From: Raja brachyura
Lineage: Eukaryota
Assembly (NCBI GenBank): GCA_963514005.1
Contig: OY740783.1
Span: 83,266,001 to 83,330,000 of the forward strand
DNA length: 64,000 bases
Direction of reading: 5' to 3'
Part shown: piece after piece, positions 1 through 64,000 of the stretch
How the letters are laid out: the number at the start of each line of letters is the position of its first letter
Position numbering within the stretch: position 1 is the first letter of the stretch
Notes under the pieces: model-generated
Databases searched by the model: none
Seen by the model: the letters and a program-made list of their open reading frames with translations, nothing else
What the model was told of the DNA's origin: nothing
Position numbers and translations under genes: made by a program

Positions 1-776
1 TAGGCAGTAAGAGCAACAGACAACAGGCAGAAGAGCTCAGAGAACAGGCAGCAAAGCAACAACCAGAGAGCAGGCTTCACGGTGACACTGGGAACAGGCA
101 ACAGAGCAACAGAATGGCAACTAAACAAAAATCATTCACTGTCAGTAACAATCATCATAGGAAATGGCAAAACATTTGGCAAGAGAGTGACAAAGTGCAG
201 ATTAGGACAATTATCATTTTTTCAAGTACATGAGACAGAAAATATCAACATAACAGTAATGAAAGATGGAGGGCGATGTAGTAACACAGACATCAGGCAC
301 TGGAGCACAATTCAATGAGAATGAAAGAGGACAACTAAGAGAAAGTATGCAAAGAAATTACAATTGGAAAATAATATTAGTCATAAAATAAACAACAGAG
401 CAACAATTGGTTAGAGGGCAGTGAAAGTACAGTGGAGCACCAGCTAGTGAATGGGCAATGGGATAGCAATCATGCAACATGGCACAAAAAAACAATCAGT
501 GAACATGTAGGACTGAGAGAACAATAATTCAAATGCAGCAATGAAATGACAATCAGAGACTGAGAATTATAGCAACAGAGAGCAGACAATGTGGTCAATG
601 GAACCACAGTCTGATAACAGGCACAGAGTAACACCAGAGAGCAGCAGGGGAGCAGTTAATGAGTTGCCATTGGAGCAACAATCATAGAAAGCAGCCAGAA
701 GTGCAAGAGTCAATGAACAATAGCAATGGATCAACTGGCAACCTTCAAAGGGAATCGACTAATAGATGAAGGGATT

Positions 777-1005
777 GACACAAAATACTGGAGTAATTCA
801 ACGGGACAGGCAGTATCTCTGGAAAGAAGGAATGGGTGACGTTTTGGGTTGATACCCGTTCTTCAGACTGAGAGTCAGGGGAGAGGGAGACACAGAGATA
901 TGGAAGGGTGTGGTGTGACAATGAGTCATCAAAGGCGATGGACATCAAGGAAAATGTAGCACAGATCATTGTTAGCTCGGGGAAGGTGACAATGAAGCAT
1001 AACAA
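777..1005 (-). mobile_element. Penelope-derived terminal-repeat copy with degenerate hammerhead motif
   Basis: Reverse complement reads CTGAAGAACGGGTATCAACCCAAAACGTCACCCATTCC; similar to the 3' end of the element at 15882-16150. Confidence 0.8.
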
Positions 1006-2507
1006 ATGAAGGGATCATTGAATCAATTCAATGTATAAGATATGTTCATGGACAAACTATCAGAGAGGGTATACAGTGAATATGAATTTGAGCTTGAAAG
1101 TGGATTTAGTGTGCATGGATAAGGGGACAAGAATCAACAAGTAATGGACCAACAATCAAAGAGCCATATGATCAACAATCAGAAAGTGTGGACAACAGAA
1201 CAAAAAACAGACATTTGGCAAGAGTAACACGCAGAACAAATACACAATGTAAGAAAAATCAGCGGGACTATGAACAATTGAATAGCAACCAGAGAGAGGG
1301 CAATACAATAGCAGTCAAGGAGAACCATTAATACAGCAAATATGAGGCAGAATATATATCATGGAACAAACAGAGAGACTGAGCAATTGGGGTGCAAACA
1401 ATAAGAGAATCCACAACAAAACCCATTTCAGAGCACTCAGTGGCTTGAGCATTGTTCCTGGTGGCTAGCAATGTTACAGCAGACATTACAACAAACAGAC
1501 AGCGAGAAATGGGCCATCTGTGAGGGGACAGTGGAGCAACAATCCAAGAGTGGATAAAGAAGATAAAGGAGATAACGGGTAAAGGAATTAATCCAGATAG
1601 TATGTTACAAGAATCAGGAAGATGGTAGCAATCAGGGACATTATGAAATAGAACCAGGACCGAAAGGATTGTGGGGATCCAACAGAGAGACAGATTGGAC
1701 AATGTAAAGAGAGTGAGTAATTTAGTAAATAGGAGAGAGTGTATCACCAGAGACAATCAGAAAGGACAAAAGAGCAAAAGGCGGAACAACCAAGGCAGCA
1801 CAATAACTGAGTAATGGAACAAGAATGCCGCAAATTACATCGTGAAGCAGCAATTTGAGAGATGGTGCATAAGAACCACGAGAGAGAGTTTTAATGAAGC
1901 AACATTTGGAAAATAGGCAATGAATGGGAAAAGAGACAAGTATAAACGTCCAGCAAAATAGTAACAATCAGAATGATTGTGTAACGTAGCGATGGTGAGA
2001 AATAGCTGGCAATGAGGCAACAATCAGTAGTGGAGGCCAGTGGAACAACAGTAAAAAAAAGGACCAATGGGATCAATCATCTGAAATCAGGAAAAGGAGT
2101 AACTTGCAAGGATGAGACAATAGAGCAACAACCATGCAAGTGAACATCAAATGAACAATCAATGTACAGGCAACAGATGACATTCTATTAAATAAACAAA
2201 CATAGGAACAAACAACAGCAGAACATACCGAGAGTGTGCACACTTGTAAATGTTTGAAGAAATATTGAAATCAGCAATACTCGGAGACATTGAACAATGG
2301 AGCAACAAACAGAGCGCAACAGAGTGTAACACCAGGTAGAATTGAAGCAACAATCAGAGTGTGGATGATGGACCAGAGACCAAGCAGTTAAGCAACAATC
2401 AGTGAGTGTAGCCAATGGAACAGCAATTTTGAGGGAGTGGCCACAGTAAAACAGGCAGCTAGTTAGGGAGCAAAAAGTAGAGACTGGGCAGTGGAACAAA
2501 AATCAGC

Positions 2508-2740
2508 AATTTTCAGAGAACAGAGAGTTGTGAATCTGTGGATTTCTCTGCCATAGATGGCAGTGGAGGCCAATTCACTGGATGTTTTCAAGAGCTCTTA
2601 GGGCTAAAGGAACCAAGGGATATGGGGAAAAAGCAGGAATGGGGTACTGATTTTGGATGATCAGCCATGATCACATTGAATGGCGGTGCTGACGCGAAGA
2701 GCCGAATGGCCTACTCCTGCACCTATTTTCTATGTTTCTA
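2508..2740 (+). mobile_element. CR1-type LINE 3' fragment
   Basis: agagttgtgaatctgtgg...gcagtggaggcc...gaatggcctactcctgc, ending in a tttctatgtttctat tail; homologous to 26700-26945. Confidence 0.8.
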
Positions 2741-3884
2741 TTGATGTAAACAGTAAATGGAGTACCATTCGGAGGGTAGGTTGGTGCACCAACAAGCACA
2801 GACAGGCAGTAGAGCAGCAACCATATGTCAATGAATGAAGCAACAGGGAGAGTCCTAAATAACACTTTACAATCACGATCAAACAGTAACTGCCTCAGGC
2901 ACATCACAGAAGCATGATCATAAAATTTGATATGAGCCACAAATGAAGAAGATATTCAAAGACTTAGGTGTTATGAAGCTTTTTAAAACAAAGAGAGAAT
3001 TACTGAAGTGGTGAGGTTTGTAGTGAAATTCTGGAATTTCAATCCTAAACACATAAGGGCAAATTCAAAAGAATAAGCAGCTGAACAACAATCTGACATG
3101 TCAAGGAGGACCATATATCAGTTCAGTGAAATTGCAGTGCTTTTAGGCGAGAGCCAGAATCCTTTGCATACACATTATGTTTACTTTTGTAACAGTTGGA
3201 AGTTGAGTGGCTGGGGTAAAGGAACTCAGGTTAGAAATGCACAATATTTTCAGAGTGGTGCACTGTGCTGTTAGAGCATGTGTAACATTTTATTGCTGCT
3301 GCTTTCCTATTCCCAGGTGTTTATGCTGCGCTGCATTTAATAGTGAAGATTATACTGTTGTACCGCTCCTTGTAAAAATGTGAATATTTTGGTTTGTGTA
3401 ATTGCACGAAAACAAGTAAATTTAAGAAGGAGACAACTTTCTCCAATTGGAGAAAATGAGCAACATAAATGGACATAGGGGGGAGTTAAATCCGGAAGAA
3501 AATGAATGTTGATTCATAGTCTTGGTTAAGAACAATAGGACAGCCACAAAGAACACTGTAAAATATTAATTGACTATTTTTCATCATTCTGCAGTTCTGC
3601 TCTCAGAGGTAGAAAAATAAAGAACACTTCTTGGAGACAATTGTAGATAATCTCCTTCACAAACTAAGAAAATGTTCGAAGAGTAAACAAAAATCACTAA
3701 CATTTTTATATTTCTCATGATCATTCATTCTATGAACCTTTGAAAAAAAAGATGCAATTTTATAATTGTTCTGACAATACAGTATATGGTTTATACAGAG
3801 ATGTAAAATTAAACAGATGCCCCAGTTTCAGTATACTCAGCAGTGGCACAGGAGTAAGGAACTGAAGCAACTTGAGAATAAAAT

Positions 3885-3982
3885 GTGTGGGAAATGTGTC
3901 TCGATCCGAAGCGTCACCCATTCCTTCTCTCCAGAGATGCTTCCTGTCCGGCTCAGTTACTTCAGCATTTTGTGTCTACGTT
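3885..3982 (+). mobile_element. Short Penelope-derived repeat with 17-bp TSD
   Basis: cgatccgaagcgtcacccattccttctctccagagatgc...; flanked by CAACTTGAGAATAAAAT at 3868-3884 and 3983-3999. Confidence 0.85.
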
Positions 3983-5294
3983 CAACTTGAGAATAAAATT
4001 GTACCAAATAATTGGTGTTCTATTTAAGCATACAGTCTTACAAAAGCCTTTTAATCACTATCAAGTAGTGTGGCACCAATTTCAGAAAGAAAAGCCAGAT
4101 CAGCCCCAAACATTAGTACTATTTCTGTTCTCGCCTCACATTTACACTGAATATCTGTTTGTTTATTTCTTTACAGAGAAAGTGATTCAACTTCTTTCCA
4201 ATTATTAAGTATATTACATTGAAGGGACCAAAAAAAAGGTAGATTTCCAGAACCATTTAAATCACTGTTACTCACATTTGAACAGGCAATTGTGAATAGT
4301 GTAAGGCACAGTGAACAACAGACAGAAATTGCAGATCAGCACCATTCTGTAAATGCTATCTACAAACATACTGTCTTTAGATTTTGTCATATGCTTGGTT
4401 GGAATTACTACACAGTGGGCAGGAAATGTAAAGGGACATCCCCCACATGCCTTCCCAATTGATCCCTCCCAATAATTCCAAAGAGTATATTTAAAATTGC
4501 AGTGGAAAAGTCTGTTCATCTCCCCAATATTACTAAGGACAGAAGGACATGCATTAGGAAAATAATTTGTGAAGTGTGGCATTTTGCCATTACTACACTC
4601 TCTGCAGAGTGCAATTATTGGCTGCAGTCCGCAGTGTCAATTTAGATGGAGCTGAACGCAGTGGCAATTACTTTTTTTTTTAAATTTGCTACCACTTGAC
4701 ATACCCACTGAAGGAGCTGGTGCCATCCCACACCACCACAGGATGATAGCGCATTGCAGTGCACAGACCCTGCTGGCCCTCAGTTGTGATTCAAGATCTG
4801 CGGCTCTGTCATTTAGTGTAATAATGAATCAAATATGGAAATGGATGCAAGGAATTTCCTCTGAAACAATTGCGTTGCTTTGCAGCATCTGGCAATGAGT
4901 ATTACTTTGCTTAGATGGGGCATTTCTGTCACTAACAGGAAGATGACCCACTAAAAGAGGAAAGGAAGACCACGCAGTTTAAGCAGATTAGTCCCTGTTC
5001 ATGGCACTGGGGTTAGCTACTGGAAGATGCTCGAGGTTTAGGTGCCAGGAGATTCCTTATCCATTTCCTTTGATTTTTCTCTGCTATTAAATGTTAGGTC
5101 GTCTTCCTGGTGACATTTTCTGACTTCACTACTCCCTGGGAATGCACAGGATTAATTTGGGTTCTTTTAATTTAGGACTATTGGAATCTGATGTGGATGT
5201 CAAACAAAAGTAAAAGTCAAAAGAGAGTGCAGTGGCAAAATAACAAGTTTAATGCTTTCAAAGAGCAAGCACATGGTGGATCAAAAAACATCCT

Positions 5295-5422
5295 GTGTAG
5301 GAAGGAACTGCAGATACTGATTTCAACTGAAGATAAACACAAAAAGCTGAAGTAACTCAGTGGGACAGGCAGCATCTCTGGAGAAAAGGAATAGGTGATG
5401 TTTCGGGTCGAGACCCTTCTTC
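5295..5422 (-). mobile_element. Short Penelope-derived repeat (hammerhead core lacking C3)
   Basis: Reverse complement TTGAAGAAGGGTCTCGACCCGAAACATCACC; imperfect TSD tcaaaaaa(c)atcctgt on both sides. Confidence 0.8.
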
Positions 5423-5989
5423 AAAAAAATCCTGTAGTGTCTAACATATACACCTTCTCAACTTGTTCCTCAATCCCTATACTTTCCAGATCTATAACTA
5501 ATTGTCCCTTGAGCCCACTTGCACTGGTGTGCTACTGAGGTAATTAGCAATAATTACCCAATGGTCTATCACCCTATTGAGTGTGAAATTTCTCCCTAGC
5601 TTCCAAGTTCCTCATTTATAATCAGATCAGAAGATTGCTTTGGAATTGAAAAATAAACAGAAAATGCTGGATACGGGTCAAGCAGCATCCGTAGAGAAAG
5701 AAACAGAGTCAAAGTCTCAGGTCAAGGACCGTTCATCAGTTTATCTGAGCACTTCCAGCATTGTCTGCTTTCACTTCTCATTTTGATCCCTCATCTCTTA
5801 ATGTAGGATGTTTTTCATCATAATGTGCAATTTGTTTAATTTACTTTTTAAAGTTCCTTTTATAAATGTTGTAATCTTGTAGTGTTCCTTTTACAGTGTC
5901 TCCTTCATCTGGATTTTGTGGATTTTAGTTTCAAATTCCTCAACATAATACGTTCTTTCTCCTCAATGTTTTGCAGAGGGGTTGGTTTA

Positions 5990-6270
5990 AGATGTTAAAA
6001 TGTGCCCCATCTGATTCCACAGAAGGATGTAAAAGATGCTGTGGCACTATTTGAAGATGAGAAAGGGAATAAGCCTTGCTTACTTCTCCCACACTATCAT
6101 TAAAGTAGAATAACTATTCATTATCTCATTTGTGGAAGTGGCTGTGTGCAAATTCACATTTCATTACAACAGCAACTACACACCAAAGTAGTACTTAATT
6201 CAATATATTGATTAGATATACTTCCTGATATACAGAGGTCATTTAAAGTACTTTGTAACTACACATTTAT
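5990..6270 (+). mobile_element. Ancient Deu-domain SINE remnant (SacSINE/AmnSINE-like)
   Basis: ggatgtaaaagatgctgtggcactatttgaaga and gctgtgtgcaaatt...cattacaacagcaactaca resemble the recalled DeuSINE core. Confidence 0.55.
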
Positions 6271-6284
6271 TGCTTTCCTTTTCA

Positions 6285-6800
6285 CAGAACATAGAACAGT
6301 GCAGGGGTGCAGCACAGGAACAGGCCCTTCGACCCTTAATGGTTGTGCAGAATATGATGCCATTAAACTAATCTCCTCAGTCTGCACACAATTCATATTT
6401 CTCCCTTCCCTGCATATCCATGTGTCTCTTAAATGTCATTATTGAATCTGCCTTCACCACCATTCCAGGCAGTGTGTTCCAGGCACCCACCATACGATGT
6501 ATAAAAAAACTCGCCACACGCATTTCCTTTAAAATTTCCCTCTCTCACCTAAAAGCTGTACCCTCTCGTATTTGATTTGTTCATCCTGGGAAAAAGGATC
6601 CAAACGTCTTTCCTATTTATCTATACCTCTCATAATTGTATACTTCTATATGGTCTACTCTCTGCCTCCAACAGTCCAGAGAAAGCAATAAATATTTATC
6701 CAACTTCTCCTTACAGCTAATACCCTCTAATCCAGGCAGTATTCCGGTCAACCTCTACTGCACCCTCTGCAAAATCTCCACAACCTCCATGTAGCGAGGC
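6285..6800 (-). mobile_element. CR1-type LINE 3' fragment
   Basis: acatagaacagt...caggaacaggcccttcg...ttccaggcacccacca; homologous to 20248-20680. Confidence 0.75.
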
Positions 6801-9744
6801 AACTAGTTCGTCATGAAACTCGCAGTGTTTGATTTAATCAGTTTTACACCCCTTTATGCCTTCAGAGAGCAACAACAACTTTCCCATGTTACCAAAAGAG
6901 AGCAGTTTGAAGGCAATACTAATTCAATAAAAAACAGGAGGAGTATTGGTAATTTCTGATGCAGTGGGCTGTGGAGGGACAGCGATGGTAAAGGAGGGAG
7001 AGAGGGCAGGGGAGGAGGGGGAGGTGGAGAGGAAGTGATAATGGGTTGTATAAGGAATCGGTACCATTCTAATAAAACCAGATTTAAAAAAACAAAGCAC
7101 AGCAAAAATCATTGAAGTTAAACATTTGAAATGCTGGCCCAGAATAGACGGTGCCTCAAACAAATGCCAATTCCACAGTGAAGAGGATTCAATTGTTTTC
7201 TGGTCTTTCAAGAAAGTGCTGCCTGACTGCCCTGGCAGCATCAGTGAGTGGAAGCAAGCACTTGGGGAGATCAAAGCAACAACAGCGCGACTGACAGTGA
7301 GAACATAGTCTGCCACCCAGTTGGTCATGCAGCAGGCCGGACCTTGAACAATGAATGAATTTCCAAAACTTTCATTAATCGGTCCTTTACAAATCCATGG
7401 TCTGAGGCAAACAAAACTCTATTCAACAGCCCTGGCCAGCTAAGCTAGGTCAAAGCAAGGCATTCCTGGCCTACAGACCACGTTGCCCTTGTGTGTATCC
7501 AAGTATTTCACACAGCAGGTGGTCAACGACTTCACCTCCAAGCCTCTTGTGACTAAAATGAAAACTGAAAACTTGTCAGGGAGAGCAGATGCGACGTGAC
7601 TGAATTCAGGGCAGCGAGAAGCTTCCTATTCAAAGTCAAAAGCACTTTACATGTTTTGTTTTGTAAAATGACTTGCAGTTGGGGCTACAACCTCCGCTAG
7701 CAGACAGAAGTGGGACTCTTTAACCAAAGTGTTTCCCGCCATGTTGCTACATTAATTACATTGAAATGGAGACGAGGGGACGCCCATGGTCACCCAGATA
7801 GTTAGAGGTAATTGGCATGCATTAATCAGCAGATAGCTCCCATCAAGATCCTTCCAAAGTCACTCCTAAACTGCGAGATGAGGGGTTACGGCTCCCTACT
7901 TTGTATAACAATCCACGACAGATGTACTCGTACTAAGACTCAGCAATATACCTCCCACCAAGGCACAACATCTGCTGCAAGTCCATTTAATCCAAGAAAT
8001 CAAGAAGAAAAACTGCTCTCTAATTCATGTAGCAACCCTACAGATGTTGCCTTCCATTTATCCCTGTCGACCAATGTCTGTAACCCACTAGGTTAAACAT
8101 GAAGCTAATCAAATGCAACAATATAGAATGAACAGTAGATTGTTTTTTTGAATCCTTCAGGTTAAGCCACAAGGGGCAGGAATAAACAGATTCTCTAGGT
8201 CAGATGGAACTGGGGAAATCAATACGTTGTGAGAATATAGAGCTAGCACTAGTGTAGGTGACACCTCACTGAACTATCAAAAGAGTAAAATTACAAAGTC
8301 CAGAAGCAAGACAATTGCTGAAGTTTATCTCAGGTCAGTAATAGAGAAACCTCCGTTCATGTAGTTTCATCCACCTCCTTTACTTTCCAGTATTCTCACT
8401 ATATTAAATAAAAAACATTTTGCAGTCAGCTCACAGAAGGATTTTTAAAAATAAGAACAATGTGATGCACAACTGCTCCTTGTGTTTAATCTTTAAAAAT
8501 CCTGCCATGCCATTTTTTACAAATACTTGAGAGAGAGAGAGACGTGTCTTCAATTTTACACCTTATGGAAAAACAACCTAGCCATTCATATATCACCTTT
8601 CACAAGTACATGAAGTACAGTCACTGCTGAGAGACAGATGCTAATTTGCCCATAACAGTGGGTGATCTGGTAAACTAACGTCTATTGAGGAATCACCATA
8701 AGTCAAAATCCTGGAGGAAAAGCCCTTGTACCTCAGATTGCAAGGGGGACCTTTTATAGCTACCTGAGAAAGCAAAATACAGTTTGTAAACTCTCCAAAA
8801 GTGTCCCCTGTATTGTTCCTTCGGAAGTGTTCAGAAGGAATCTGGAAATATGGAGTATTTCTGTATACAGAACTGAAGGAGTTATCACTGGATCAAGCTG
8901 CAGCAACAGAACCAAAACTGATCGATGTTGAACATAAAGTATCCAAATCAAATCAATGCACCCACTCACGAGGACGACAACATATAATTTTCACTTCCTC
9001 CAACAATCAAGCAATTCACCACGATTCTGCCCTCTACATTTTTGTCATGCCCAATATAGAACAATATACATCTATAATGGATACTGAATTTCTTTGTAGT
9101 CAGCTACTGATTATTCCTTGATAAATCTGCAATACCAACATCACAAGACATTATTAACCTCTTGTGAATTTAGCAACACATCAAGGACATGCCGTGCACA
9201 CCAACTGCTGCTGCAAGCTCATTGAGAAAGCAGGATTAATATTAAACATGAAAGATGTATATAATCAGGTTATTAGAGAATGAATAAAAAAATAAAGTCA
9301 GCTTCAAACAGGAATCGTAAATGTTCAGACATCATTTGACATGAAAGAAACATCCAGCAGCTGGCAAACACCCTTTCACTCCTCTGCTTTGCTATGCTCT
9401 GTTTTAAACCCGGACATAGCGACTTCTGCAGGCTACTGCAGTCCCCGGTTCCATTTCCATCCTGCCAAGTCTCACACAAGAACAGGCTAGATCTTTAACC
9501 ATGGAATATTAATACTAAGTTTAGAGTATCCAGATAAATTCAGTTTCCAGGAGGACTTCAAAGGAAAGTAATGCAGGAGTGGTACTGAGTGTTTCTCATT
9601 CCTATAAGATGTAAATTATAATAAACCCTATCATTTCCCTAACCGGATCAGTAACTCATGCCATTCAAAGGCCATTCAAATTCTTCTTACACACCCAGCA
9701 ACACAACTCTATGTGGCTTTGTATTTAATGCAACACACTCCTTT

Positions 9745-9860
9745 TAGTCTGAAGAAGGGTCTTTTACAAAAGGTCTTTTACTTTTACCCGATACTTCACC
9801 CATTCCTTCTCTCCAGAGACGCTGCCTGTCCTGCTAAGTTACTCCAACATTTTGTGTCTG
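9745..9860 (+). mobile_element. Short Penelope-derived repeat, hammerhead stem II disrupted
   Basis: gtctgaagaagggtcttttac...acccgatacttcacccattccttctctccagaga. Confidence 0.75.
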
Positions 9861-10179
9861 ACTCAATTTGGCTAGTTTTTTTATTGATTGTAATGAAAAC
9901 TGAATTTATCCGGATACTCAGAACTCACTATTAGGGCTTCTATGGTTGAAACTCTAGCTCAGTATTATATGAGGATTGGCAGCACAGAAAGCTTTTCACT
10001 GTACCTCAGTACATGTGATAATAATAAGCTAAACTAAACTTAAACTTTGCAATGTTTGCGATTACAGAATCTACATTACAAATAACATTTCCCATTTTTT
10101 TATATCAGTGTCATTCTTCAAATATGAACCTATTACTTTGTGTTTTATTGTTTACACCAGTCCATTTTTAATTAGAAAG

Positions 10180-10510
10180 GAAATCTTGTATTTATGTAGC
10201 AGTATCCCAAAACAGGATAAAAGCTAGGAAAAGGGACTTTTCTGAAGTGCTGTTAAATGAATAATATGCTTTCAGTAAACTCCCACAAACATCAAAGTAT
10301 TAATGACTAAATAATTTTATTTGGTGACAATGATTTAGAAATAAATATTAGCTCGGGCATCAGGAATAATTTGTCCCATTTCTCAAAATACAGTAATGCC
10401 AAGAGACAAACCACAACCATGCCATTAGAAAGACTTCAATTTATATTCTCATCCAAACAAAGGTACCTCCAGCAGCGTGCCATTCCTTCAGCGCTGCACT
10501 GGAGTAATTG
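10180..10510 (-). mobile_element. Deu-domain SINE remnant
   Basis: aaactcccacaaaca, aaataaatattagc and ctcatccaaacaaaggtacctccagcagcgtgccattccttcag resemble the reverse of the family at 5990 and 14300. Confidence 0.5.
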
Positions 10511-10560
10511 CATTTTGCGCTGTTTTCATGGGGAAACACAAGGAACTCCAGATTCTGATT

Positions 10561-10742
10561 TACAAAAAAATGCTGGTGTAACTCAATGGGGCAAGCCGCA
10601 TCTCTGGAGAACTTAGATAGGTGAAATTTCGAGTCAAGATCCTTCTTCAGTCTGAAGCAGAGACCTGACCCAAAACGTTGCCTATTTATGTGCTCCAGAG
10701 ATGCTGCCTGAAAAGCTGAGTTACTCCAGCACTTTGTGTGTT
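10561..10742. mobile_element. Head-to-head inverted pair of Penelope-derived repeats
   Basis: Arms mirror around cttcttcagtctgaag (~10643-10658). Confidence 0.8.
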
Positions 10743-10784
10743 CTATGTGGGATTTGATCCATAACCTTTCAACTCAAGCATACA

Positions 10785-10938
10785 TGTGATATGAAGTGCT
10801 GGAATAAGTCAGCGGGTCAAGCTGCATCTGTGAGGGAATTGGATAGGTGAGGTTTTAGGTTGGCACCTTTCTTCATACTGACACCAGCACTTTGTGTTTC
10901 ACTCAAGATTCCAGCATCTGTAGTTCCTCGTGTCTACG
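10785..10938. mobile_element. Second inverted-pair Penelope-derived repeat
   Basis: aagtgctggaataagtcagcgggtcaagctgcatctg...ctttcttcatactg, then ccagcactttgtg...gattccagcatctgtagttcc. Confidence 0.65.
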
Positions 10939-11029
10939 TGTGCTATCAACTGAGAAGCATTGAAACCAAAGAAGTAAAGATTGAGGCAAAAAGGTAGCTA
11001 TTCTGATTTTATTTCTGAAGGATCTGAAT

Positions 11030-11850
11030 GCAGTCTCATATTCTCACCTATTTATCAATTATTTAAACAAACGAACAGGCATTGTATATCAAAATTTATA
11101 GATGGCATTAATTTAGATTACGCAATGTAAGGTGTAGATAAGGGAAAGAAGTTGCAAAGGGAATAGACAGATTACACGATGCACAAAATCTCCATAATTG
11201 GTTTAACAATGACAACTGTGCTTTAGACCCAAAAAGATAAATTGTAAAATGTTCTATTCTATTAAAAAAAAATTAGGAATGACAGAAGAGTGAAGAGATT
11301 TGGGAGGCCAAAAATGCAAATTATTTTTGGTCGATAGCTAAATGCAAATTGCAATTAGATACTTGATTGAATGTTAACATTTATTTCAAGAATAGAATAA
11401 ATTATATGTCAGGTGTTTAGAGGCTTGATCATATTTCATCCTGATGCCCGTGGCTAGCTTTTGACAGGGTACAGTACTGTTTCATCTGAAAGGTAGACAA
11501 CTTATATTCTTGTATTATCTTCAGCATGCATTGGAGTTGAAATGTGAAAAGGAGGCAGTTAGAATACATAGAGAAAAACTGCCTGCTAGTGAAGGAAGCA
11601 AGAACAGGGAATGTAATCTCAAACTTAGAGCTAAATTTGGGAAGGGATTGTGAAAATACTATTTCATACAAAGGAAGTTGAAATTCTCCACTGGAACAGT
11701 TAAAGAGTATGAAATTGAGTTTGATGGTTTTTTATTGGGCAAAGATAAACAATATGGTGCTGAGGCCTACTACAGCCATGATGTAACTGAACAAGGAATT
11801 GGCCTCATGGGGGCTGAATGGTCTAATCATATCTCGCTGCTCTTCTTTTG
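11030..11850 (+). mobile_element. Highly decayed CR1-like LINE remnant
   Basis: Residual 3' motifs (cagccatgat, gggctgaatggtctaatc) shared with the other CR1 fragments. Confidence 0.45.
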
Positions 11851-12211
11851 AAAATAGGAATTTGAAGTTCACATGTAACAAAATGACGGGTGGATTTTAT
11901 ATGCAATGTTTAATGAGCTATGAGCTTATTATACGGTACAGGACTTTCAGGGTCCCTGAAGCTATTTAGATTACAGCCTGCTTTTACAATATTCTGGACT
12001 CAATGCCTGCAATCTTTCATAAATGTTACTCACTAATACTGGGAAGCTATCTAAGCAGATGATAAAAAAAGTTAATTAAAATCTCATACTTCCTCTTATA
12101 AAGTTCATATGTATACACATATATGAAGAAACTGAAAAGTAAGAAATCCTAATGTGTAAAACCAAGTTGAAAAAATTGAGACTATCGTATTTGATCAAAC
12201 ATGAAATTTAA

Positions 12212-12500
12212 TTTTGTTTGGTTTAGTTTAGAGATACAGCGCGGAAACAGGCCCTTCGGCCCACCATGTCCAGCCCGACCGCTCATTAACATTATCCTAC
12301 ACCCACTAGGGACAATTTTTACATTTACCAAGCCAATTAACCTACAAACCTGTACTTCTTTGGAGTGTGGGAGGAAACCGAAGATCTCGGAGAAAACCCA
12401 TGCGGAGAGAACGTACAAACTCCGTGCAGACAGCACCCGTAGTCCCAGTTCTCCGGTGCTGCACTCACTGTAAGGCAACAACTCTACCACTGTGACTGCC
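12212..12500 (-). mobile_element. tRNA-derived SINE (HE1/V-SINE-like)
   Basis: Tail tttagtttagagatacagc; core ttggagtgtgggaggaaaccg...aaactcc; head on minus strand ggcagtcacagtggtagagttg. Confidence 0.8.
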
Positions 12501-12654
12501 TTAATTCTCACTGCTCATGAACCCAGTCCATTAAAACATCCAAGCAGTGAGATTCAACCTCAACTCTGCTCCACCCTCCCCAAAGGAGTTGGCTTTCATT
12601 CCCCTCCCCTAATGCTGATGAGGTTCTCTCTCTTCCAATTTCCTGAAGATGTTC

Positions 12655-12862
12655 CAAAAGCAAAACACTGCAGAGGCTGGAATTCTGAATAAAAACAGAA
12701 CAGGCTTAAAATACAAAGCATGTCAGGCAGCATCTGCAGATAATTAATACTTTAGGTTGTTCATGGTTCTGAGGGAAGCTCATCAAGTTGAAATATTAAC
12801 TCTGTTTCCATCTTCATGGATGCTGATGAACTGATGAGCATTTCTAGCAGTATCTGTTTAAT
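12655..12862. mobile_element. Older inverted-pair Penelope-type repeat
   Basis: actgcagaggctggaattctgaat...caggcagcatctg, then ctgagggaagctcatcaagttgaaatattaactctg...gatgctg; related to 5655-5775 and 46170-46345. Confidence 0.55.
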
Positions 12863-12879
12863 CCTTGAAGATGTTAATT

Positions 12880-13255
12880 TACTCACTCTCCCTGAAAGTG
12901 GTTCACTCTTTCCCTTCCTCTTTAAATTTTCTATCCTCACTGAAGTTGCTGACACTCTCCAATGCATGAAAATGTAAACTCCTTGGCCATCACTAAAGAT
13001 ATTGGCTCCCTCCCTTACCCTGAAGATAAGGTCTACTAAAGATTGGTCTACTAAAGGGGCCAACTTTCGATCACACTCACCCTCTCCCTGAAGGTGCTGA
13101 CTCTCTCTACTCCCCTGGAAGTCCCAAACCCCTCTCCACTCTCCCTGAAAGTCCTGGACCTTCGCCACTCTCCCTGAAAGTGCTGACCCTTTTTTGCGCT
13201 ATTTCTGAAGGGACTGAACCTCTCTCCTGCCCTCCCTGAAGGTGATAACATTCTC
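12880..13255. repeat. Degenerate minisatellite, ~28-30-bp unit (CACTCTCCCTGAARGTGCTGACyCT)
   Basis: ctccctgaa(a/g)gt recurs at about 12886, 13084, 13141, 13169 and 13233, with looser copies between. Confidence 0.75.
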
Positions 13256-14299
13256 TCATGTCCCATGACTGTGCAGATTTTTACTCAGGGAGGGATTTAA
13301 TGGGTAGCCACCCTCCTCTATAGCTCCAGTCATTTCTCATTGGAACTAGATTAGCTGCACTTAGCCAAAATGGATATTGTGCTTCTCCTGACCTTGAAGC
13401 GCAGGGAGTCGGGGGTGGGATGTTAAAGGGGTGGGGGAGAGGGGGACACACACTCATGTCCATTTGTTAGTGACCTTCACTACAAATACCAAACAGCAGC
13501 AATGGACAGAATCACTCACTTTCTAGGTTCATTCTTGGCGAAGAATGGCAACTTCAGGGAAATGCAATGAGTGAAAAGTAACTGTTGGATTACTTGTGCA
13601 AAACACTAAGAGCTGAAGTATCTCAGCAGGTCAGCCAGAATCTGTAGAAGGAATGGATAGGCAACGTTTTGGGTCAGGACCCAATTACCTATTCCACATT
13701 ACCCCATTCTCCCACCGCACTGGTCCGAACCCCACCCACAAACCTTTCTCACCAATACTCAATGACTTGCAGATAAGAAAATTGGAGATAATTGGTGGTT
13801 GGGGGGGGGGGGGAGAGATTTCTGCAAGAAATAGCCATATCCATTATTTTTATACTTCTCTAGTTAGAATTCCTGACCTAACCAACAGCGATTAAACACA
13901 TACTAGTCTGACAGAGATAATGTTAGATCATTGCCAAACTTCATAAGCAGTAAACTTTATTCCTGTACATTCGTTGCTCTTAAATCACCTTTGTTATGGC
14001 TTTTGGTGGCCAAGTGCATCAGCCATAGCTTAATTTATTTTCAGGATGTGAGGGTTATTGGCAAGATGAGAATTTGGCGCTCAACCCTACTTGTCTTTGA
14101 AGAGGGTAAATCTTCTTGAATGGCTTCAATCTTTATGGTGATGATGAATGTTGGATGGAGAAATTCAGGTTTAAAACCTAGCAATGACGAAAGAACAGTG
14201 ATATATTTGCAAATCAGGACAATGTGTGTCATTTGGAAAGAAACCTACAGTTCCTAATAGTAGTGTATTCATCTCTGAATATTAGCTTGTGGCTTTGTA

Positions 14300-14620
14300 C
14301 CAATCCAGTGACTTTAGCACGTGAACCTAGGTTAGCACTGCAGTGTTTTGATGAGATGCTGAAACCAATGAACGGACTTCTCTCTCATGTGGATAAATGG
14401 CTGCAATCTAAAGAAAGTTAGGGTTATTATCCCTTGTATTCTGGCACTATGCATCCCTCAAACAAATGATTTAAAAATAGCATTTGGTCGTCAAATTACT
14501 ATTTGAAGATCCAAGTTGATTACACACTATTTATTACATAACAATAGTACCTACATTTTGAAATGAATTTATTAGATGTAAAATTATTTTGAACCGCCTG
14601 AGGTTATGAACGTAACTTTA
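14300..14620 (+). mobile_element. Deu-domain SINE remnant
   Basis: gcagtgttttgatgagatgctgaaacc...atccctcaa...ttattacataacaatagtacctaca; same family as 5990. Confidence 0.5.
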
Positions 14621-15146
14621 AATCCTCTCTGTTTTTGAATATAGATAATGATGTGGTTCATGGTAAAAGAAACCCCTCAACGTTTATTTGGAATGGTATT
14701 AAATGGTGAAAACAGAAAAAAAAAAGAAGTTCACGACCAAAACAGCAGCAGCATGTGTACGAGATATTATGCAGGTTTCCTAGACCCCTTCCATTCAATT
14801 TAAGCAAAATTAAACTTTTACATTGTCACTGTGAAATTGAATGTTTATTAAAAATGTGTTTAAGATATTTCATAATTATGTATGCAATCTATTTTCGTTA
14901 CCTAATGGGAGGCGACTTTATTGGGAGACATGAGGCCTGTAGTTAGAATGCTATTAAAAAAATATGTACAAGACTTTCTTACAGATTGAATGGAACAATA
15001 CACCTTATTTGGATTATACAGCACAATGACATATAAAAAAATATTCAATAGACAAACAGCCTTTACCTGAAATACTTAAGTGAGGAGTTATTTTGGAGTA
15101 ATCATATATTACATTTCAAATAGTACAACGCCAATCATTACGATAT

Positions 15147-15331
15147 CGAAACACAAAGTGCTAGAATATCTCAGCGGGTCAGGCAGCATCTGTGGAGGGA
15201 TAGGACAGGCGACGTTTCATCAGTGTGATGAAGAATTCCGGCCCGAAACGTCACCCTGGAGACGCTGCCCGACTCGTTGTGTTAGTTACTTGTGTAACTC
15301 CAAGATTTCAGCAGCTGCAATTTCTCACATC
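15147..15331. mobile_element. Inverted-pair Penelope-derived repeat with 13-bp TSD
   Basis: Flanked by ATCATTACGATAT at 15134-15146 and 15332-15344; contains gacgtttc and cccgaaacgtc in opposite orientations. Confidence 0.8.
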
Positions 15332-15881
15332 ATCATTACGATATGCAGTGGCTGCACACACCGCACAACACAATACCCAAATAAGGCCCATAACGTAGAA
15401 ATATATAAAGGTTGCAAGGAGGAAAATATCACAAACAACAAGCGCACCATAAAATGATAACCATTCTGGTAAGAATTGAAACTGATCCATATTTCATCTT
15501 CCAACCCTCATTTTTGAACATTTCAATAACGGGGATCACAGCTCCAGGTGTCCGTCCTGCGATTGCTGTCACCCGATTAACTCCTGCTCCACAGCAGTTT
15601 TTCTATTTGCAGGTAATACAAACAGTGTCACAATGAATGTGCCCAGACATACACCTCGACAATGACAAAATACTTAGTGAACTTCACGGACTACAAAATC
15701 TCATACAGAGCACAAACTGCCAATAAATGAAGGTGGAAGTTGAGGAAATGCAGTTGTTTTTGCATTTCAACAGTAAAATAAAATAAATTGATAAAGCAAT
15801 ATATCTAGAAAATTCAGATTTCATTCTTGGTCCAATAGACAGCCAATCGTCAGAAATATCACCAGGTTTACTAAACCAAGT

Positions 15882-17496
15882 GTGTAAGAAGGAAATGCAG
15901 ATGATGATTTAAATCGAAGATAGACACAAAGGCTGGAGTAACGGGACAGGTAACATCTCTGGAGAGAAGGAATGGGTAACTTTTCGGGTCGAGAGCCTTC
16001 TTCAGACTGGTTAGGGATAAGAAAAACGTGAGATATAGACGGTGATGTGGAGAGATAAAGAAGAATGAATGAAAGATATGCAAAAAAGTAACGATGATAA
16101 AGGAAACATTGTAAGCTGTTTGTAGTGTGAAAATGAGAAGCTAGTGTGACTTTGGTGGGGGAGGGATAGAGAGAGAGGGAATGCCAGGGCGACCTGAAGT
16201 GAAAGAAATCAATATTCATACCACTGGGCTGTAAGTTACCCAAGCAAAATATGAGATGCTGTTCCTCCAATTTGCGTTTAGCCTCACTTGACAATGGAGG
16301 AGACCGAGGACAGAACGGTCTGTGTAGGAATGGGAAGGAGAATCCGTCAACCGGGAGATCAGGTTGGTTCACGAGGGCTGAGCGGAGGTGATCCACGAAA
16401 TGATTGAACAATGGATACAGTAGATGAGGTTGGAGGACGTGCAAGTGAACCTCCGCCTAACCTGAAAGGACTGTTGAGGTCCCTAGACAGAGTCGTGTGG
16501 GAGGAGGTATAGCGACAGGTGTTGCATCTTCTGCGGTTGCAGGGGAAGGTACCTGGGGAGGGGGTAGTTTGGGTTGGAAGGGATTGCGGAGGGAACTGCA
16601 GAAGGCAGAAAGGGGTGGAGATGGGAAAATGTGGCTAGTGGTGTGATCCCGTTGGAAGTGGCGGAAATTTCGGAGGAATATGTGTTGAATGCGATGGCTG
16701 ATGGGGTGGAAGATAAGGACTGGGGGACTGTCTCTGTTACCACTAGAGGGAGGGGGAGCAAGGGCGGAGCTCCGTGGAGACATGAGTGAGGGCCTCATAT
16801 ATGATGGGAGAGGGGAACCCCCAGTACATAAAGAATTAGGACATCTCGGATGTTCTTGTATGGAACACCTCATCTTGGGCGCAGATGTGGCATAGACGGA
16901 GTAGGGGATAGAGTCTTTGCAGGAAGCAGGGTGGGAAGAAGTGGAGTCAGGGGTTTTATTACAAACAATTGTAACAAGACTATTGACATCAATCAATAGT
17001 CTTTCTCGTGATGGAGACTGTGAGATCAAGAAAGGGGAGTGAGGTGTCGGAGATGGTCCAAGTAAATTTGAGTGCAGGATGAAAATTGGTGGTGAAGTTG
17101 ATGAAGTCCATCAATGTAACAGGGACAAAGATAGAGCATGCAGTATTCAATGTAACAGTGATAGAGTTCGGGGATGGGCCAGTGTATGCCTGGAACAGGG
17201 ATCGCTCAACGTACCCAACAAAGAGGCAGGCACAGCTGGGGCCCATGCGGGTGCCCAAAGCTACGCCTTGGCCTTGGAGGACGTGAGACGAGTCAAAGGA
17301 GAAGTTGTTGAGGGTGACGAACAGCTCCACAAGGTGGAGTAGAGTGTTATCAGAGAGACCACATCACCATCTATATCTCTCGTTTCCCTTATTCCTAACC
17401 AATCTGCAAAACGGTTTTGAATCAAAACGTCACCCATTCCTTCTCTCCAGAGATGCTGCCTGTTTTGCCGAGTTACTCCAGTTTGTTGTGTCTATC
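15882..17496 (-). mobile_element. 5'-truncated Penelope-like element (RT + GIY-YIG C-terminal remnants) with inverted 5' terminal repeat
   Basis: ORF 16989-17330 NNFSFDSSHVLQGQGVALGTRMGPSCACLFVG...LPFLDL matches Penelope-type RT motifs. ORF 15821-16444 KRKLEEQHLIFCLGNLQPSGMNIDF matches the endonuclease C-terminus. Terminal repeat at 15882-16150; inverted copy at 17359-17496. Flanks ACTAAACCAAGT (15870-15881) and ACTAAACTAAGT (17497-17508). Frameshifted. Confidence 0.88.
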
Positions 17497-17859
17497 ACTA
17501 AACTAAGTAATTGGCGATGTGTAATCAAGAAAATGAAGGAATGTGGAATGAAGATTAAAAAAGTGCTGTCAGTGTTGCGGGAATGTCAGATCTGCTTTCT
17601 ATTAATTTCTGGAATTTACAAAAGTCAGTAAAGAATGCGGTAGAGACGGTGAGAATAGGACAGATGATGAGTGGGGGCAGAGAGTTTGGGAGCGGGTAAG
17701 TGACGCAGAGACCCAGGAGTGGGATAGAGGTCGGCCGGAGATCTGTGAGTGCAGCACTGTGAGTGCAGCACTGCGGGATCTGCAAGCCATTGCAGGAGGC
17801 GCCTGATATTACAGGGGAGCGCGATATTGCAAGGTATAGCAGGGGTGCGCGATATTGCA

Positions 17860-18939
17860 AGGGACTCCCAACAGTGGGGTTGCATGTAAGGTCACCGGGT
17901 CATAGGGTTTGACACACGGAGCCGCTCAATCCATCTGGAGGACATCACAGCTTCCGGTATATGTTGTTAATACACGAAACGCGTACTTTCCTACCTGTTA
18001 AAAAACGCCAAAATGGGGAATTTTTGTGCTGTAAAGTCGGGTTAAGCGTGAGAGACATGTACCCAACTTCAGAATTCCAAAAGTAAAGCGAAATGAAGTT
18101 AAAGAGAAGCGAGAGCTGAAGGGACAACAACAGCTAAATTGCTTGGCGAACATTGCTAAACATGGTTCTGAAGTGGGTTTTTACATGCAAAATGAAAACG
18201 CTTCTGAAACTAAATATATCATTTAAAAAATCTCCAGACTTACGAGTGGTGTGTGGAAAAGTAAGTTCTCTATCATTATGCTATTGAGGTATATTTTGGC
18301 AAATAATAAAATGTCCTGACAGCTTAAACACCCACTCCCTTTCAATAGGATATTGTCAATTTGCTGAGGTTGATTATGTCCAATTAGCAGCTAACCATTA
18401 TGCCATTCCTTGGCTTGCATCTGAGTAAAATGCAATTCAAAACCCACGTATGGTTTGCGATTTCTTTAATGATAAATTTTGCTTCAGAGGCATTTTCTTT
18501 TTGTATGTAAAAACCCACAAGAACCATGGGCGATTTTAAAATTTTACAGCCAGATTTATCACTTCTGAAACTTTTTAGATGCCAAAGGGATCAAGAAAAA
18601 ACACAAATAATGCCTTACTGTTAATGAAATGCAGTGAGCAAATGGCCAATGTTCGCCAAGCACTTTGGCTGGTGTTGTCCCATCAGCTCTCGCCTCTATC
18701 TACCGTCATTTCCCCTTATTTTTGGAATTCTGATGTAGGATAAATGTCTCTCACACTTATCCCGATTTCCATAATTATTTACAGCGCAACAATTGATCAT
18801 TTCGGCGAGTTTTAACGGGCCCGCTACGCTGGAAACAATGGTCAGTGCTTATCTGCAGTTCATCGCGTCTACTCCACTTGGCGTAGCGAAGCAACAGTAC
18901 GGGTCATGGGTCGTGACCCCACTGCCGTGAAACCTCCCT
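17860..18939. mobile_element. Non-autonomous DNA transposon-like element with long internal inverted repeats
   Basis: 17995-18155 mirrors 18645-18815 and 18160-18240 mirrors 18450-18530. Ends loosely inverted (AGGGA...CAGTGGGGT). Sits inside a short gcgatattgca repeat array. Confidence 0.65.
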
Positions 18940-20247
18940 ATACTGCAAAGATCGCACGATATTGCAGGCAACGCCAGATGTAGCACATTCCGCAATGTCC
19001 TCAATATCGCAGTTTAAGTAGGGAACTCACGGTGAGGAAATTTAATTTAAGAGTTTTGTAGAAAATAATTTGTAATTAGCACACATTAACAATGAGTCGT
19101 GGATAATTGATTGCCAGGGAGAAAGGTCAGGACTGGGAGCTGGTAAATGGCGGATTCGGATGTGTTCATATTGCATTCAGATAATTTCTTCAAGCACTGC
19201 TCAACAGAAGGGTGATATCCTAGTTGCCTCCACTTATTTAATTCCTCCTCCTCCACTTGCCCCCACCCTACTACACCACTGCCAAGTGATATTAAGGCTT
19301 TCCTTTCCTGCTTGCAAAGTTGATTAAGGCCAATGTTGACTTTTGTTCTGCTGACTACTTTTGCCGTGCCAAGGTGGATCAAATGTAGTTGTCATAATAA
19401 ACTGTCATGCACTGACCATGACTGCTGTCATGAAACAGGCCAGTGGATGCACAACAGTTTGAGAGCAAGAGAAATCCCATTCACTTCCACAATAGCAGTT
19501 GACATGCAATGCCTGCAAAGGGATGCCAGAAATCCCAGTAAAATGTATATATATATTTATGTATATAGATCTCTATATAGATATGTGAGACCTCCAATAC
19601 TCAATTCCTTCTCCCTAATTCCGGCATCTTGTCCAGCTATCCATGCCCCGTAGCAGAAGTGTTCACGTCATGGGGCTGGAAACTAGAAGTATCCTGAGCT
19701 AATTCTGCTACCACCATCATTTATTGCGATGTGATGGCTTCCACTGATTGTCGGCGGAAGCTTGCGTCCTTTTCAGGACCGACGATGACAGCGAGTTCAA
19801 CATTTGTAACAAGGTGGACACCAAAAGAAGAAATCTATGCCACTCATTCTCCTAATTGCATGGCAAATGCCTACAACTGCACCAATATTTGGGAGCAACT
19901 GATTAGTACAGTCAGCAGAACCCTTCACTGCTTACCACATATCCACAGAATTTTGTAACTTGAAACAAGTCCAGAAACACTTTACACCTGTGGAATTGTA
20001 AGAACTGTGGCCAGGAGAATCATTATACATAGAACTGGTGTGGTATGGCTTTTTCAAGGAGAGGAGAGAGGGTATCTTCCTGTTGATAAATGCATATTCA
20101 ATCTTGTGAGGGTAAAGAAAATCATTGTTGAAGTAACTGGCCACATAAATGCACGCGTGCTGGAATGGGCCAGTTTGTTCAAAAGGCACTCCAAAATAAT
20201 GCCACCAATTTGAGTTTGTCCTGTCCGACTTTTAGACAATCTGTAAG

Positions 20248-20680
20248 AATCTAGAATAGTACAACACAGGAACAGGCCCTTCATGCACCATAATGTGAAT
20301 ATAAACTAATCCCATCTCTCTGCACAGGATCCGTACCCTTCTCTTCCCTGACCAAATATCTAAATGCCTCTTAAATAATACTGTTGCGTCTACTTCTACA
20401 GTCTCCCCGGGCAGAGTATTCCATGCACCTACCACACTGCATTAAAAAAAAGCCTTGTTACTCTTCTTCTCTCACCTTAAACCTATGCTATATAGTATTT
20501 GACATTTCCACCTTGGGGAAGATATTCCAACTATCTAACTACGTATGCCTCCAATATTCATATATACCTGTACTTCTATCAGATCATCCCTCAGCCTCCA
20601 GGGCTTCAGTGAAAACATGGAAGTTTGTTCAACCTTTCCATACAACTAATACCATTTAATCCAGACAGCAGCCTGGTGCT
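20248..20680 (-). mobile_element. CR1-type LINE 3' fragment
   Basis: Minus-strand ORF remnant VGAWNTLPGETVE...FKRHLD, typical of the CR1 ORF2 end. Confidence 0.8.
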
Positions 20681-21169
20681 AGACCATATGGGGAATACAG
20701 AAAGTAGAACTTAGAACAAAAAACAAACTGCTAAAATAACTCAGTGGATCAAGCAACATCTATGGAGGCAAAGGAATGGCCACTGTTCTGAGTTGAGATT
20801 CTGTATCAGGACTAGGAGTGTCGAGGGTAGATAGCCATGTACAATGTGAAAGGGGGAGATGATAGGTGGACCCAGGCGTGATAAATAATTAGGAAGATGG
20901 AGCTGATCACCAAGGATCCTTGTAGAACCACTCTGGTTGCAGACCTTCAGGCAGAACAACACCCACCACTACTTTATGTCTTCTATGACCAAGTCTTTTG
21001 ACTATGGACTGAAGTTTGGGTTTTTGTTTATAAATTATAAGAAATTTGAACATTTATTTTCACTTAATTATAGTTTCACAATATCAACATCATCTGCACA
21101 GATGTTAGTCCAATGAATTTTGATTAATTGATATAGTAGAACGTCTACCCGAAGAAAAGTCAGAGAGAC

Positions 21170-21535
21170 CCACAGTATGAAAGGGGGCCCTTCAGCCAAA
21201 TGAGACAACACCAAATATTAAACATACATTCACGCTATTTACATAACAGCATCTGCCGTTCCTTTCTATGCACATTAACACTGATCCTACATTAATCCCA
21301 TTTTTATTCTTACTAAATGCCTATCAACTCCCTACAGATTCTACCACACATAACACTCGAGATAATAAACAGTGACCAATTAACCTGCTAATTAGCATAT
21401 CTTTGGAATATGCAAGCAACCAGAACATCAGAGGAAATCCACGCAATCACACAAAGAACGAGCAGATGCACCAGGGGTCAGCTTTGAACATGAAGCTTTC
21501 AGGCAGCAACTCATGTTGGTGTACCATTGTGCCAC
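21170..21535 (-). mobile_element. Decayed HE1-like SINE
   Basis: ggcccttcagcc, ccaattaacct, tctttggaatatg and ggcagcaactc are collinear with the SINE at 12212-12500. Confidence 0.6.
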
Positions 21536-21630
21536 ACCAAAATGCCTGCATCTCTATCATTGATTATTACAACACGCTTCTTGATTCCCTGAAAGTGGAT
21601 TTTCGTTTAATCCAATACTTTAGCACTTAC

Positions 21631-21762
21631 CATCATTGCGTTTCCTCTTGTTATTCTCATTATTAGATGGTGTGATTCCCAGAATTCCACTGATGGAATA
21701 GGAAGATCCCGCAGAATCATTGACAGCGGAAGGAACAGGAGTCACGGGCACAGTGCTTGGTG
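21631..21762 (-). CDS. pax5: Pax5 exon 5 with octapeptide and basic NLS
   Basis: (A)[43 protein letters not shown]. ccatag acceptor, gtaagt donor, 132 nt. Octapeptide YSISGILG is Pax5-type (Pax2 YSINGILG). Confidence 0.96.
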
Positions 21763-21865
21763 CTATGGATGTCAATGATAAATACAATTAGTTCATTTGG
21801 AGACATTGTAAACTAAATCTTAGTTCCCCACATCTTTCTTCTGTGGGAACTGAGTCTAGATCTGA

Positions 21866-21978
21866 CGTGTAGGAAAGAACTGCAAATGCTGGTTTAAATC
21901 AAAGGTAGACACAAAATGCTGGAGTTACTCAGGCATAATCTCTGGAGAAAAAGAATGGATGACGTTTCTTCAGACTGG
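21866..21978 (-). mobile_element. Short Penelope-derived repeat, hammerhead stem II deleted
   Basis: Reverse complement CAGTCTGAAGAAACGTCATCCATTC; tail matches 15882-15990. Confidence 0.8.
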
Positions 21979-22144
21979 ATCCATCTTTGCTGACTTCCCA
22001 ACAAGGGTTGCGTTTCAAAGACAGGGATCATACAAATCAATTTGCCACACTTGGCATGATCATAATTAATTCCCGACTAGGACTGTGAATATTCAACATT
22101 AGGGGAGAAAGGAAGTAATTCTATAGAAGAAGCGGAAACCACTT

Positions 22145-22266
22145 TTGACCATTAGGGAGACTGACAAAAACCTCCAGGAACCTCCGGGAACCGCACGAAA
22201 ACCTTGGGTGGGGCACAAAGTCTCCAGAGGTTTCCGTTCAGGTTTCCTAAGTGGGACAGGGGCATA
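22145..22266. mobile_element. Single end of a non-autonomous DNA transposon (possibly Harbinger-like)
   Basis: GC-rich insert with aacctcc repeats, ending aagtgggacaggggcata; family assignment from recall only. Confidence 0.35.
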
Positions 22267-24511
22267 ACTCTGACCTGTAGCCTTATAGATAATTTCAATT
22301 CCAATATGTTTTTATTATTGATTCACAGTACAGGAATATAGTCAGCCAAGTACATTGAGATATACAGTCATATTAGGAAATTTGAAAGTCGGAAAAATAT
22401 CTACTCTTCTTTACACACTAAATTTTCAATAAGAAACAATGTGTATTTTCTAGGCTTAAAGTCAAAGCCAACAAATGATTCCTAGCACATGACTGGTTTG
22501 CTACTTCATGCATTTTAGAGCATGTGTTCTCACCTCAATGAGAACATAAACACATCACCCATCTGGTCAAAAAATCATCAAAGTATTTCTACAGTCTCAA
22601 TACATATATTTTGGTATCAAAGTCTGTAACTATTTGACTTCTGTCCCCATGTCTCTGTTTGATCTCTACGGTCATATTTACATTCTATTGTTTCACCCAA
22701 TTGAACACAATCCCAGCAAAGTCAATTGGAAGTATTAGAAACCTGTGGCTATTTGCCTAATTGGAAGTCTATGGGTTTTGGTTGAACTCACCACAAGTCA
22801 GTGTTAATTGATTGACTGATTTTTTTTTAGAATCTTGTGGATACAAGTTCATCAAACTCAAAAGAAGGAGTTTGTTATTATCCCACTGAACCCCTGAGAA
22901 CCATAAGGAAATTGGTCTATTGTGTTCTTGAGAAACTATTGATAATAATAAAATACACTTACTAGTTTACCCAGAGTCAATAACATACATGTACACAAAT
23001 TGTCTTCTGAGGCCTGGTATCTGAGACTACATAAAAAATGGGACAGGGAGTACAACCACCTGAGGAACTGCTCCTCAGCATGGTCCACTGCAAGAATGAG
23101 GCATACGAACAGGGCAAGAAAGAATGCACTTTCATACACCCTTGCTAATGGACCTATGAATTTTGACTATGTTGCGCATTATAATAACTCAGATGCAAAT
23201 AATGGCCAAAATCCGCACATTAGCAGGTCAGCTAGAGCATGCCTTTCAATTGCTCATCTGTACTGTGGATCATAAACTTACACAAGCACTGAGGGTTATG
23301 CTTAAAATAAAGGTCAATTTTAAAAAAGTTCAATTTTGGTGGAAACTTAAATCACACACTGCAAATTGCAAAGGCACAATCAACACTGAATGGGAAACTG
23401 AGAAAAGGGAATTAAAAGAAAAGAATAAAACTTTCATAACTCCTTTGTGCTTAATGATGCAGAAAATGTAATATAGTTTCCTTTATGGATGTATTACTTT
23501 AATTACATCACATTCTATGGCCATTCTATTGCCACTTTAAATTTTGGATTTCAATTTTGTATTACAATGTGAAATCTTTTTATCGAAATAATCGTCAGAC
23601 TTCAGAACCCAAGTTATATCGGTGAATTGCATTTAAACTATAAGTTGCTAAGGAACACCGAGGTGGTGAAGAGGTTGATGCATTTTCATTGTAAGACAGA
23701 GAAACCCAACAGTAATAACAATCAGATTACATTACAGTTATTGCCCAGATGAGTGGTAACTAATTAGAGGTTAATCTTCTGTCCTGTTTGAGCTCAGATA
23801 TAAACTGATCAAGAATGAATATAATAATGGCCTGATGTATATTCATATAAAAAGCAAGGCATGCCCAGGAGTAAGAGATGAGGTTAACCAAATTAGTTCA
23901 TGCACTCTTTGTTCAGTAAATAAATTAAAAGATGTGGCCCTTAGATATTTGACCAGATTTAAAGTTCTAGAAAGAAATCAAAGTGACATTTTAAGTGAGG
24001 GGTAAAATCATTTTAATGTTGGATCAAATATAATACTTAGTCACACAAACATTGGAGAAAATCAAATGTTAAACTCAGTTTGCTAAGAATCAATTATATT
24101 CAGAATATGATGCATCCGATTGAACAAAGAGAACAAACTCTGTGACATGACAACCAATTCGTTCTTGAGGTTTCAAAAGGTCTACTGGTCTGCTCACAGT
24201 TTTACCAGAAAAACTTCAAACCCTTAAGAGCCACACAACTCTCATGTGAAGAATGGGCACGTTCTCACAAACCCCAAACAGATAAGGAGCTATAATGAAA
24301 AATGACCAACATATGGGTAGTAACTGTGGGGCCACAGATTAGAAAATCACAAATAACAGTACAGAAAGGGACTGACAGAGAGAGCAGGAATTAATTTCTA
24401 CTCTGATTAGTTGCTCTGATGCAGTTAATCATCAGATTAAATGCCAGGTTTGAAATTTAGAGCAATATATCTCCGACATAAGTGAAACAACAGTTTTGCA
24501 ATGATTCTTAC

Positions 24512-24576
24512 CGATAGTATGGGATAAAACTGGTGATTGTTGATTTGGAGGCTGCTGCACCTTTGTTCGAATAATC
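24512..24576 (-). CDS. pax5: Pax5 exon 4
   Basis: IIRTKVQQPPNQQSPVLSHTI. ttattcag acceptor, gtaaga donor, 65 nt, phases 2 to 1. Confidence 0.96.
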
Positions 24577-24709
24577 CTGAATAAAAAGAACATTTTTTAA
24601 AGTGTTTTTACTCCAACTCATGTGACAGCCAAGACAAATGGAGCCATCCAATCTTTGGCTCCAAACTTATAGTAAGTAATATTGAGCTGGGCTGTTGAGG
24701 ATGTGTGAG

Positions 24710-25040
24710 GGTTCATTTAACATGAAGATATGATGAAAAAAAATCCTTCACGTCTTCATCATGACTAAAATGCTTCAAAATGAATGAAGTATTTTTCAAA
24801 TGTAGTCACCATTATAATGTACACAAACACAACCATTTTGTATTCTTCCACAGTTCACAAGCAGGAAATGGAATGAATGACCAGATAACAGTTTCCTTGA
24901 GTATTGCAGTATGAAACTTGGCCGGATAACCATTTAAACCATAAAATGTCCCATGGATCTTTTCGGTTCATTCCAAAAGAGGCTGATTATCTTTACTTGT
25001 TTCATTTATTACACTGAAATGTCAGCTGAGATTATGTTGC
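24710..25040 (-). mobile_element. Deu-domain SINE remnant just upstream of exon 4
   Basis: aatgaagtatttttcaaatgtagtcac...aatgaccagataa...tgtcccatggatcttt is the reverse of the recalled Deu core. Confidence 0.55.
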
Positions 25041-26264
25041 TTATAATGTGGGAAATCCTTGTAAGGCAGATGAATGGGAGAATTTATAAGAAACTATCAA
25101 AAGTCAATTTAAAATGTTATAAAGATATAGAGAGTGAAATATCAATGAGCAACAAAAATTAAACAATTGCAAGATTTTTTACAGGGTATTTAAAAAGAAA
25201 GCAACCAGCAAAAATAATCATTTATCCCCTAAATAATGGGATGGGTGAATTAATAACAAGAGATGGGGAAATAGCAGAAAAAAATGTCAATTTATATATA
25301 TAAGTACAAATATATAATTTGGATACGTTTACAGGAAAGGTGATGAAAAAAGCCTCCAAAAAATGACCAGGAAGGCAATAAAGTAAAGCATCATCGTCAC
25401 CAGAGAAGATGTATTAGGCAAACCAATACGTCTAATGACTGATAAATACGGGTGAAATGATCGCCTGAATCCTGGGATTCTGTAAAGGTTGTGGATGCAT
25501 TGCCTATTACTCCATGAATACAATTGCAATTACAAGGAAGATGTTGTTCATAGCTAGGAGATTTTGCTTCTGATGGACAGCATTTAGTGATGTGCCAGCT
25601 GGCACAATGCAAAAGGAAAACTGTGCTAGCCATAGAGTCCGAGCAGACAATGTTCACTAGATAGGTCCCAGTGAAAGAGGAGAGAAATTAGCTTGGGCTG
25701 ACTCTCTGGGATTTAGAACAATGAGAGGTGATCTTATTGAAAGAAACCCATTTCTGAAGTGCAGATATGAGGAGAATGATTCCTTGGTTAGAGGTTTAAA
25801 CCTTAGAGGAATCAAGCATTAGTGAGGTTTAGGCCAAGATGAATTCAGTCTTTGTCTAATTCAGTCATTGAATTATGGAACATCCACGAGACCCCATAAA
25901 GCCTTGTGCCCAAAAATTGGAATGAGGGGTTCGGAAGCCAATAAAAAGCTTCTGTGGGAACTGAACTGCCACTGATCCAAAGTCCTAACGCACAGTGCCA
26001 TTATTTCTTGTGAGATTCTTGAGAAATGGATGTATATGCAAAATTACATCCAAATAGTGACTGATTTATCACTGAGGCATTGATCTCTGTGGTACATTGT
26101 CCTTTTCTAAAAATCCAGTTACTTGACTAAGGTCTTCCCACAGCAACTCCCAAATTGGCAGCCTCCAATTCTGAGAAGGACAAGGGTGACAGCAGCATGG
26201 GCGTACCTCTAACTGCGGTTCCCCTCCAAATCACACAACATCCTGATCAGACACTTACATTGGA

Positions 26265-26945
26265 GGTGCAAAGGTACTTTGGAGTGCTGGTGCAGGATTC
26301 CCAAAAGGTTAATTTGTAAATTGAATCAGCAGTCGGGAAGGCAAATGCAATGATAGCAGTTATTTCAAGAGAACTAGACTATAAAAACAGAGATGTAATT
26401 CTGAGGCTTTATTACACATTTGGAGTATTATGCGCAGTTTTAGGCCCCATATCTGAGGAACGGTGTTCTGGCTTTGGAGTGGGCCAGAGAAGGTTTACGA
26501 GAATGATCCCAGGGATGTTTAGGTTAACGTATGATGAGTGTTTGATGTACTGGGCCTGTACTGGAGTTTAGAAGAATATGGGGGGACCACATTGTAACTT
26601 ACCGAATAGTGAAAGGCCCAGATAGAGTGGATGTAGGGAGCATGTTTCTACTAGTGGGAGGGTGCAGGACCAATGGGCACAGCCTCAGAATAAAAGGTGA
26701 TGAGGAGGAATTTCTTAAGTCAGAGGTGGTGAATCTGTGGAAATCATGACCACAGATGGTTGTGGAGGCCAGGTCATTGGGTATTTTTAAAGCGGAGATG
26801 ACAGATTCTTGATTAGTTATGATGTCAAATGTTATGGGGAAATGGCAAGAGAATGGGGTTGAGAGGGAAAGAGAGATCAGGCATGATTGAATGGTGGATT
26901 TGACTCATTGGGCTGAATGGCCTAATTCTGCTCCTGTGGCTTATG
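26265..26945 (+). mobile_element. CR1 LINE 3' fragment nested in an older LINE tail
   Basis: ORF remnant ISRELDYKNRDVILRLY, homologous to 63700-64000, then 3'UTR gaatggcctaattctgctcct. Confidence 0.85.
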
Positions 26946-28686
26946 AAGTGATTTGGAATCTATTGTTAATCCTTTGATGCTGCTGGGTTTAAATCCTGAA
27001 ACTCCATCTCAATAACAGGTTGGCCCTTCACCACACTGCAGGAAAGAAGCTCATCATCACTTTCTCAAAGGCAAGTAGAGAATGACGATAAATTCTCACC
27101 TACTAGTCAGGTCTAGAACATAGAAAATTATTAAATATTATTTAAAAAAACAAGTCTAACATTTTTCTGGGGCTTTTGGAAACTCTCTATTGTAAACCCA
27201 GGTCTTCAAAAGTACACAATACAATAATAAAAGGTTTATTACAATTTGATGTGCAGACGCCTTTTATAATAAGCACGTCACAAAGAATGGCTTATTAATG
27301 CTGCTAAATAAATATAGATCACATTCTATTTATGAAAGTTCATTCATAGCCAGCTCTGTCACAGGAAAATGTTTCTGTGGTTAAACTATTCCTGCCTACA
27401 TGGCGAATTAGGTTTGGGATTTACATTCAATTGTACCATGTCTGTTTGTACCTACCTTAACACTTTTATAAATAACATTTAACTGATCTAAAATTTCTTC
27501 TAGATTCAATAATTTTTTCATTTCTCTGTTAGTCTCTAGGTTATTAAAATGAACAAACTAATGCATTTCAAGCGTTAAGTTTTTCATAACTTTTCATTGC
27601 ATTAAGATGTCTTCACCTTGGAACAAATCATTTTTTAATGAAAGAAAAACCCTAGATTGCATTGCCTGTTATCTTAGATAGGTAAAACAGGAAGACGTTG
27701 CGCTTAGAGCAGCTTTAATCCTTTAATCTCAATTAGCGAGGGTAAACAAGGGAGATGTTATATTTGTTTTCACTTGTCTGGGTAAGAGAAGAAGTTATTC
27801 AATGTACCATTTAGAAATTGAGGGTGGTTGCCAAGACTTCTCTACCTATGTTGCTCTGAGGTCTCTGTCAAGGCTACAGTATAAATACATATTGTCTTTC
27901 CTCTGCAGATTATTCCTCCTCTAAACCTGGCTCTAATATACCATTCAACTCAAACATCAATTTCCATTTATATCACATCTTGAACATAAACAAAAAATAC
28001 TCCAATGCTTTGCGGTGTGTAATCAAACAAAAAAATACCTTAAAGCACCATACTGAGCTATAGGATGGACGGTTAAAGGGGTGACTTTCAAGAAAGACCT
28101 TAAAGGAGAAGAAAAAAAAATACACGAAGCAAAGAAGAATGGGAAAGGAACAGAAGATTTGAAATCAAAATTAATAATTCCAAATTAGGATTATGTAAGT
28201 GATTTGTATAAGAGAAAAGAAGTATGACAAATGCAACCATTTTATTATTTTGAGAAACCAAAGCAATCAGTTGAAGAAATAAAGTGTGATATTTATCTTT
28301 AATTTCACCAGGGTGAAAATGAATGCAGTCTAAAGGGTATCAAGATGAGGTTTTTATACCACGGGAGAAAACTAAAGAGGAACTGGTCGTGGTTGTATGC
28401 ATAAAATAGGGAAAGGTTTAGGGATAGGGATATAATGAGAGGGTGGTCACATTCTATCTAGGACTGCCAGGAAGAAGCATTTGGAGCAGTGTTTGAATCA
28501 CTAGAAAAATGCAGTCAACCAGGAATAGAGAGCAATTGATGAGAAAGACGGAAAACCAGTCCTGGGTTCTGTTGAGCAAGAAAAGTAAGTGTGCCTTCTA
28601 AAATCCTGGTGGGTGATTTGGCCGTAAGTGTGATTAAGGACAATCAATGGCTGGAGCCAATGCTGCAGATGGGAACAAGGAGTTAG

Positions 28687-30045
28687 AAGACAGAAGGGAC
28701 TGTAGGTGCTAGAATATGGAACAAAACATAGAACACTGGAAGAACTCATCAGGCCTAGCAGCATCTGTCGAGGCAAAAAGTGCATGAGATGTTTTTTGGA
28801 TTAAGACCCTGTAGCAGATCTGTGAGGGAAGATAAAAGATTGCCAGTATACAGATATACAAGGGAGTTGAGAATCAGATAAGCTGTAAATATCGGTCAAT
28901 GGAACTAGGTGGGGGAGTGGGAGATGGGGAGGGGGAAGGGGGTGGGTAAACTGCACAAAGGGAGAAAAAGATAATGGGTGTGAGTTACCGAAAATTTGAA
29001 AATTCAACATTTGTACCATTGGGCTGTATGGTACCCAAGTTGAACATGTGATGTGGTTCCTCCAATTTGCGCTTGGCTTCGCCTTAGCAATGAAGAGGTC
29101 CAAGGACAGACAGATTTGGTGTGGAAGTGGGAAATAGAAGTGAAATGATGTGCAACTGGCAGCTTCAGATGATTATTGTGGAACGGGTGCAGGGGGCAAA
29201 CTGCAAAAGCACAAGAGATAGTTAATGCTTGGCTTCTCCAGTATAGAGGTGGTCACCTAGTGAGCATGTAATGCAATAAGCGAGTTCAGTATACCGACTG
29301 CGCATGCCCAGGTCATAGGTCATGCACGATAAACATTCTCAGCAGCTGTGCCACTGCATGGAAACAGACCTGCATTTCATCCGTAGACATGTTCGAACCC
29401 GGTTCTCCAGCACTGCAAGCCGTGTTGAATTGCTACTGGACTGTCCTCGTCCCCTCCCGAGTGTCCCATCCTTGTCCGGGGACAGCCAGAGATGTCTGGG
29501 GTGACCCTGGACTGACGGGACACCGGCCCGGAGCAGTGGCGGCCCAGACTTACAGCCAGCGTTAACTCCACTGCTCCGGGCCGGTGCCCCATCAGCCCAG
29601 GGCTGTCAGTTAACCTGGCGGGACAGGCAGAGTTGAGCTGGAGTTAACACTTCTTCTCCACGCTGGCTTTAAGCCTGGGCTGCCACTGCTCTGGGCCGGT
29701 TTCCTGTCAGTCCAGGGTCACCCCGGCCATCTCTGGCCGTCCACGGACAGGGATGGAACACTCGGGAGGGGACGGGGACCATCCAGTAGCAATTCAACAG
29801 CGCTTGCAGCGTCGGGGACCCAGGTTCAATCCTGTCTATGGATGAAATGCAGGTCTGTATCCATGCACAGCACAGCTGCCGAGTGTTTATCGCGAGTGAC
29901 ATTTGACAAATCCCATGATTTTATTGCATTTTTCAGAATACCGAACTCGCTTATCGCCAGGTTGGAAGAGGTGCAGGCAAACCTCTGCCTCACTTGGAAA
30001 TGCTGTTTAGGTACTTGGATGGTGGTGGGGCAGGAGGGGAAATGT
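28687..30045 (-). mobile_element. Decayed Penelope-like fragment split by a foldback insertion
   Basis: 28985-29270 and 29958-30045 are collinear with 16190-16510 (aattcaacatt...gttcctccaatttgcg; aggttggaagaggtgca). Confidence 0.75.
29273..29957. mobile_element. GC-rich foldback MITE-like element
   Basis: Terminal inverted repeat GCAATAAGCGAGTTCAGTAT (29273-29292) / ATACCGAACTCGCTTATCGC (29938-29957). Internal arms 29326-29563 and 29660-29894 are reverse complements. Confidence 0.85.
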
Positions 30046-30557
30046 GGTGACAGATACCGAGGAATCTATACCAAATAATAATTAAAGGAACTACATTTTA
30101 TAAGCGCCATAATGCAAGGTACGAATGAAAGTAAGAAATAATGACCTTGATATGTTGTACATCACAAGTAATCAAATTAAAGAAAGCTGATAAATGTAGC
30201 AGAACAAAGACACAACAACTTTGGGGGCCGACAGAAACGTGTTTCTGATAGGTAAAAAAATAATACATTAAAAACAAGATAAAAATACTGAGAAACAGAG
30301 CAAAGAGAGGGTCACAACCTGAGGAATACTAGTGGAAGATTTGTCCCGTGGTTAGGATTCTAGCTCTTTGGAAAACGGAATGGAGATGATGGAAACTAAC
30401 TACAGTATTATTTTAAATATTGTTTTCAGATGAGATTTTTAATCTATAGATCAATCTTCGCCAAATATATTTTGTTAAAATTAAAACCTGCCTGAAACCG
30501 CCGCAATCTGCGGGTTAAGGGTGATTTATTGCTTAATGTTGGAAAGTTCGCCGCCTA

Positions 30558-30851
<294 letters not shown>

Positions 30852-30982
30852 TCAAGAGGGTAACTCCGGTTCTAGTTAATCTGCTACATTTGACCAATAC
30901 TCAGTGCAGAATTCCACGTTTTATTTGAATAAGCAGCAGAAACAACGTTCCTCTAATTGAACTATTAGTTGTCTCGTAAGGG

Positions 30983-31230
30983 TCGGCACAGTGGCGTAGC
31001 GGTAACAGTTTCAGAGACTTGAGTTCGATCTCTGTACGGTGCTCTCTGTACGGTGCTCTCTGTACGGCTCCGTGACTGCGTGCGTTTTCTCCGGATGCTC
31101 CGGTGCTGCAGGTTAATTGGCGTCGTTAATTTGTATGGTCGGAACTGGTGTACGGATAATCGTTGGTCGGTCGGTCGGTGGGCAGAAGAGCCTCATTCCA
31201 CGCTGTATCTCTAAAACTTAAAAAAAACTA
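30983..31230 (+). mobile_element. HE1-like tRNA SINE, internally deleted
   Basis: A box ggcacagtggcgtagcggta, B box gagttcgatc, tail ctgtatctctaaaacttaaaaaa; small ctctgtacggtg tandem duplication. Confidence 0.75.
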
Positions 31231-31736
31231 AATATTTAAGGAAATTTGGATGAGCAGAGCTGATCTGAGTATTGGTGTGAATGGACCTACATTCCCGAGA
31301 ATATACGTGAATGCTATGCTATATTGAAACAGATGAGAAGAGGGGCTGGCAGGATAGATCCCAATCAAATGGCGTCGATTGGTGGTAGACTCATTCCATC
31401 CACACCCGCTTGACTAATGGACACTGTCTGTTAAAGTGTGTGTATGTGGGTGCTTATACACTGGGATATATGGCATGTGTTATGCATATCTCTATATGTG
31501 TATATTAAACCATATGTATTGCTGCAATATACTTATCGCTCAGTAATTTTCCGAACAAGGAAATTACAAGTGAATCATTTGCACAGTGGCCACTTACAGG
31601 ACACTTGAGGTTAAAGACGCTCTTGTTTAATGTTTGTTGTGCTGATGTCACCGTCATGATAATACATGATAATCATGATCTAGCATTGGTATTATCACTC
31701 TTATTTTTAAAAAAAGGCAACAGAATGCAATGATCA

Positions 31737-31841
31737 AAACACAAAGTGGTGGAGGAACACCGCGGGTCCGCCAGCATCTGTGGAGGGAATTAATAAACGA
31801 CATCTCGTGTCAGGGCCCTTCTTCAGACGCATCTTCTTCAG
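31737..31841 (-). mobile_element. Short Penelope-derived repeat with 12-bp TSD
   Basis: Flanked by ATGCAATGATCA at 31725-31736 and 31842-31853. Confidence 0.8.
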
Positions 31842-33332
31842 ATGCAATGATCACTTTAAAACATATATTTTATTCTGAAATAATAGCACATAATTGAAGC
31901 GAAGCACTTCCAGATAAAGAACAGGGGAATATTCTGCCTGAAATACATGGAATGATCACAGTTTAACATGTTTTGCCATCATACATCAATATTGTTATCT
32001 TTATTATATAGGATTGTTTCAGTACTTCAATGTTATAATGATTTAATACTTTAAAACATTTTATATTAACGTTTCTATAGCTCTCCTATTTTTGCTTTGC
32101 AAAATTTGCTTTGCGACTTAGTCGGCTGGATATTTTAATCTTTGCTTATACATATCTAACACAATCACCAGTGACCAAAGTCGTGGCGAAGAGGGGACAG
32201 GGATAGATTTGTGTAATAAATAGGGGGAAGCCACGGACAGAGTGACGTGAAAAGCAGAGACTTAAATTAACCAAGCCATACACCGGGATCTAGACACAAG
32301 ATGTTCGCAAGAGTATAGAAAATAGGTTGGAAATCCATTCAGTGACAGGAAAAGTCTTGTTACACTATACCCGTCGACATGCCAAAATGTTAAAGGAGAG
32401 ATGGGCGTATGTACTAGTTCTAGCTGATATATATTAAAACTGTGTTCGTAACATTAATAGCCTTCAAATCCTTGTCTGTGGAGGGCTCGGAACATTTCGG
32501 AGGGGTGTGATGCAATTTTTAGAGCAAAATTGCCCGCCCCACTCCCATCGTCCTTTTTTGTGTGAAGAAGGTATTGTCCACTTAAAGTGATTCTGTAAAC
32601 TCTTTTGCCTGGTCACGGTTTTGATGAAAGAGAAAACATGGGAACAAAAATAACCTTAGTGTTTGTGGTAGGAGTATACACAAATAAACCTTATGTTTCT
32701 CAAAACTTCAACTGATCATTGACATTTAAGTTGTAAAGGTGACGGCAGGACAAATTTTCTGACATTAAGATTTAGTTGGTACATTTTATATACTGGTTTA
32801 ATTAAAATAATAAATAATAAAATTTGTTATTTTGGGAAACATGTTATGCAAGTTAACTGTATGGAGGACTGCCTCTGGCAAATCATTGGCAAATTAAAAA
32901 ATGGATTTCATTCTTTACATCAAATGAGAAATAATTTAAATACGGGAGAGGGACAAAATCGGATTTACTTTTCCTTAGGAAAAAGTACTACGATCACAAT
33001 TAACTACTCAACCTCAAGTTATAAGATAATTTAATTGTGCTGCAAGAAAGGTTTAGACCAAGACGACATGTTACCAATGGTTTCATTCATCAGAAGGCAC
33101 ATTAAAAGTTTCCTGAAGAATCAGCACGTATCGCACTCCACCAATGACCACAGTACTGCCTTGTGGATTAACGTTATGCATTGTAAATTTCCGGCACAAC
33201 CCCACACCTACAGATCCCAGCCATGGAACAAGTTGCAAATATAAGCTCTCGTTGCCAGGGTGAATGGGAGAACACCAGGATCTCGCTGAAAATAACGTTT
33301 TGATTCCCTCATTCTTATCCTTGACATATCCC

Positions 33333-33590
33333 TGAGATGCAGCGTGGAAATAGACCTTCCCAATACACGCCGACCATCGATCGCGAAACGTGTGTGTGTT
33401 TCTCTATCACTCTCTACACACTACGGGCAATTTACAGAGGCAAATTAATCTACAACTTCGCACATCTGTGGGATGGGGGTAGAAACTGAAGCATGCAAAG
33501 GAACCACACGCGGTCACAGATGCAAACTCTACACAGATAGCACCCTAGGTCAGGATCGGACCTGGGATTCTGGCGCTGCGAGGCAGTGTT
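33333..33590 (-). mobile_element. HE1-like tRNA SINE
   Basis: gagatgcagcgtggaaatagacc...caaactctacacagatagcaccc..ggtcaggatcggacctggg; collinear with 12212-12500. Confidence 0.75.
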
Positions 33591-35530
33591 TGTGCACGTC
33601 GCCTTTAACTAAGTAATCGTTCAGAACCTTAACCCCAATTGCTAGTTGTTCTTTTAGTAATTGTTGATTGCGATATTCTCCTTCCATAAATCTGACACAG
33701 TGGTAGTCCAGTTAAAGAAGATAAAAGTATAGGATAAAATCTAATGAATAAAGAAATTGAAATATTTAATTAGTTTAAATTTAAATGGGTCAAAAAAGCA
33801 TGGGAATCTGATGCCATGGGTAAGCATTAGCGTACATAATGTGAAACAGCAACATATATACAATGCTAAAATTATGTCCATTGTTATTAGGTTTCAATCT
33901 TTTGATTGCCTTTTACTTTTGAAAAATATGTTTAAGGACTATAAACATATTCCCCTTTCATTTCTCTCTTCCCGCCCTATTTCTCTTTACTAGTGTTATT
34001 TTCCCATGGCAATTTTAGCCATACACGTCCTCATCCACCAAATCAGGTCACTTCCCGATAGTTTTTTTATTTCTGTATGTGGGTTATGTTTTGTTAATAT
34101 TATTCGATTTTGCATCGTGTGAGTTTGGCTGGGCTGCTGGCAGCAACATGGCGGTAATCTGGTCTTTGGCCCAATCGTGTGCATTAATTTAGAAGAGTAA
34201 GCCCGAACATCCACTGTCAGCATTCTGGCCCTTGTCCTGATCCTGGTGATGGGCTAGATTCCAGTAGAAGGATGAAAAGGGTCACAGTAGCAAAACAAAA
34301 CAAGGGTACAGATCGAGAAACTCATGGAAAAGACAGGACATGGTAGAAGGGGGTGGGGTGGGGGTGGGGAGAGAGACTGGGATATAAAAATAACCAGCCC
34401 ACGCTTCCAACAGATTGCCCGCATGAATAAAGATTGGCAAATACTTGAACCTATTCAGCCAAAACAGGGGGTGTGGAGTTATCAATAGCCTGAAGTCAAG
34501 GCTTGCAAAGAAGTTACTTTGATTTCCACATTTTTTATGTTCATTTCGGTCATGGACAGCAAAGTAAGTGAACCTCCACAAGGGGCTGAAGCACGTCCAG
34601 AAGACTAAAGGCTGGCTTGAAAGACAATTCACCAAACAGAGACACCTTCAGGATGCTCCTGTTAACGGTTTACTACAACTGCTTTCCAGAACCAAGTCAG
34701 GTGCCTGTTACAAGCTCCGGCCTCAGTATACTGCTCCCTGTGAGCGGGAGCCGGGCACAGCCGGGCCAGGACATACACATAATCACTTCCGGCAAAAAAC
34801 GCCCATTCTTGTATAAACGGGAGGATTGAGCGGGCGAAACACTGCACTCTTTTCATCACTCTTACCCCCTTCTTTTCTCCGATAAACACAAGAACGTCGT
34901 ATATTTCTTTCTGCGTTTCCTTCTCTCTGCCTGAACGACCCTCTCTGCGTTTTTTCTGTGTTCCTGGATCTCTTTCTTTTTGTCTGTCTGTCTGCCGCTC
35001 CACCCCAGCCCCCCCCCCCCCCCCCCCCCCCCACCCCCCTCTCTCCCTCTCTCTCTCCCTCTCTCGTTCAAGGTCAGATTTATTTTACATGGAGCACTGT
35101 CCAAGGACATGTTTCCGCATTACTGATTTCAGCGCAGTGTTAATCTGAGATCCCTGTTGTGTAATGCGAGAGTGTGGAAGAAGATGTCCTTTGAAACTAC
35201 AGCAATGTACATAGACCCCAAAAGAAAATAAATTGCCTCTGAATTAGTCCCATATTTATCTAGCTGGGTATTTAGGAATCAAAATTGTCTTTATGAATCC
35301 CTTGAAAGTCCGGAAAAAAAAGATCTTAGACATGTCTTGTGTTCTGTACACCTACGAGTGGATGGGACGCGTATGGACTAACTGTTGGAGAAGCCGAAAA
35401 GCGGAACTTTCCAAATGAATATTGAAAAATGCTTTGTTTGCTTACTAAAGTGATTATGTACAGTAGCCTTACCATTAAGTAATAGATCAATAAATCGCCA
35501 AATATTTCAGACAAACTATCACAAAATTAT

Positions 35531-35626
35531 TTGTCTGAAGAAGGGTCTCGACCCGAAACGTCGCCTATTCCTTCGCTCCATAGATGCTGCATCACCCGCT
35601 GAGTTTCTCCAGCATTTTTGTCAACC
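35531..35626 (+). mobile_element. Short Penelope-derived repeat with best-preserved hammerhead motif and 11-bp TSD
   Basis: Flanked by CACAAAATTAT at 35520-35530 and 35627-35637. Confidence 0.88.
35535..35562 (+). ncRNA. Minimal type I hammerhead ribozyme-like motif
   Basis: CTGAAGA-A-GGGTC-TC-GACCC-GAAAC-GTC: CUGANGA and GAAA cores, stem II, palindromic ACGT in place of stem III, GUC triplet. Stem I is weak; activity unproven. Confidence 0.6.
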
Positions 35627-38562
35627 CACAAAATTATGAACCTTCTTCTAAACAGACATCACGAGGCAAAGATACTCTCATATCAATTGCTCCTATTCCT
35701 ACAAGATGCGAATGGAGTGGATCTTCCGATATGTTTTAAGCAGACTAGAATTGAATGCAATAGGATCGTGATGGTCTTACCACACCGTTAAGGGAATAAA
35801 TGTATGTAATAGAGTGGGGGAGAAAATGACTGGTGGCAACTATGGACTGCTGGTTGTGCTTAAAGCTTAGTCAGTGGGGACCTGAATGCTAATTCCTGTA
35901 TCACTGCGCTCCTCACCCTCCACACTCTTTGCTTCCTCCTGGACATTTAATTTATCTTTCTACGAGCGGTTGCTGCTGAGACAGATCTGAAGCCAACAGA
36001 TTTCTATTATTGCTCAGGGTCTGGTGGGAAGAAGTTAGCGGTGGCGAGGAAATGGGAAAGTGGCGCGTATTCAGAGTTTTGTGGTGGAACAAATTATTCC
36101 TCCTTGTAGTTAGAACGTGAAACCTTCGCTAAAAACATATCCGAATTTCGCCCTCACAGCAGACGATAGCTTTCAGTTAATTGTTAAATTAATTGGTTAA
36201 TGACAGTCTTCCTCTACTCGTGTCAAATTTATTAAGATTTATAACTCAAATGGAGCCGTTAGCAAATGTAAGCGTTGTAGTGGTCCGTTAATTTATTCCA
36301 GCGCCTGCCTATATCAACTCACCGAATTTTCATAACTTACACATAAGAAACGTTCTGCCTTGATCTGTAACCTGGTCTAAAAAGTGTATCATTATTCTCT
36401 TGGTCAACTTTCAACTTGGTAAGGGAGTCAAATCAACTGCACGTCAATAGGTGCGTTGGAAATTGTGCAAGAACAAAGCAAATAAGCAAAAAGGGGGATG
36501 CACAGTACAATGAGAACTGCGATCCGGTTTAATCCAAGGAGAGAGACCTGATTTATCCAAGTTTGATTAACTATCGCAGGTGGCCTGGTTCCAACCGTAG
36601 CATCAACTCCACGGAGCTTTTCAGATCCCAGGGCCGCCAAAAGCAACTGGCGCAGATTTCTCCAACATTTCGTTTAAATTATCTGATTATTGGCCACATT
36701 ACGATTTTGTAATTTTGTACTTTAAAATCGAAACTCGTTTTCGGATTTCCAAAGAGTCAATTATTTTTTAGGACAATATTTTCTCACCGGGACCTGTGAT
36801 AAATCATTCACTCTTGTCCTGGCCGAACAAAATCAATGGGAGCCCGCAGTTTTCAAATCCCACCAAAATACAATGGGGCTCGTGCAAATGCAAATGGAAG
36901 TAAGAATCAAGGTGCTAGAGTTAAAACAAAGTTTCCAATGATCACTGACCCGGGCTATGGCAGGGCATCAATAAAAAAAAGAGGTCCATCTCCCGCTTGT
37001 GCTTTGATAAATTGACCTGACTTGGGTAATGACGTCCCATCTGTACCCCCGGCCCAGCGTTTATGCACAAGCAATTGCTATTTCCAATCGCAGTAATATA
37101 AGATAATAGAAGGATTTAATCTGTTCAAAACCCACCACCTTACACAATATCTGCAATAATATTTCTCCACTATAGTATGTGATGGTTACCTCTCTCACCC
37201 CACAGTACAAACGGTGGAACTAGATGAATGTTATTCCCTAACATTAATAGCTTAGCAAATAATTAATAAAGGAACTTCTTACTTTAACATGAAATTGACG
37301 ATTTATTTTACAAAACGCAACATCATCAAAATATATGAAATATGAAGGCAAATACATTTAATTAGCCCGAGTGTAAGGAACAATACACGGTGTTTTGCTG
37401 AATTCGCTTTTTATCTCGAATTTGTGTGAGTTTGTTTTTCCTCTGTGTAAATAAGTAATGTTTAGCTTGTTGGTTTCATGGCGGGGTGAGAGATGCATGT
37501 CCTGGAGCCGATGTGATCAGATGTCCATGATTGTGGATGTTCGCATACCACCAGCCATAATTTATTTTTGCTCCATATATCGAGGCAAAAAGCCTTGTTG
37601 GAAATGTTCGTCTCTATGTATGGATATGATATTGGATGTTTATGTACCCTCCTGCACCTGGATTCGACGCCCTCCTCTTTTGTACCAGGCAGCATGAATG
37701 CGAGTCCGTCTAAATACTGCCAGGGGTCAGGGTTGCGGTTTGAAGTGAGAGAGTAGAATGAGGAGGTAGAATGTGCTCTCGCTGTCACCCTGAAGAGTCT
37801 CTGTTTAAAAAAAAAAGTAACAGCAGACACTGACACGGAACAGCAGCCGTGTGTATAACCACTACCCTGCACATTAATGTGTTAACTGTGTCTATGCGTT
37901 TCCTAGGCATTTCTAATATTTATCTTTGTACCTACCAGCTATTTACTGTCTGTTCTGAGGGCTGACATATATTAAAGGATTATTTTGCTTTCTTATAACC
38001 TAGGGATTTCTTCTGTATTATGCATGGCTTTTACTTGCTGGGGTTTTAGCGAATCGTTTCCTGCTATTCTCTGATATCTGATTCTCTTAATTTAAGGATT
38101 ACCTTGTTGTTATATCCTTTCTGATGGATTACCTGCAGGAAAGGCTTTGTCTGCGATATGTCGCTCTTGGATTATTTCTGCTTCTTATATCTGTAATGTT
38201 AGGTTTGAATTACTTCTGATTCTCTTGCCTCTAACACTATTTCTCATTATTACTTTCTAACCCATAAGATTGTTTCTATTATTACTATTCCACTGAACAC
38301 ATTGCCCGATGATGAACGTCTTCCTCCTTGCGCTATAATTTCTAATTTATTTAGGGTTTTCGCTTCCCGCTCGGAATTCGGCTTTGCACACCAATGTATC
38401 ATTTCTATCCATTTCCAAATTCACACTCCATTTGGATCATTTTTTCAGGGTTGACTTTACTCTAAAATGAAATTGTTGCAGAGCTGTAAATATCACTTTG
38501 GACCCCCATTTGGTTCTAGGCAGACACCGTGTTTGACATTTTTCTTTCGTCTTGGTTCTTAC

Positions 38563-38728
38563 CTGCCCAGTATCTTGCTAACGCAGCCGTGGCTCACTCT
38601 GAGCTGTCTGGAGATATCACAGGGTCTCACTCCTTGGTGGGCCAGTTCCACAATTCGCTGCCGGACAACATCTGGGAGAGGGCGGCCATTCACAAACACA
38701 CCCCCAAGCTGATTCACCCCGCCATGCC
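38563..38728 (-). CDS. pax5: Pax5 exon 2, paired domain N-terminal half
   Basis: [55 protein letters not shown]. tatacag acceptor, gtaaga donor, 166 nt as in the Pax2/5/8 family. Confidence 0.98.
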
Positions 38729-41115
38729 CTGTATACAATGCACAAAACAGAGAGAGAAAGAAAAGAAACACTGCAGCTATACGATAGGCACTCAGTCTGT
38801 CTCTCCCCGGCAGAATTGTCGGCAATGTACGGGCCAGCAAAAAATATGGGGAGAGGAGGTCAGAACCCCTTGCTTTATACGGTCGCAGCAAAATACGATT
38901 GGGATGGGGTGGGGGCCGAGTCGGGTGGTCAACGGTTATGGAATATAAGATATGGGCTCGAGAAGTTAGGAGACGGTCGGTGGGGTGAGCAACCCGCGGC
39001 ATTTAGTTAAGAAGGGGAACAGTTCCAGGGAGGCAAGGACGCGGCAGCTTTCTGGGACACCCCTCAGATCACGTCCACACGCTCTCAACCAACAACTGCC
39101 CCTCAGGTACACGCCATTGGATTATAAATGTAATTAAATATAGGCCAAGACTATGTACAGCTACTGTTGGCAGCTTTGAAAATGCACAGGAAGGATAATT
39201 GATATGAGGCTGAGAAACGCGAGATGTTCACTGAAAGTGAAAATGACCCACTGAATTCGGAACAGAAAACGCGCCCCTTTCGATGAAACTTCAGCTTCCT
39301 GTGGCTCGGAGATCTGTGGACAGATATTAGTCCCGATCACAGTCTTCTGGGAACAAGACATGTTCCATTTGAGTAATCGGTTGCAGAATTGTGAACGGTT
39401 GGATTCGCTCAGCGAATGTAACCGAATATTTAATATTTACCATTGGGTTAGAGAGGTGGCTCACAGTACGTTTTTATCCTCAGGCAATAGAACATTTCTG
39501 CTGCTTTGTAGAATGGTCAATGAAATTGTAAATTCTGATTCGGGCCGATAATTTTTTTTAAACTCTATTCCAATATGGATTCAAAGGAATTAAAATACGT
39601 CCCTAAGTGGTAATAAATGAAAATCGGCAACAAAATTTTTTTCGGGAAAACTTGGAGTGTTTGACATAAATCCTCCCATATAAACCTCGGGGATTGTTTT
39701 TATTAGTCTGTGTCACAGCCGGAAGGAAGGAAAGTTATAACAAGAATGGATTGATACCTGCAGCAGAGGTCTAATCTACACCGGGAGGTTCTTAGTCTCT
39801 TTCGTTGCTGCCTTTACTGGATTTAGCATTAAATGAAATTAACGCTTTGCTAATGAGTTAAAAATATGTATTACTTCCGTTTCGTTTTCAGTGAGATAGT
39901 ACCTCAACTCAGTCTCTGGAACACAAAAATTCCCACTTCCAAATTCGCAATTTCTTTTTTTTTTCCAAAAAATAATCATCCGATTGCACTCCGGATCGGA
40001 AAATTCCCTGTCAGTTCCCAGCTTGTGTCCAAGATTAACGCTTATTTTAAAACAGCATACAAGAAGCTGTAGTTACTTCCTATTGCGAACGGACCGTATT
40101 AAATATGTAATTCAGTCTTGAAATAGATTAACACTGAATTTAATTCTAAAATACACGACTTCGCTAACAAGATCTCTTCCTAAAAATCAATAATATTTGT
40201 TTCGATCTTTAAAGTTAGTGAATGCGCAGTTGCTCCACATCACTGTGTTGTAACAATTTTAAATCGATATATTTTGTTTTGTCGCCTGAGATATAAACTC
40301 AACCCTCTTTTACACTCTGTAAACCTGGCCAGAGGTGGCATTCGTAAAGTAGGTCTAGATAGACCCTGGTACAATATGATTAGTTCGAGTTGATAAAGCA
40401 TCTGTTTACAAGCTGTAGGTATAATAACACTTAACACACCGTGATAGGATGTGTCATTTCATATAACATCGACCAAATGGACAAGTCCCAGCCAATTCTG
40501 TCAACCAAAACAAACGTGCTGGAGATTTCGGTGTCGCCCAACTCCATCAATGAAAATTTCACTATTTTATCTCAGCTTATTATTCGCCACATACAACTGT
40601 AAACGTAATTTAGATAATGCGGAACGAAACCGTTAGGCGTCGAACCTATTTATTGCCTTGGTTAATACTCTTTTACAACTTACTGGCAACTAAATCATTT
40701 CATTTGGTTCAGGAATGTTAATTATCTTCTACTAAAGCCACTGACGTTCACGATAAACATTGTTCATCACAAAAAGCAACAATACCGTGTCTTATTTGAG
40801 TAAAGGTATATATAATTAAGATAATATTATAATTGGGTCCTCGAATGTTGCTGTTTTCTATTTAATTATGAGAATTAAAGAAATCGATTAATTAACTCTC
40901 TTTTAATTCGGCAAATCAGGAATGATAGTAAAATTAGACGTGCACGTGTGAGTCGGTTGTGATTTTCAGCAAAGCACGTTCCCTTTCAAGGACTTCGCGC
41001 TGCTCCGGGTCCAGGGACATCTGAACATCGGTCTATGAAACCGAGTGCTCCAGCACTCCTCACACACTCCCACCAGGAACCGCCACACGAGCCGGCGAAG
41101 GAGCTGCCTACTTAC

Positions 41116-41158
41116 TATGCATTGCTGCAAACGGGTCGTGCTTACAGTGGATTTCCAT
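41116..41158 (-). CDS. pax5: Pax5 alternative first coding exon 1B (MEIHCKHDPFAAMH + phase-1 A)
   Basis: ATG GAA ATC CAC TGT AAG CAC GAC CCG TTT GCA GCA ATG CAT A|gtaagt. 43 nt, phase 1, A+GG=Arg joining HGGVNQ. MEIHCKHDPF is the Pax5-1B N-terminus (Pax2 has MDMHCKADPF). Confidence 0.95.
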
Positions 41159-41579
41159 GAAAAGGCGCAGCCGGTCTTCAACTCCGAGAAAACCTCGATT
41201 TTCTGGTCTGGATTTAACCCCTTCACCTATACTCCCAAAACAAAAGAGGGTGAGCAGCGCCCCACGCAAACCCAGAAGAAGATCTCGATCCCAGCCACTA
41301 AATTGTAGGTTTTACAGCTTTGTGATCCTCAAGCTTTCAGACGGATTGTGCAAGAAACGTGAAAGTTAAGTTTGTCAGATGCAATGCAATGCCCCCAAAA
41401 ATGAATCCAATTGCTGCTCAGTGACAGCAGTGAATTTTAACTTCGAAATCGTTCACACCCGGAAAAAAATCCTTTTAAAATTCCAGCTTCTCTTTTTTGG
41501 CGTTTTCCTGTGCAATTTGTCCGCTGTGTGTGTGAAGGCGGGTTCCTGTTTCCCCGGAGTGCGCTGGCCCCCTGCTCTG

Positions 41580-41880
41580 TATTCAGTCGCGCTCAGTCTC
41601 CTCCATAGTGTTTAAATGTGGCTGAGCCCACAGTGATTCGGCGCTGATTCGCCCGAGGCTCAGCCCTGCGGGGATGGCGCACAGCCCCGGCCGCTGCCAA
41701 TCACATCATCACCAGCCACTCAAGCACCCTTCGCCGCTCCCATCCACCAATAGCACCAACCATCCCAACGTCGTGGCCAATCTCCGTGAGGGCTGCTCAT
41801 TCATTCACCAATAACCCTCATCCCTATCTGCGAAGCTGGACCAATGGTATCGACTTCATTTTCAACGTTCACCAATTATC
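41580..41880 (-). promoter_or_regulatory. pax5: Pax5 1B promoter: GC-rich, six CCAAT boxes, TTTAAA element
   Basis: Plus-strand CCAAT at 41697, 41747, 41777, 41808, 41841 and 41872. TTTAAA at 41611-41616. No minus-strand ATG between 41159 and 41603, consistent with a ~430-nt 5'UTR. Confidence 0.7.
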
Positions 41881-44800
41881 TGCTAGTCGTATCGATACAC
41901 GAGGCGGCCGTTTTAATAACTGGTTATCTCATACTGTATTCCGATTGGGCCCTTTTGTTAAACCCTAGAGGAGCGTCTCTCTATTAAAGGGAATTCATTC
42001 AGATGTCCAAAGCGGAATCTAATTTTTCATTTGAATAATTTTAGACAATTATATTCCACCGTAAATCCTTTTTGCTTCTTTTTTGTTTATATACATAAGT
42101 CGTTCATTTCTATTCTAAGTTAAGGAGTCTGTAAAATTCCCGTGCCTAAATTCAGTGGTAATACCAGTTAAGAAAGCAATGTAAAAGTTGAACGATAGTA
42201 GCTGGATTAATAAAATTGCGTTACGACAAATTTAAGATATTATTGGAAAATTGCTTACAACATTATTCTGAGAAAGGACAAACTGAAATACTCCTAACAG
42301 TAAAGCGTCGATTTGTATGTCAATTTATATTGTCGAGATAGGATTTTAAGTATTTTGTTTTAATCTCTGACACTGTATAATAAATCTTTTGGAAAGCTTT
42401 AGTCAAACTATCATTGTTTAGGCAGTTAACAGGTGTCCTGTATTTATAAAATGCTACCCGTCCACTTTTCCTGCTGTGCTATTTGTATGGAATGTACCGA
42501 AAATGTATTAATAATATCCTGAACATTTATTAAACATAACATATTTGTTATATTGATGGTACTTCGGGAAACGACAATTCTGAAGTCTGAGAATTTATGA
42601 AAAAATCACTCCATGACGAATTAATGTAGTTCCATTTCCATGTTAAAAAACACACTATTTTAATAGTCAGTCACATAGACTTGGTTGTAATCATGGTTAG
42701 CACTACTCCGAAGGGCCATTTTATTGTTGAATATATACCTGCAGCTTGAGACCACCTGCGAACTGACTTTTTTTCTGCACGTGCACTTGCACACATGAAC
42801 ATCTGTATTTATACGCAGGGATTAATGCAGTAGTTATATTTGCACACACGTTTGCACTTATTTACACAGCTTGCGTACTTTTATACATTCCTGGGTGCCA
42901 TGCTTTATTTGTATTGGAGCTGTTAGATATTTTCTGGACGATTTCGTTTTGATCAATTGCCGTAAATTACCACGATTATGTCCTAAAATTATTCTATCTG
43001 TGAATTCTACTTTTCAACTAAATAACAGCAGCAATTAATCAATGCATAGAAAGTGCAATATTTATATTTCTATCCGGTTGCTAAAATTATAGCAAAAAAA
43101 TCGCTTTGCTATTTTAAAATTAAGATCGTCAAAAGATATTTTAAAGGGTTTCAAAGTAAAGGACAATGAATAAAAACATATTGACAACGTATTGAACTTT
43201 CAAACCAGAAGTTAATCTACATTTGGCTTTCCATTAACCACAGTTGTTACAGACGACGGCTGTAGAATCGAGGTTATACTGTCCACTGATATGTTAATGG
43301 TTGATGCGCAATTCTTTATATTTTATAAATACGCTAAAATATTAATGCAAGAAAAATAAAAAAAAGTCACCATTACTAGCCGCGACCTGCTTGATACCTT
43401 TTATTTCATTCAAATAATGTCACAATTCTAAATTCACAATTCTTGGAGTAATCATAAAATTAAATCCAAATTGAGTTTAAATCCAGGTTACTATGACGAG
43501 TTATAGGAGCAGAGTTGGCAGAGGAAAGGCTGAATTTCTTGAGGTATTGGAAACTTTCAATTGAACTATTGGAACTTAGTACATTTTCAAGGCTGGGTGT
43601 TACTGAACTGAAGAAAAGTAAAACCAGGCGCACCCCTCAAATCTGAATAAAATAACTCCTGTGAGATATTGCAACCCACTTACAGGATTACATAGTGTGT
43701 GTTTAGTTATCACCTGCGGCTGTGCCTAAATGATTTTCAACTTTGTTTTCACATCAGCAAGCTTGCAGTTTCTTCTCTAACAGCTATCTAACGTCAAACG
43801 TAAAGCGTTAGTGAACACAGTAAATAATTCGACAGTCATTTTTAACGTGAACTCTTCTAAAGTTATCTTTTTCAAAGGACTGTAAGCATGAATACAAGTA
43901 AATGTAAGCCTTTAATCGAGGCCTTGTTACCAAGCTAGCTTTCAAACGGATCCGAGTGGGTCCACTAAAAGGCATTCTTTTCTCCATTTTTGTGTCATTT
44001 TTTCGCCAGAACTTCATGCAAGGTATTGCAGAAAGAAACATATTCCTCTGTAAATCGTGAAACGCCTTCGTGTCACAAAGGCATTTAATGATACCACCAT
44101 CCAAGTAAAGCGGTAATGGCCTTAAAAATATCCACGTGGTATCAAATACAAACAAGTAGAGATGAGCTTTTCTATTTCAGTTGCATTGGCCGCTCATTTT
44201 CCTGCAGCTGTGGAAGCCCTCAGGCTCAAGTTGTGTACATATTTCAACCCCACGCTCAAACTCCTTGGCCAACAGGTGCAGGGAGAGAAAGCGACAGGAT
44301 GAAGAGATTTGTCGCTTGAATGCCTTTGGATCGAGCTAAAGGCACCATCCACAGGTCCAGAATGCGTGAGATTTAATGGGAGGATCACTCTCACTACTCA
44401 AAACCTTCTTGGATCCTGTGATGGTTCTGGAGCAGGGCCGAGAGGTCTCAGCCTGGCTGCGCGGATCACGGGATGAAATTATATAATTGGTAGGACAAAC
44501 TACATTATGAGTTATTATATTGTGCCATTTATATCACCCACTTGGAATAGGCAATGTGAGTATATTGTATTATTAGTAACCTCCACCGTATCTCAGCTCG
44601 AGTGAGTACAGCTGCTCTATAAATATGAACATTGCTATACTCCCGAACTGTTTACCGATAAAATTCCCATTCTACAAAGCAAAAACAATCGACTTTTCTC
44701 CATCACACTAGGCGTTTTCACGAGTTGGAAAACATCTGAAGATTTTTTTTTAATCCCTAAAATGTCGGTTCCAATTGTTTGAGCTCTGTATGCATTTAAG

Positions 44801-45750
44801 CAAATCATTTGAGCTCTCTAAACTGCACAATTGTCATTGACTAAAACCTTTATATGATTAGTGATTTGTGACATTAAATATCTTGAATAATAGCCCACGG
44901 GTGTTGGATCACTGCTGGCAAAATCTCAAAGAGCAATAGTGTATTTTTCTTTTTACGGGTTCAAATCTATCCCTTCAGGAGAGGCTGGTGTTCACATCGG
45001 GAGTATGTTGGGTAAATGCTTCGCATAATTTTACGAGCATGAACATTGACTTTAATGTTCCAAATATCTTACAGAAAATTAAAGATGTCGAAGAAAATGT
45101 AATTCTAAAAATCATGGAAATAGCAGCAACCCTTTCTGCCTCGGTTTTGTTGTTGCTGGACACGCACAAGCAACGGCGGCATAGAGGGGGAGGTTGGGAC
45201 TACCCCTTTGTGCTGCGGGAGGCCATATAACCCTCATGCAGCGGACTTAGTGTCCCCCCGTGTCGGCACTGGATACTCATCACGGAAGATAGATAGATCA
45301 GACGGGAGTTGGCAGAATATACAGTCAATGGTGTCAATAAGAAAGCATTACAGTCTGTAAATAAACGTGCATGGTGTCTAGGTTTGGTTCTGATTGTCAA
45401 AGATCAAAGCATGAACGTTTGTTAACATTTTCAATGATTTGAGGAAGTTGAGTTTTTACTTATTTTATGGGTGATGGTGGCAATACTGAATTTGTTTCCC
45501 ATCCAAAATAGCAGGTTGGATTACTGAGCAACTTCGCAGAGCAGTTCAGAACTAAACTCCCGGTTGACAGGGTTCTGGGGTTGTACGTAGCCTCCATCCT
45601 TAGAAGAACAATAATGAACCAATTGTAATTGATGACAATGAACTGTTATTGAACACTTCTATTATTTTTATATCGAGAGATTAAAAAAATCTATTTTAAA
45701 AGCCATCTTAAAATATCAGTTCCGCTGGGGCCAGCCACATATGTCTAGAT

Positions 45751-45981
45751 CAGGGGTTCCCAACCTTTTCCGTCCGTTTAACCCTGGCAACTTTAATAGC
45801 ACATAACAATGTAATTTCACTTATTTATGAACACTAATGATGAACAGATACCGGTATACCAGAACCAAACACAGTCAGTCAATGAGAAAAAATATGTACA
45901 AATCCAGAATTTACAAATTTACCCCCTGTGTAGGTGAAATTTACCCCCTGGAGTAAATTTACCTCAGGTTGGGAACCGTTG
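45751..45981. mobile_element. hAT (Charlie-type) MITE, 231 bp
   Basis: TIRs CAGGGGTTCCCAACCT / AGGTTGGGAACCGTTG; perfect 8-bp TSD GTCTAGAT at 45743-45750 and 45982-45989 (NTCTAGAN target). Confidence 0.92.
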
Positions 45982-46894
45982 GTCTAGATCATTGAATTGC
46001 AAGGTCAATAAGTTATAGCATTAGAATAGTAGGCCATTGGGTTGTTCAATACGACCATGGCTGTTACTCTGCTCCAATGCAATATTCCCGCTCTCTTCTC
46101 ATATCCTTTGATGCCTTTTGCGTCCGGCTACTATCCCATCTCCCCACAAACCCATGGCAAACAAAAAGCAAAACAAATAGAGGTGCTGAAAATCCACAAC
46201 AGACCAAGACAGCATCTCCAGAGAGAGAGAGACAGGGTTAACATTATCAATTTAATGACTTGTAGGTCGTTGACCTGAAACGTTAACTCTGCTTTTTTCA
46301 CCGCAGTGACTGCGTACCCTGACTGTTTCCAACATTTCTGTTTTTTGAACCCCTGACAATTCCAAACACTCATCTTCAAACACAGCATTCATATTGCGTC
46401 TTAGCGGGGTGTGTGGGGGACTGTTTGTGGTTTTAGCCCGGAAAGGCGGCTGTCAGGCTCAGACTCCAGCTCAACGAGGGGCTGTCAGATCAGTCTGCCT
46501 TCCCAACACCCCAAACAAGAGATGTTTTATTCGACAATATGAACAACCTCGTTTGTGTAATGGATAGAAGTCAAATTGTGTGGTCAATTTGCATCTTCAT
46601 TCTGTGGCAGTGGTAACCATGCGTGTGCATTGCCGGGTTAAAGGAAAAATCGGAAGAAACTGAGGTCATAAATATTGTATATTATCGAATCATCTTAAAG
46701 GTCGTGGTTGGCATGCTTAGTGGTAAAGTGGGGCATAAATTGGGAGTCACGTTGGGCATCTAGTTCCAGAAGATACGAAAGCTAGAATTGTGCTCTTGTC
46801 TGAGACACATTAAGCACAGAGGAAGTATAACTCCCGCCGAGTTATTTTCAAACCGCCGTTTAGGATCATTTTGACTTCAGAAACTTTTCATTCA

Positions 46895-46969
46895 GACCCA
46901 AAAAGCTGGAGTAACAGCGGTACAGGCAGTATCCCTGGAGAGAAGGAATGGGTGACGTTTCGGGTCGAG
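46895..46969 (-). mobile_element. Penelope-derived repeat running into an assembly gap
   Basis: Reverse complement CTCGACCCGAAACGTCACCCATTCC; the 5' half of the motif is in the Ns. Confidence 0.8.
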
Positions 46970-47125
46970 NNNNNNNNNNNNNNNNNNNNNNNNNNNNNNN
47001 NNNNNNNNNNNNNNNNNNNNNNNNNNNNNNNNNNNNNNNNNNNNNNNNNNNNNNNNNNNNNNNNNNNNNNNNNNNNNNNNNNNNNNNNNNNNNNNNNNNN
47101 NNNNNNNNNNNNNNNNNNNNNNNNN
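46970..47125. other. Assembly gap (N run)
   Basis: 156 N. Confidence 1.
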
Positions 47126-48440
47126 CTTCCTAAGAACAATCAGCCATATTCGTATCCAAACATCTATCTTAGAGACCTTCAGTTGTTAAATGCACTTCGA
47201 GTAGCGGACATTACAACAGCGATCTGAAACAGTTCTGCAAGGATGATTCTCGTGTAACTTTAACCGCAGATAAAATAATCATATTATAGGAATTTATGTG
47301 CGCAGAATATCTAAATGTTAACGAATGCATTCCACCCATGTAGGAGAAGATCGCACACATCCTCCATGAAATGGGTCTTTGTCAACCTGATTCTACATTC
47401 CGGGGTACATGTGGCTCCAGAGTTTAACATACTTTAGAATGAGGGGACGTCTCTTGCGCCACTTCCGTTTTCAGTTAGGATGCACGGATCAAGAGAGGCC
47501 TCTCGACTTTTCCTTTTAAACTCCCGTGTAATCGCTCACATTGGGGGAGGGAGCAGGCTGAGAGCGATGGGTGGAATACAGCGCTAATGCAAAGCCGTAC
47601 ATTGGAACCTTCAACAGAGGACACTGACACTCGCCAACAAAAGTTTGTCACTTTCTCTTCCCCGGTACCACTTCCCCTCCCCATGTTTCCTCAGACATCT
47701 CTCTCTCTAGCCTTCGGCACAATTTTCACTAGTTTTCAATTTACCTTCTATTATTCCTGCATCAATTCAACATGCCCAGTTTGTCCCAAGTAGTTGTTTT
47801 AATTGCATTTGATTACTATTCTAGCAATTTTACGTCATTTTCGGGGGATGGAATTTCGGAGTACAAATCAATGGCTTCTAACACCATCACTTAACGGTTT
47901 AAAGATTAGTGTCGCGAACAGTGGGATCAAAGGATGTTGCTGTTATTCACTAATTAAAGGCGACCTTATTTTGATCGTTACACTTTGCATTGAGCCAATC
48001 AATAAACAAAAGTGAGTACTATGCGGAAGTAATATATTACATTTCGGCAACTCTTCACAGAATTGCCATAAATGTCAAGCGCTTGGTTTTACACGTTGCC
48101 TTCGAACATCAACACATTGCGACATATTAATCCAAACTTAATTTGAACACAGATAGTTTCAGTGATGCAATTCACATCCCAGGTCGAAAATGAATCCGAC
48201 AGACCAATGTGAGCTAGCGAATCAAATAAATATGTCATTTCACTCCAAATTCTCCTGAACAGAAATATTTTCTATAAATTTAATCGATCCTTTATTTTCG
48301 CCAACCGAACCCTAATTCAAAGTAGGGATTCAGTGATTACTGTAACAGTTACGAAAAAAAATAACCCGCTTTAGTAATCAGAAATTATTTGTAATTGAAC
48401 TTTGCTAGTAGTCAGGTCGTTGTTTGGGAGGCTTTTCCTG

Positions 48441-48443
<3 letters not shown>

Positions 48444-48472
<29 letters not shown>
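48444..48472. repeat. (TTA)n microsatellite
   Basis: About 9 perfect units. Confidence 0.95.
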
Positions 48473-51400
48473 GGTGGGGATCCCGCACAGAGTTAAGACT
48501 TAGGTAATGGCAGCCCACGTTGGTTTCTGGTAATTTATTTGTTGGCATGTATTGTTACCTCCGAAAAATATCGAAAATTTGCAGAATCATCTTAAAACAG
48601 TTACTCTTCTAATTTAACAGTGAAAATGGCAAACGTCCAATGCAAGTGATTGGACATTCACCTTTCACCTTTGACAGTGGCTCTTGCCCTCGAACTCACT
48701 CAGATCTACACGAGATGCACGATGCGAAAGGCAAGTTGTTTCAACCACCAACGTGTACCTTTATATAACCTTGTTGAGTTCATGGGTCTGATATTTGATC
48801 TCTGACCTGCTTTCCACTATTTGCAATATTTCATATTGGGATCAAGTGGAACAGCGTAAAGAGGATGAATTATGGAAAGAATTGTGACGGGGAGTAACAC
48901 ATTTATTGATTATTTTTGTATAATATAGAGCGTACTTCGACAGGTCTAGCTAACTCTTGTGTTTTCTTGCAGGCTGACAGGTGACTGCCACCTCAAAAAT
49001 CTAATCTTCCTACATCAAGAAACATATAAGACCATTGATTTCAGAGACAGAGGCGCTGAGAATTGTCTGTGAGTGTGAAGATGGCCCAAAATGTGTTTTT
49101 TTTTTGTCTAAACTGAGAGACCTGGGTCTCGCTGGAAACTCCAACTCTCAACGCTTACGCACAGTTTACAATATCCGAATCTACCTATGATTAAAGGGCA
49201 TGGGAACCCCTTTCTTTCAGCCCTAGTCTTGTAGATTTAGCTGTAAACGAGCAAAAAGTGAAATTATACACTTAAAGGGGAGGAAGGAGGCCCATTTTAT
49301 TTCTAGGAACCTCGGCACATTTTCACTCTTTTTCGGGTGGATGTGTGGAGGGGGGGGGGGGGGGGTGAAGAATTGGAGATAGGGGACAGTCGTGTGTTAA
49401 ATGGGCTTCATCTCACAGAATAGTTTTACTCCTTTCATCCTCTGGGAGACATTTCTGCTGCAGGATTCCTGGACCGGAAATCTGGCGGTCGAAGGTCCAC
49501 TGAGTCTAGTTTGACAGAGATGTGAGGTGTGGTTTTTTTTGGCCCTAAACTCACTACTAGGAATTGATCTCCAATGTTTCATGTAGGAATCTCAATCGAA
49601 AAATAACACCTGTCCCACGTATTTAAAATGCATCATTGCAAAACCAGACTCTGTTCATTCAAAAGGCATTTATCCTGTTTAGTGAACACTTTCGGCATCT
49701 GTTCTGAATTCAGCTGTAGAAATCCTGATAATTATTTCTCAAGGATGCCCTACTTATGTTAAGTATGGAACAAGTTCCATGACGGGACGTAATTATTGCA
49801 TTCTAACTACTAATTTTATTTCCAACGTTTGTGTATTATTATAGGTCAAGTAAGGCACAGCTAAAATAGTGTGTTACAGATACCTAGTTAGGATTTATTT
49901 AATTTGTGATTATGCACGTAGATGATGTAAAGTTCATAATCAAAAGGGCAACTAATTAACTAAGAGACAGCACCTTAAAACAGGCCCGACCACACCGAAC
50001 AAGCGTGACTCGCACGTGCTGGTACAAAGGCTTTCAACACTGTCATCTGTCAGCCAGAAAGCTGAAAGTAAACAATGATATAGATTATTTCACGGGTCAC
50101 AGGCGGGAAAAGCAGCTAATGTCCTAGAATGGCGCAAATTCATTCTTGTGTGAGCCCGGCAACCAGTGCCCTTTATGATCGATAACTGGGCAGGGTCCTT
50201 TCGAAAGTTGAACCGGGGAAGGGTGGAGGGGTCAGTCAGGGGGTGAAGGGCGCAGGAACCCACACTCCATCTCTTTGTTTTCGACGATTCCACGTGAACT
50301 ATGCGACAGATTTCAAATTAATACGCTGAGTACTTGAGGTCAATTTGTGGAATGTTTCCCTTTATATTGACACATTTTGGATCCAGTCTGCGAATGGTCT
50401 ATTCTGTTTCGTTTAGTTTAACGCATTGTCATTGAAAGGAAGAGCAATCTGTCATGTTAAAAGAGCGCCCCGTAAATCAACTGACTGCAAGCGGCCTTGT
50501 GTTATTGTAAACATAGGAAGGGGCGATGGGCAAACCGTGATGATAAGAATGCCGTCGATTACCGAGTTACAACGCTATTGGACTTCCTGAATTAAGAATT
50601 GGAAATCAGGATGGAGTTTCATTGAATTACTCAGTTCTCTCAACATAAACTATCGCCTGTTATCGAGATTAAATATATTTTTTTAAAGGACGAAGGTAGA
50701 GGGAGGGGTGAGAGGAGTAGTAGTGGCGAAGGCTTCGGGAAAATCTTTCTCTCTGAACCATGATAAGTGAAGTAATGGACGTTTGGGCTTGGGCTTGCAG
50801 AATGATGAACAAACCTGTTGAATTTATGTTTACATTAGGAAAAAAACGCGTCTTGCAATTCTCATAAACTCATATCCATTTCACACGGCGATGCGCGCGC
50901 CCCGCTATTTATCGCTAACTATATAACCTATTTCTTCCTCGTTGTTCTCAACAGAAAGATCTCAGCGTCCTGTGTTTAAGGTCGGTATATCACGGCGGTT
51001 ATTATTGGTAACGATCTAACGCGAATCAGTCATTGTTTTGCAGAATTAGTTGGGTCCGCTGGTGAGATGAAACACCGAAAATAATAAATTAATGTTTCAC
51101 ATTCTAAGTACAGAAGAAACAGACCACGGATGCAACTTTCCGCTGTATACTTGCAGCCCCATTTCCTGACCCCGAGACTGTATAAAGACACCGGGGTTCA
51201 AACATTTCTAAGAAAATGGCACCCTTCAATTCAATACTTGTGTATTTTTGTATTGTATTTTATTAGGAAATAACCACAACCAAACAAAAAAAAGTGCATT
51301 TATCGGAGCAAACCGGAATCGGCTGGGTGTTGCGTTTACAAATTGTTCCGAGGGCCGTGAAGGAACATGATTTGCCCTAAAGGTTCACTACGCCCTGGTG

Positions 51401-52800
51401 CTGTGACGAAAGTTATTGGCAAATCCATCCCCTTCAGTCAAAATGCGCGATAAAAAAACATGGTTTCAAATTGCCGATAAAACGTTTAGAATTGTTCAAA
51501 CGACGAATATTAACGAAAGAAAATAGGAGTAAATAAAAATTCAAAGGAAATTTTAATTCGGTTTCATTTTCTTAAGCGGCACTCGGCTGCACAAAAACAA
51601 GAGCGTACATCTGAATGATCACAGGTCTGCAGCGGGAGACGGGCCCGAAGATCTTCAGAGCAAAGACCAGAACAGTTAAAATAAACATTTTAGCTATTTT
51701 TGCGTTTTGTCTTTTGAAAATGCTGTGATTTGAACATTTCATGCTAATATTCATCCACAAAATCGAACGGCTCTGTTAGTCGTTAACGAAGCCCCAAATC
51801 CTAAATTCACATTTCGAGTTTTTGTTTCGAAAGGGTGGCGGCACTAAACTTAAGGGCAGTAGTTGGGTTGGGGTGGGGGGAGGTACACATTCACCCACAG
51901 GTCACGGATTGTCTAATAATCTCCTAAAGAGAAGCCAGAATTAGCAATTTCCAGTATCTCCCCACCCGCAATGAATCAATCGAACTGTACACATATTTGG
52001 AAAAAAATGCAGACGGGGCACCGAAGTCAGCCATTGGACACATTTTAACTATCTTTATATAGCGAAAGAGCATAAAATAGAACTCGGTAAATATCCTCGA
52101 TCAACGAGAGAACAAACGGACCGTCGTGTACAGAGACAATCAAGAGCTCAGCTCCATTCCCTCGCACACGAAAGCACCACTTTGTGGCGTATTGCAGCTT
52201 TAAATTCTAACAATTTCGGGTGCAGGTCCGATTCCTACAGCTTTCTGTTGTACAGTGACAACCATCGCGTAATAAACATTAAACATTAAACTTTTGCAAT
52301 TAAACGTGAAGTGGTTTTGTTTTTTTAAATAAATGTAACTGATTGCACCTCAGAAGTAACCCCTGACCTATCTTCACGCCACTCGGAATCGCCCACAAAG
52401 AGTTTTTTTATAAAGTTACAAAGCTGATATTTGGTAGGGACACTAATCTGAACCCAGTGGAACCGAACACCTTCTGCAACCCGGACACTGCGGACAGTCC
52501 TTCGCCGTGAACCGTACAGGGAGATATGCTTTCCCTTGACTTCTGTTGAGCGTTCGTCCTAGGTTTTCACAGTGCATTGCATTTACTTTGAGCAGTTTCC
52601 AACACTTGAATTTTCATTAAGCCTCACTTGATTAATTAAAAGTGTTCACTTTTTTAAAAACAAAGTGTCTTAAGTCTTGATAGTCTTTTAAAGCACTGGG
52701 TACTGTTTAATTCTACAAGTAAATACGGGACTGTTTCCAATACAGCCGCTTCATGCTTTCGAACTATTTGCACATTTCACAGAAAAAAATATAAACCTAC

Positions 52801-52840
52801 CTGATCGGATTCCCCTGATGGCGCTACCGTTTTTTTCCAT
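52801..52840 (-). CDS. pax5: Pax5 alternative first coding exon 1A (MEKNGSAIRGIRS + phase-1 G)
   Basis: Minus strand reads AGT-ATG-GAA-AAA-AAC-GGT-AGC-GCC-ATC-AGG-GGA-ATC-CGA-TCA-G then gtaggt donor. Strong Kozak (A-3, G+4). 40 nt, phase 1, fits exon 2 (G+GG=Gly, then HGGVNQ). EKN...R.G resembles mammalian exon 1A MDLEKNYPTPRTSRTG, and the upstream leader resembles the human 1A 5'UTR as recalled. Confidence 0.85.
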
Positions 52841-52901
52841 ACTAGTTTTCGTATTGCGAATCCTTTGTGAAAAGACTGGAAGAAAAGTTTCTATTTTTCG
52901 C

Positions 52902-52944
52902 TGTGTGTGTGTGTATGTGTGTGTGTATGTGTGCGTGTGTGTGT
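52902..52944. repeat. Interrupted (TG)n/(CA)n microsatellite inside the exon 1A leader
   Basis: Seen directly. Confidence 0.95.
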
Positions 52945-53022
52945 TGTCGGCTCCGGATAATTTGACTCTTCCGCTACCCCGTCGCGTCTTTGGTGCTGCC
53001 CATTGATCCGAAACTAAACGTT

Positions 53023-53097
53023 TTAGGTGGAGAAAAGGCTCTGAACAAACCGTGAAATGATTAAGGAACTAAAAGAGCTCGCTACATGTGAGATCAT
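53023..53097 (-). other. Upstream ORF in exon 1A leader, 24 aa MISHVASSFSSLIISRFVQSLFST*
   Basis: Read directly: ATG at 53097 to TAA at 53025-53023. Translation is not demonstrated. Confidence 0.6.
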
Positions 53098-55613
53098 GTC
53101 CTGTTCGCTTTAAAAAAATCGCCAAGTCCCTTGACGCAGCGAAAAGAAAGTAAAACTCTCACATCTGCCGGACAAATCACTCCTACCTATCGCTTTCTGT
53201 AACTTTGTGGTTGTCTCTTTCGCCTCCAGTCTCCACTGTGCGAATGTTTACAACGCCTGGCATTTACAAATACTTGCACTAGAGGATCTGTATGGATGGG
53301 GATTCTGAAACACCGCATCACACGCCGATTCAAGCACCACTAACATTGAATAATTGAAGTCCTTTCTCGACATTTCACTCTCTAACTTCCTTCCTCAAAT
53401 TGGCACAAAAACATTAGGTAGTTTTATCTGTACCCGGGGAGACAATTGCAGACACCCCCTCCTACTCTTCCCCACCAAGAAGCGACACCTTGTAGCGCAC
53501 AGTTTTTTCCGATTTCTTCTTAAATACGGCGCTGCTGTTTACAATTTTGTGTCGATTTGACTCTTATTGGGAGTGGGAACATACAAAATAAAAGCGCTCA
53601 TCATCCGTACCCCATCGTCCTACATTTGTACTCATTTGACATTTTCTAATATAAAATAAACTTTGCTCCAGTTATTGTCGCATTTTTAAAAGAAAATATT
53701 GACTGATTACTGTATCCATGGTTAGAAATTGGCGGAGCGAATGCACTCGGCCATATTTCTGTCTGCAACTTATGTTGAAATTATATCAAAATTGGAGCAC
53801 GCAAAATGTGCAGCATTTGCCAGTGCCGGCGGAATGGACTTTTCCACAGGCAGTCAGATGTTCATTTCCCGCTGCACTTAACCTTTAACCGGTGACCGCA
53901 ATACAACTTTACGGAAGTTTTAAATACTAATTGATTCGTGTCAATGGGAAGGTCTCGTTGAAATTCAAGTACCAACTTCAAATACCAAGTCAAGTGAATT
54001 TACACGATTCCGCCTGTCTCATATATACGTTTGCAAGAACGCAAATGAATTAAATAAAACCTGAAGTTACAGAAACCTGGATCACTTTCACAACGCCTGC
54101 AGCTTTGGTTTCCTCCATATATTTTACAGATTAACACCAGCACCACATTAGGTCAAATTCATATTTAGGCAATACATGGTCCTAGCTTTTGTTTGGGTAT
54201 GACCACACGAGAAAGCTCAAGGCATGATTTACAGCATAAATTCAATATGTTTTTTTTTAACATGTTGTTTGTTTGTTTTTAAAGCCTGAATAACCGGTAT
54301 AAAAGTCCATGGTCAAAAACTACAATTAGTGTCTTAATCCTAACGGATTTCAGTCCGAAAAAATGAATTATCCCGTTTTGCAGAAATGTTTGGAGTGTCT
54401 AGGATGTTCAGTTTAACGAGTTTAAGAAGTGACCTCGGCTTACAGGTGAAATTTAAGGAACATAAATTGCCCAATATAATGTTGTATTAGATACAATATA
54501 ACCTACATGGAGGAAAGTGTCGCCAATGTTTCGTCATATAAGCATATATTCAGAACTACTGTAATAAAATACTTTTGTTTATGTTTTTCATCATATATTT
54601 AAATGTTTGTGTTCTTTCATAAACCAAATCAGGTGAGTTTATTTAGACAGGGTCGCTTTTTACACATGGATTACCTGAAATGCTTTAATAAGTAAATTAA
54701 TACCTTCAAATTATCATGAAGAACTTTTGGACAACTGACGTAGAATTGGACTGTTTGCAAGTTAATGAAATAACTAAATATTCACATGAAAATGTATGCA
54801 CTATATCAAATACACGCATTCAGATCACCGGGCCAAATTTGGAAATTTTGATAAATGCAAAGTACCTAAACATCTATTTAAACTTACATCTTTAAATATC
54901 GGAAGTAATCATTCCAAATAATATGAAATAATGTCAATTCCTTTGTTTTATGATCATTCGCAATTCTATTAAAGACTAATTCTACCTAATGCACAAGGTC
55001 GCTAATATTTTATTTTTGGATAAGGGGCAATTTAATGAAGTGGGGGAAAATGTTTACTTAAAAGTTAAATTGGACCCCTCGCAGTTAACCCGGAACATAA
55101 TAAATAATTATGCCTAGTGCAATTTTATTGTGAAACAAATACCCTATGTTTCTCCATAGTTGGACGCTTCCACGGTGTACAAACAAATCCTGATCCTGAA
55201 GCATTCTTAGATTTTTGGTTCTGCTCACAAAACACGAAAATTAATTTGATCAAGTAAATATATAGAGAATATTTGTAATAAGTTATTCAATTCCAAAATT
55301 CTTGAAGTTAATTTTTAATTTGGTATTCGATATATGTGCCATATTTCTTTAATTGTGATTACCTGTTTTAGCTAAATATTCAAAATATTACTTTGCCAAT
55401 GTCTGAAATGTGATTAGTAATAGGTTGTGCATCATTAGCCCACACTGCATTAAATATATCGTGTATACTAACTTGACAGATATCAGAGTGCAGTAATTAT
55501 ATGAAACCATTGCCATCGCTGCTCCTTTCAATTCACTAATATGTTGTGTGAAACAGGCCCCACAGCTAACCTATGCGAGCATTATTTATAGTTGTATATT
55601 TAATGTTGGCTTC

Positions 55614-55778
55614 NNNNNNNNNNNNNNNNNNNNNNNNNNNNNNNNNNNNNNNNNNNNNNNNNNNNNNNNNNNNNNNNNNNNNNNNNNNNNNNNNNNNNNN
55701 NNNNNNNNNNNNNNNNNNNNNNNNNNNNNNNNNNNNNNNNNNNNNNNNNNNNNNNNNNNNNNNNNNNNNNNNNNNNNN
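55614..55778. other. Assembly gap (N run)
   Basis: 165 N. Confidence 1.
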
Positions 55779-56102
55779 ACTTTTACATTTCTTCAATGCA
55801 GTAGTTTGTAGTTTACAACTTTCATACACTTCAATTTATTTTCATAACTTTCAATATCCAAGTTGACTAAATCTAAATGCTCATAATTAGCCATGTTATA
55901 GTGTTCGATAAAACCATACGGATTCATCAGCAGTCCCGGTTCTTCCTTCGGTTGTGTGATATCGGTTAACACTTCCGCAATAAACCTCCAGCTAACAATA
56001 AAAGGTTATGAAAATATATTTAGCTGACATTTATTTCAAATATTTTGATGTACGCACATTTCTCCAGTTATTTGGTAAAATTAAAAAACGAAGTGACGGA
56101 GC

Positions 56103-56173
56103 AAACGTCGCCTATTCCTTCGCTCCAAAGATGCTGCCTCACCCGCTGAGTTTCTCCAGCATTTTTGTCTACC
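56103..56173 (+). mobile_element. 5'-truncated Penelope-derived repeat
   Basis: aaacgtcgcctattccttcgctcca...gagtttctccagcatttttgtc, nearly identical to 35556-35622. Confidence 0.85.
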
Positions 56174-59100
56174 TTTTTCTTTTATGTTATGTACTTTCTT
56201 GATTACAAATATTGACTATTAAAATAAACAGCTCTTTAATATGTTATTGATTCAGAGCGGTTTGCACAATTGGAGGGAAATTGAGGCCGATCTGTATTTG
56301 CTAAGTCTGAATTCAGAGCTGACAAATGTCGTGTTTCACTTGGAATTCAACAATGAGTGCCAATCGCCAGGACCACTCACCTGTCACATATATCTTCAAC
56401 TACTTCTCAAAATCACTTCCATATTTCTTCCGATACTTATTGTGGTTTCAAAAAGTACCACCGATCCACTGATTTAGGCGCTAATATGACCTTTGATCTA
56501 CTGCAATGTTTCCATTGGAGTTTTTCCTGACCGGGGATTCATAAACAGAACCAGAGGTGATAATTATGTAGAATATATAGATTTACATCGCTCTAAAAAC
56601 AATCAACGAACCGGTGTCACCTGAAGTTGACAGCTGGAATAACCTATTGTACTCAGTCAATAAACAGTTAGGGGAAAATAGCAGTTTAATTGATAACTTA
56701 AGGTTCCGTGAAAACAAAAGAGGCGTATATGCTGTGCAGGTTATTTTAAGGCGAGTATCATCTACATTTGTTGATGCTGGAATGTCTTCATTTTAAGTTG
56801 TAAATAATAGCTTAAAATAAAAAAAAGAAGCTATGTTTAGGGTTCTGAATTACCCTTTATATCTTTAACAATGAAATATATCAACAGAATGAATATTAGT
56901 TTGTAGCTCGTCATTTAATTATTTTACTTTGTCAAAATGTAAATGCTACGTGGACAGAAGTTAACCTTCAATGTTCTATAGTTGATGCAGCTAATCCTAC
57001 TGATTCACAAAGCGTTCACCCACACAAAACGTGTCGTTGCATTTACTCTCAAAGGTACTATCAAATTATTGCACCTGTTAGATTTTTACGCTTTTGAAAC
57101 CACAACTCGGGATTTCAGGGGAAATCAGTGTTGGCGTTAAAACTCAGAACATCTCAACATCTTCTGTGAAGAGTGGATCCAAGATTATATATATTCCCAA
57201 AACGTAAAATAGAATTTATTTTTAAAACATTGATATATGTGCACGTGTTAGCTTTCCACCAGATTAGACAATTTAGCAATCTGGCTCCTCGGCCTCCAGT
57301 GACACATACTCCTGGTGATACTTAGCGCTCAAAATTCGTTACATGGGAATCAATGCCGAAGTCAAGAGACATGTTCATGTTTGAACGTGTTGCCTTTCTA
57401 TGCTGGCAATAATTAATATATACACATCGACTGGTCGCTGATCTGTTGTACTTAATAAAGCACGAAATGGAAATTGCATTATTTATTATAAATAGCTCAA
57501 ACATATTGTACAATGTGGCAAGACCACGAACGATAAAGCTATTAATTTAAATGTAAATATAATGTGTTTTTAAAATGTTTATTTCCTGTCCATCCGTTAA
57601 AATAAAGTTGTCAGCAGATCAAATATGCAAAAAAACATAATTGTCCAAGAAAATGTGAGGCAAAATGTCATTCACTATTAAATGACATAGTTACAAAAAC
57701 TTAAAAGGAATTGTCATAATGATAAAGCACTTGGGCAAATAATAAGATTAACAAATAAATGTTAAATAGACAAGCACGCGAGCGTTTAGATCAAGGCACT
57801 TGGTTAAACAGTGACCAATCAATCAATCAATCGCCAAACTAAATAATGTCACAAACTGGAAAGAAAAACCGATCGGACAAAAAATCGAATGGAGGTAATT
57901 GAGCTTTAATTCTGTGATTTAAAGCTATACACCGCACAGGGAAATACACCTGTCCAGCGCAAATTCATGAAATAATACGGAAAATTTAAAAAAAAAAGTT
58001 TAATCCCTTTTACAGTAGAAAGTAAATCTCCATTACGCGGCTACTCATTTTTTTTTTCAAGGTGTCCATTCCTTTCTTCCCTCCTCATGAAGAAGCACGT
58101 GGCCTCTGCTCGGTTCCCCTTGTGTGTTGGCTAAATCGTTGTGAGAGCATATGCACTTTTTCCATTATTAGGTGAAATCTCACACTGCCAAATATTCTCA
58201 AAGAGTTATATATTTTTTGTAATATCATCCTGTGATTATCTTTCATTAAGCTAATCGCTAAAAAGAATTATCAGCTTTCCATTAAATTCATGTGCACATA
58301 GATGTTTAAGAACATTTGTCGGTAAAGAAAAAAAGGTGATATATGAAGTGCTGAAATATTTAAAAAAGTACATACAGCACCTTTCACTTTCCATCAATAA
58401 CAGCAATGTCGTCATATTTTGTGTTGGTGTATGTTGGTGAATACATTATGTTTACTGGACTGAACTGTCGGAGTGACGGTTCAGTGTCCGTTCTGAAAGA
58501 AGCCTCCAGCAACAATGCAGCACCCCCTCAGATCTGAATATGGAAATACCAGCCAATACCTGTTAGTTCGATGCTCAGGTACTCCCAGCAAACACATGGA
58601 ATGCTAAAATAAATAGAAAGTGAAAGCTTGGCTCTATTCTGAAGATTTTCTGCAACATGCCAATTATATCGGACATCCTTAGTTATCTCAGTTGCAATTT
58701 ATTAGAACATTGATCTTATAAAGATTATCTCAGCTATTATCGGGATGGGACATTTCGGCTCTTAGTTTTCAGGTTTTTATTTCCTTTTCCAGTCAGCCCA
58801 CTAGTTAAAAGACTGGATCGGCAATTCGTTTCCAGGCCATTTCGAAATATTCGCTGGCAGATACCAAAATCTGACTGTCCTCTGATTTTTCTCTTTTTTG
58901 TATGTGTGCACATGGTACCTACGATCGTCACTGTTTTGCGTGGAGTTAATGCTTTAGGAATGTTGAGCTCCAAATGACAGGCGAATACTTCATAGCATTG
59001 GTAGTGATAACTCACCGTGCTGCCTTCAGTTTCAATATGATAACATCTTAATAAAAATGTAACGAAAAACGAACAAAGGCAACAGTTTCTCGAGTTCAGC

Positions 59101-61389
59101 AGTAAAATCGTTAATATTCGCACATGTACGCAGAAGATCATCCGTATGACCAGTGTCTCTGCCCCTTACAAAAAGCCCAATAAATAAACATTTTTGAATT
59201 TTACCGACCAAGGAATTTCAGTGGAGTGTGCTATGATTTCATCCCAAGTCTGTAAGCTTCAATGAACACAGAAAGTATATTTCACAAATATTTATTATGT
59301 AACCGATTTGAATTGATTTGGGGAGAAATATTTTGTTAACTTCGAAGCGTATTCCGTACACGATTTGGCTTATGTCACAACTGGCTGGAAAACTAAATCA
59401 AATAGTTCCAATGGTTGACTTTTGACCCGTGGGTAGGTGGAACGTAGCTTTTTAAGCACGCTGCAGACAGACACATATAGACTTAATAAAAAATAAGATA
59501 AACTTTACTGTTCAGTAAATATTAAGATACTAATAGATGAACATTCCTATTTTACGCACTGGATGACAAAGAACAATTAAAGTCGGATGTCATAAGATCT
59601 CAATGTAATCTTAACACACTTGTTCTATTATTTGCATATAATTTGCATTCTTTCATTAGAAATAAAGGTGACGTGGTGGACTAGGTGATTGACAATCCGA
59701 CCGATAGCGACGTGAACACACCTCACGATCCGGTATCCAGCTTTACAGCAGTCAGTAGGGTGTTTCGTCCTTTAACGCGGGAAGATTTTACGAACCCTCA
59801 CTCCACATAAGTGGGGGGAGGGGGGGGGGGGGGGGGGGGGAGCTACCCAAATCCACGGAATACGAGTATCCCATTGAATATAACGTAGAACTCAGACCCA
59901 GGCCGTCGGTCTCTTGTTCATCGAGATTGCATCTTTTGACTCAGGATGGAAATAACATCCCTGAGCTAAAGATGCAGTCAAGAGGTCAGGTGATACCATA
60001 AATGACACTAGTCAAGCTTGTGGTTTTCATTAACATTACCTGAAACATAAGGTTAGATTTACAATTTATAAGTCACTCGTGTGTAGTTGCTTATTTTAAT
60101 ATATATACTCTGCCGAGATAATAAAGGACATTTTATTTCACTGTGTTCCTTCTTTGTTGTAAATGAGGAATATGTAAGATGTTGACATCCACAGATTTCA
60201 AGCCATTATTTGAAAACATTTTTAATGATGAGCATCCAGGCAATGTCCTTATGGTTTGCTAAATAACAACCCACATCACCCTGATAGAATCATAGAAATT
60301 GGCATCAAATATGAACATGTAAGATAATTTTGGTCCCCAGATCCTATTATTTAAACAAACCATTTTTCCATCATTAGAAAACATGCTGACCCAACGTATC
60401 TCTGGATTCCAACACAATTCAAATTCCAAATGATTTTAATGTGTTTAAATCTTTTTCCGGGTGATCTTCTCCTTTTTCTATAACCATTTTCTGTCCATCA
60501 ACCTCCAGGTTTCTAACCCTAACTTTCGGATTTGCCTTTGTACATATCGGAGCTTACCTATTTACACATCCGTCTTCAAAACTGTTTGATAATACATTTC
60601 AGCTCATGAAGTTAAAGCTGGCTCACAAAACAATGCTCTTTAAAATATATCTCTTTCATCGTGCCTTTTTCATCTATTGTAATATAGATTTAATGGGATG
60701 CTGTTCTAGTAGGTACAGATCTGTCGCTATATTATACCAGGCTGCAGTCCAGTTGTGTACAAATGTATTACTGTTTAACCTAGGTATGCAGCAGAGCGAC
60801 GAAATGCATCTCACATGCAGTAACTGCAACTTCAAAGGGTTTTTAAAATACTGGCATAGCACTGTGTGGTGCAAGAACATTTCAACACCACACCTGTCTT
60901 GGACTACTTCTCAGATTTTACTCTTATTAACATTTGGATGAATGAGTGAAACGTGACAGTTCAAGGCTAATGATGGTGATAAGCACAGTTATCATCAATG
61001 ACAATGGATAGGTAACAAGTGTGTCCAGCATCCTGATCAATGACAGCAATAAAAAAGGAGAAAGTTGTCAACAGCTATTTTCCTATAAAAAATATTATTT
61101 TCTGAAAGTCCTCTAATTTTGTTATTGGAATGATCTCAAGTCATAATAGGGCACTCTGTAAGTATAGCAATTCTTTCAGAACTCATGACCAGGTAACCAA
61201 TGAATCTTTTTTTCCCTCTTTCCCCTATTTAGTATAATTTCTTCCAATGTCCATGGGTACAGGAAATAATTTGGCTCGTTTAGCCAGTGGTGATCCATGG
61301 ATCCACATTCAAAGAATGAGACTTGTTCTGGAGAGAGAAATAAAAGTAAACATTTCAGGTCAATGACACTTTATCATAATATTATTAAT

Positions 61390-64000
61390 GCAAGTACAGA
61401 AGGAGAGAAAGAGAAAACAAAATGAGACATCTGTGAAAGTATGTGAAAGTGGCAGGCAGAAAAATCCAGGGCAAAAATCCAAAAGGGCCACTTTTCAATA
61501 TAATTGTATAAGGGGCAAGAATGTTCTAAAAACAAGCCTGAAGGCTTTGTGTCTCAATGCAAGGAGCATTGTAATAAGGTGGATGAGTTGAATGTGCAGA
61601 TAGTTATGAATGAATATGATATAGTTGGGATCACGGAGACATGGCTCCAGGGTGACCAAGGCTGGGAGCTGAACATCCAGGGATATTCAATATTCAGGAG
61701 GGATAGACAGAAAGGAAAAGGAGATGGGGTAGAGTTGCTGGTTAGAGAGGAGATTAATGCAATAGAAAGGAAGGACATTAGCTTGGAGGATGTGGAATTG
61801 ATATGGATAGAGCTGCGAAACACTAAGCGGCAGAAAACGCTATTGGGAGTTGTGTACAGGCCACCTAACAGCAGTAGTGGAGTTGGGGATGGCATCAAAC
61901 ATGAAATTAGAAATGCATGCAACAAAGGAAAAACAGTTATAATGGGTGACTTCAATCTACATATTGATTGGGTGAATCAAATTGGCAGGGGTGCTGAGGA
62001 AGAGGATTTCTTGGAATGTATGTGGGATAGTTTTCTAAACCAACATATAGAGGAATCAACGAGAGAGCAGGCTATTCTAGACTGGGTATTGAGTAATGAG
62101 GACGGGTTAGTTAGCAGTCTTGTTGTGCGTGGCCCCTTGGGCAAGAGTGACCATAATATGGTTGAGTTCTTCATTAGGATGGAGAGTGACATTATTAATT
62201 TAGAAACAAGGGTTCTGAACTTAAAGAAAGGTAACTTTGAGGGTATGAGACGTGAATTGGCCAAGATAGACTGGCAAATGATTCTTAAAGGGTTGATGGT
62301 GGATATGCAATGGGAGGCATTTAAAGACTGCATGGATGAACTACAACAATTGTTCATCCCAGTTTGGCAAAAGAATAAATCAGGGAAGGTAGTGCATCCG
62401 TGGATAACAAAGGAAATCAGGGATAGTATCAACACAAAAGATGAAGCAAACAAATTAGCCAGAAAAAGCAGCCTACCAGAGGACTGGGAGAAATTCAGTC
62501 CAGCAGAGGAGGACAAAGGGCTTAATTAGGAAAGGGAAAATAGATTATGAAAGAAAACTGGCAGGGAACATAAAAACTGACTGCAAATGTTTTTATAGAT
62601 ATGTGAAGAGAAAAAGGTTAGGTAAAACAAATGTAGGTCCCTTGCAGTCAGTAACTGGTGAATTGATCATGGGGAACAAGGACATGGCACACCAATTGAA
62701 TAATTACTTTGGTTCTGTCTTCACTAAGGAAGACATAAATAATCTGCCGGAAATAGCACTGGACCGGGGGTCCAATGAGATCGATAAACTGAGTGAAATC
62801 CAGGTTAGCCGGGAAGTGGTGTTAGGTAAATTGAATGGATTAAGGCCAGACAGGCTGCCACCCAGAGTACTTAAGGAAATAGCCCCAGAAATAGAGGATG
62901 CATTAGTAATAATTTTTCAAAACTCTTTAGATTCTGGAGTAGTTTGTGAGGATTGGAGGGTAGCTAATGTAACCCCACTTTTTAAAAAGGGAGGGAGAGA
63001 GAAAATGGGGAATTACAGACCAGTTAGTCTAACATCGGTAGTGGGGAAAATGCTAGAGTCAGTTACTAAAGATGGGATAGCAGCACATTTGGAAAGTGGT
63101 GAAATCATTGGACAAAGTCAGCATGGATTTATGAAAGGTAAATCATGTCTGACGAATCTTATAGAAATTTTCGAGGATGTAACTAGTAGAGTGTATAAGG
63201 GAGAACCAGTGGATGTGTTATATCTGGACTTTCAGAAGGCTTTCGACAAGGTCCCACATAAGAGATTAGTATACAAACTTAAAGCACATGGTATTGGGGT
63301 TCAGTATTGATGTGGATAGAGAACTGGCTGGCAGACAGGAAGCAAAGAGTAGGAGTAAACGGGTCCTTTACAGAATGGCAGGCAGTGACTAGTGGGGTAC
63401 CGCAAGGCTCAGTGCTGGGACCCCAGCTATTTACAATATATATTAATGATCTGGATGAAGGAATTGAATGCAACATCTCCAAGTTTGCGGATGACACGAA
63501 GCTGGGGGGAGTGTTAGCTGTGAGGAGGATGCTAGGAGGCTGCAAGGTGAATTGGATGGGTTGGGCGAGTGGGCAAATGCATGGCAGATGCAGTATAATG
63601 TGGATAAATGTGAGGTTATCCACTTTGGTGGCAAAAACAGGAAAGTAGACTATTATCTGAATGGTGGCCGATTAGGAAGAGGGGAGATGCAATGAGACCT
63701 GGGTGTCATGGTACACCAGTCATTGAAGGTAGGCATGCAGGTGCAGCAGGCAGTGAAGAAAGCGAATGGTATGTTGGCATTCACAGCAAAACGATTTGAG
63801 TATAAGAGCAGGGAGGTTCTACTGCAGTAGTACAGGGTCTTGGTGAGGCCACACCTGGAGTATTGCGTACAGGTTTGGTCTCCTAATCTAAGGAAAGACA
63901 TTCTTGCCATAGAGGGAGTACAGAGAAGGTTCACCAGACTGATTCCTAGGATGGCAGGATTTCCATATGAAGAAAAACTGGATAGACTCGGCTTGTACAC
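61390..64000 (+). mobile_element. CR1-clade LINE ORF2 (APE endonuclease + reverse transcriptase), frameshifted, runs off the window
   Basis: Endonuclease motifs CLNARSI, DIVGITETWL, GVVYRPP, MGDFN, SDHN. RT motifs [41 protein letters not shown]. Frameshifts near 61575, 62500, 63305 and 63510. Confidence 0.96.

Follow-up and report, generated by a model that had tools for sequence, protein, structure and literature searches.

The stretch of Raja brachyura DNA analysed here (64,000 nt; the window) contains a broken Penelope-like element (PLE), a PLE 3' fragment, and short units that share the terminal repeat of the PLE, with or without a 3' tail. Positions within a unit are numbered from the C of CUGA in its hammerhead motif (position 0), with hammerhead cleavage expected after +27. 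A profile built from young copies gave 22 matches in the window compared to 0 in the reversed window used as the control (E ≤ 0.05). These matches correspond to 18 insertions, where the three head-to-head pairs and the two ends of the PLE are each counted once. An initial annotation had reported that about 18 loci share the PLE terminal repeat; 16 of its 17 listed loci were matched by the profile, which also detected an old tailed unit absent from that list (28691-28812, minus strand). The remaining locus, listed at 46170, gave no hit in the window-wide search, but a local search of 600 bp returned two very weak remnants, possibly of an old inverted pair (46210-46337; E = 0.0019 and 0.028). 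The exact 28-mer of the core occurs in the window at 35535 only, and with up to 8 mismatches at 10 places. Hits start between -6 and 0 in 14 of the 22 matches, a count in which the profile ends of old copies are fuzzy and one copy (at 46969) enters masked bases. The window also contains a paired-box exon (Pfam PAX).

The PLE insertion (15870-17508, minus strand) is 5'-truncated and frameshifted, and retains an RT/GIY-YIG remnant and a 3' UTR. It carries a tailed unit (16011-15881) and an inverted untailed unit (17398-17493), and the whole element (15881-17493) has a 12-bp duplication with one mismatch. The four exact target duplications of 11 to 17 bp claimed earlier were all recovered, at a plus-strand solo untailed unit with a decayed core (3868-3999; 17 bp, 3868/3983), a head-to-head pair (15134-15344; 13 bp, 15134/15332), a minus-strand solo untailed unit whose 5' filler is a copy of its own first bases (31725-31853; 12 bp, 31725/31842), and the plus-strand solo untailed unit that contains the exact 28-mer and starts at -2 (35520-35637; 11 bp, 35520/35627). 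The 13-bp duplication encloses an inverted pair, formed by an untailed arm (15218-15149) and a tailed arm (15220-15325). Duplications with one mismatch were also found at a minus-strand solo tailed unit (5284-5435; 13 bp at 5294-5426) and at the PLE 3' fragment (773-995, minus strand; 12 bp), which comprises 3' UTR and an untailed unit. The copy listed at 777 does carry the unit but does not stand alone: it belongs, as the 3' end, to a longer PLE fragment (995-773, 67% to the PLE 3' region). Likewise, the loci at 10561, 10785, and 15147, which had been taken as single units, are each inverted pairs. In the first (10539-10741), a tailed minus-strand arm and an untailed plus-strand arm are joined at a TCAG-W-CTGA near-palindrome; in the second (10791-10929), the untailed arm is on the minus strand and the tailed plus-strand arm is truncated.

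Duplications were looked for and none was found at an old minus-strand unit (5636-5740), at an internally rearranged plus-strand unit starting at -3 (9746-9869), and at a plus-strand untailed unit truncated at +21 (56103-56173). The other profile matches, all on the minus strand, are the 3' part of an old tailed unit (12667-12737), an old unit starting near +6 (13580-13684), an old untailed unit starting at 0 (20720-20809), a tailed unit with stem II deleted (21868-21980), and a unit whose 5' part is unreadable owing to masked bases (46878-46969).

Young copies extended upstream encode RT and GIY-YIG. At one locus elsewhere in the genome (L189), a tandem element has an open frame of 1,203 codons directly behind a tailed unit, with its first ATG at +163. 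In Pfam, this frame gave weak matches, neither reaching the curated cut-off, to RVT_1 (E = 4.7e-4) and GIY-YIG (E = 1.7e-3), and a C-x4-C-x2-C linker between RT and GIY-YIG was read in its translation. A CX2-5CxxC linker between RT and endonuclease (EN) marks Neptune and Nematis (PMC8557442), and the linker motif accordingly identifies the parent, as judged from its predicted protein, as an EN+ PLE of the Neptune/Nematis type. The parent has the tandem or partial-tandem pseudo-LTRs, inverted 5' copy, and optional tail of PLEs. Because of the tandem layout at L189, the unit can be assigned to the part of the pseudo-LTR that lies between the 3' UTR and the ORF, at both ends of the element. The PLE in the window shows 44% identity to the intact L189 frame (tblastn) and is an older, broken relative.

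The 3' ends of 148 young copies fall at two sites, with 97 at +84 to +102 and 51 at +120 to +128. These two sites match the optional tail pattern of PLEs. In vitro, two internal RT start sites delimit the tail, and each of the two target strands is cleaved and then extended (PMC11167929).

The claim that the family is very abundant was confirmed by 50,608 exact occurrences of the 28-mer in the 2.7-Gb genome, compared to 0 for the reversed control. In 164 kb of unselected DNA from one region, the profile gave 43 hits, which would scale to a rough total of several hundred thousand copies. For 97 exact cores drawn from the first 100, the sequence runs on into the PLE UTR in 33, an inverted partner is present in 25, and the other 39 belong to neither group, with a direct partner in 2 (hand counts). 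Genome-wide, 11 UTR bases joined to a 24-nt core gave 12,828 matches, the perfect head-to-head junction gave 1,880 (many pairs counted twice), and the junction of tail and ORF gave about 956. At five diagnostic positions, a set of limited power, the top haplotype accounted for 71 of 119 solos and 60 of 95 long copies, and the second for 22 and 13, respectively; since solos, inverted copies, and long copies have haplotypes in common, no separate solo lineage is seen among these copies.

To describe the 5' edge, we used only young bystander (unselected) copies, 43 at ≥90% identity in 642 kb. Of the 29 copies that reach +4, 20 have their 5' ends between -7 and +4 (5.8% per nt), compared to 12 of 41 between +5 and +57 (0.55% per nt) and 5 of 9 between -8 and -232 (0.25% per nt; p = 1e-17 for the pile-up against the neighbouring intervals). 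The 5' ends thus pile up around the CUGA core and are not random; randomly placed 5' ends were the outcome that the initial annotation had set against its own proposal. None of the 43 copies starts at +26 to +31, and in the whole sample 7 of 81 in-unit ends lie at +27 to +31, without a peak. For the 3' ends, the distance beyond the cut site is 65 or 100 nt. With neither end at the GUC cut, the earlier view of the family as ribozyme-bounded is not supported.

A duplication of at least 9 bp (9-17 bp) lies within 40 nt in 70 of 132 non-inverted edge copies, a few of which belong to families with other UTRs; in a shuffled-flank control, duplications of at least 7 bp appeared in 49 of 1352 cases (3.6%). 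These nearby duplications imply that the 5' edge is real rather than an artefact of homology, and, together with those in the window, they bear out the earlier view that the copies are separate insertion events. Filler bases occur at the edge in 47 of the 70 duplication-bearing copies. Of the 28 fillers with a length of 4 nt or more, 13 reproduce 5 nt or more from the start of the unit itself (shuffle mean 6.9, p = 0.002), which is what polymerase stutter would be expected to leave where the template ends or is blocked. At the edge, 26 of 47 fillers have G as their last base, compared to 1 of 14 at upstream truncations (p = 0.0016); this sample was picked by flank motif, and stuttered self-copies end in G as well, so that a reading as a cap signature is confounded. 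A cap-derived G was considered as a possible source: counts of 3,188 for GAGT, 3,285 for A/T-AGT, and 9,709 for the G-rich B-GT class looked cap-like, but stuttered self-copies explain part of them. PLE families with differing UTRs of 91-232 nt are alike only from YCAGT onward. We take YCAGT at the edge to resemble the initiator consensus, and presumably the word 28 nt beyond this initiator-like start is DPE-like. The promoter of Drosophila Penelope lies in its pseudo-LTR, and both an initiator and a DPE are reported there (PMC2377424).

Head-to-head pairs follow a one-tail rule. One tailed and one untailed arm were found in 82 of 94 classifiable pairs, compared to 41% expected from unpaired copies, where 9 unclassifiable pairs were dropped and a few loci may be listed twice; the remaining pairs are 7 with both arms untailed and 5 with both tailed. 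Perfect junctions show the same arrangement in 21 of 22 rows, most flanked by an 11-18-bp duplication, as do the pairs in the window (4 of 4). The two arms of a pair differ by 0-4 bases and share rare variants, and this sharing, seen in 9 rows, fits fold-back copying of one cDNA equally well. The one-tail rule suggests that each target strand primes at a different site within one event.

The units contain the core bases of a minimal hammerhead, the extra base at 9/10.1, and a palindromic stem III. The extra A after CUGANGA, noted for this family in the initial annotation, is indeed present but is not new, being a conserved feature of PLE minimal hammerheads (PMC4209133). The core is near-invariant across 8 clusters (650 copies), whose majorities vary only in loop II; such constancy would be equally compatible with a ribozyme, a promoter, or a protein site. 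There are 2 bp in stem I instead of the 4-5 bp of helix I. Double changes at stem II pair 10.2/11.2 number 602; in a hand count of the first 100, pairing was kept in 24 (17 A-U, 5 U-A, and 2 U-G), and the others were 59 of a single A-A mismatch variant and 17 other mismatches. The stem II covariation expected of a ribozyme was therefore not seen, either at this pair, the one tested genome-wide, or among the 8 cluster majorities. Unconstrained cofolding did not yield an active dimer, and the suggested Rfam check gave 0 matches at gathering score in the window, while three loci searched with a limit of E ≤ 10 matched no hammerhead family. An HDV-like fold starting at -2 was rejected by eye, with no P3 pairing and no catalytic C strand. 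The best explanation is that the hammerhead motif is a passenger and a putative ribozyme. The minimal hammerheads described for metazoan PLEs are alike in CUGANGA, the extra base before stem II, G10.1-C11.1, the palindromic 15.2-16.2 without a loop 3, and their occurrence mostly as dispersed singles tied to truncated PLEs (PMC4209133). Stem I is typically 4-5 bp there, with 2 bp in Drosophila virilis, as here, where stem II has 4 bp; the copy number here is tenfold or more above the 4,000-9,000 given for coelacanth and Xenopus (PMC4209133).

Of 30 loci with the tail-ORF junction, most continue for only about 45-155 nt beyond the tail before jumping to another unit, often at short homologies. 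Several of these loci (L215-217, L234) are head-to-tail repeats of 190-330 nt, more than the length of the unit, whose junctions are varied microhomology jumps and do not lie at the hammerhead cut site. These tandem mini-elements are a small class that is structurally retrozyme-like, and they fit the structural definition of retrozymes (bioRxiv 10.64898/2026.07.22.740005, PMC7229834). They resemble the animal non-LTR retrozymes described in these sources, which are non-coding, pLTR-derived, and PLE-dependent, with a type I hammerhead in each unit of head-to-tail repeats that yield circles. Two or more head-to-tail hammerhead units are found in the mini-element minority only, and unit ends are not set by the cleavage site. 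Most copies here instead are single, inverted, or plain PLE 3' ends, with no end at the cut and no arrangement as head-to-tail units between two ribozymes, and 'retrozyme-like', as the initial annotation had it, does not describe them.

We conclude that the repeats are real, abundant PLE terminal stubs that form a new family within a known class of element, and we are confident that they are made by the PLE rather than being cleavage-bounded retrozymes. In our main reading, to which we assign a probability of about 0.6, they are copies of a terminal domain, 95 or 130 bases long, for which RT starts at two sites and runs off the 5' end of the RNA. Within this reading, one start site for reverse transcription on each target strand is probable, and we slightly favour the RNA 5' end as the cause of the 5' edge. 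The unit stands at both ends of the autonomous element, between the 3' UTR and the ORF. RNAs would start at about -3/-2 at the initiator-like YCAGT, and their sources would be intact elements as well as the numerous 3' fragments in which the upstream UTR is retained. The GIY-YIG endonuclease would then nick both target strands 9-18 bp apart, as the duplications and PMC11167929 suggest. One nick would prime at about +93 and the other at about +128, and each cDNA would stop at the RNA end, often stuttering. Where both cDNAs survive, they may anneal at the TCAG-W-CTGA near-palindrome, giving a one-tailed head-to-head pair, and a single surviving cDNA would give a solo. Solos would thereby lose the upstream promoter bases and would mostly be dead ends. 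Ribozyme cutting would set neither end, because the RT start sites and the RNA 5' end are proposed to fix the edges.

A start of the transcript at the edge has to be weighed against the longer copies. Among the best 40 ORF-bearing 5' regions, a ranking that favours longer matches, 38 continue past the edge into upstream sequence and 2 begin at it; a simple transcript start at -3 predicts more than 2 of 40, and this counts against it. Such passage through the internal unit without stopping would suit an RT that copies a long RNA and is halted at -2 by a bound protein or by a helix of the 5' end with the tail, or, in a variant, an RNA protected by protein and trimmed to -2 by an exonuclease. In the young subfamily, -2 to +10 is predicted to pair with the tail end and to close exactly at -2/+127 (P 0.9-0.99 for +1 to +9). 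However, this helix was rejected as a conserved feature, since one older cluster has it in part and another lacks it; the fold z-score is only -1.49 and the duplex ranks 44 of 3952 positions. Moreover, tailed arms, whose synthesis would open the helix, share the same edge, and mini-elements end at that edge after a template jump. We regard a block on the template, or trimming, as unlikely. An edge set by splicing, with CAG|T at -1 as the acceptor, would recall the Drosophila Penelope intron, which ends at helix I (PMC4209133). A pyrimidine tract and CAG occur in all families here, and in older families a GT resembling a splice donor lies at the stop codon, yet a direct join of ORF end to core was found in 0 of 53 copies with an ORF end upstream, and there is no room for an exon because the duplications usually abut the edge; we consider splicing extremely improbable. 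A search for captured long exons upstream of solos yielded 7 of 62 distant duplications, mostly mini-elements.

Run-off at an RNA 5' end also has to account for the solos and the pairs. Solos that start at the edge are as common as long copies (39 and 33 of 97), and the initiator-like start with its putative DPE-like word could serve as the internal promoter of SINE-like solos that propagate themselves with a borrowed PLE enzyme. The absence of a solo-specific haplotype and of any recurrent upstream flank among solos makes this very doubtful. Hammerhead cleavage that frees a short or circular RNA for reinsertion by the PLE enzyme would agree with the complete and near-invariant core and with the mini-elements among the approximately 956 tail-ORF copies. 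It is disfavoured by the scarcity of 5' ends near the cut, the 2-bp stem I, the prevalence of A-A at pair 10.2/11.2, the lack of an Rfam hammerhead match, and the mini-element junctions away from the cut site, and has, in our judgement, very little chance of being correct. For the pairs alone, the inverted arm could have arisen by self-priming of one cDNA at the palindrome instead of second-strand priming, as proposed for rotifer PLEs (PMC3846280). The close similarity of the two arms and the 1,880 perfect junctions on the near-palindrome are in keeping with fold-back, but it requires the copy to end precisely at +93, the position where solos and long copies also end most often, and the asymmetry persists in many pairs whose arms are separated by 100-250 nt of other sequence. 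Self-priming thus seems improbable to us, and priming of the two strands at different sites is preferred.

The family can be compared with other PLEs. EN+ Neptune/Nematis elements likewise have RT followed by the C-x4-C-x2-C linker and GIY-YIG, a pseudo-LTR, frequent 5' truncation, an inverted 5' copy, solo pLTRs, a palindromic head-to-head junction, and a 30-40-bp tail often at one end only (PMC8557442, PMC3846280). What differs here, relative to those descriptions, is a ratio of stubs to ORF-bearing copies of about 50:1 (50,608 cores compared to 956 tail-ORF junctions), one sharp 5' edge, and a one-tail rule backed by a count (82 of 94). In Anolis Poseidon PAc, the tail is likewise bounded by two adjacent internal RT start sites, cutting and extension involve both target strands, the hammerhead is dispensable for insertion, and no RNA reads are reported to end at the cut site (PMC11167929). 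By contrast, the ORF of PAc starts inside the hammerhead instead of at +163, past the tail. In vitro, its two strands are reported to show no difference in start site, which speaks against one site per strand; the genomic pairs here point to the use of opposite sites in a single event.

More tentatively, an RT dimer might copy one short capped RNA twice from two fixed start sites, with one start site per strand of a staggered break, where the RNA is abundant and promoter-proximal and the tail folds back and locks the hammerhead off. If true, a single mechanism would account for the tail of PLEs, for their inverted 5' copy, and for SINE-sized stubs in the hundreds of thousands, and the 190-330-nt tandem mini-elements would be retrozymes being born. 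PLE integration has been called nontrivial (PMC8557442), and its later steps are described as unvalidated in the section concerned of PMC11167929. The models of one site per strand and of an RNA end are directly testable, because this young family offers thousands of near-identical insertions together with at least one copy that has an open frame. For testing how PLEs integrate, the one-tail rule and the fixed 5' edge are the valuable features; the family is ordinary if viewed as a new ribozyme element. Hammerhead-motif scans of such genomes will overcount retrozymes. Our literature search found no description of the family, the fixed 5' edge, or a one-tail count; supplements and Repbase/Dfam were outside that search and may already hold the family. 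The unit, with the same edge at -4 to -2, is also present in assembled contigs (four runs) of three other organisms.

At the locus L189, which carries a tandem Penelope-like element (PLE), a head-to-head pair of the hammerhead-bearing terminal units with a 17-bp duplication lies in the element's own 3' UTR at both 2165-2420 and 6375-6630. The pair first inserted into the 3' UTR, and later copying placed it in both of the tandem units. At least four tandem PLE units with equal scores and a period of 3,965 bp occur at G000:C18:46361222-46374042. Several inverted pairs elsewhere (L058, L073, L079, and L141) have a common downstream flank, which implies that these pairs probably sit within a larger repeat that is itself duplicated. 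At L018/L019, the 151 nt separating the two inverted arms resemble, by eye, part of the RT gene of another LINE. This spacer could possibly represent a template jump.

Among the first 100 of 602 double changes counted genome-wide at stem II pair 10.2/11.2 of the hammerhead motif, 59 were an A-A mismatch. Recurrence of this variant suggests a small subfamily that spread with a weakened stem II. In older families (L301, L327, L114, and others), the 3' UTRs are intron-like, with a donor-like GT at the stop codon, a pyrimidine tract, and a CAG preceding the CUGA-starting core; no spliced copies of these UTRs were seen among 53 copies.

Within the window, additional decayed PLE endonuclease fragments occur on the minus strand (28991-29305 and 29958-30035), whose 3' end may be represented by the old tailed unit at 28691-28812. 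Frameshifted LINE endonuclease and RT frames, which we take to be CR1-like, occupy 61504-63648 on the plus strand. On the minus strand, a frame at 38559-39002 contains a paired-box exon that matches Pfam PAX at E = 4e-31 and resembles Pax2/5/8.

Follow-up and report, generated by a model that had tools for sequence, protein, structure and literature searches.

A short upstream first exon of Pax5 in the skate Raja brachyura is shared across jawed vertebrates and may predate the Pax2, Pax5 and Pax8 duplications

Upstream of exon 1B, the Pax5 gene of the skate Raja brachyura has another short first coding exon, of the 1A type, that is spliced to exon 2 in a contig (X4) from a related species, is likely to have a promoter of its own, and likely goes back to a short first exon that existed before the duplications that gave Pax2, Pax5 and Pax8, a combined reading that we hold with reasonable confidence. 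The window, that is, the whole 64,000-nucleotide stretch analysed (G000:C3:83266001-83330000, in a 2.7-Gb genome), corresponds to the 5' half of Pax5 on the minus strand. Its initial annotation had placed a 40-nt phase-1 coding exon 11.6 kb above exon 1B, and the letters, the start context, the donor and a profile comparison all bear this out. The coding part (52801..52840, minus) reads MEKNGSAIRGIRS followed by the first base of a glycine codon: an ATG at 52840, flanked by A at -3 and G at +4, begins 13 codons and one further base that run to the donor CAG/GTAGGT at 52801/52800 (intronic GTAGGT at 52795..52800, minus), and both start and donor are strong. Its phase is that of exon 1B, whose ATG lies 11,643 bases from the 1A donor, and the exon 2 acceptor (38728) lies 14,073 bases away. 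Scored with a profile of 57 distinct bony-vertebrate 1A peptides, this donor ranks first among the 79 open phase-1 donors in 35 kb.

The remainder of the locus is Pax5. Exon 1B (coding part 41116..41158, 43 nt, phase 1, MEIHCKHDPFAAMH), recognized from the sequence and RefSeq models, is followed by exon 2 (38563..38728, 166 nt), which carries the shared acceptor and the first half of the paired domain, exon 3 (30568..30765, 198 nt) with the second half, exon 4 (24512..24576, 65 nt) and exon 5 (about 21631..21762) with a Pax5-type octapeptide context, all on the minus strand; the exons after exon 5 lie beyond the window. Exons 1B, 2 and 3 match Amblyraja Pax5 at 100%, and at exon 3 the identity reaches 100% with the Pax5 models of Amblyraja radiata and 97-98% with those of teleosts. 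The gene thus combines a paired domain, a Pax5-type exon 1B and the octapeptide context, and is separate from Pax2 and Pax8 of the same genome, which were placed on contigs C39 (94% versus 80% to the Pax2 query) and C37, respectively. Within intron 5, broken reverse-transcriptase/LINE-like frames were seen by eye at window 15800-17400.

Direct evidence for use of exon 1A comes from assembled reads of relatives. Part of the stretch is shared by 24 sequencing runs, 0 of 24 recorded as RNA; four runs of guessed RNA status, picked for sharing words with the 52300-53400 stretch, were mapped over that interval, where three gave one contig each and X3 gave none (a result that can be false). The X4 contig follows exon 1A, leaves the window sequence at 52800, and continues with 29 bases that map once, to 38699-38727, which is the start of exon 2 (2 mismatches; 0 matches expected by chance). 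In this contig of a relative, from a run guessed to be RNA, exon 1A joins exon 2 directly and skips 1B. The 52801-to-38728 junction that had been proposed as a check is therefore present in one of the three contigs; X8 and X1 reveal no donor because the former ends at a CA repeat and the latter goes loose within the leader. All three contigs also pass 53110, which had been given as the upper bound of the first exon, so that position is no demonstrated start site. The guessed-RNA contigs extend far above the presumed start, through window 53190-53400 and beyond (about 1.9 kb in X4), which could reflect a long leader, a transcript that starts upstream or runs antisense, or a run that includes DNA.

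The 14 residues attributed to skate exon 1A, counting the splice-linked glycine, are identical to the start of Amblyraja radiata Pax5 isoform X2 (XP_032873766.1), and the exon is thus already predicted in automated models of close relatives. Among 15 chondrichthyan Pax5 models, seven start in the 1A manner, seven in the 1B manner and one otherwise; with Chiloscyllium added, 1A-type models span eight elasmobranch species (skates, rays and sharks), each with a 14-residue start (XP_032873766.1, XP_059825097.1, XP_051875476.1, XP_072137940.1, XP_072920086.1, XP_078414375.1, XP_069782013.1 and XP_072445745.1; RefSeq XP records being automated models). Both start types are modelled in Amblyraja, Hypanus and Mobula birostris.

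In human, mouse, bird, reptile, frog, gar, eel and zebrafish, 1A contributes 16 residues before the HGG of the paired domain, and the peptides align without gaps when anchored at the splice site, the skate being two codons shorter. The two-codon shift of the start codon noted earlier against the human sequence therefore stands at the protein level, as 14 residues in elasmobranchs versus 16 in bony vertebrates. Over the 13 ungapped residues, skate 1A is identical to human at 5 positions, to mouse and two frogs at 6, and to zebrafish, gar and arapaima at 4; all nine 1A comparisons gave shuffle p values of 0.0002-0.02, whereas 1B shares 0-1 residues. The tetrapod exon 1A alignment, which had been named as a check, is found at the peptide level and ungapped, with 5-6 of 13 residues identical in human, mouse, alligator and two frogs (shuffle p 0.0002-0.0004). 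Judged from these peptides, skate exon 1A is orthologous to bony-vertebrate 1A. The possibility that there is no exon at all, and that the ATG and donor came about by chance in upstream DNA rich in CpG, draws on the several short ATG...R-S-G/GT matches in the 117 kb above Pax8, but is highly improbable in the face of the spliced contig, the identical RefSeq N-terminus and the orthology scores.

In its architecture the skate exon resembles mammalian and chicken 1A (PAX5A, BSAP; PMC6132355, PMC4301804, PMC2504290, PMC9456430): an upstream phase-1 first coding exon above 1B that feeds a common exon 2. The residues E-K-N, R and R-S/T-G are conserved in register between them, while the skate peptide has 14 residues rather than 16, starting two codons later, and the 1A-to-1B distance is 11.6 kb compared with about 7 kb in mouse. 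The starts of zebrafish NP_571713.1 and Carassius BAG66241.1 occupy the same position before HGG and end in G-R-S-G as in the skate, but have 16 residues and match the skate at 4 of 13. The label 'mammalian-type' given in the initial annotation is consequently too narrow, as 1A is present in teleost, gar, frog, reptile, bird and shark models as well; with this start in elasmobranchs, frogs and fish as well as human, exon 1A is a pan-gnathostome feature rather than a mammalian one.

This also bears on the published record. PMC6132355 has PAX5A appearing with mammals, and its Table 1 lists 'no hits found' for 1A in Xenopus, zebrafish, fugu and lamprey; the elasmobranch, frog and fish 1A starts correct that printed claim. 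The same source likens 1B to PAX2 exon 1 and describes the mouse Pax5 isoforms as acting nearly interchangeably, and PMC4301804 has both first exons in use in chicken. The origin of 1A is not treated in the available parts of PMC4488758, PMC2532684, PMC9456430, PMC9141580 and PMC8199221, and in the literature open to our search we found nothing on a cartilaginous-fish exon 1A, nothing that compares 1A with the Pax8 or Pax2 exons, and no passage on lamprey Pax5 expression.

The two Pax5 promoters were reportedly defined in a 1996 PNAS paper, and the sequence above skate exon 1A offers a candidate for the upstream one. A proximal 5' leader (52841..52956, minus), which includes a CA repeat at about 52900-52945 and is variable among the relatives' contigs, gives way to a constrained non-coding block (52957..53107, minus) in which the three contigs carry 0, 0 and 2 substitutions versus 7, 5 and 13 in 53111-53197, the runs having been selected by shared words. 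This block is likely the core promoter or 5' leader. It contains upstream ATGs at 53097 (24 codons), 53087 (1) and 53003 (9) that might lower translation were they part of the leader. A word scan found no canonical TATA box near the block; the human 1A promoter is described as containing TATA (PMC2504290). The sole TATA-like word nearby is TTTAAA at 53109..53114 (minus), a putative element at the border of the block. A scan of metagenome contigs for the block, with a 20-base motif, gave 0 matches. CpG observed/expected is 0.5-1.0 across window 30001-60000 and 0.2-0.3 outside it, with GC of 33-45%; the value is about 1.0 at 1A, but the elevation spans all of 30-60 kb and so does not single out a promoter. 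This 30-kb stretch, which covers the 5' part of Pax5, resembles a large unmethylated domain. Similar CCAAT-box words (TGATTGGCA) were noticed by eye in the window 41700 region above exon 1B and in L014 near 8320-8345, the latter sitting above the expected position of Pax2 exon 1.

Most probably two promoters feed one acceptor, with the 52957-53107 block presumably giving Pax5A and a promoter above 41158 giving Pax5B. Pax5A and Pax5B differ only in 14-15 N-terminal residues, so that the role of this arrangement would be control of place or amount, tuning where and how much Pax5 is made. PMC4301804 and PMC6132355 give mouse 1A as the B-cell first exon, and by analogy a B-cell bias of skate 1A is somewhat favoured. 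It is nevertheless quite conceivable, if the less probable case, that the exon is old and used but that skate 1A is a general or neural/testis promoter, with B-cell restriction arising later, in bony vertebrates or amniotes. No exact consensus for EBF, Blimp1/IRF, STAT5 or EICE occurs in the 2 kb above 1A, where an EBF-like palindrome with one mismatch (53440-53431) and other B-cell factor motifs do not exceed chance, the contigs extend beyond the block by as much as about 1.9 kb, and with the whole 30-60 kb stretch CpG-rich the two promoters may both be accessible in a wide range of tissues. Against such general use stand the modelling of a 1A isoform in eight elasmobranch species, the near-invariance of the non-coding block, and the fact that B-cell control in mouse comes partly from an intron 5 enhancer (PMC4301804), beyond the 2 kb scanned here; the same paper places an EBF1 site 1.1 kb above mouse 1A. 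General use is compatible with a history of exon 1A that predates the duplications, and differs from B-cell bias on use only.

Evidence on that history comes from the paralogues. Pax8 proteins of sharks, rays and mammals open with a 9-residue peptide ending R-S/T-G, which in this genome is encoded by MSHSAGRS+G, a 25-nt phase-1 exon at C37:806460-806436 (minus), 23.1 kb above the paired exon. A second Pax8 first coding exon, MSGFTLAA+G (25 nt, phase 1), occurs at G000:C37:806929 (L012, minus), about 470 bases from MSHSAGRS+G; RefSeq Pax8 models of sharks and rays include both types, and in some skate models a later donor lengthens the peptide by five residues. Another match above Pax8, MLATVNRS, was dropped, as it fits no Pax8 model whereas MSHSAGRS does; such matches thus arise by chance. 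In Pax2, a candidate upstream first exon, TAHGTGRS+G, ends at a strong donor (GTAGGC) 5 kb above exon 2 (G000:C39:7636382-7636358, L015, minus) and has ACG at the expected ATG position; its length and ending agree with the start of smelt Pax2a, and it could represent a start at a codon other than AUG, an exon without coding function, or a relic. No Pax2 1B-type exon was found in the 104 kb searched, and about 2 kb above Pax2 exon 2 the sequence is interrupted by a run of N that directly follows CCAAT-like sequence, so the order of Pax2 exons is a presumed one.

Scored with a forward profile built on the last eight residues of bony Pax5 1A, the Pax2 site comes first of 495 donors and the Pax8 exon second of 542 (2 and 4 with the splice-linked last residue unweighted), and a Pax8 profile likewise puts the Pax2 site first of 495 with or without weighting of that residue. 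The reverse test is weak, as the Pax8 profile places the skate 1A donor 8th of 113 (23rd unweighted). An ATG-started 25-nt site, MSTNVGRW+G (window 53635-53611, minus), 770 bases above exon 1A and with a weak GTACGG donor, has the top Pax8-profile score among these 113 donors; it has no contig coverage and is probably due to chance. The 12-mer around the 1A donor is identical at the Pax2 site; it occurs twice in 608,000 strand-bases, and 0.0014 occurrences would be expected in the 104 kb searched. The comparison of 1A with Pax8 and Pax2 was, however, chosen after the motif had been noticed, and the final S/T/A-G is partly dictated by the CAG/GT donor consensus. A degenerate genome-wide short-exon pattern was uninformative, returning one match on C7 and one in the control and missing both paralogue sites.

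Similar starts extend to protein models of other deuterostomes. Osmerus (smelt) Pax2a, XP_067092713.1, opens MPHSLGRSG (a short R-S-G start in 1 of 37 Pax2-classified proteins), two hemichordate Pax2/5/8 models open MPHSGRSG (one being XP_077999057.1), and tunicate HrPax-258 has SRSG directly before HGG. A 1B-type start is seen in Pax2 models and in one hagfish model, a starfish has two different N-termini, and in amphioxus models neither start type is clear; no lamprey protein was returned. The Pax8 first exon (human-type MPHNSIRSG; shark MSHSTGRSG), the smelt protein and hemichordate XP_077999057.1 resemble 1A in placing a short R-S-G N-terminus before the same paired exon; they differ in comprising 8-9 residues, of which the last four or five carry the likeness to Pax5 1A, and homology would have to be inferred from these.

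The initial annotation had dated the upstream promoter to the jawed-vertebrate ancestor, when Ig-based B cells arose. Given the upstream exon of this genome's Pax8 and the candidate one of its Pax2, which end at similar donors, together with the smelt and hemichordate starts, this dating is probably too late, and descent of exon 1A from a first exon that existed before the duplications appears fairly likely. The corresponding scenario, to which we lean, is that a single pre-vertebrate Pax2/5/8 gene had two alternative first exons, an upstream one ending R-S-G and a downstream MDxHCK exon. Following duplication, Pax8 would have retained the former and Pax2 mainly the latter, an upstream exon with ACG at its start persisting in this skate's Pax2, with only Pax5 keeping both in full use, and B cells would have co-opted an old promoter, their control being added onto the old upstream start of Pax5. 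An upstream site is present in all three paralogues, so the argument is independent of their branching order. About four residues tie 1A to the Pax8-type exon, and residues beside the paired domain could converge. Less probably, 1A and its promoter arose within Pax5 on the jawed-vertebrate stem along with Ig-based B cells, the Pax8 and Pax2 likeness being convergence at a donor beside the paired domain. Among the models examined a 14-16 residue 1A peptide is indeed confined to jawed-vertebrate Pax5, the Pax8 profile ranks skate 1A only 8th of 113, and blastn searches with the sequence above 1A and above 1B against DNA upstream of Pax2 and Pax8 gave nothing meaningful, hence no DNA likeness for the 1A promoter region; the B-cell use of 1A in mouse (PMC4301804, PMC6132355) also fits such an origin. 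A first exon older than the duplications better accommodates the top ranking of the Pax2 and Pax8 sites by the Pax5-1A profile, the shared 12-mer, the same position above a shared acceptor in all three paralogues, and the near-identical short N-termini in Pax8, smelt Pax2a and the hemichordate.

Whatever its age, exon 1A provides isoform-specific junctions as a means to trace B cells versus neural Pax5 in skates and sharks, and comparison with it points to a candidate Pax2 upstream exon overlooked so far. If the paralogue reading is true, Pax2, Pax5 and Pax8 would plainly exemplify promoter subfunctionalisation following the vertebrate genome duplications, and for the rise of Pax5 to B-cell commitment gene attention would move from a new exon to new enhancer inputs at a start that already existed.

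Follow-up and report, generated by a model that had tools for sequence, protein, structure and literature searches.

The window, by which we mean the whole stretch of 64,000 nt of Raja brachyura DNA that was analysed, carries Pax5 on its minus strand. Exon 2 has its best match in the solved paired domain of Pax5, and exon 5 agrees with the Pax5 proteins of skates at 100% identity. The two coding exons on which the analysis draws most are:

52801..52840, minus strand: coding portion of exon 1A of Pax5 (13 codons and 1 nt), with a strong start context and a splice donor at 52800
38563..38728, minus strand: Pax5 exon 2 (paired box), the control for silent change

Judged from its sequence, the exon at 52840-52801 is Pax5 exon 1A, because a RefSeq Pax5 isoform from skate (P0123) begins with exactly its peptide, because it lies at a matching distance from exon 2, and because 6 of 12 terminal residues are common with mouse exon 1A. 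The distance to exon 2 is 14,072 nt (14.07 kb) here compared with 13,184 nt (13.18 kb) in human and 12,675 nt (12.68 kb) in mouse, and the likeness to the exon 1A and promoter P1a of human, mouse, and chicken extends to the chicken 'TSS' primers, which fall on the conserved block described below. Two of the four aligned contigs of relatives (X2 and X4) splice exon 1A to exon 2, their loose ends at 52800 continuing into the beginning of exon 2. Cartilaginous fish have exon 1A and splice it, and RefSeq models with a 1A-type N-terminus exist for skates, rays, sharks, a chimaera, bichirs, sturgeons, frogs, and amniotes. A passage of PMC6132355 states that PAX5A first appears with mammals. Contrary to that passage, exon 1A is as old as the jawed vertebrates, as the RefSeq models already contain.

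Two further observations concern the protein ends that this exon may give rise to. An acceptor AG at 41228-41227 (window 41228-41116) would connect exon 1A, in frame, with the exon 1B leader and put 22 residues ahead of the 1B start; the catshark RefSeq isoforms P0136 and P0145 have such a 1A-1B hybrid, and the vole model P0058, of ab initio type, has a similar join. Upstream of its ATG, the main Pax5 frame stays free of stops for 76 codons (53068-52841) and contains no further ATG there, and a near-cognate start in this interval could yield a longer Pax5 protein. Protein searches with residues 1-42 of this open extension gave no homologue among longer or near-length proteins, which counts little against the longer product.

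The initial annotation had described three ATG-stop pairs in the exon 1A leader, and all three are indeed found there:

53023..53097, minus strand: uORF1, 24 codons with a TAA stop, out of frame with Pax5
53082..53087, minus strand: nested ATG-TAG in a weak context, its ATG missing from chicken
52974..53003, minus strand: uORF3, 9 codons, ATG absent in chicken

None of them shares the frame of the main ATG at 52840, and an N-terminal extension of Pax5 from an upstream ATG was rejected for this reason. uORF1 is a closed ATG ORF lying 5' of the main ORF and unfused to it, with 182 nt between its stop and the main ATG. A purine at -3 combined with G at +4 is found at the main ATG only; uORF1 has just the purine, uORF3 just the G, and the nested ATG neither. 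The leader contains three ATGs, compared with 3.8 expected at intron density and 0.71 expected from dinucleotide shuffles of the TG-poor leader (P 0.015), and since the two nulls disagree, the excess depends on the null that is chosen. The length of uORF1 is unremarkable as well: a closed ATG ORF of at least 24 codons occurs in 18% of the shuffles, and because 89 of 222 intron windows of leader size contain one, a 24-codon ORF by itself is no more than chance. Four short leader motifs were found in none of the 162 Pax5 proteins searched.

The leader contains two neighbouring features that behave differently among the relatives of the skate:

52957..53107, minus strand: conserved block where Pax5 exon 1A begins, likely comprising the core promoter and the first transcribed letters
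52890..52947, minus strand: CA microsatellite of the exon 1A leader that varies from relative to relative

Among the 23 runs listed, 20 contain part of the stretch, and 4 of these 20 (X1, X2, X4, and X6) were aligned, organisms E-J being left out. None of the 20 is on record as RNA, which carries no weight in either direction. The aligned contigs come from four related organisms; X2 and X4 are spliced, X6 is probably DNA, and X1 is a contig without demonstrated splicing. Throughout 52957-53107 no difference is listed in any of the four relatives, third positions included. Variable sites number 0 of 151 in the block and 18 of 152 in the flanks (P 4e-6), which hold two indels in addition. With the post-hoc choice of edges allowed for, only 5 of 200,000 random placements reach a run of this length. 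Differences close to the ends of pieces or within the CA repeat are omitted from the comparison, so that the block can be taken as secure in X4 only below about 53078-53093 and in X6 only above about 52997; the unlisted letters number 2 in X1, 8 in X2, 8 in X4, and 2 in X6. Sampled-word shares of about 17, 17, 15, and 12 for X1, X2, X4, and X6, against 12.9 for an intact block, are consistent with an intact block. A second short conserved patch lies at 53295-53336 (42 nt, 4 differences in X2), with a 105-nt stretch below it that gives no alignment.

The strongest conservation of the leader had been said to coincide with uORF1. The block does include uORF1, and its true extent is 151 nt, about twice the length of uORF1, from 10 nt above the uORF1 ATG to 66 nt below the uORF1 stop. 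The 46 letters of the block that belong to neither ORF are equally fixed (P 0.009). The block has one match in G000 and is single copy, and it lies at a developmental regulator.

This pattern bears directly on the possibility that uORF1 encodes a 24-residue stalling peptide or micropeptide, with amino-acid selection on top of nucleotide constraint, which we regard as very unlikely. The peptide is identical in all four aligned relatives, as such selection would have it, and so is the nucleotide sequence: neither silent nor replacement changes are seen in uORF1. About 17 silent sites of uORF1 are unchanged, while exon 2 drifts freely. In the exon 2 control (the first 9 full codons, counted by eye) there are silent differences in 5 of 9 codons in X4 and 2 of 9 in X2 with no replacement, whereas no uORF1 codon is changed among the 18 securely covered in X4 (P 0.002 versus exon 2) or among 23 in X2 (P 0.07). 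The control comprises these 9 codons only, and among the codons of exon 1A the listed changes amount to one replacement, in X2, with none silent. Since peptide selection permits silent change, a peptide alone cannot explain the block.

A more distant comparison was provided by three chicken primers taken from the S2 Table of PMC4301804 and from PMC4253623, which jointly cover 54 letters. Each has one match in the window, with 2, 2, and 3 mismatches, and none has a match in 100 shuffles. Skate and chicken are identical at 48 of the 54 letters, and the element is ancient, recognisable from skate to chicken, and belongs to exon 1A, as had been proposed. The uORF1 ATG and TAA are both retained in chicken, which is known from the primer footprints alone, the frame between them lying outside the footprints; the chance that one given ATG and TAA survive at this level of identity is 0.49. 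Identity is 21 of 23 letters within uORF1 and 27 of 31 elsewhere in the footprints (P 1.0), and with differences at 2 of 23 and 4 of 31 letters, respectively, there is no step in conservation at the start or the stop. The best sign for a coding frame is that both chicken changes inside uORF1 fall at third positions (P 0.11); one is certainly silent, and the second is silent if the unseen first codon letter is kept. The conserved cassette of three uORFs put forward in the initial annotation does not hold, because chicken keeps one of the three ATGs and lacks those of the nested pair (change at 53086) and of uORF3 (change at 53003). The conserved micropeptide fares no better, with third positions as fixed as the rest in the relatives and no step at either end of the frame; the human version given in the initial annotation would have four consecutive residues changed, which counts against the peptide.

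Catalogues of conserved upstream frames point the same way. The PhyloCSF-based catalogue of Mackowiak 2015 (PMC4568590; 27-nt minimum) has no ORF in the mouse Pax5 5'UTR, with the transcript carrying the exon scanned; its Pax5 ORFs are C-terminal only in mouse and likewise in human among the entries listed, and uORF1 is missing from both on the same terms. ESUCA (PMC7530721) covers chicken and human and could list uORF1, and PAX5 is absent from its main text. With the conserved-peptide uORFs of these two studies uORF1 shares a closed, unfused ATG ORF whose start and stop are kept in a distant species; it differs from them in having no excess of silent change among relatives and no step at its ends, and in being absent from the tables searched.

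Where transcription of exon 1A starts can be approached from several sides. The chicken primer pair spanning 53107-53008 is labelled 'TSS' (PMC4301804 S2 Table), and RNA of exon 1A is detected with the primer at 53027-53002 (PMC4253623). In the published chicken work, the tag sits 0.3 kb upstream of the start, and the amplicon next to it is named '+0.2 k'. If this amplicon is the 'TSS' pair, as the table suggests, the chicken reference start would lie between 53106 and 53028, a range of 79 places of which 9 are above the uORF1 ATG, the distances being rounded to 0.1 kb. The chicken reference start is thus probably inside the block and below the uORF1 ATG. Several chicken exon 1A starts have been reported, going by a title in the reference list of PMC4301804.

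The 5' ends gather at the upper edge of the block, although contigs cannot show starts: the spliced X4 contig ends at 53108-53114, and in the mouse model a first exon of 323 nt less 46 coding nt leaves a leader of about 277 nt. Spliced X2 and X4 include the uORF1 ATG and X1, X2, and X6 reach further upstream, with the same reservation about contigs; the ATG is therefore present in some RNA. An upstream ATG lying above the true start had been named beforehand as fatal to the uORF proposal. This is likely the situation at the chicken reference start, subject to its rounded distances, and it is not the situation in X2 and X4. We take the current human reference transcript to start below both upstream ATGs. 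X2 extends about 1.9 kb above the block (53336 and up), collinear where seen, and this reach may reflect a far upstream start, an RNA from the opposite strand that overlaps here, or the presence of DNA in the run.

A motif scan of the start region with consensus sequences gave three candidates:

53108..53118, minus strand: T7A3 run, TATA-like, varying at 53108, 53109, 53111, and 53112
53085..53090, minus strand: E-box consensus, overlapping the nested ATG and lost in chicken
53066..53072, minus strand: initiator-like consensus with A at 53070, one of 11 hits in 900 nt

At 11 hits in 900 nt the initiator-like motif is common and is a candidate only. The TATA-like run above the block and the motif at 53070 would fit a start inside the block; the variation of the run among relatives and the loss of the E-box in chicken count against a start-site role of the block. 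An exact EBF palindrome does not occur in the window. The human exon 1A leader reportedly holds a repressor. For comparison, PMC2504290 calls the human 1A promoter TATA-containing.

Taking these lines of evidence together, we consider it fairly likely that this deeply conserved, non-coding block acts as the region in which the B-cell promoter starts transcription, with the ATGs as its passengers. This reading is preferred because the block is fixed while exon 2 drifts, because chicken shows no step at the frame, and because of the 'TSS' label, the position of the 5' ends, and the absence from the catalogues. As in a start-site element, nucleotide identity is high over a long evolutionary distance with no codon pattern, at a single-copy site beside a developmental regulator. 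Transcription of exon 1A would begin at multiple places across and above the block, with the main start inside it, below or just above the uORF1 ATG. The letters would be fixed one by one through bound factors or the initiation machinery, so that the ATGs of the block would be passengers of this letter-by-letter constraint and not the start of a selected peptide. uORF1 would then be present only in transcripts starting at or above the block edge, in which it may at most lower the translation of Pax5A, whatever its peptide.

Several results count against this start-site reading. The edges of the block lie within 10 and 17 nt of those of the cassette, and with the limits of the initial annotation itself the contrast is 0 of 124 against 18 of 179. 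The three ATGs exceed the dinucleotide null mentioned above, which speaks against passengers, and so does the uORF1 ATG in the spliced RNA of X2 and X4. Conserved non-coding elements at developmental transcription-factor genes resemble the block in being single copy, near-invariant, and free of a codon pattern, here at a Pax gene; the block differs in spanning the start region of one alternative promoter and in its 151 nt. The bar for ultraconserved elements is 200 nt, and the block is shorter.

According to one alternative, uORF1 is a selected uORF whose effect is independent of its peptide, and the choice of start site, with long transcripts carrying it and short ones skipping it, would tune the dose of Pax5A; the nested ATG and the uORF3 ATG would be lineage-specific. 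We consider this unlikely, though it is the alternative to which we give most weight. It draws on the uORF1 ATG and TAA retained in chicken, on the purine at -3, on the uORF1 ATG within the spliced contigs X2 and X4, on the several chicken starts, and on the 182 nt below the stop as room for reinitiation, which can follow a uORF given enough spacing. Against it, the survival of these six start and stop letters in chicken has the even chance given above, and a peptide-independent uORF leaves the fixation of all 151 letters unexplained. Moreover, the uORF1 ATG is only 11-17 nt from the contig end in X4, and start codons so near the 5' end are poorly used. The human Ribo-seq ORF table of Sandmann 2023 (6 files) has no PAX5 row, and its coverage of B cells is doubtful: PAX6 and POU2AF1 are present as controls, and since ATF4, EBF1, IKZF3, and CD79B are absent too, the absence of PAX5 is weak evidence. 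In a broader proposal, the frame of uORF1 is translated, dates back to the first jawed vertebrates, and sits exactly at the exon 1A start region, where a small shift of start site would switch it in or out and set the dose of the B-cell isoform PAX5A, possibly via its peptide; this is in our view distinctly improbable.

In the ATF4, GCN4, and CEBPA type of leader, several short uORFs stand above a dose-sensitive transcription factor. The leader of exon 1A is similar in this respect and different in that two of its three ATGs are absent in chicken and that no uORF overlaps the main start.

Constraint indifferent to codon position is also what a 5' leader RNA element would produce, with protein-binding sites or structure acting on pausing, on splicing to 1B or to exon 2, or on translation. 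RNA covers the lower portion of the block both in relatives and, according to PMC4253623, in chicken. Nevertheless, we give an RNA element hardly any weight, as conservation reaches letters likely above the start and the folding of the block is no better than that of shuffles (z +0.90). The four sub-stretches gave z values of +1.44, -0.07, +0.01, and -0.74, and Rfam returned no match with E up to 1. A structured leader RNA was rejected on the lack of folding beyond shuffles and of an Rfam family, covariation being inapplicable to invariant sequences.

Within the literature searched, we found no paper on the conservation of the block to cartilaginous fish or on its ATGs, and none linking Pax5 exon 1A with an upstream ORF. 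The passages on the PAX5 UTRs in the review PMC9456430 treat the 3' end only. There was no match in one small file of the Raj 2016 supplement, which is probably not the ORF list, or in two files of Crowe 2006, searched with no control. In a metagenome scan with a 20-mer, all 26 hits end at the pattern and none is Pax5.

The block is real and ancient, the peptide and cassette readings are not supported, and uORF1 may have a role that depends on the start site. As a claim for a micropeptide the finding is weak. PAX5 is dose-sensitive in B cells and in leukaemia, according to PMC6132355, and its upstream control is called poorly defined in a passage of PMC9456430. The block retained from skate to chicken would give the B-cell promoter a core small enough to test.
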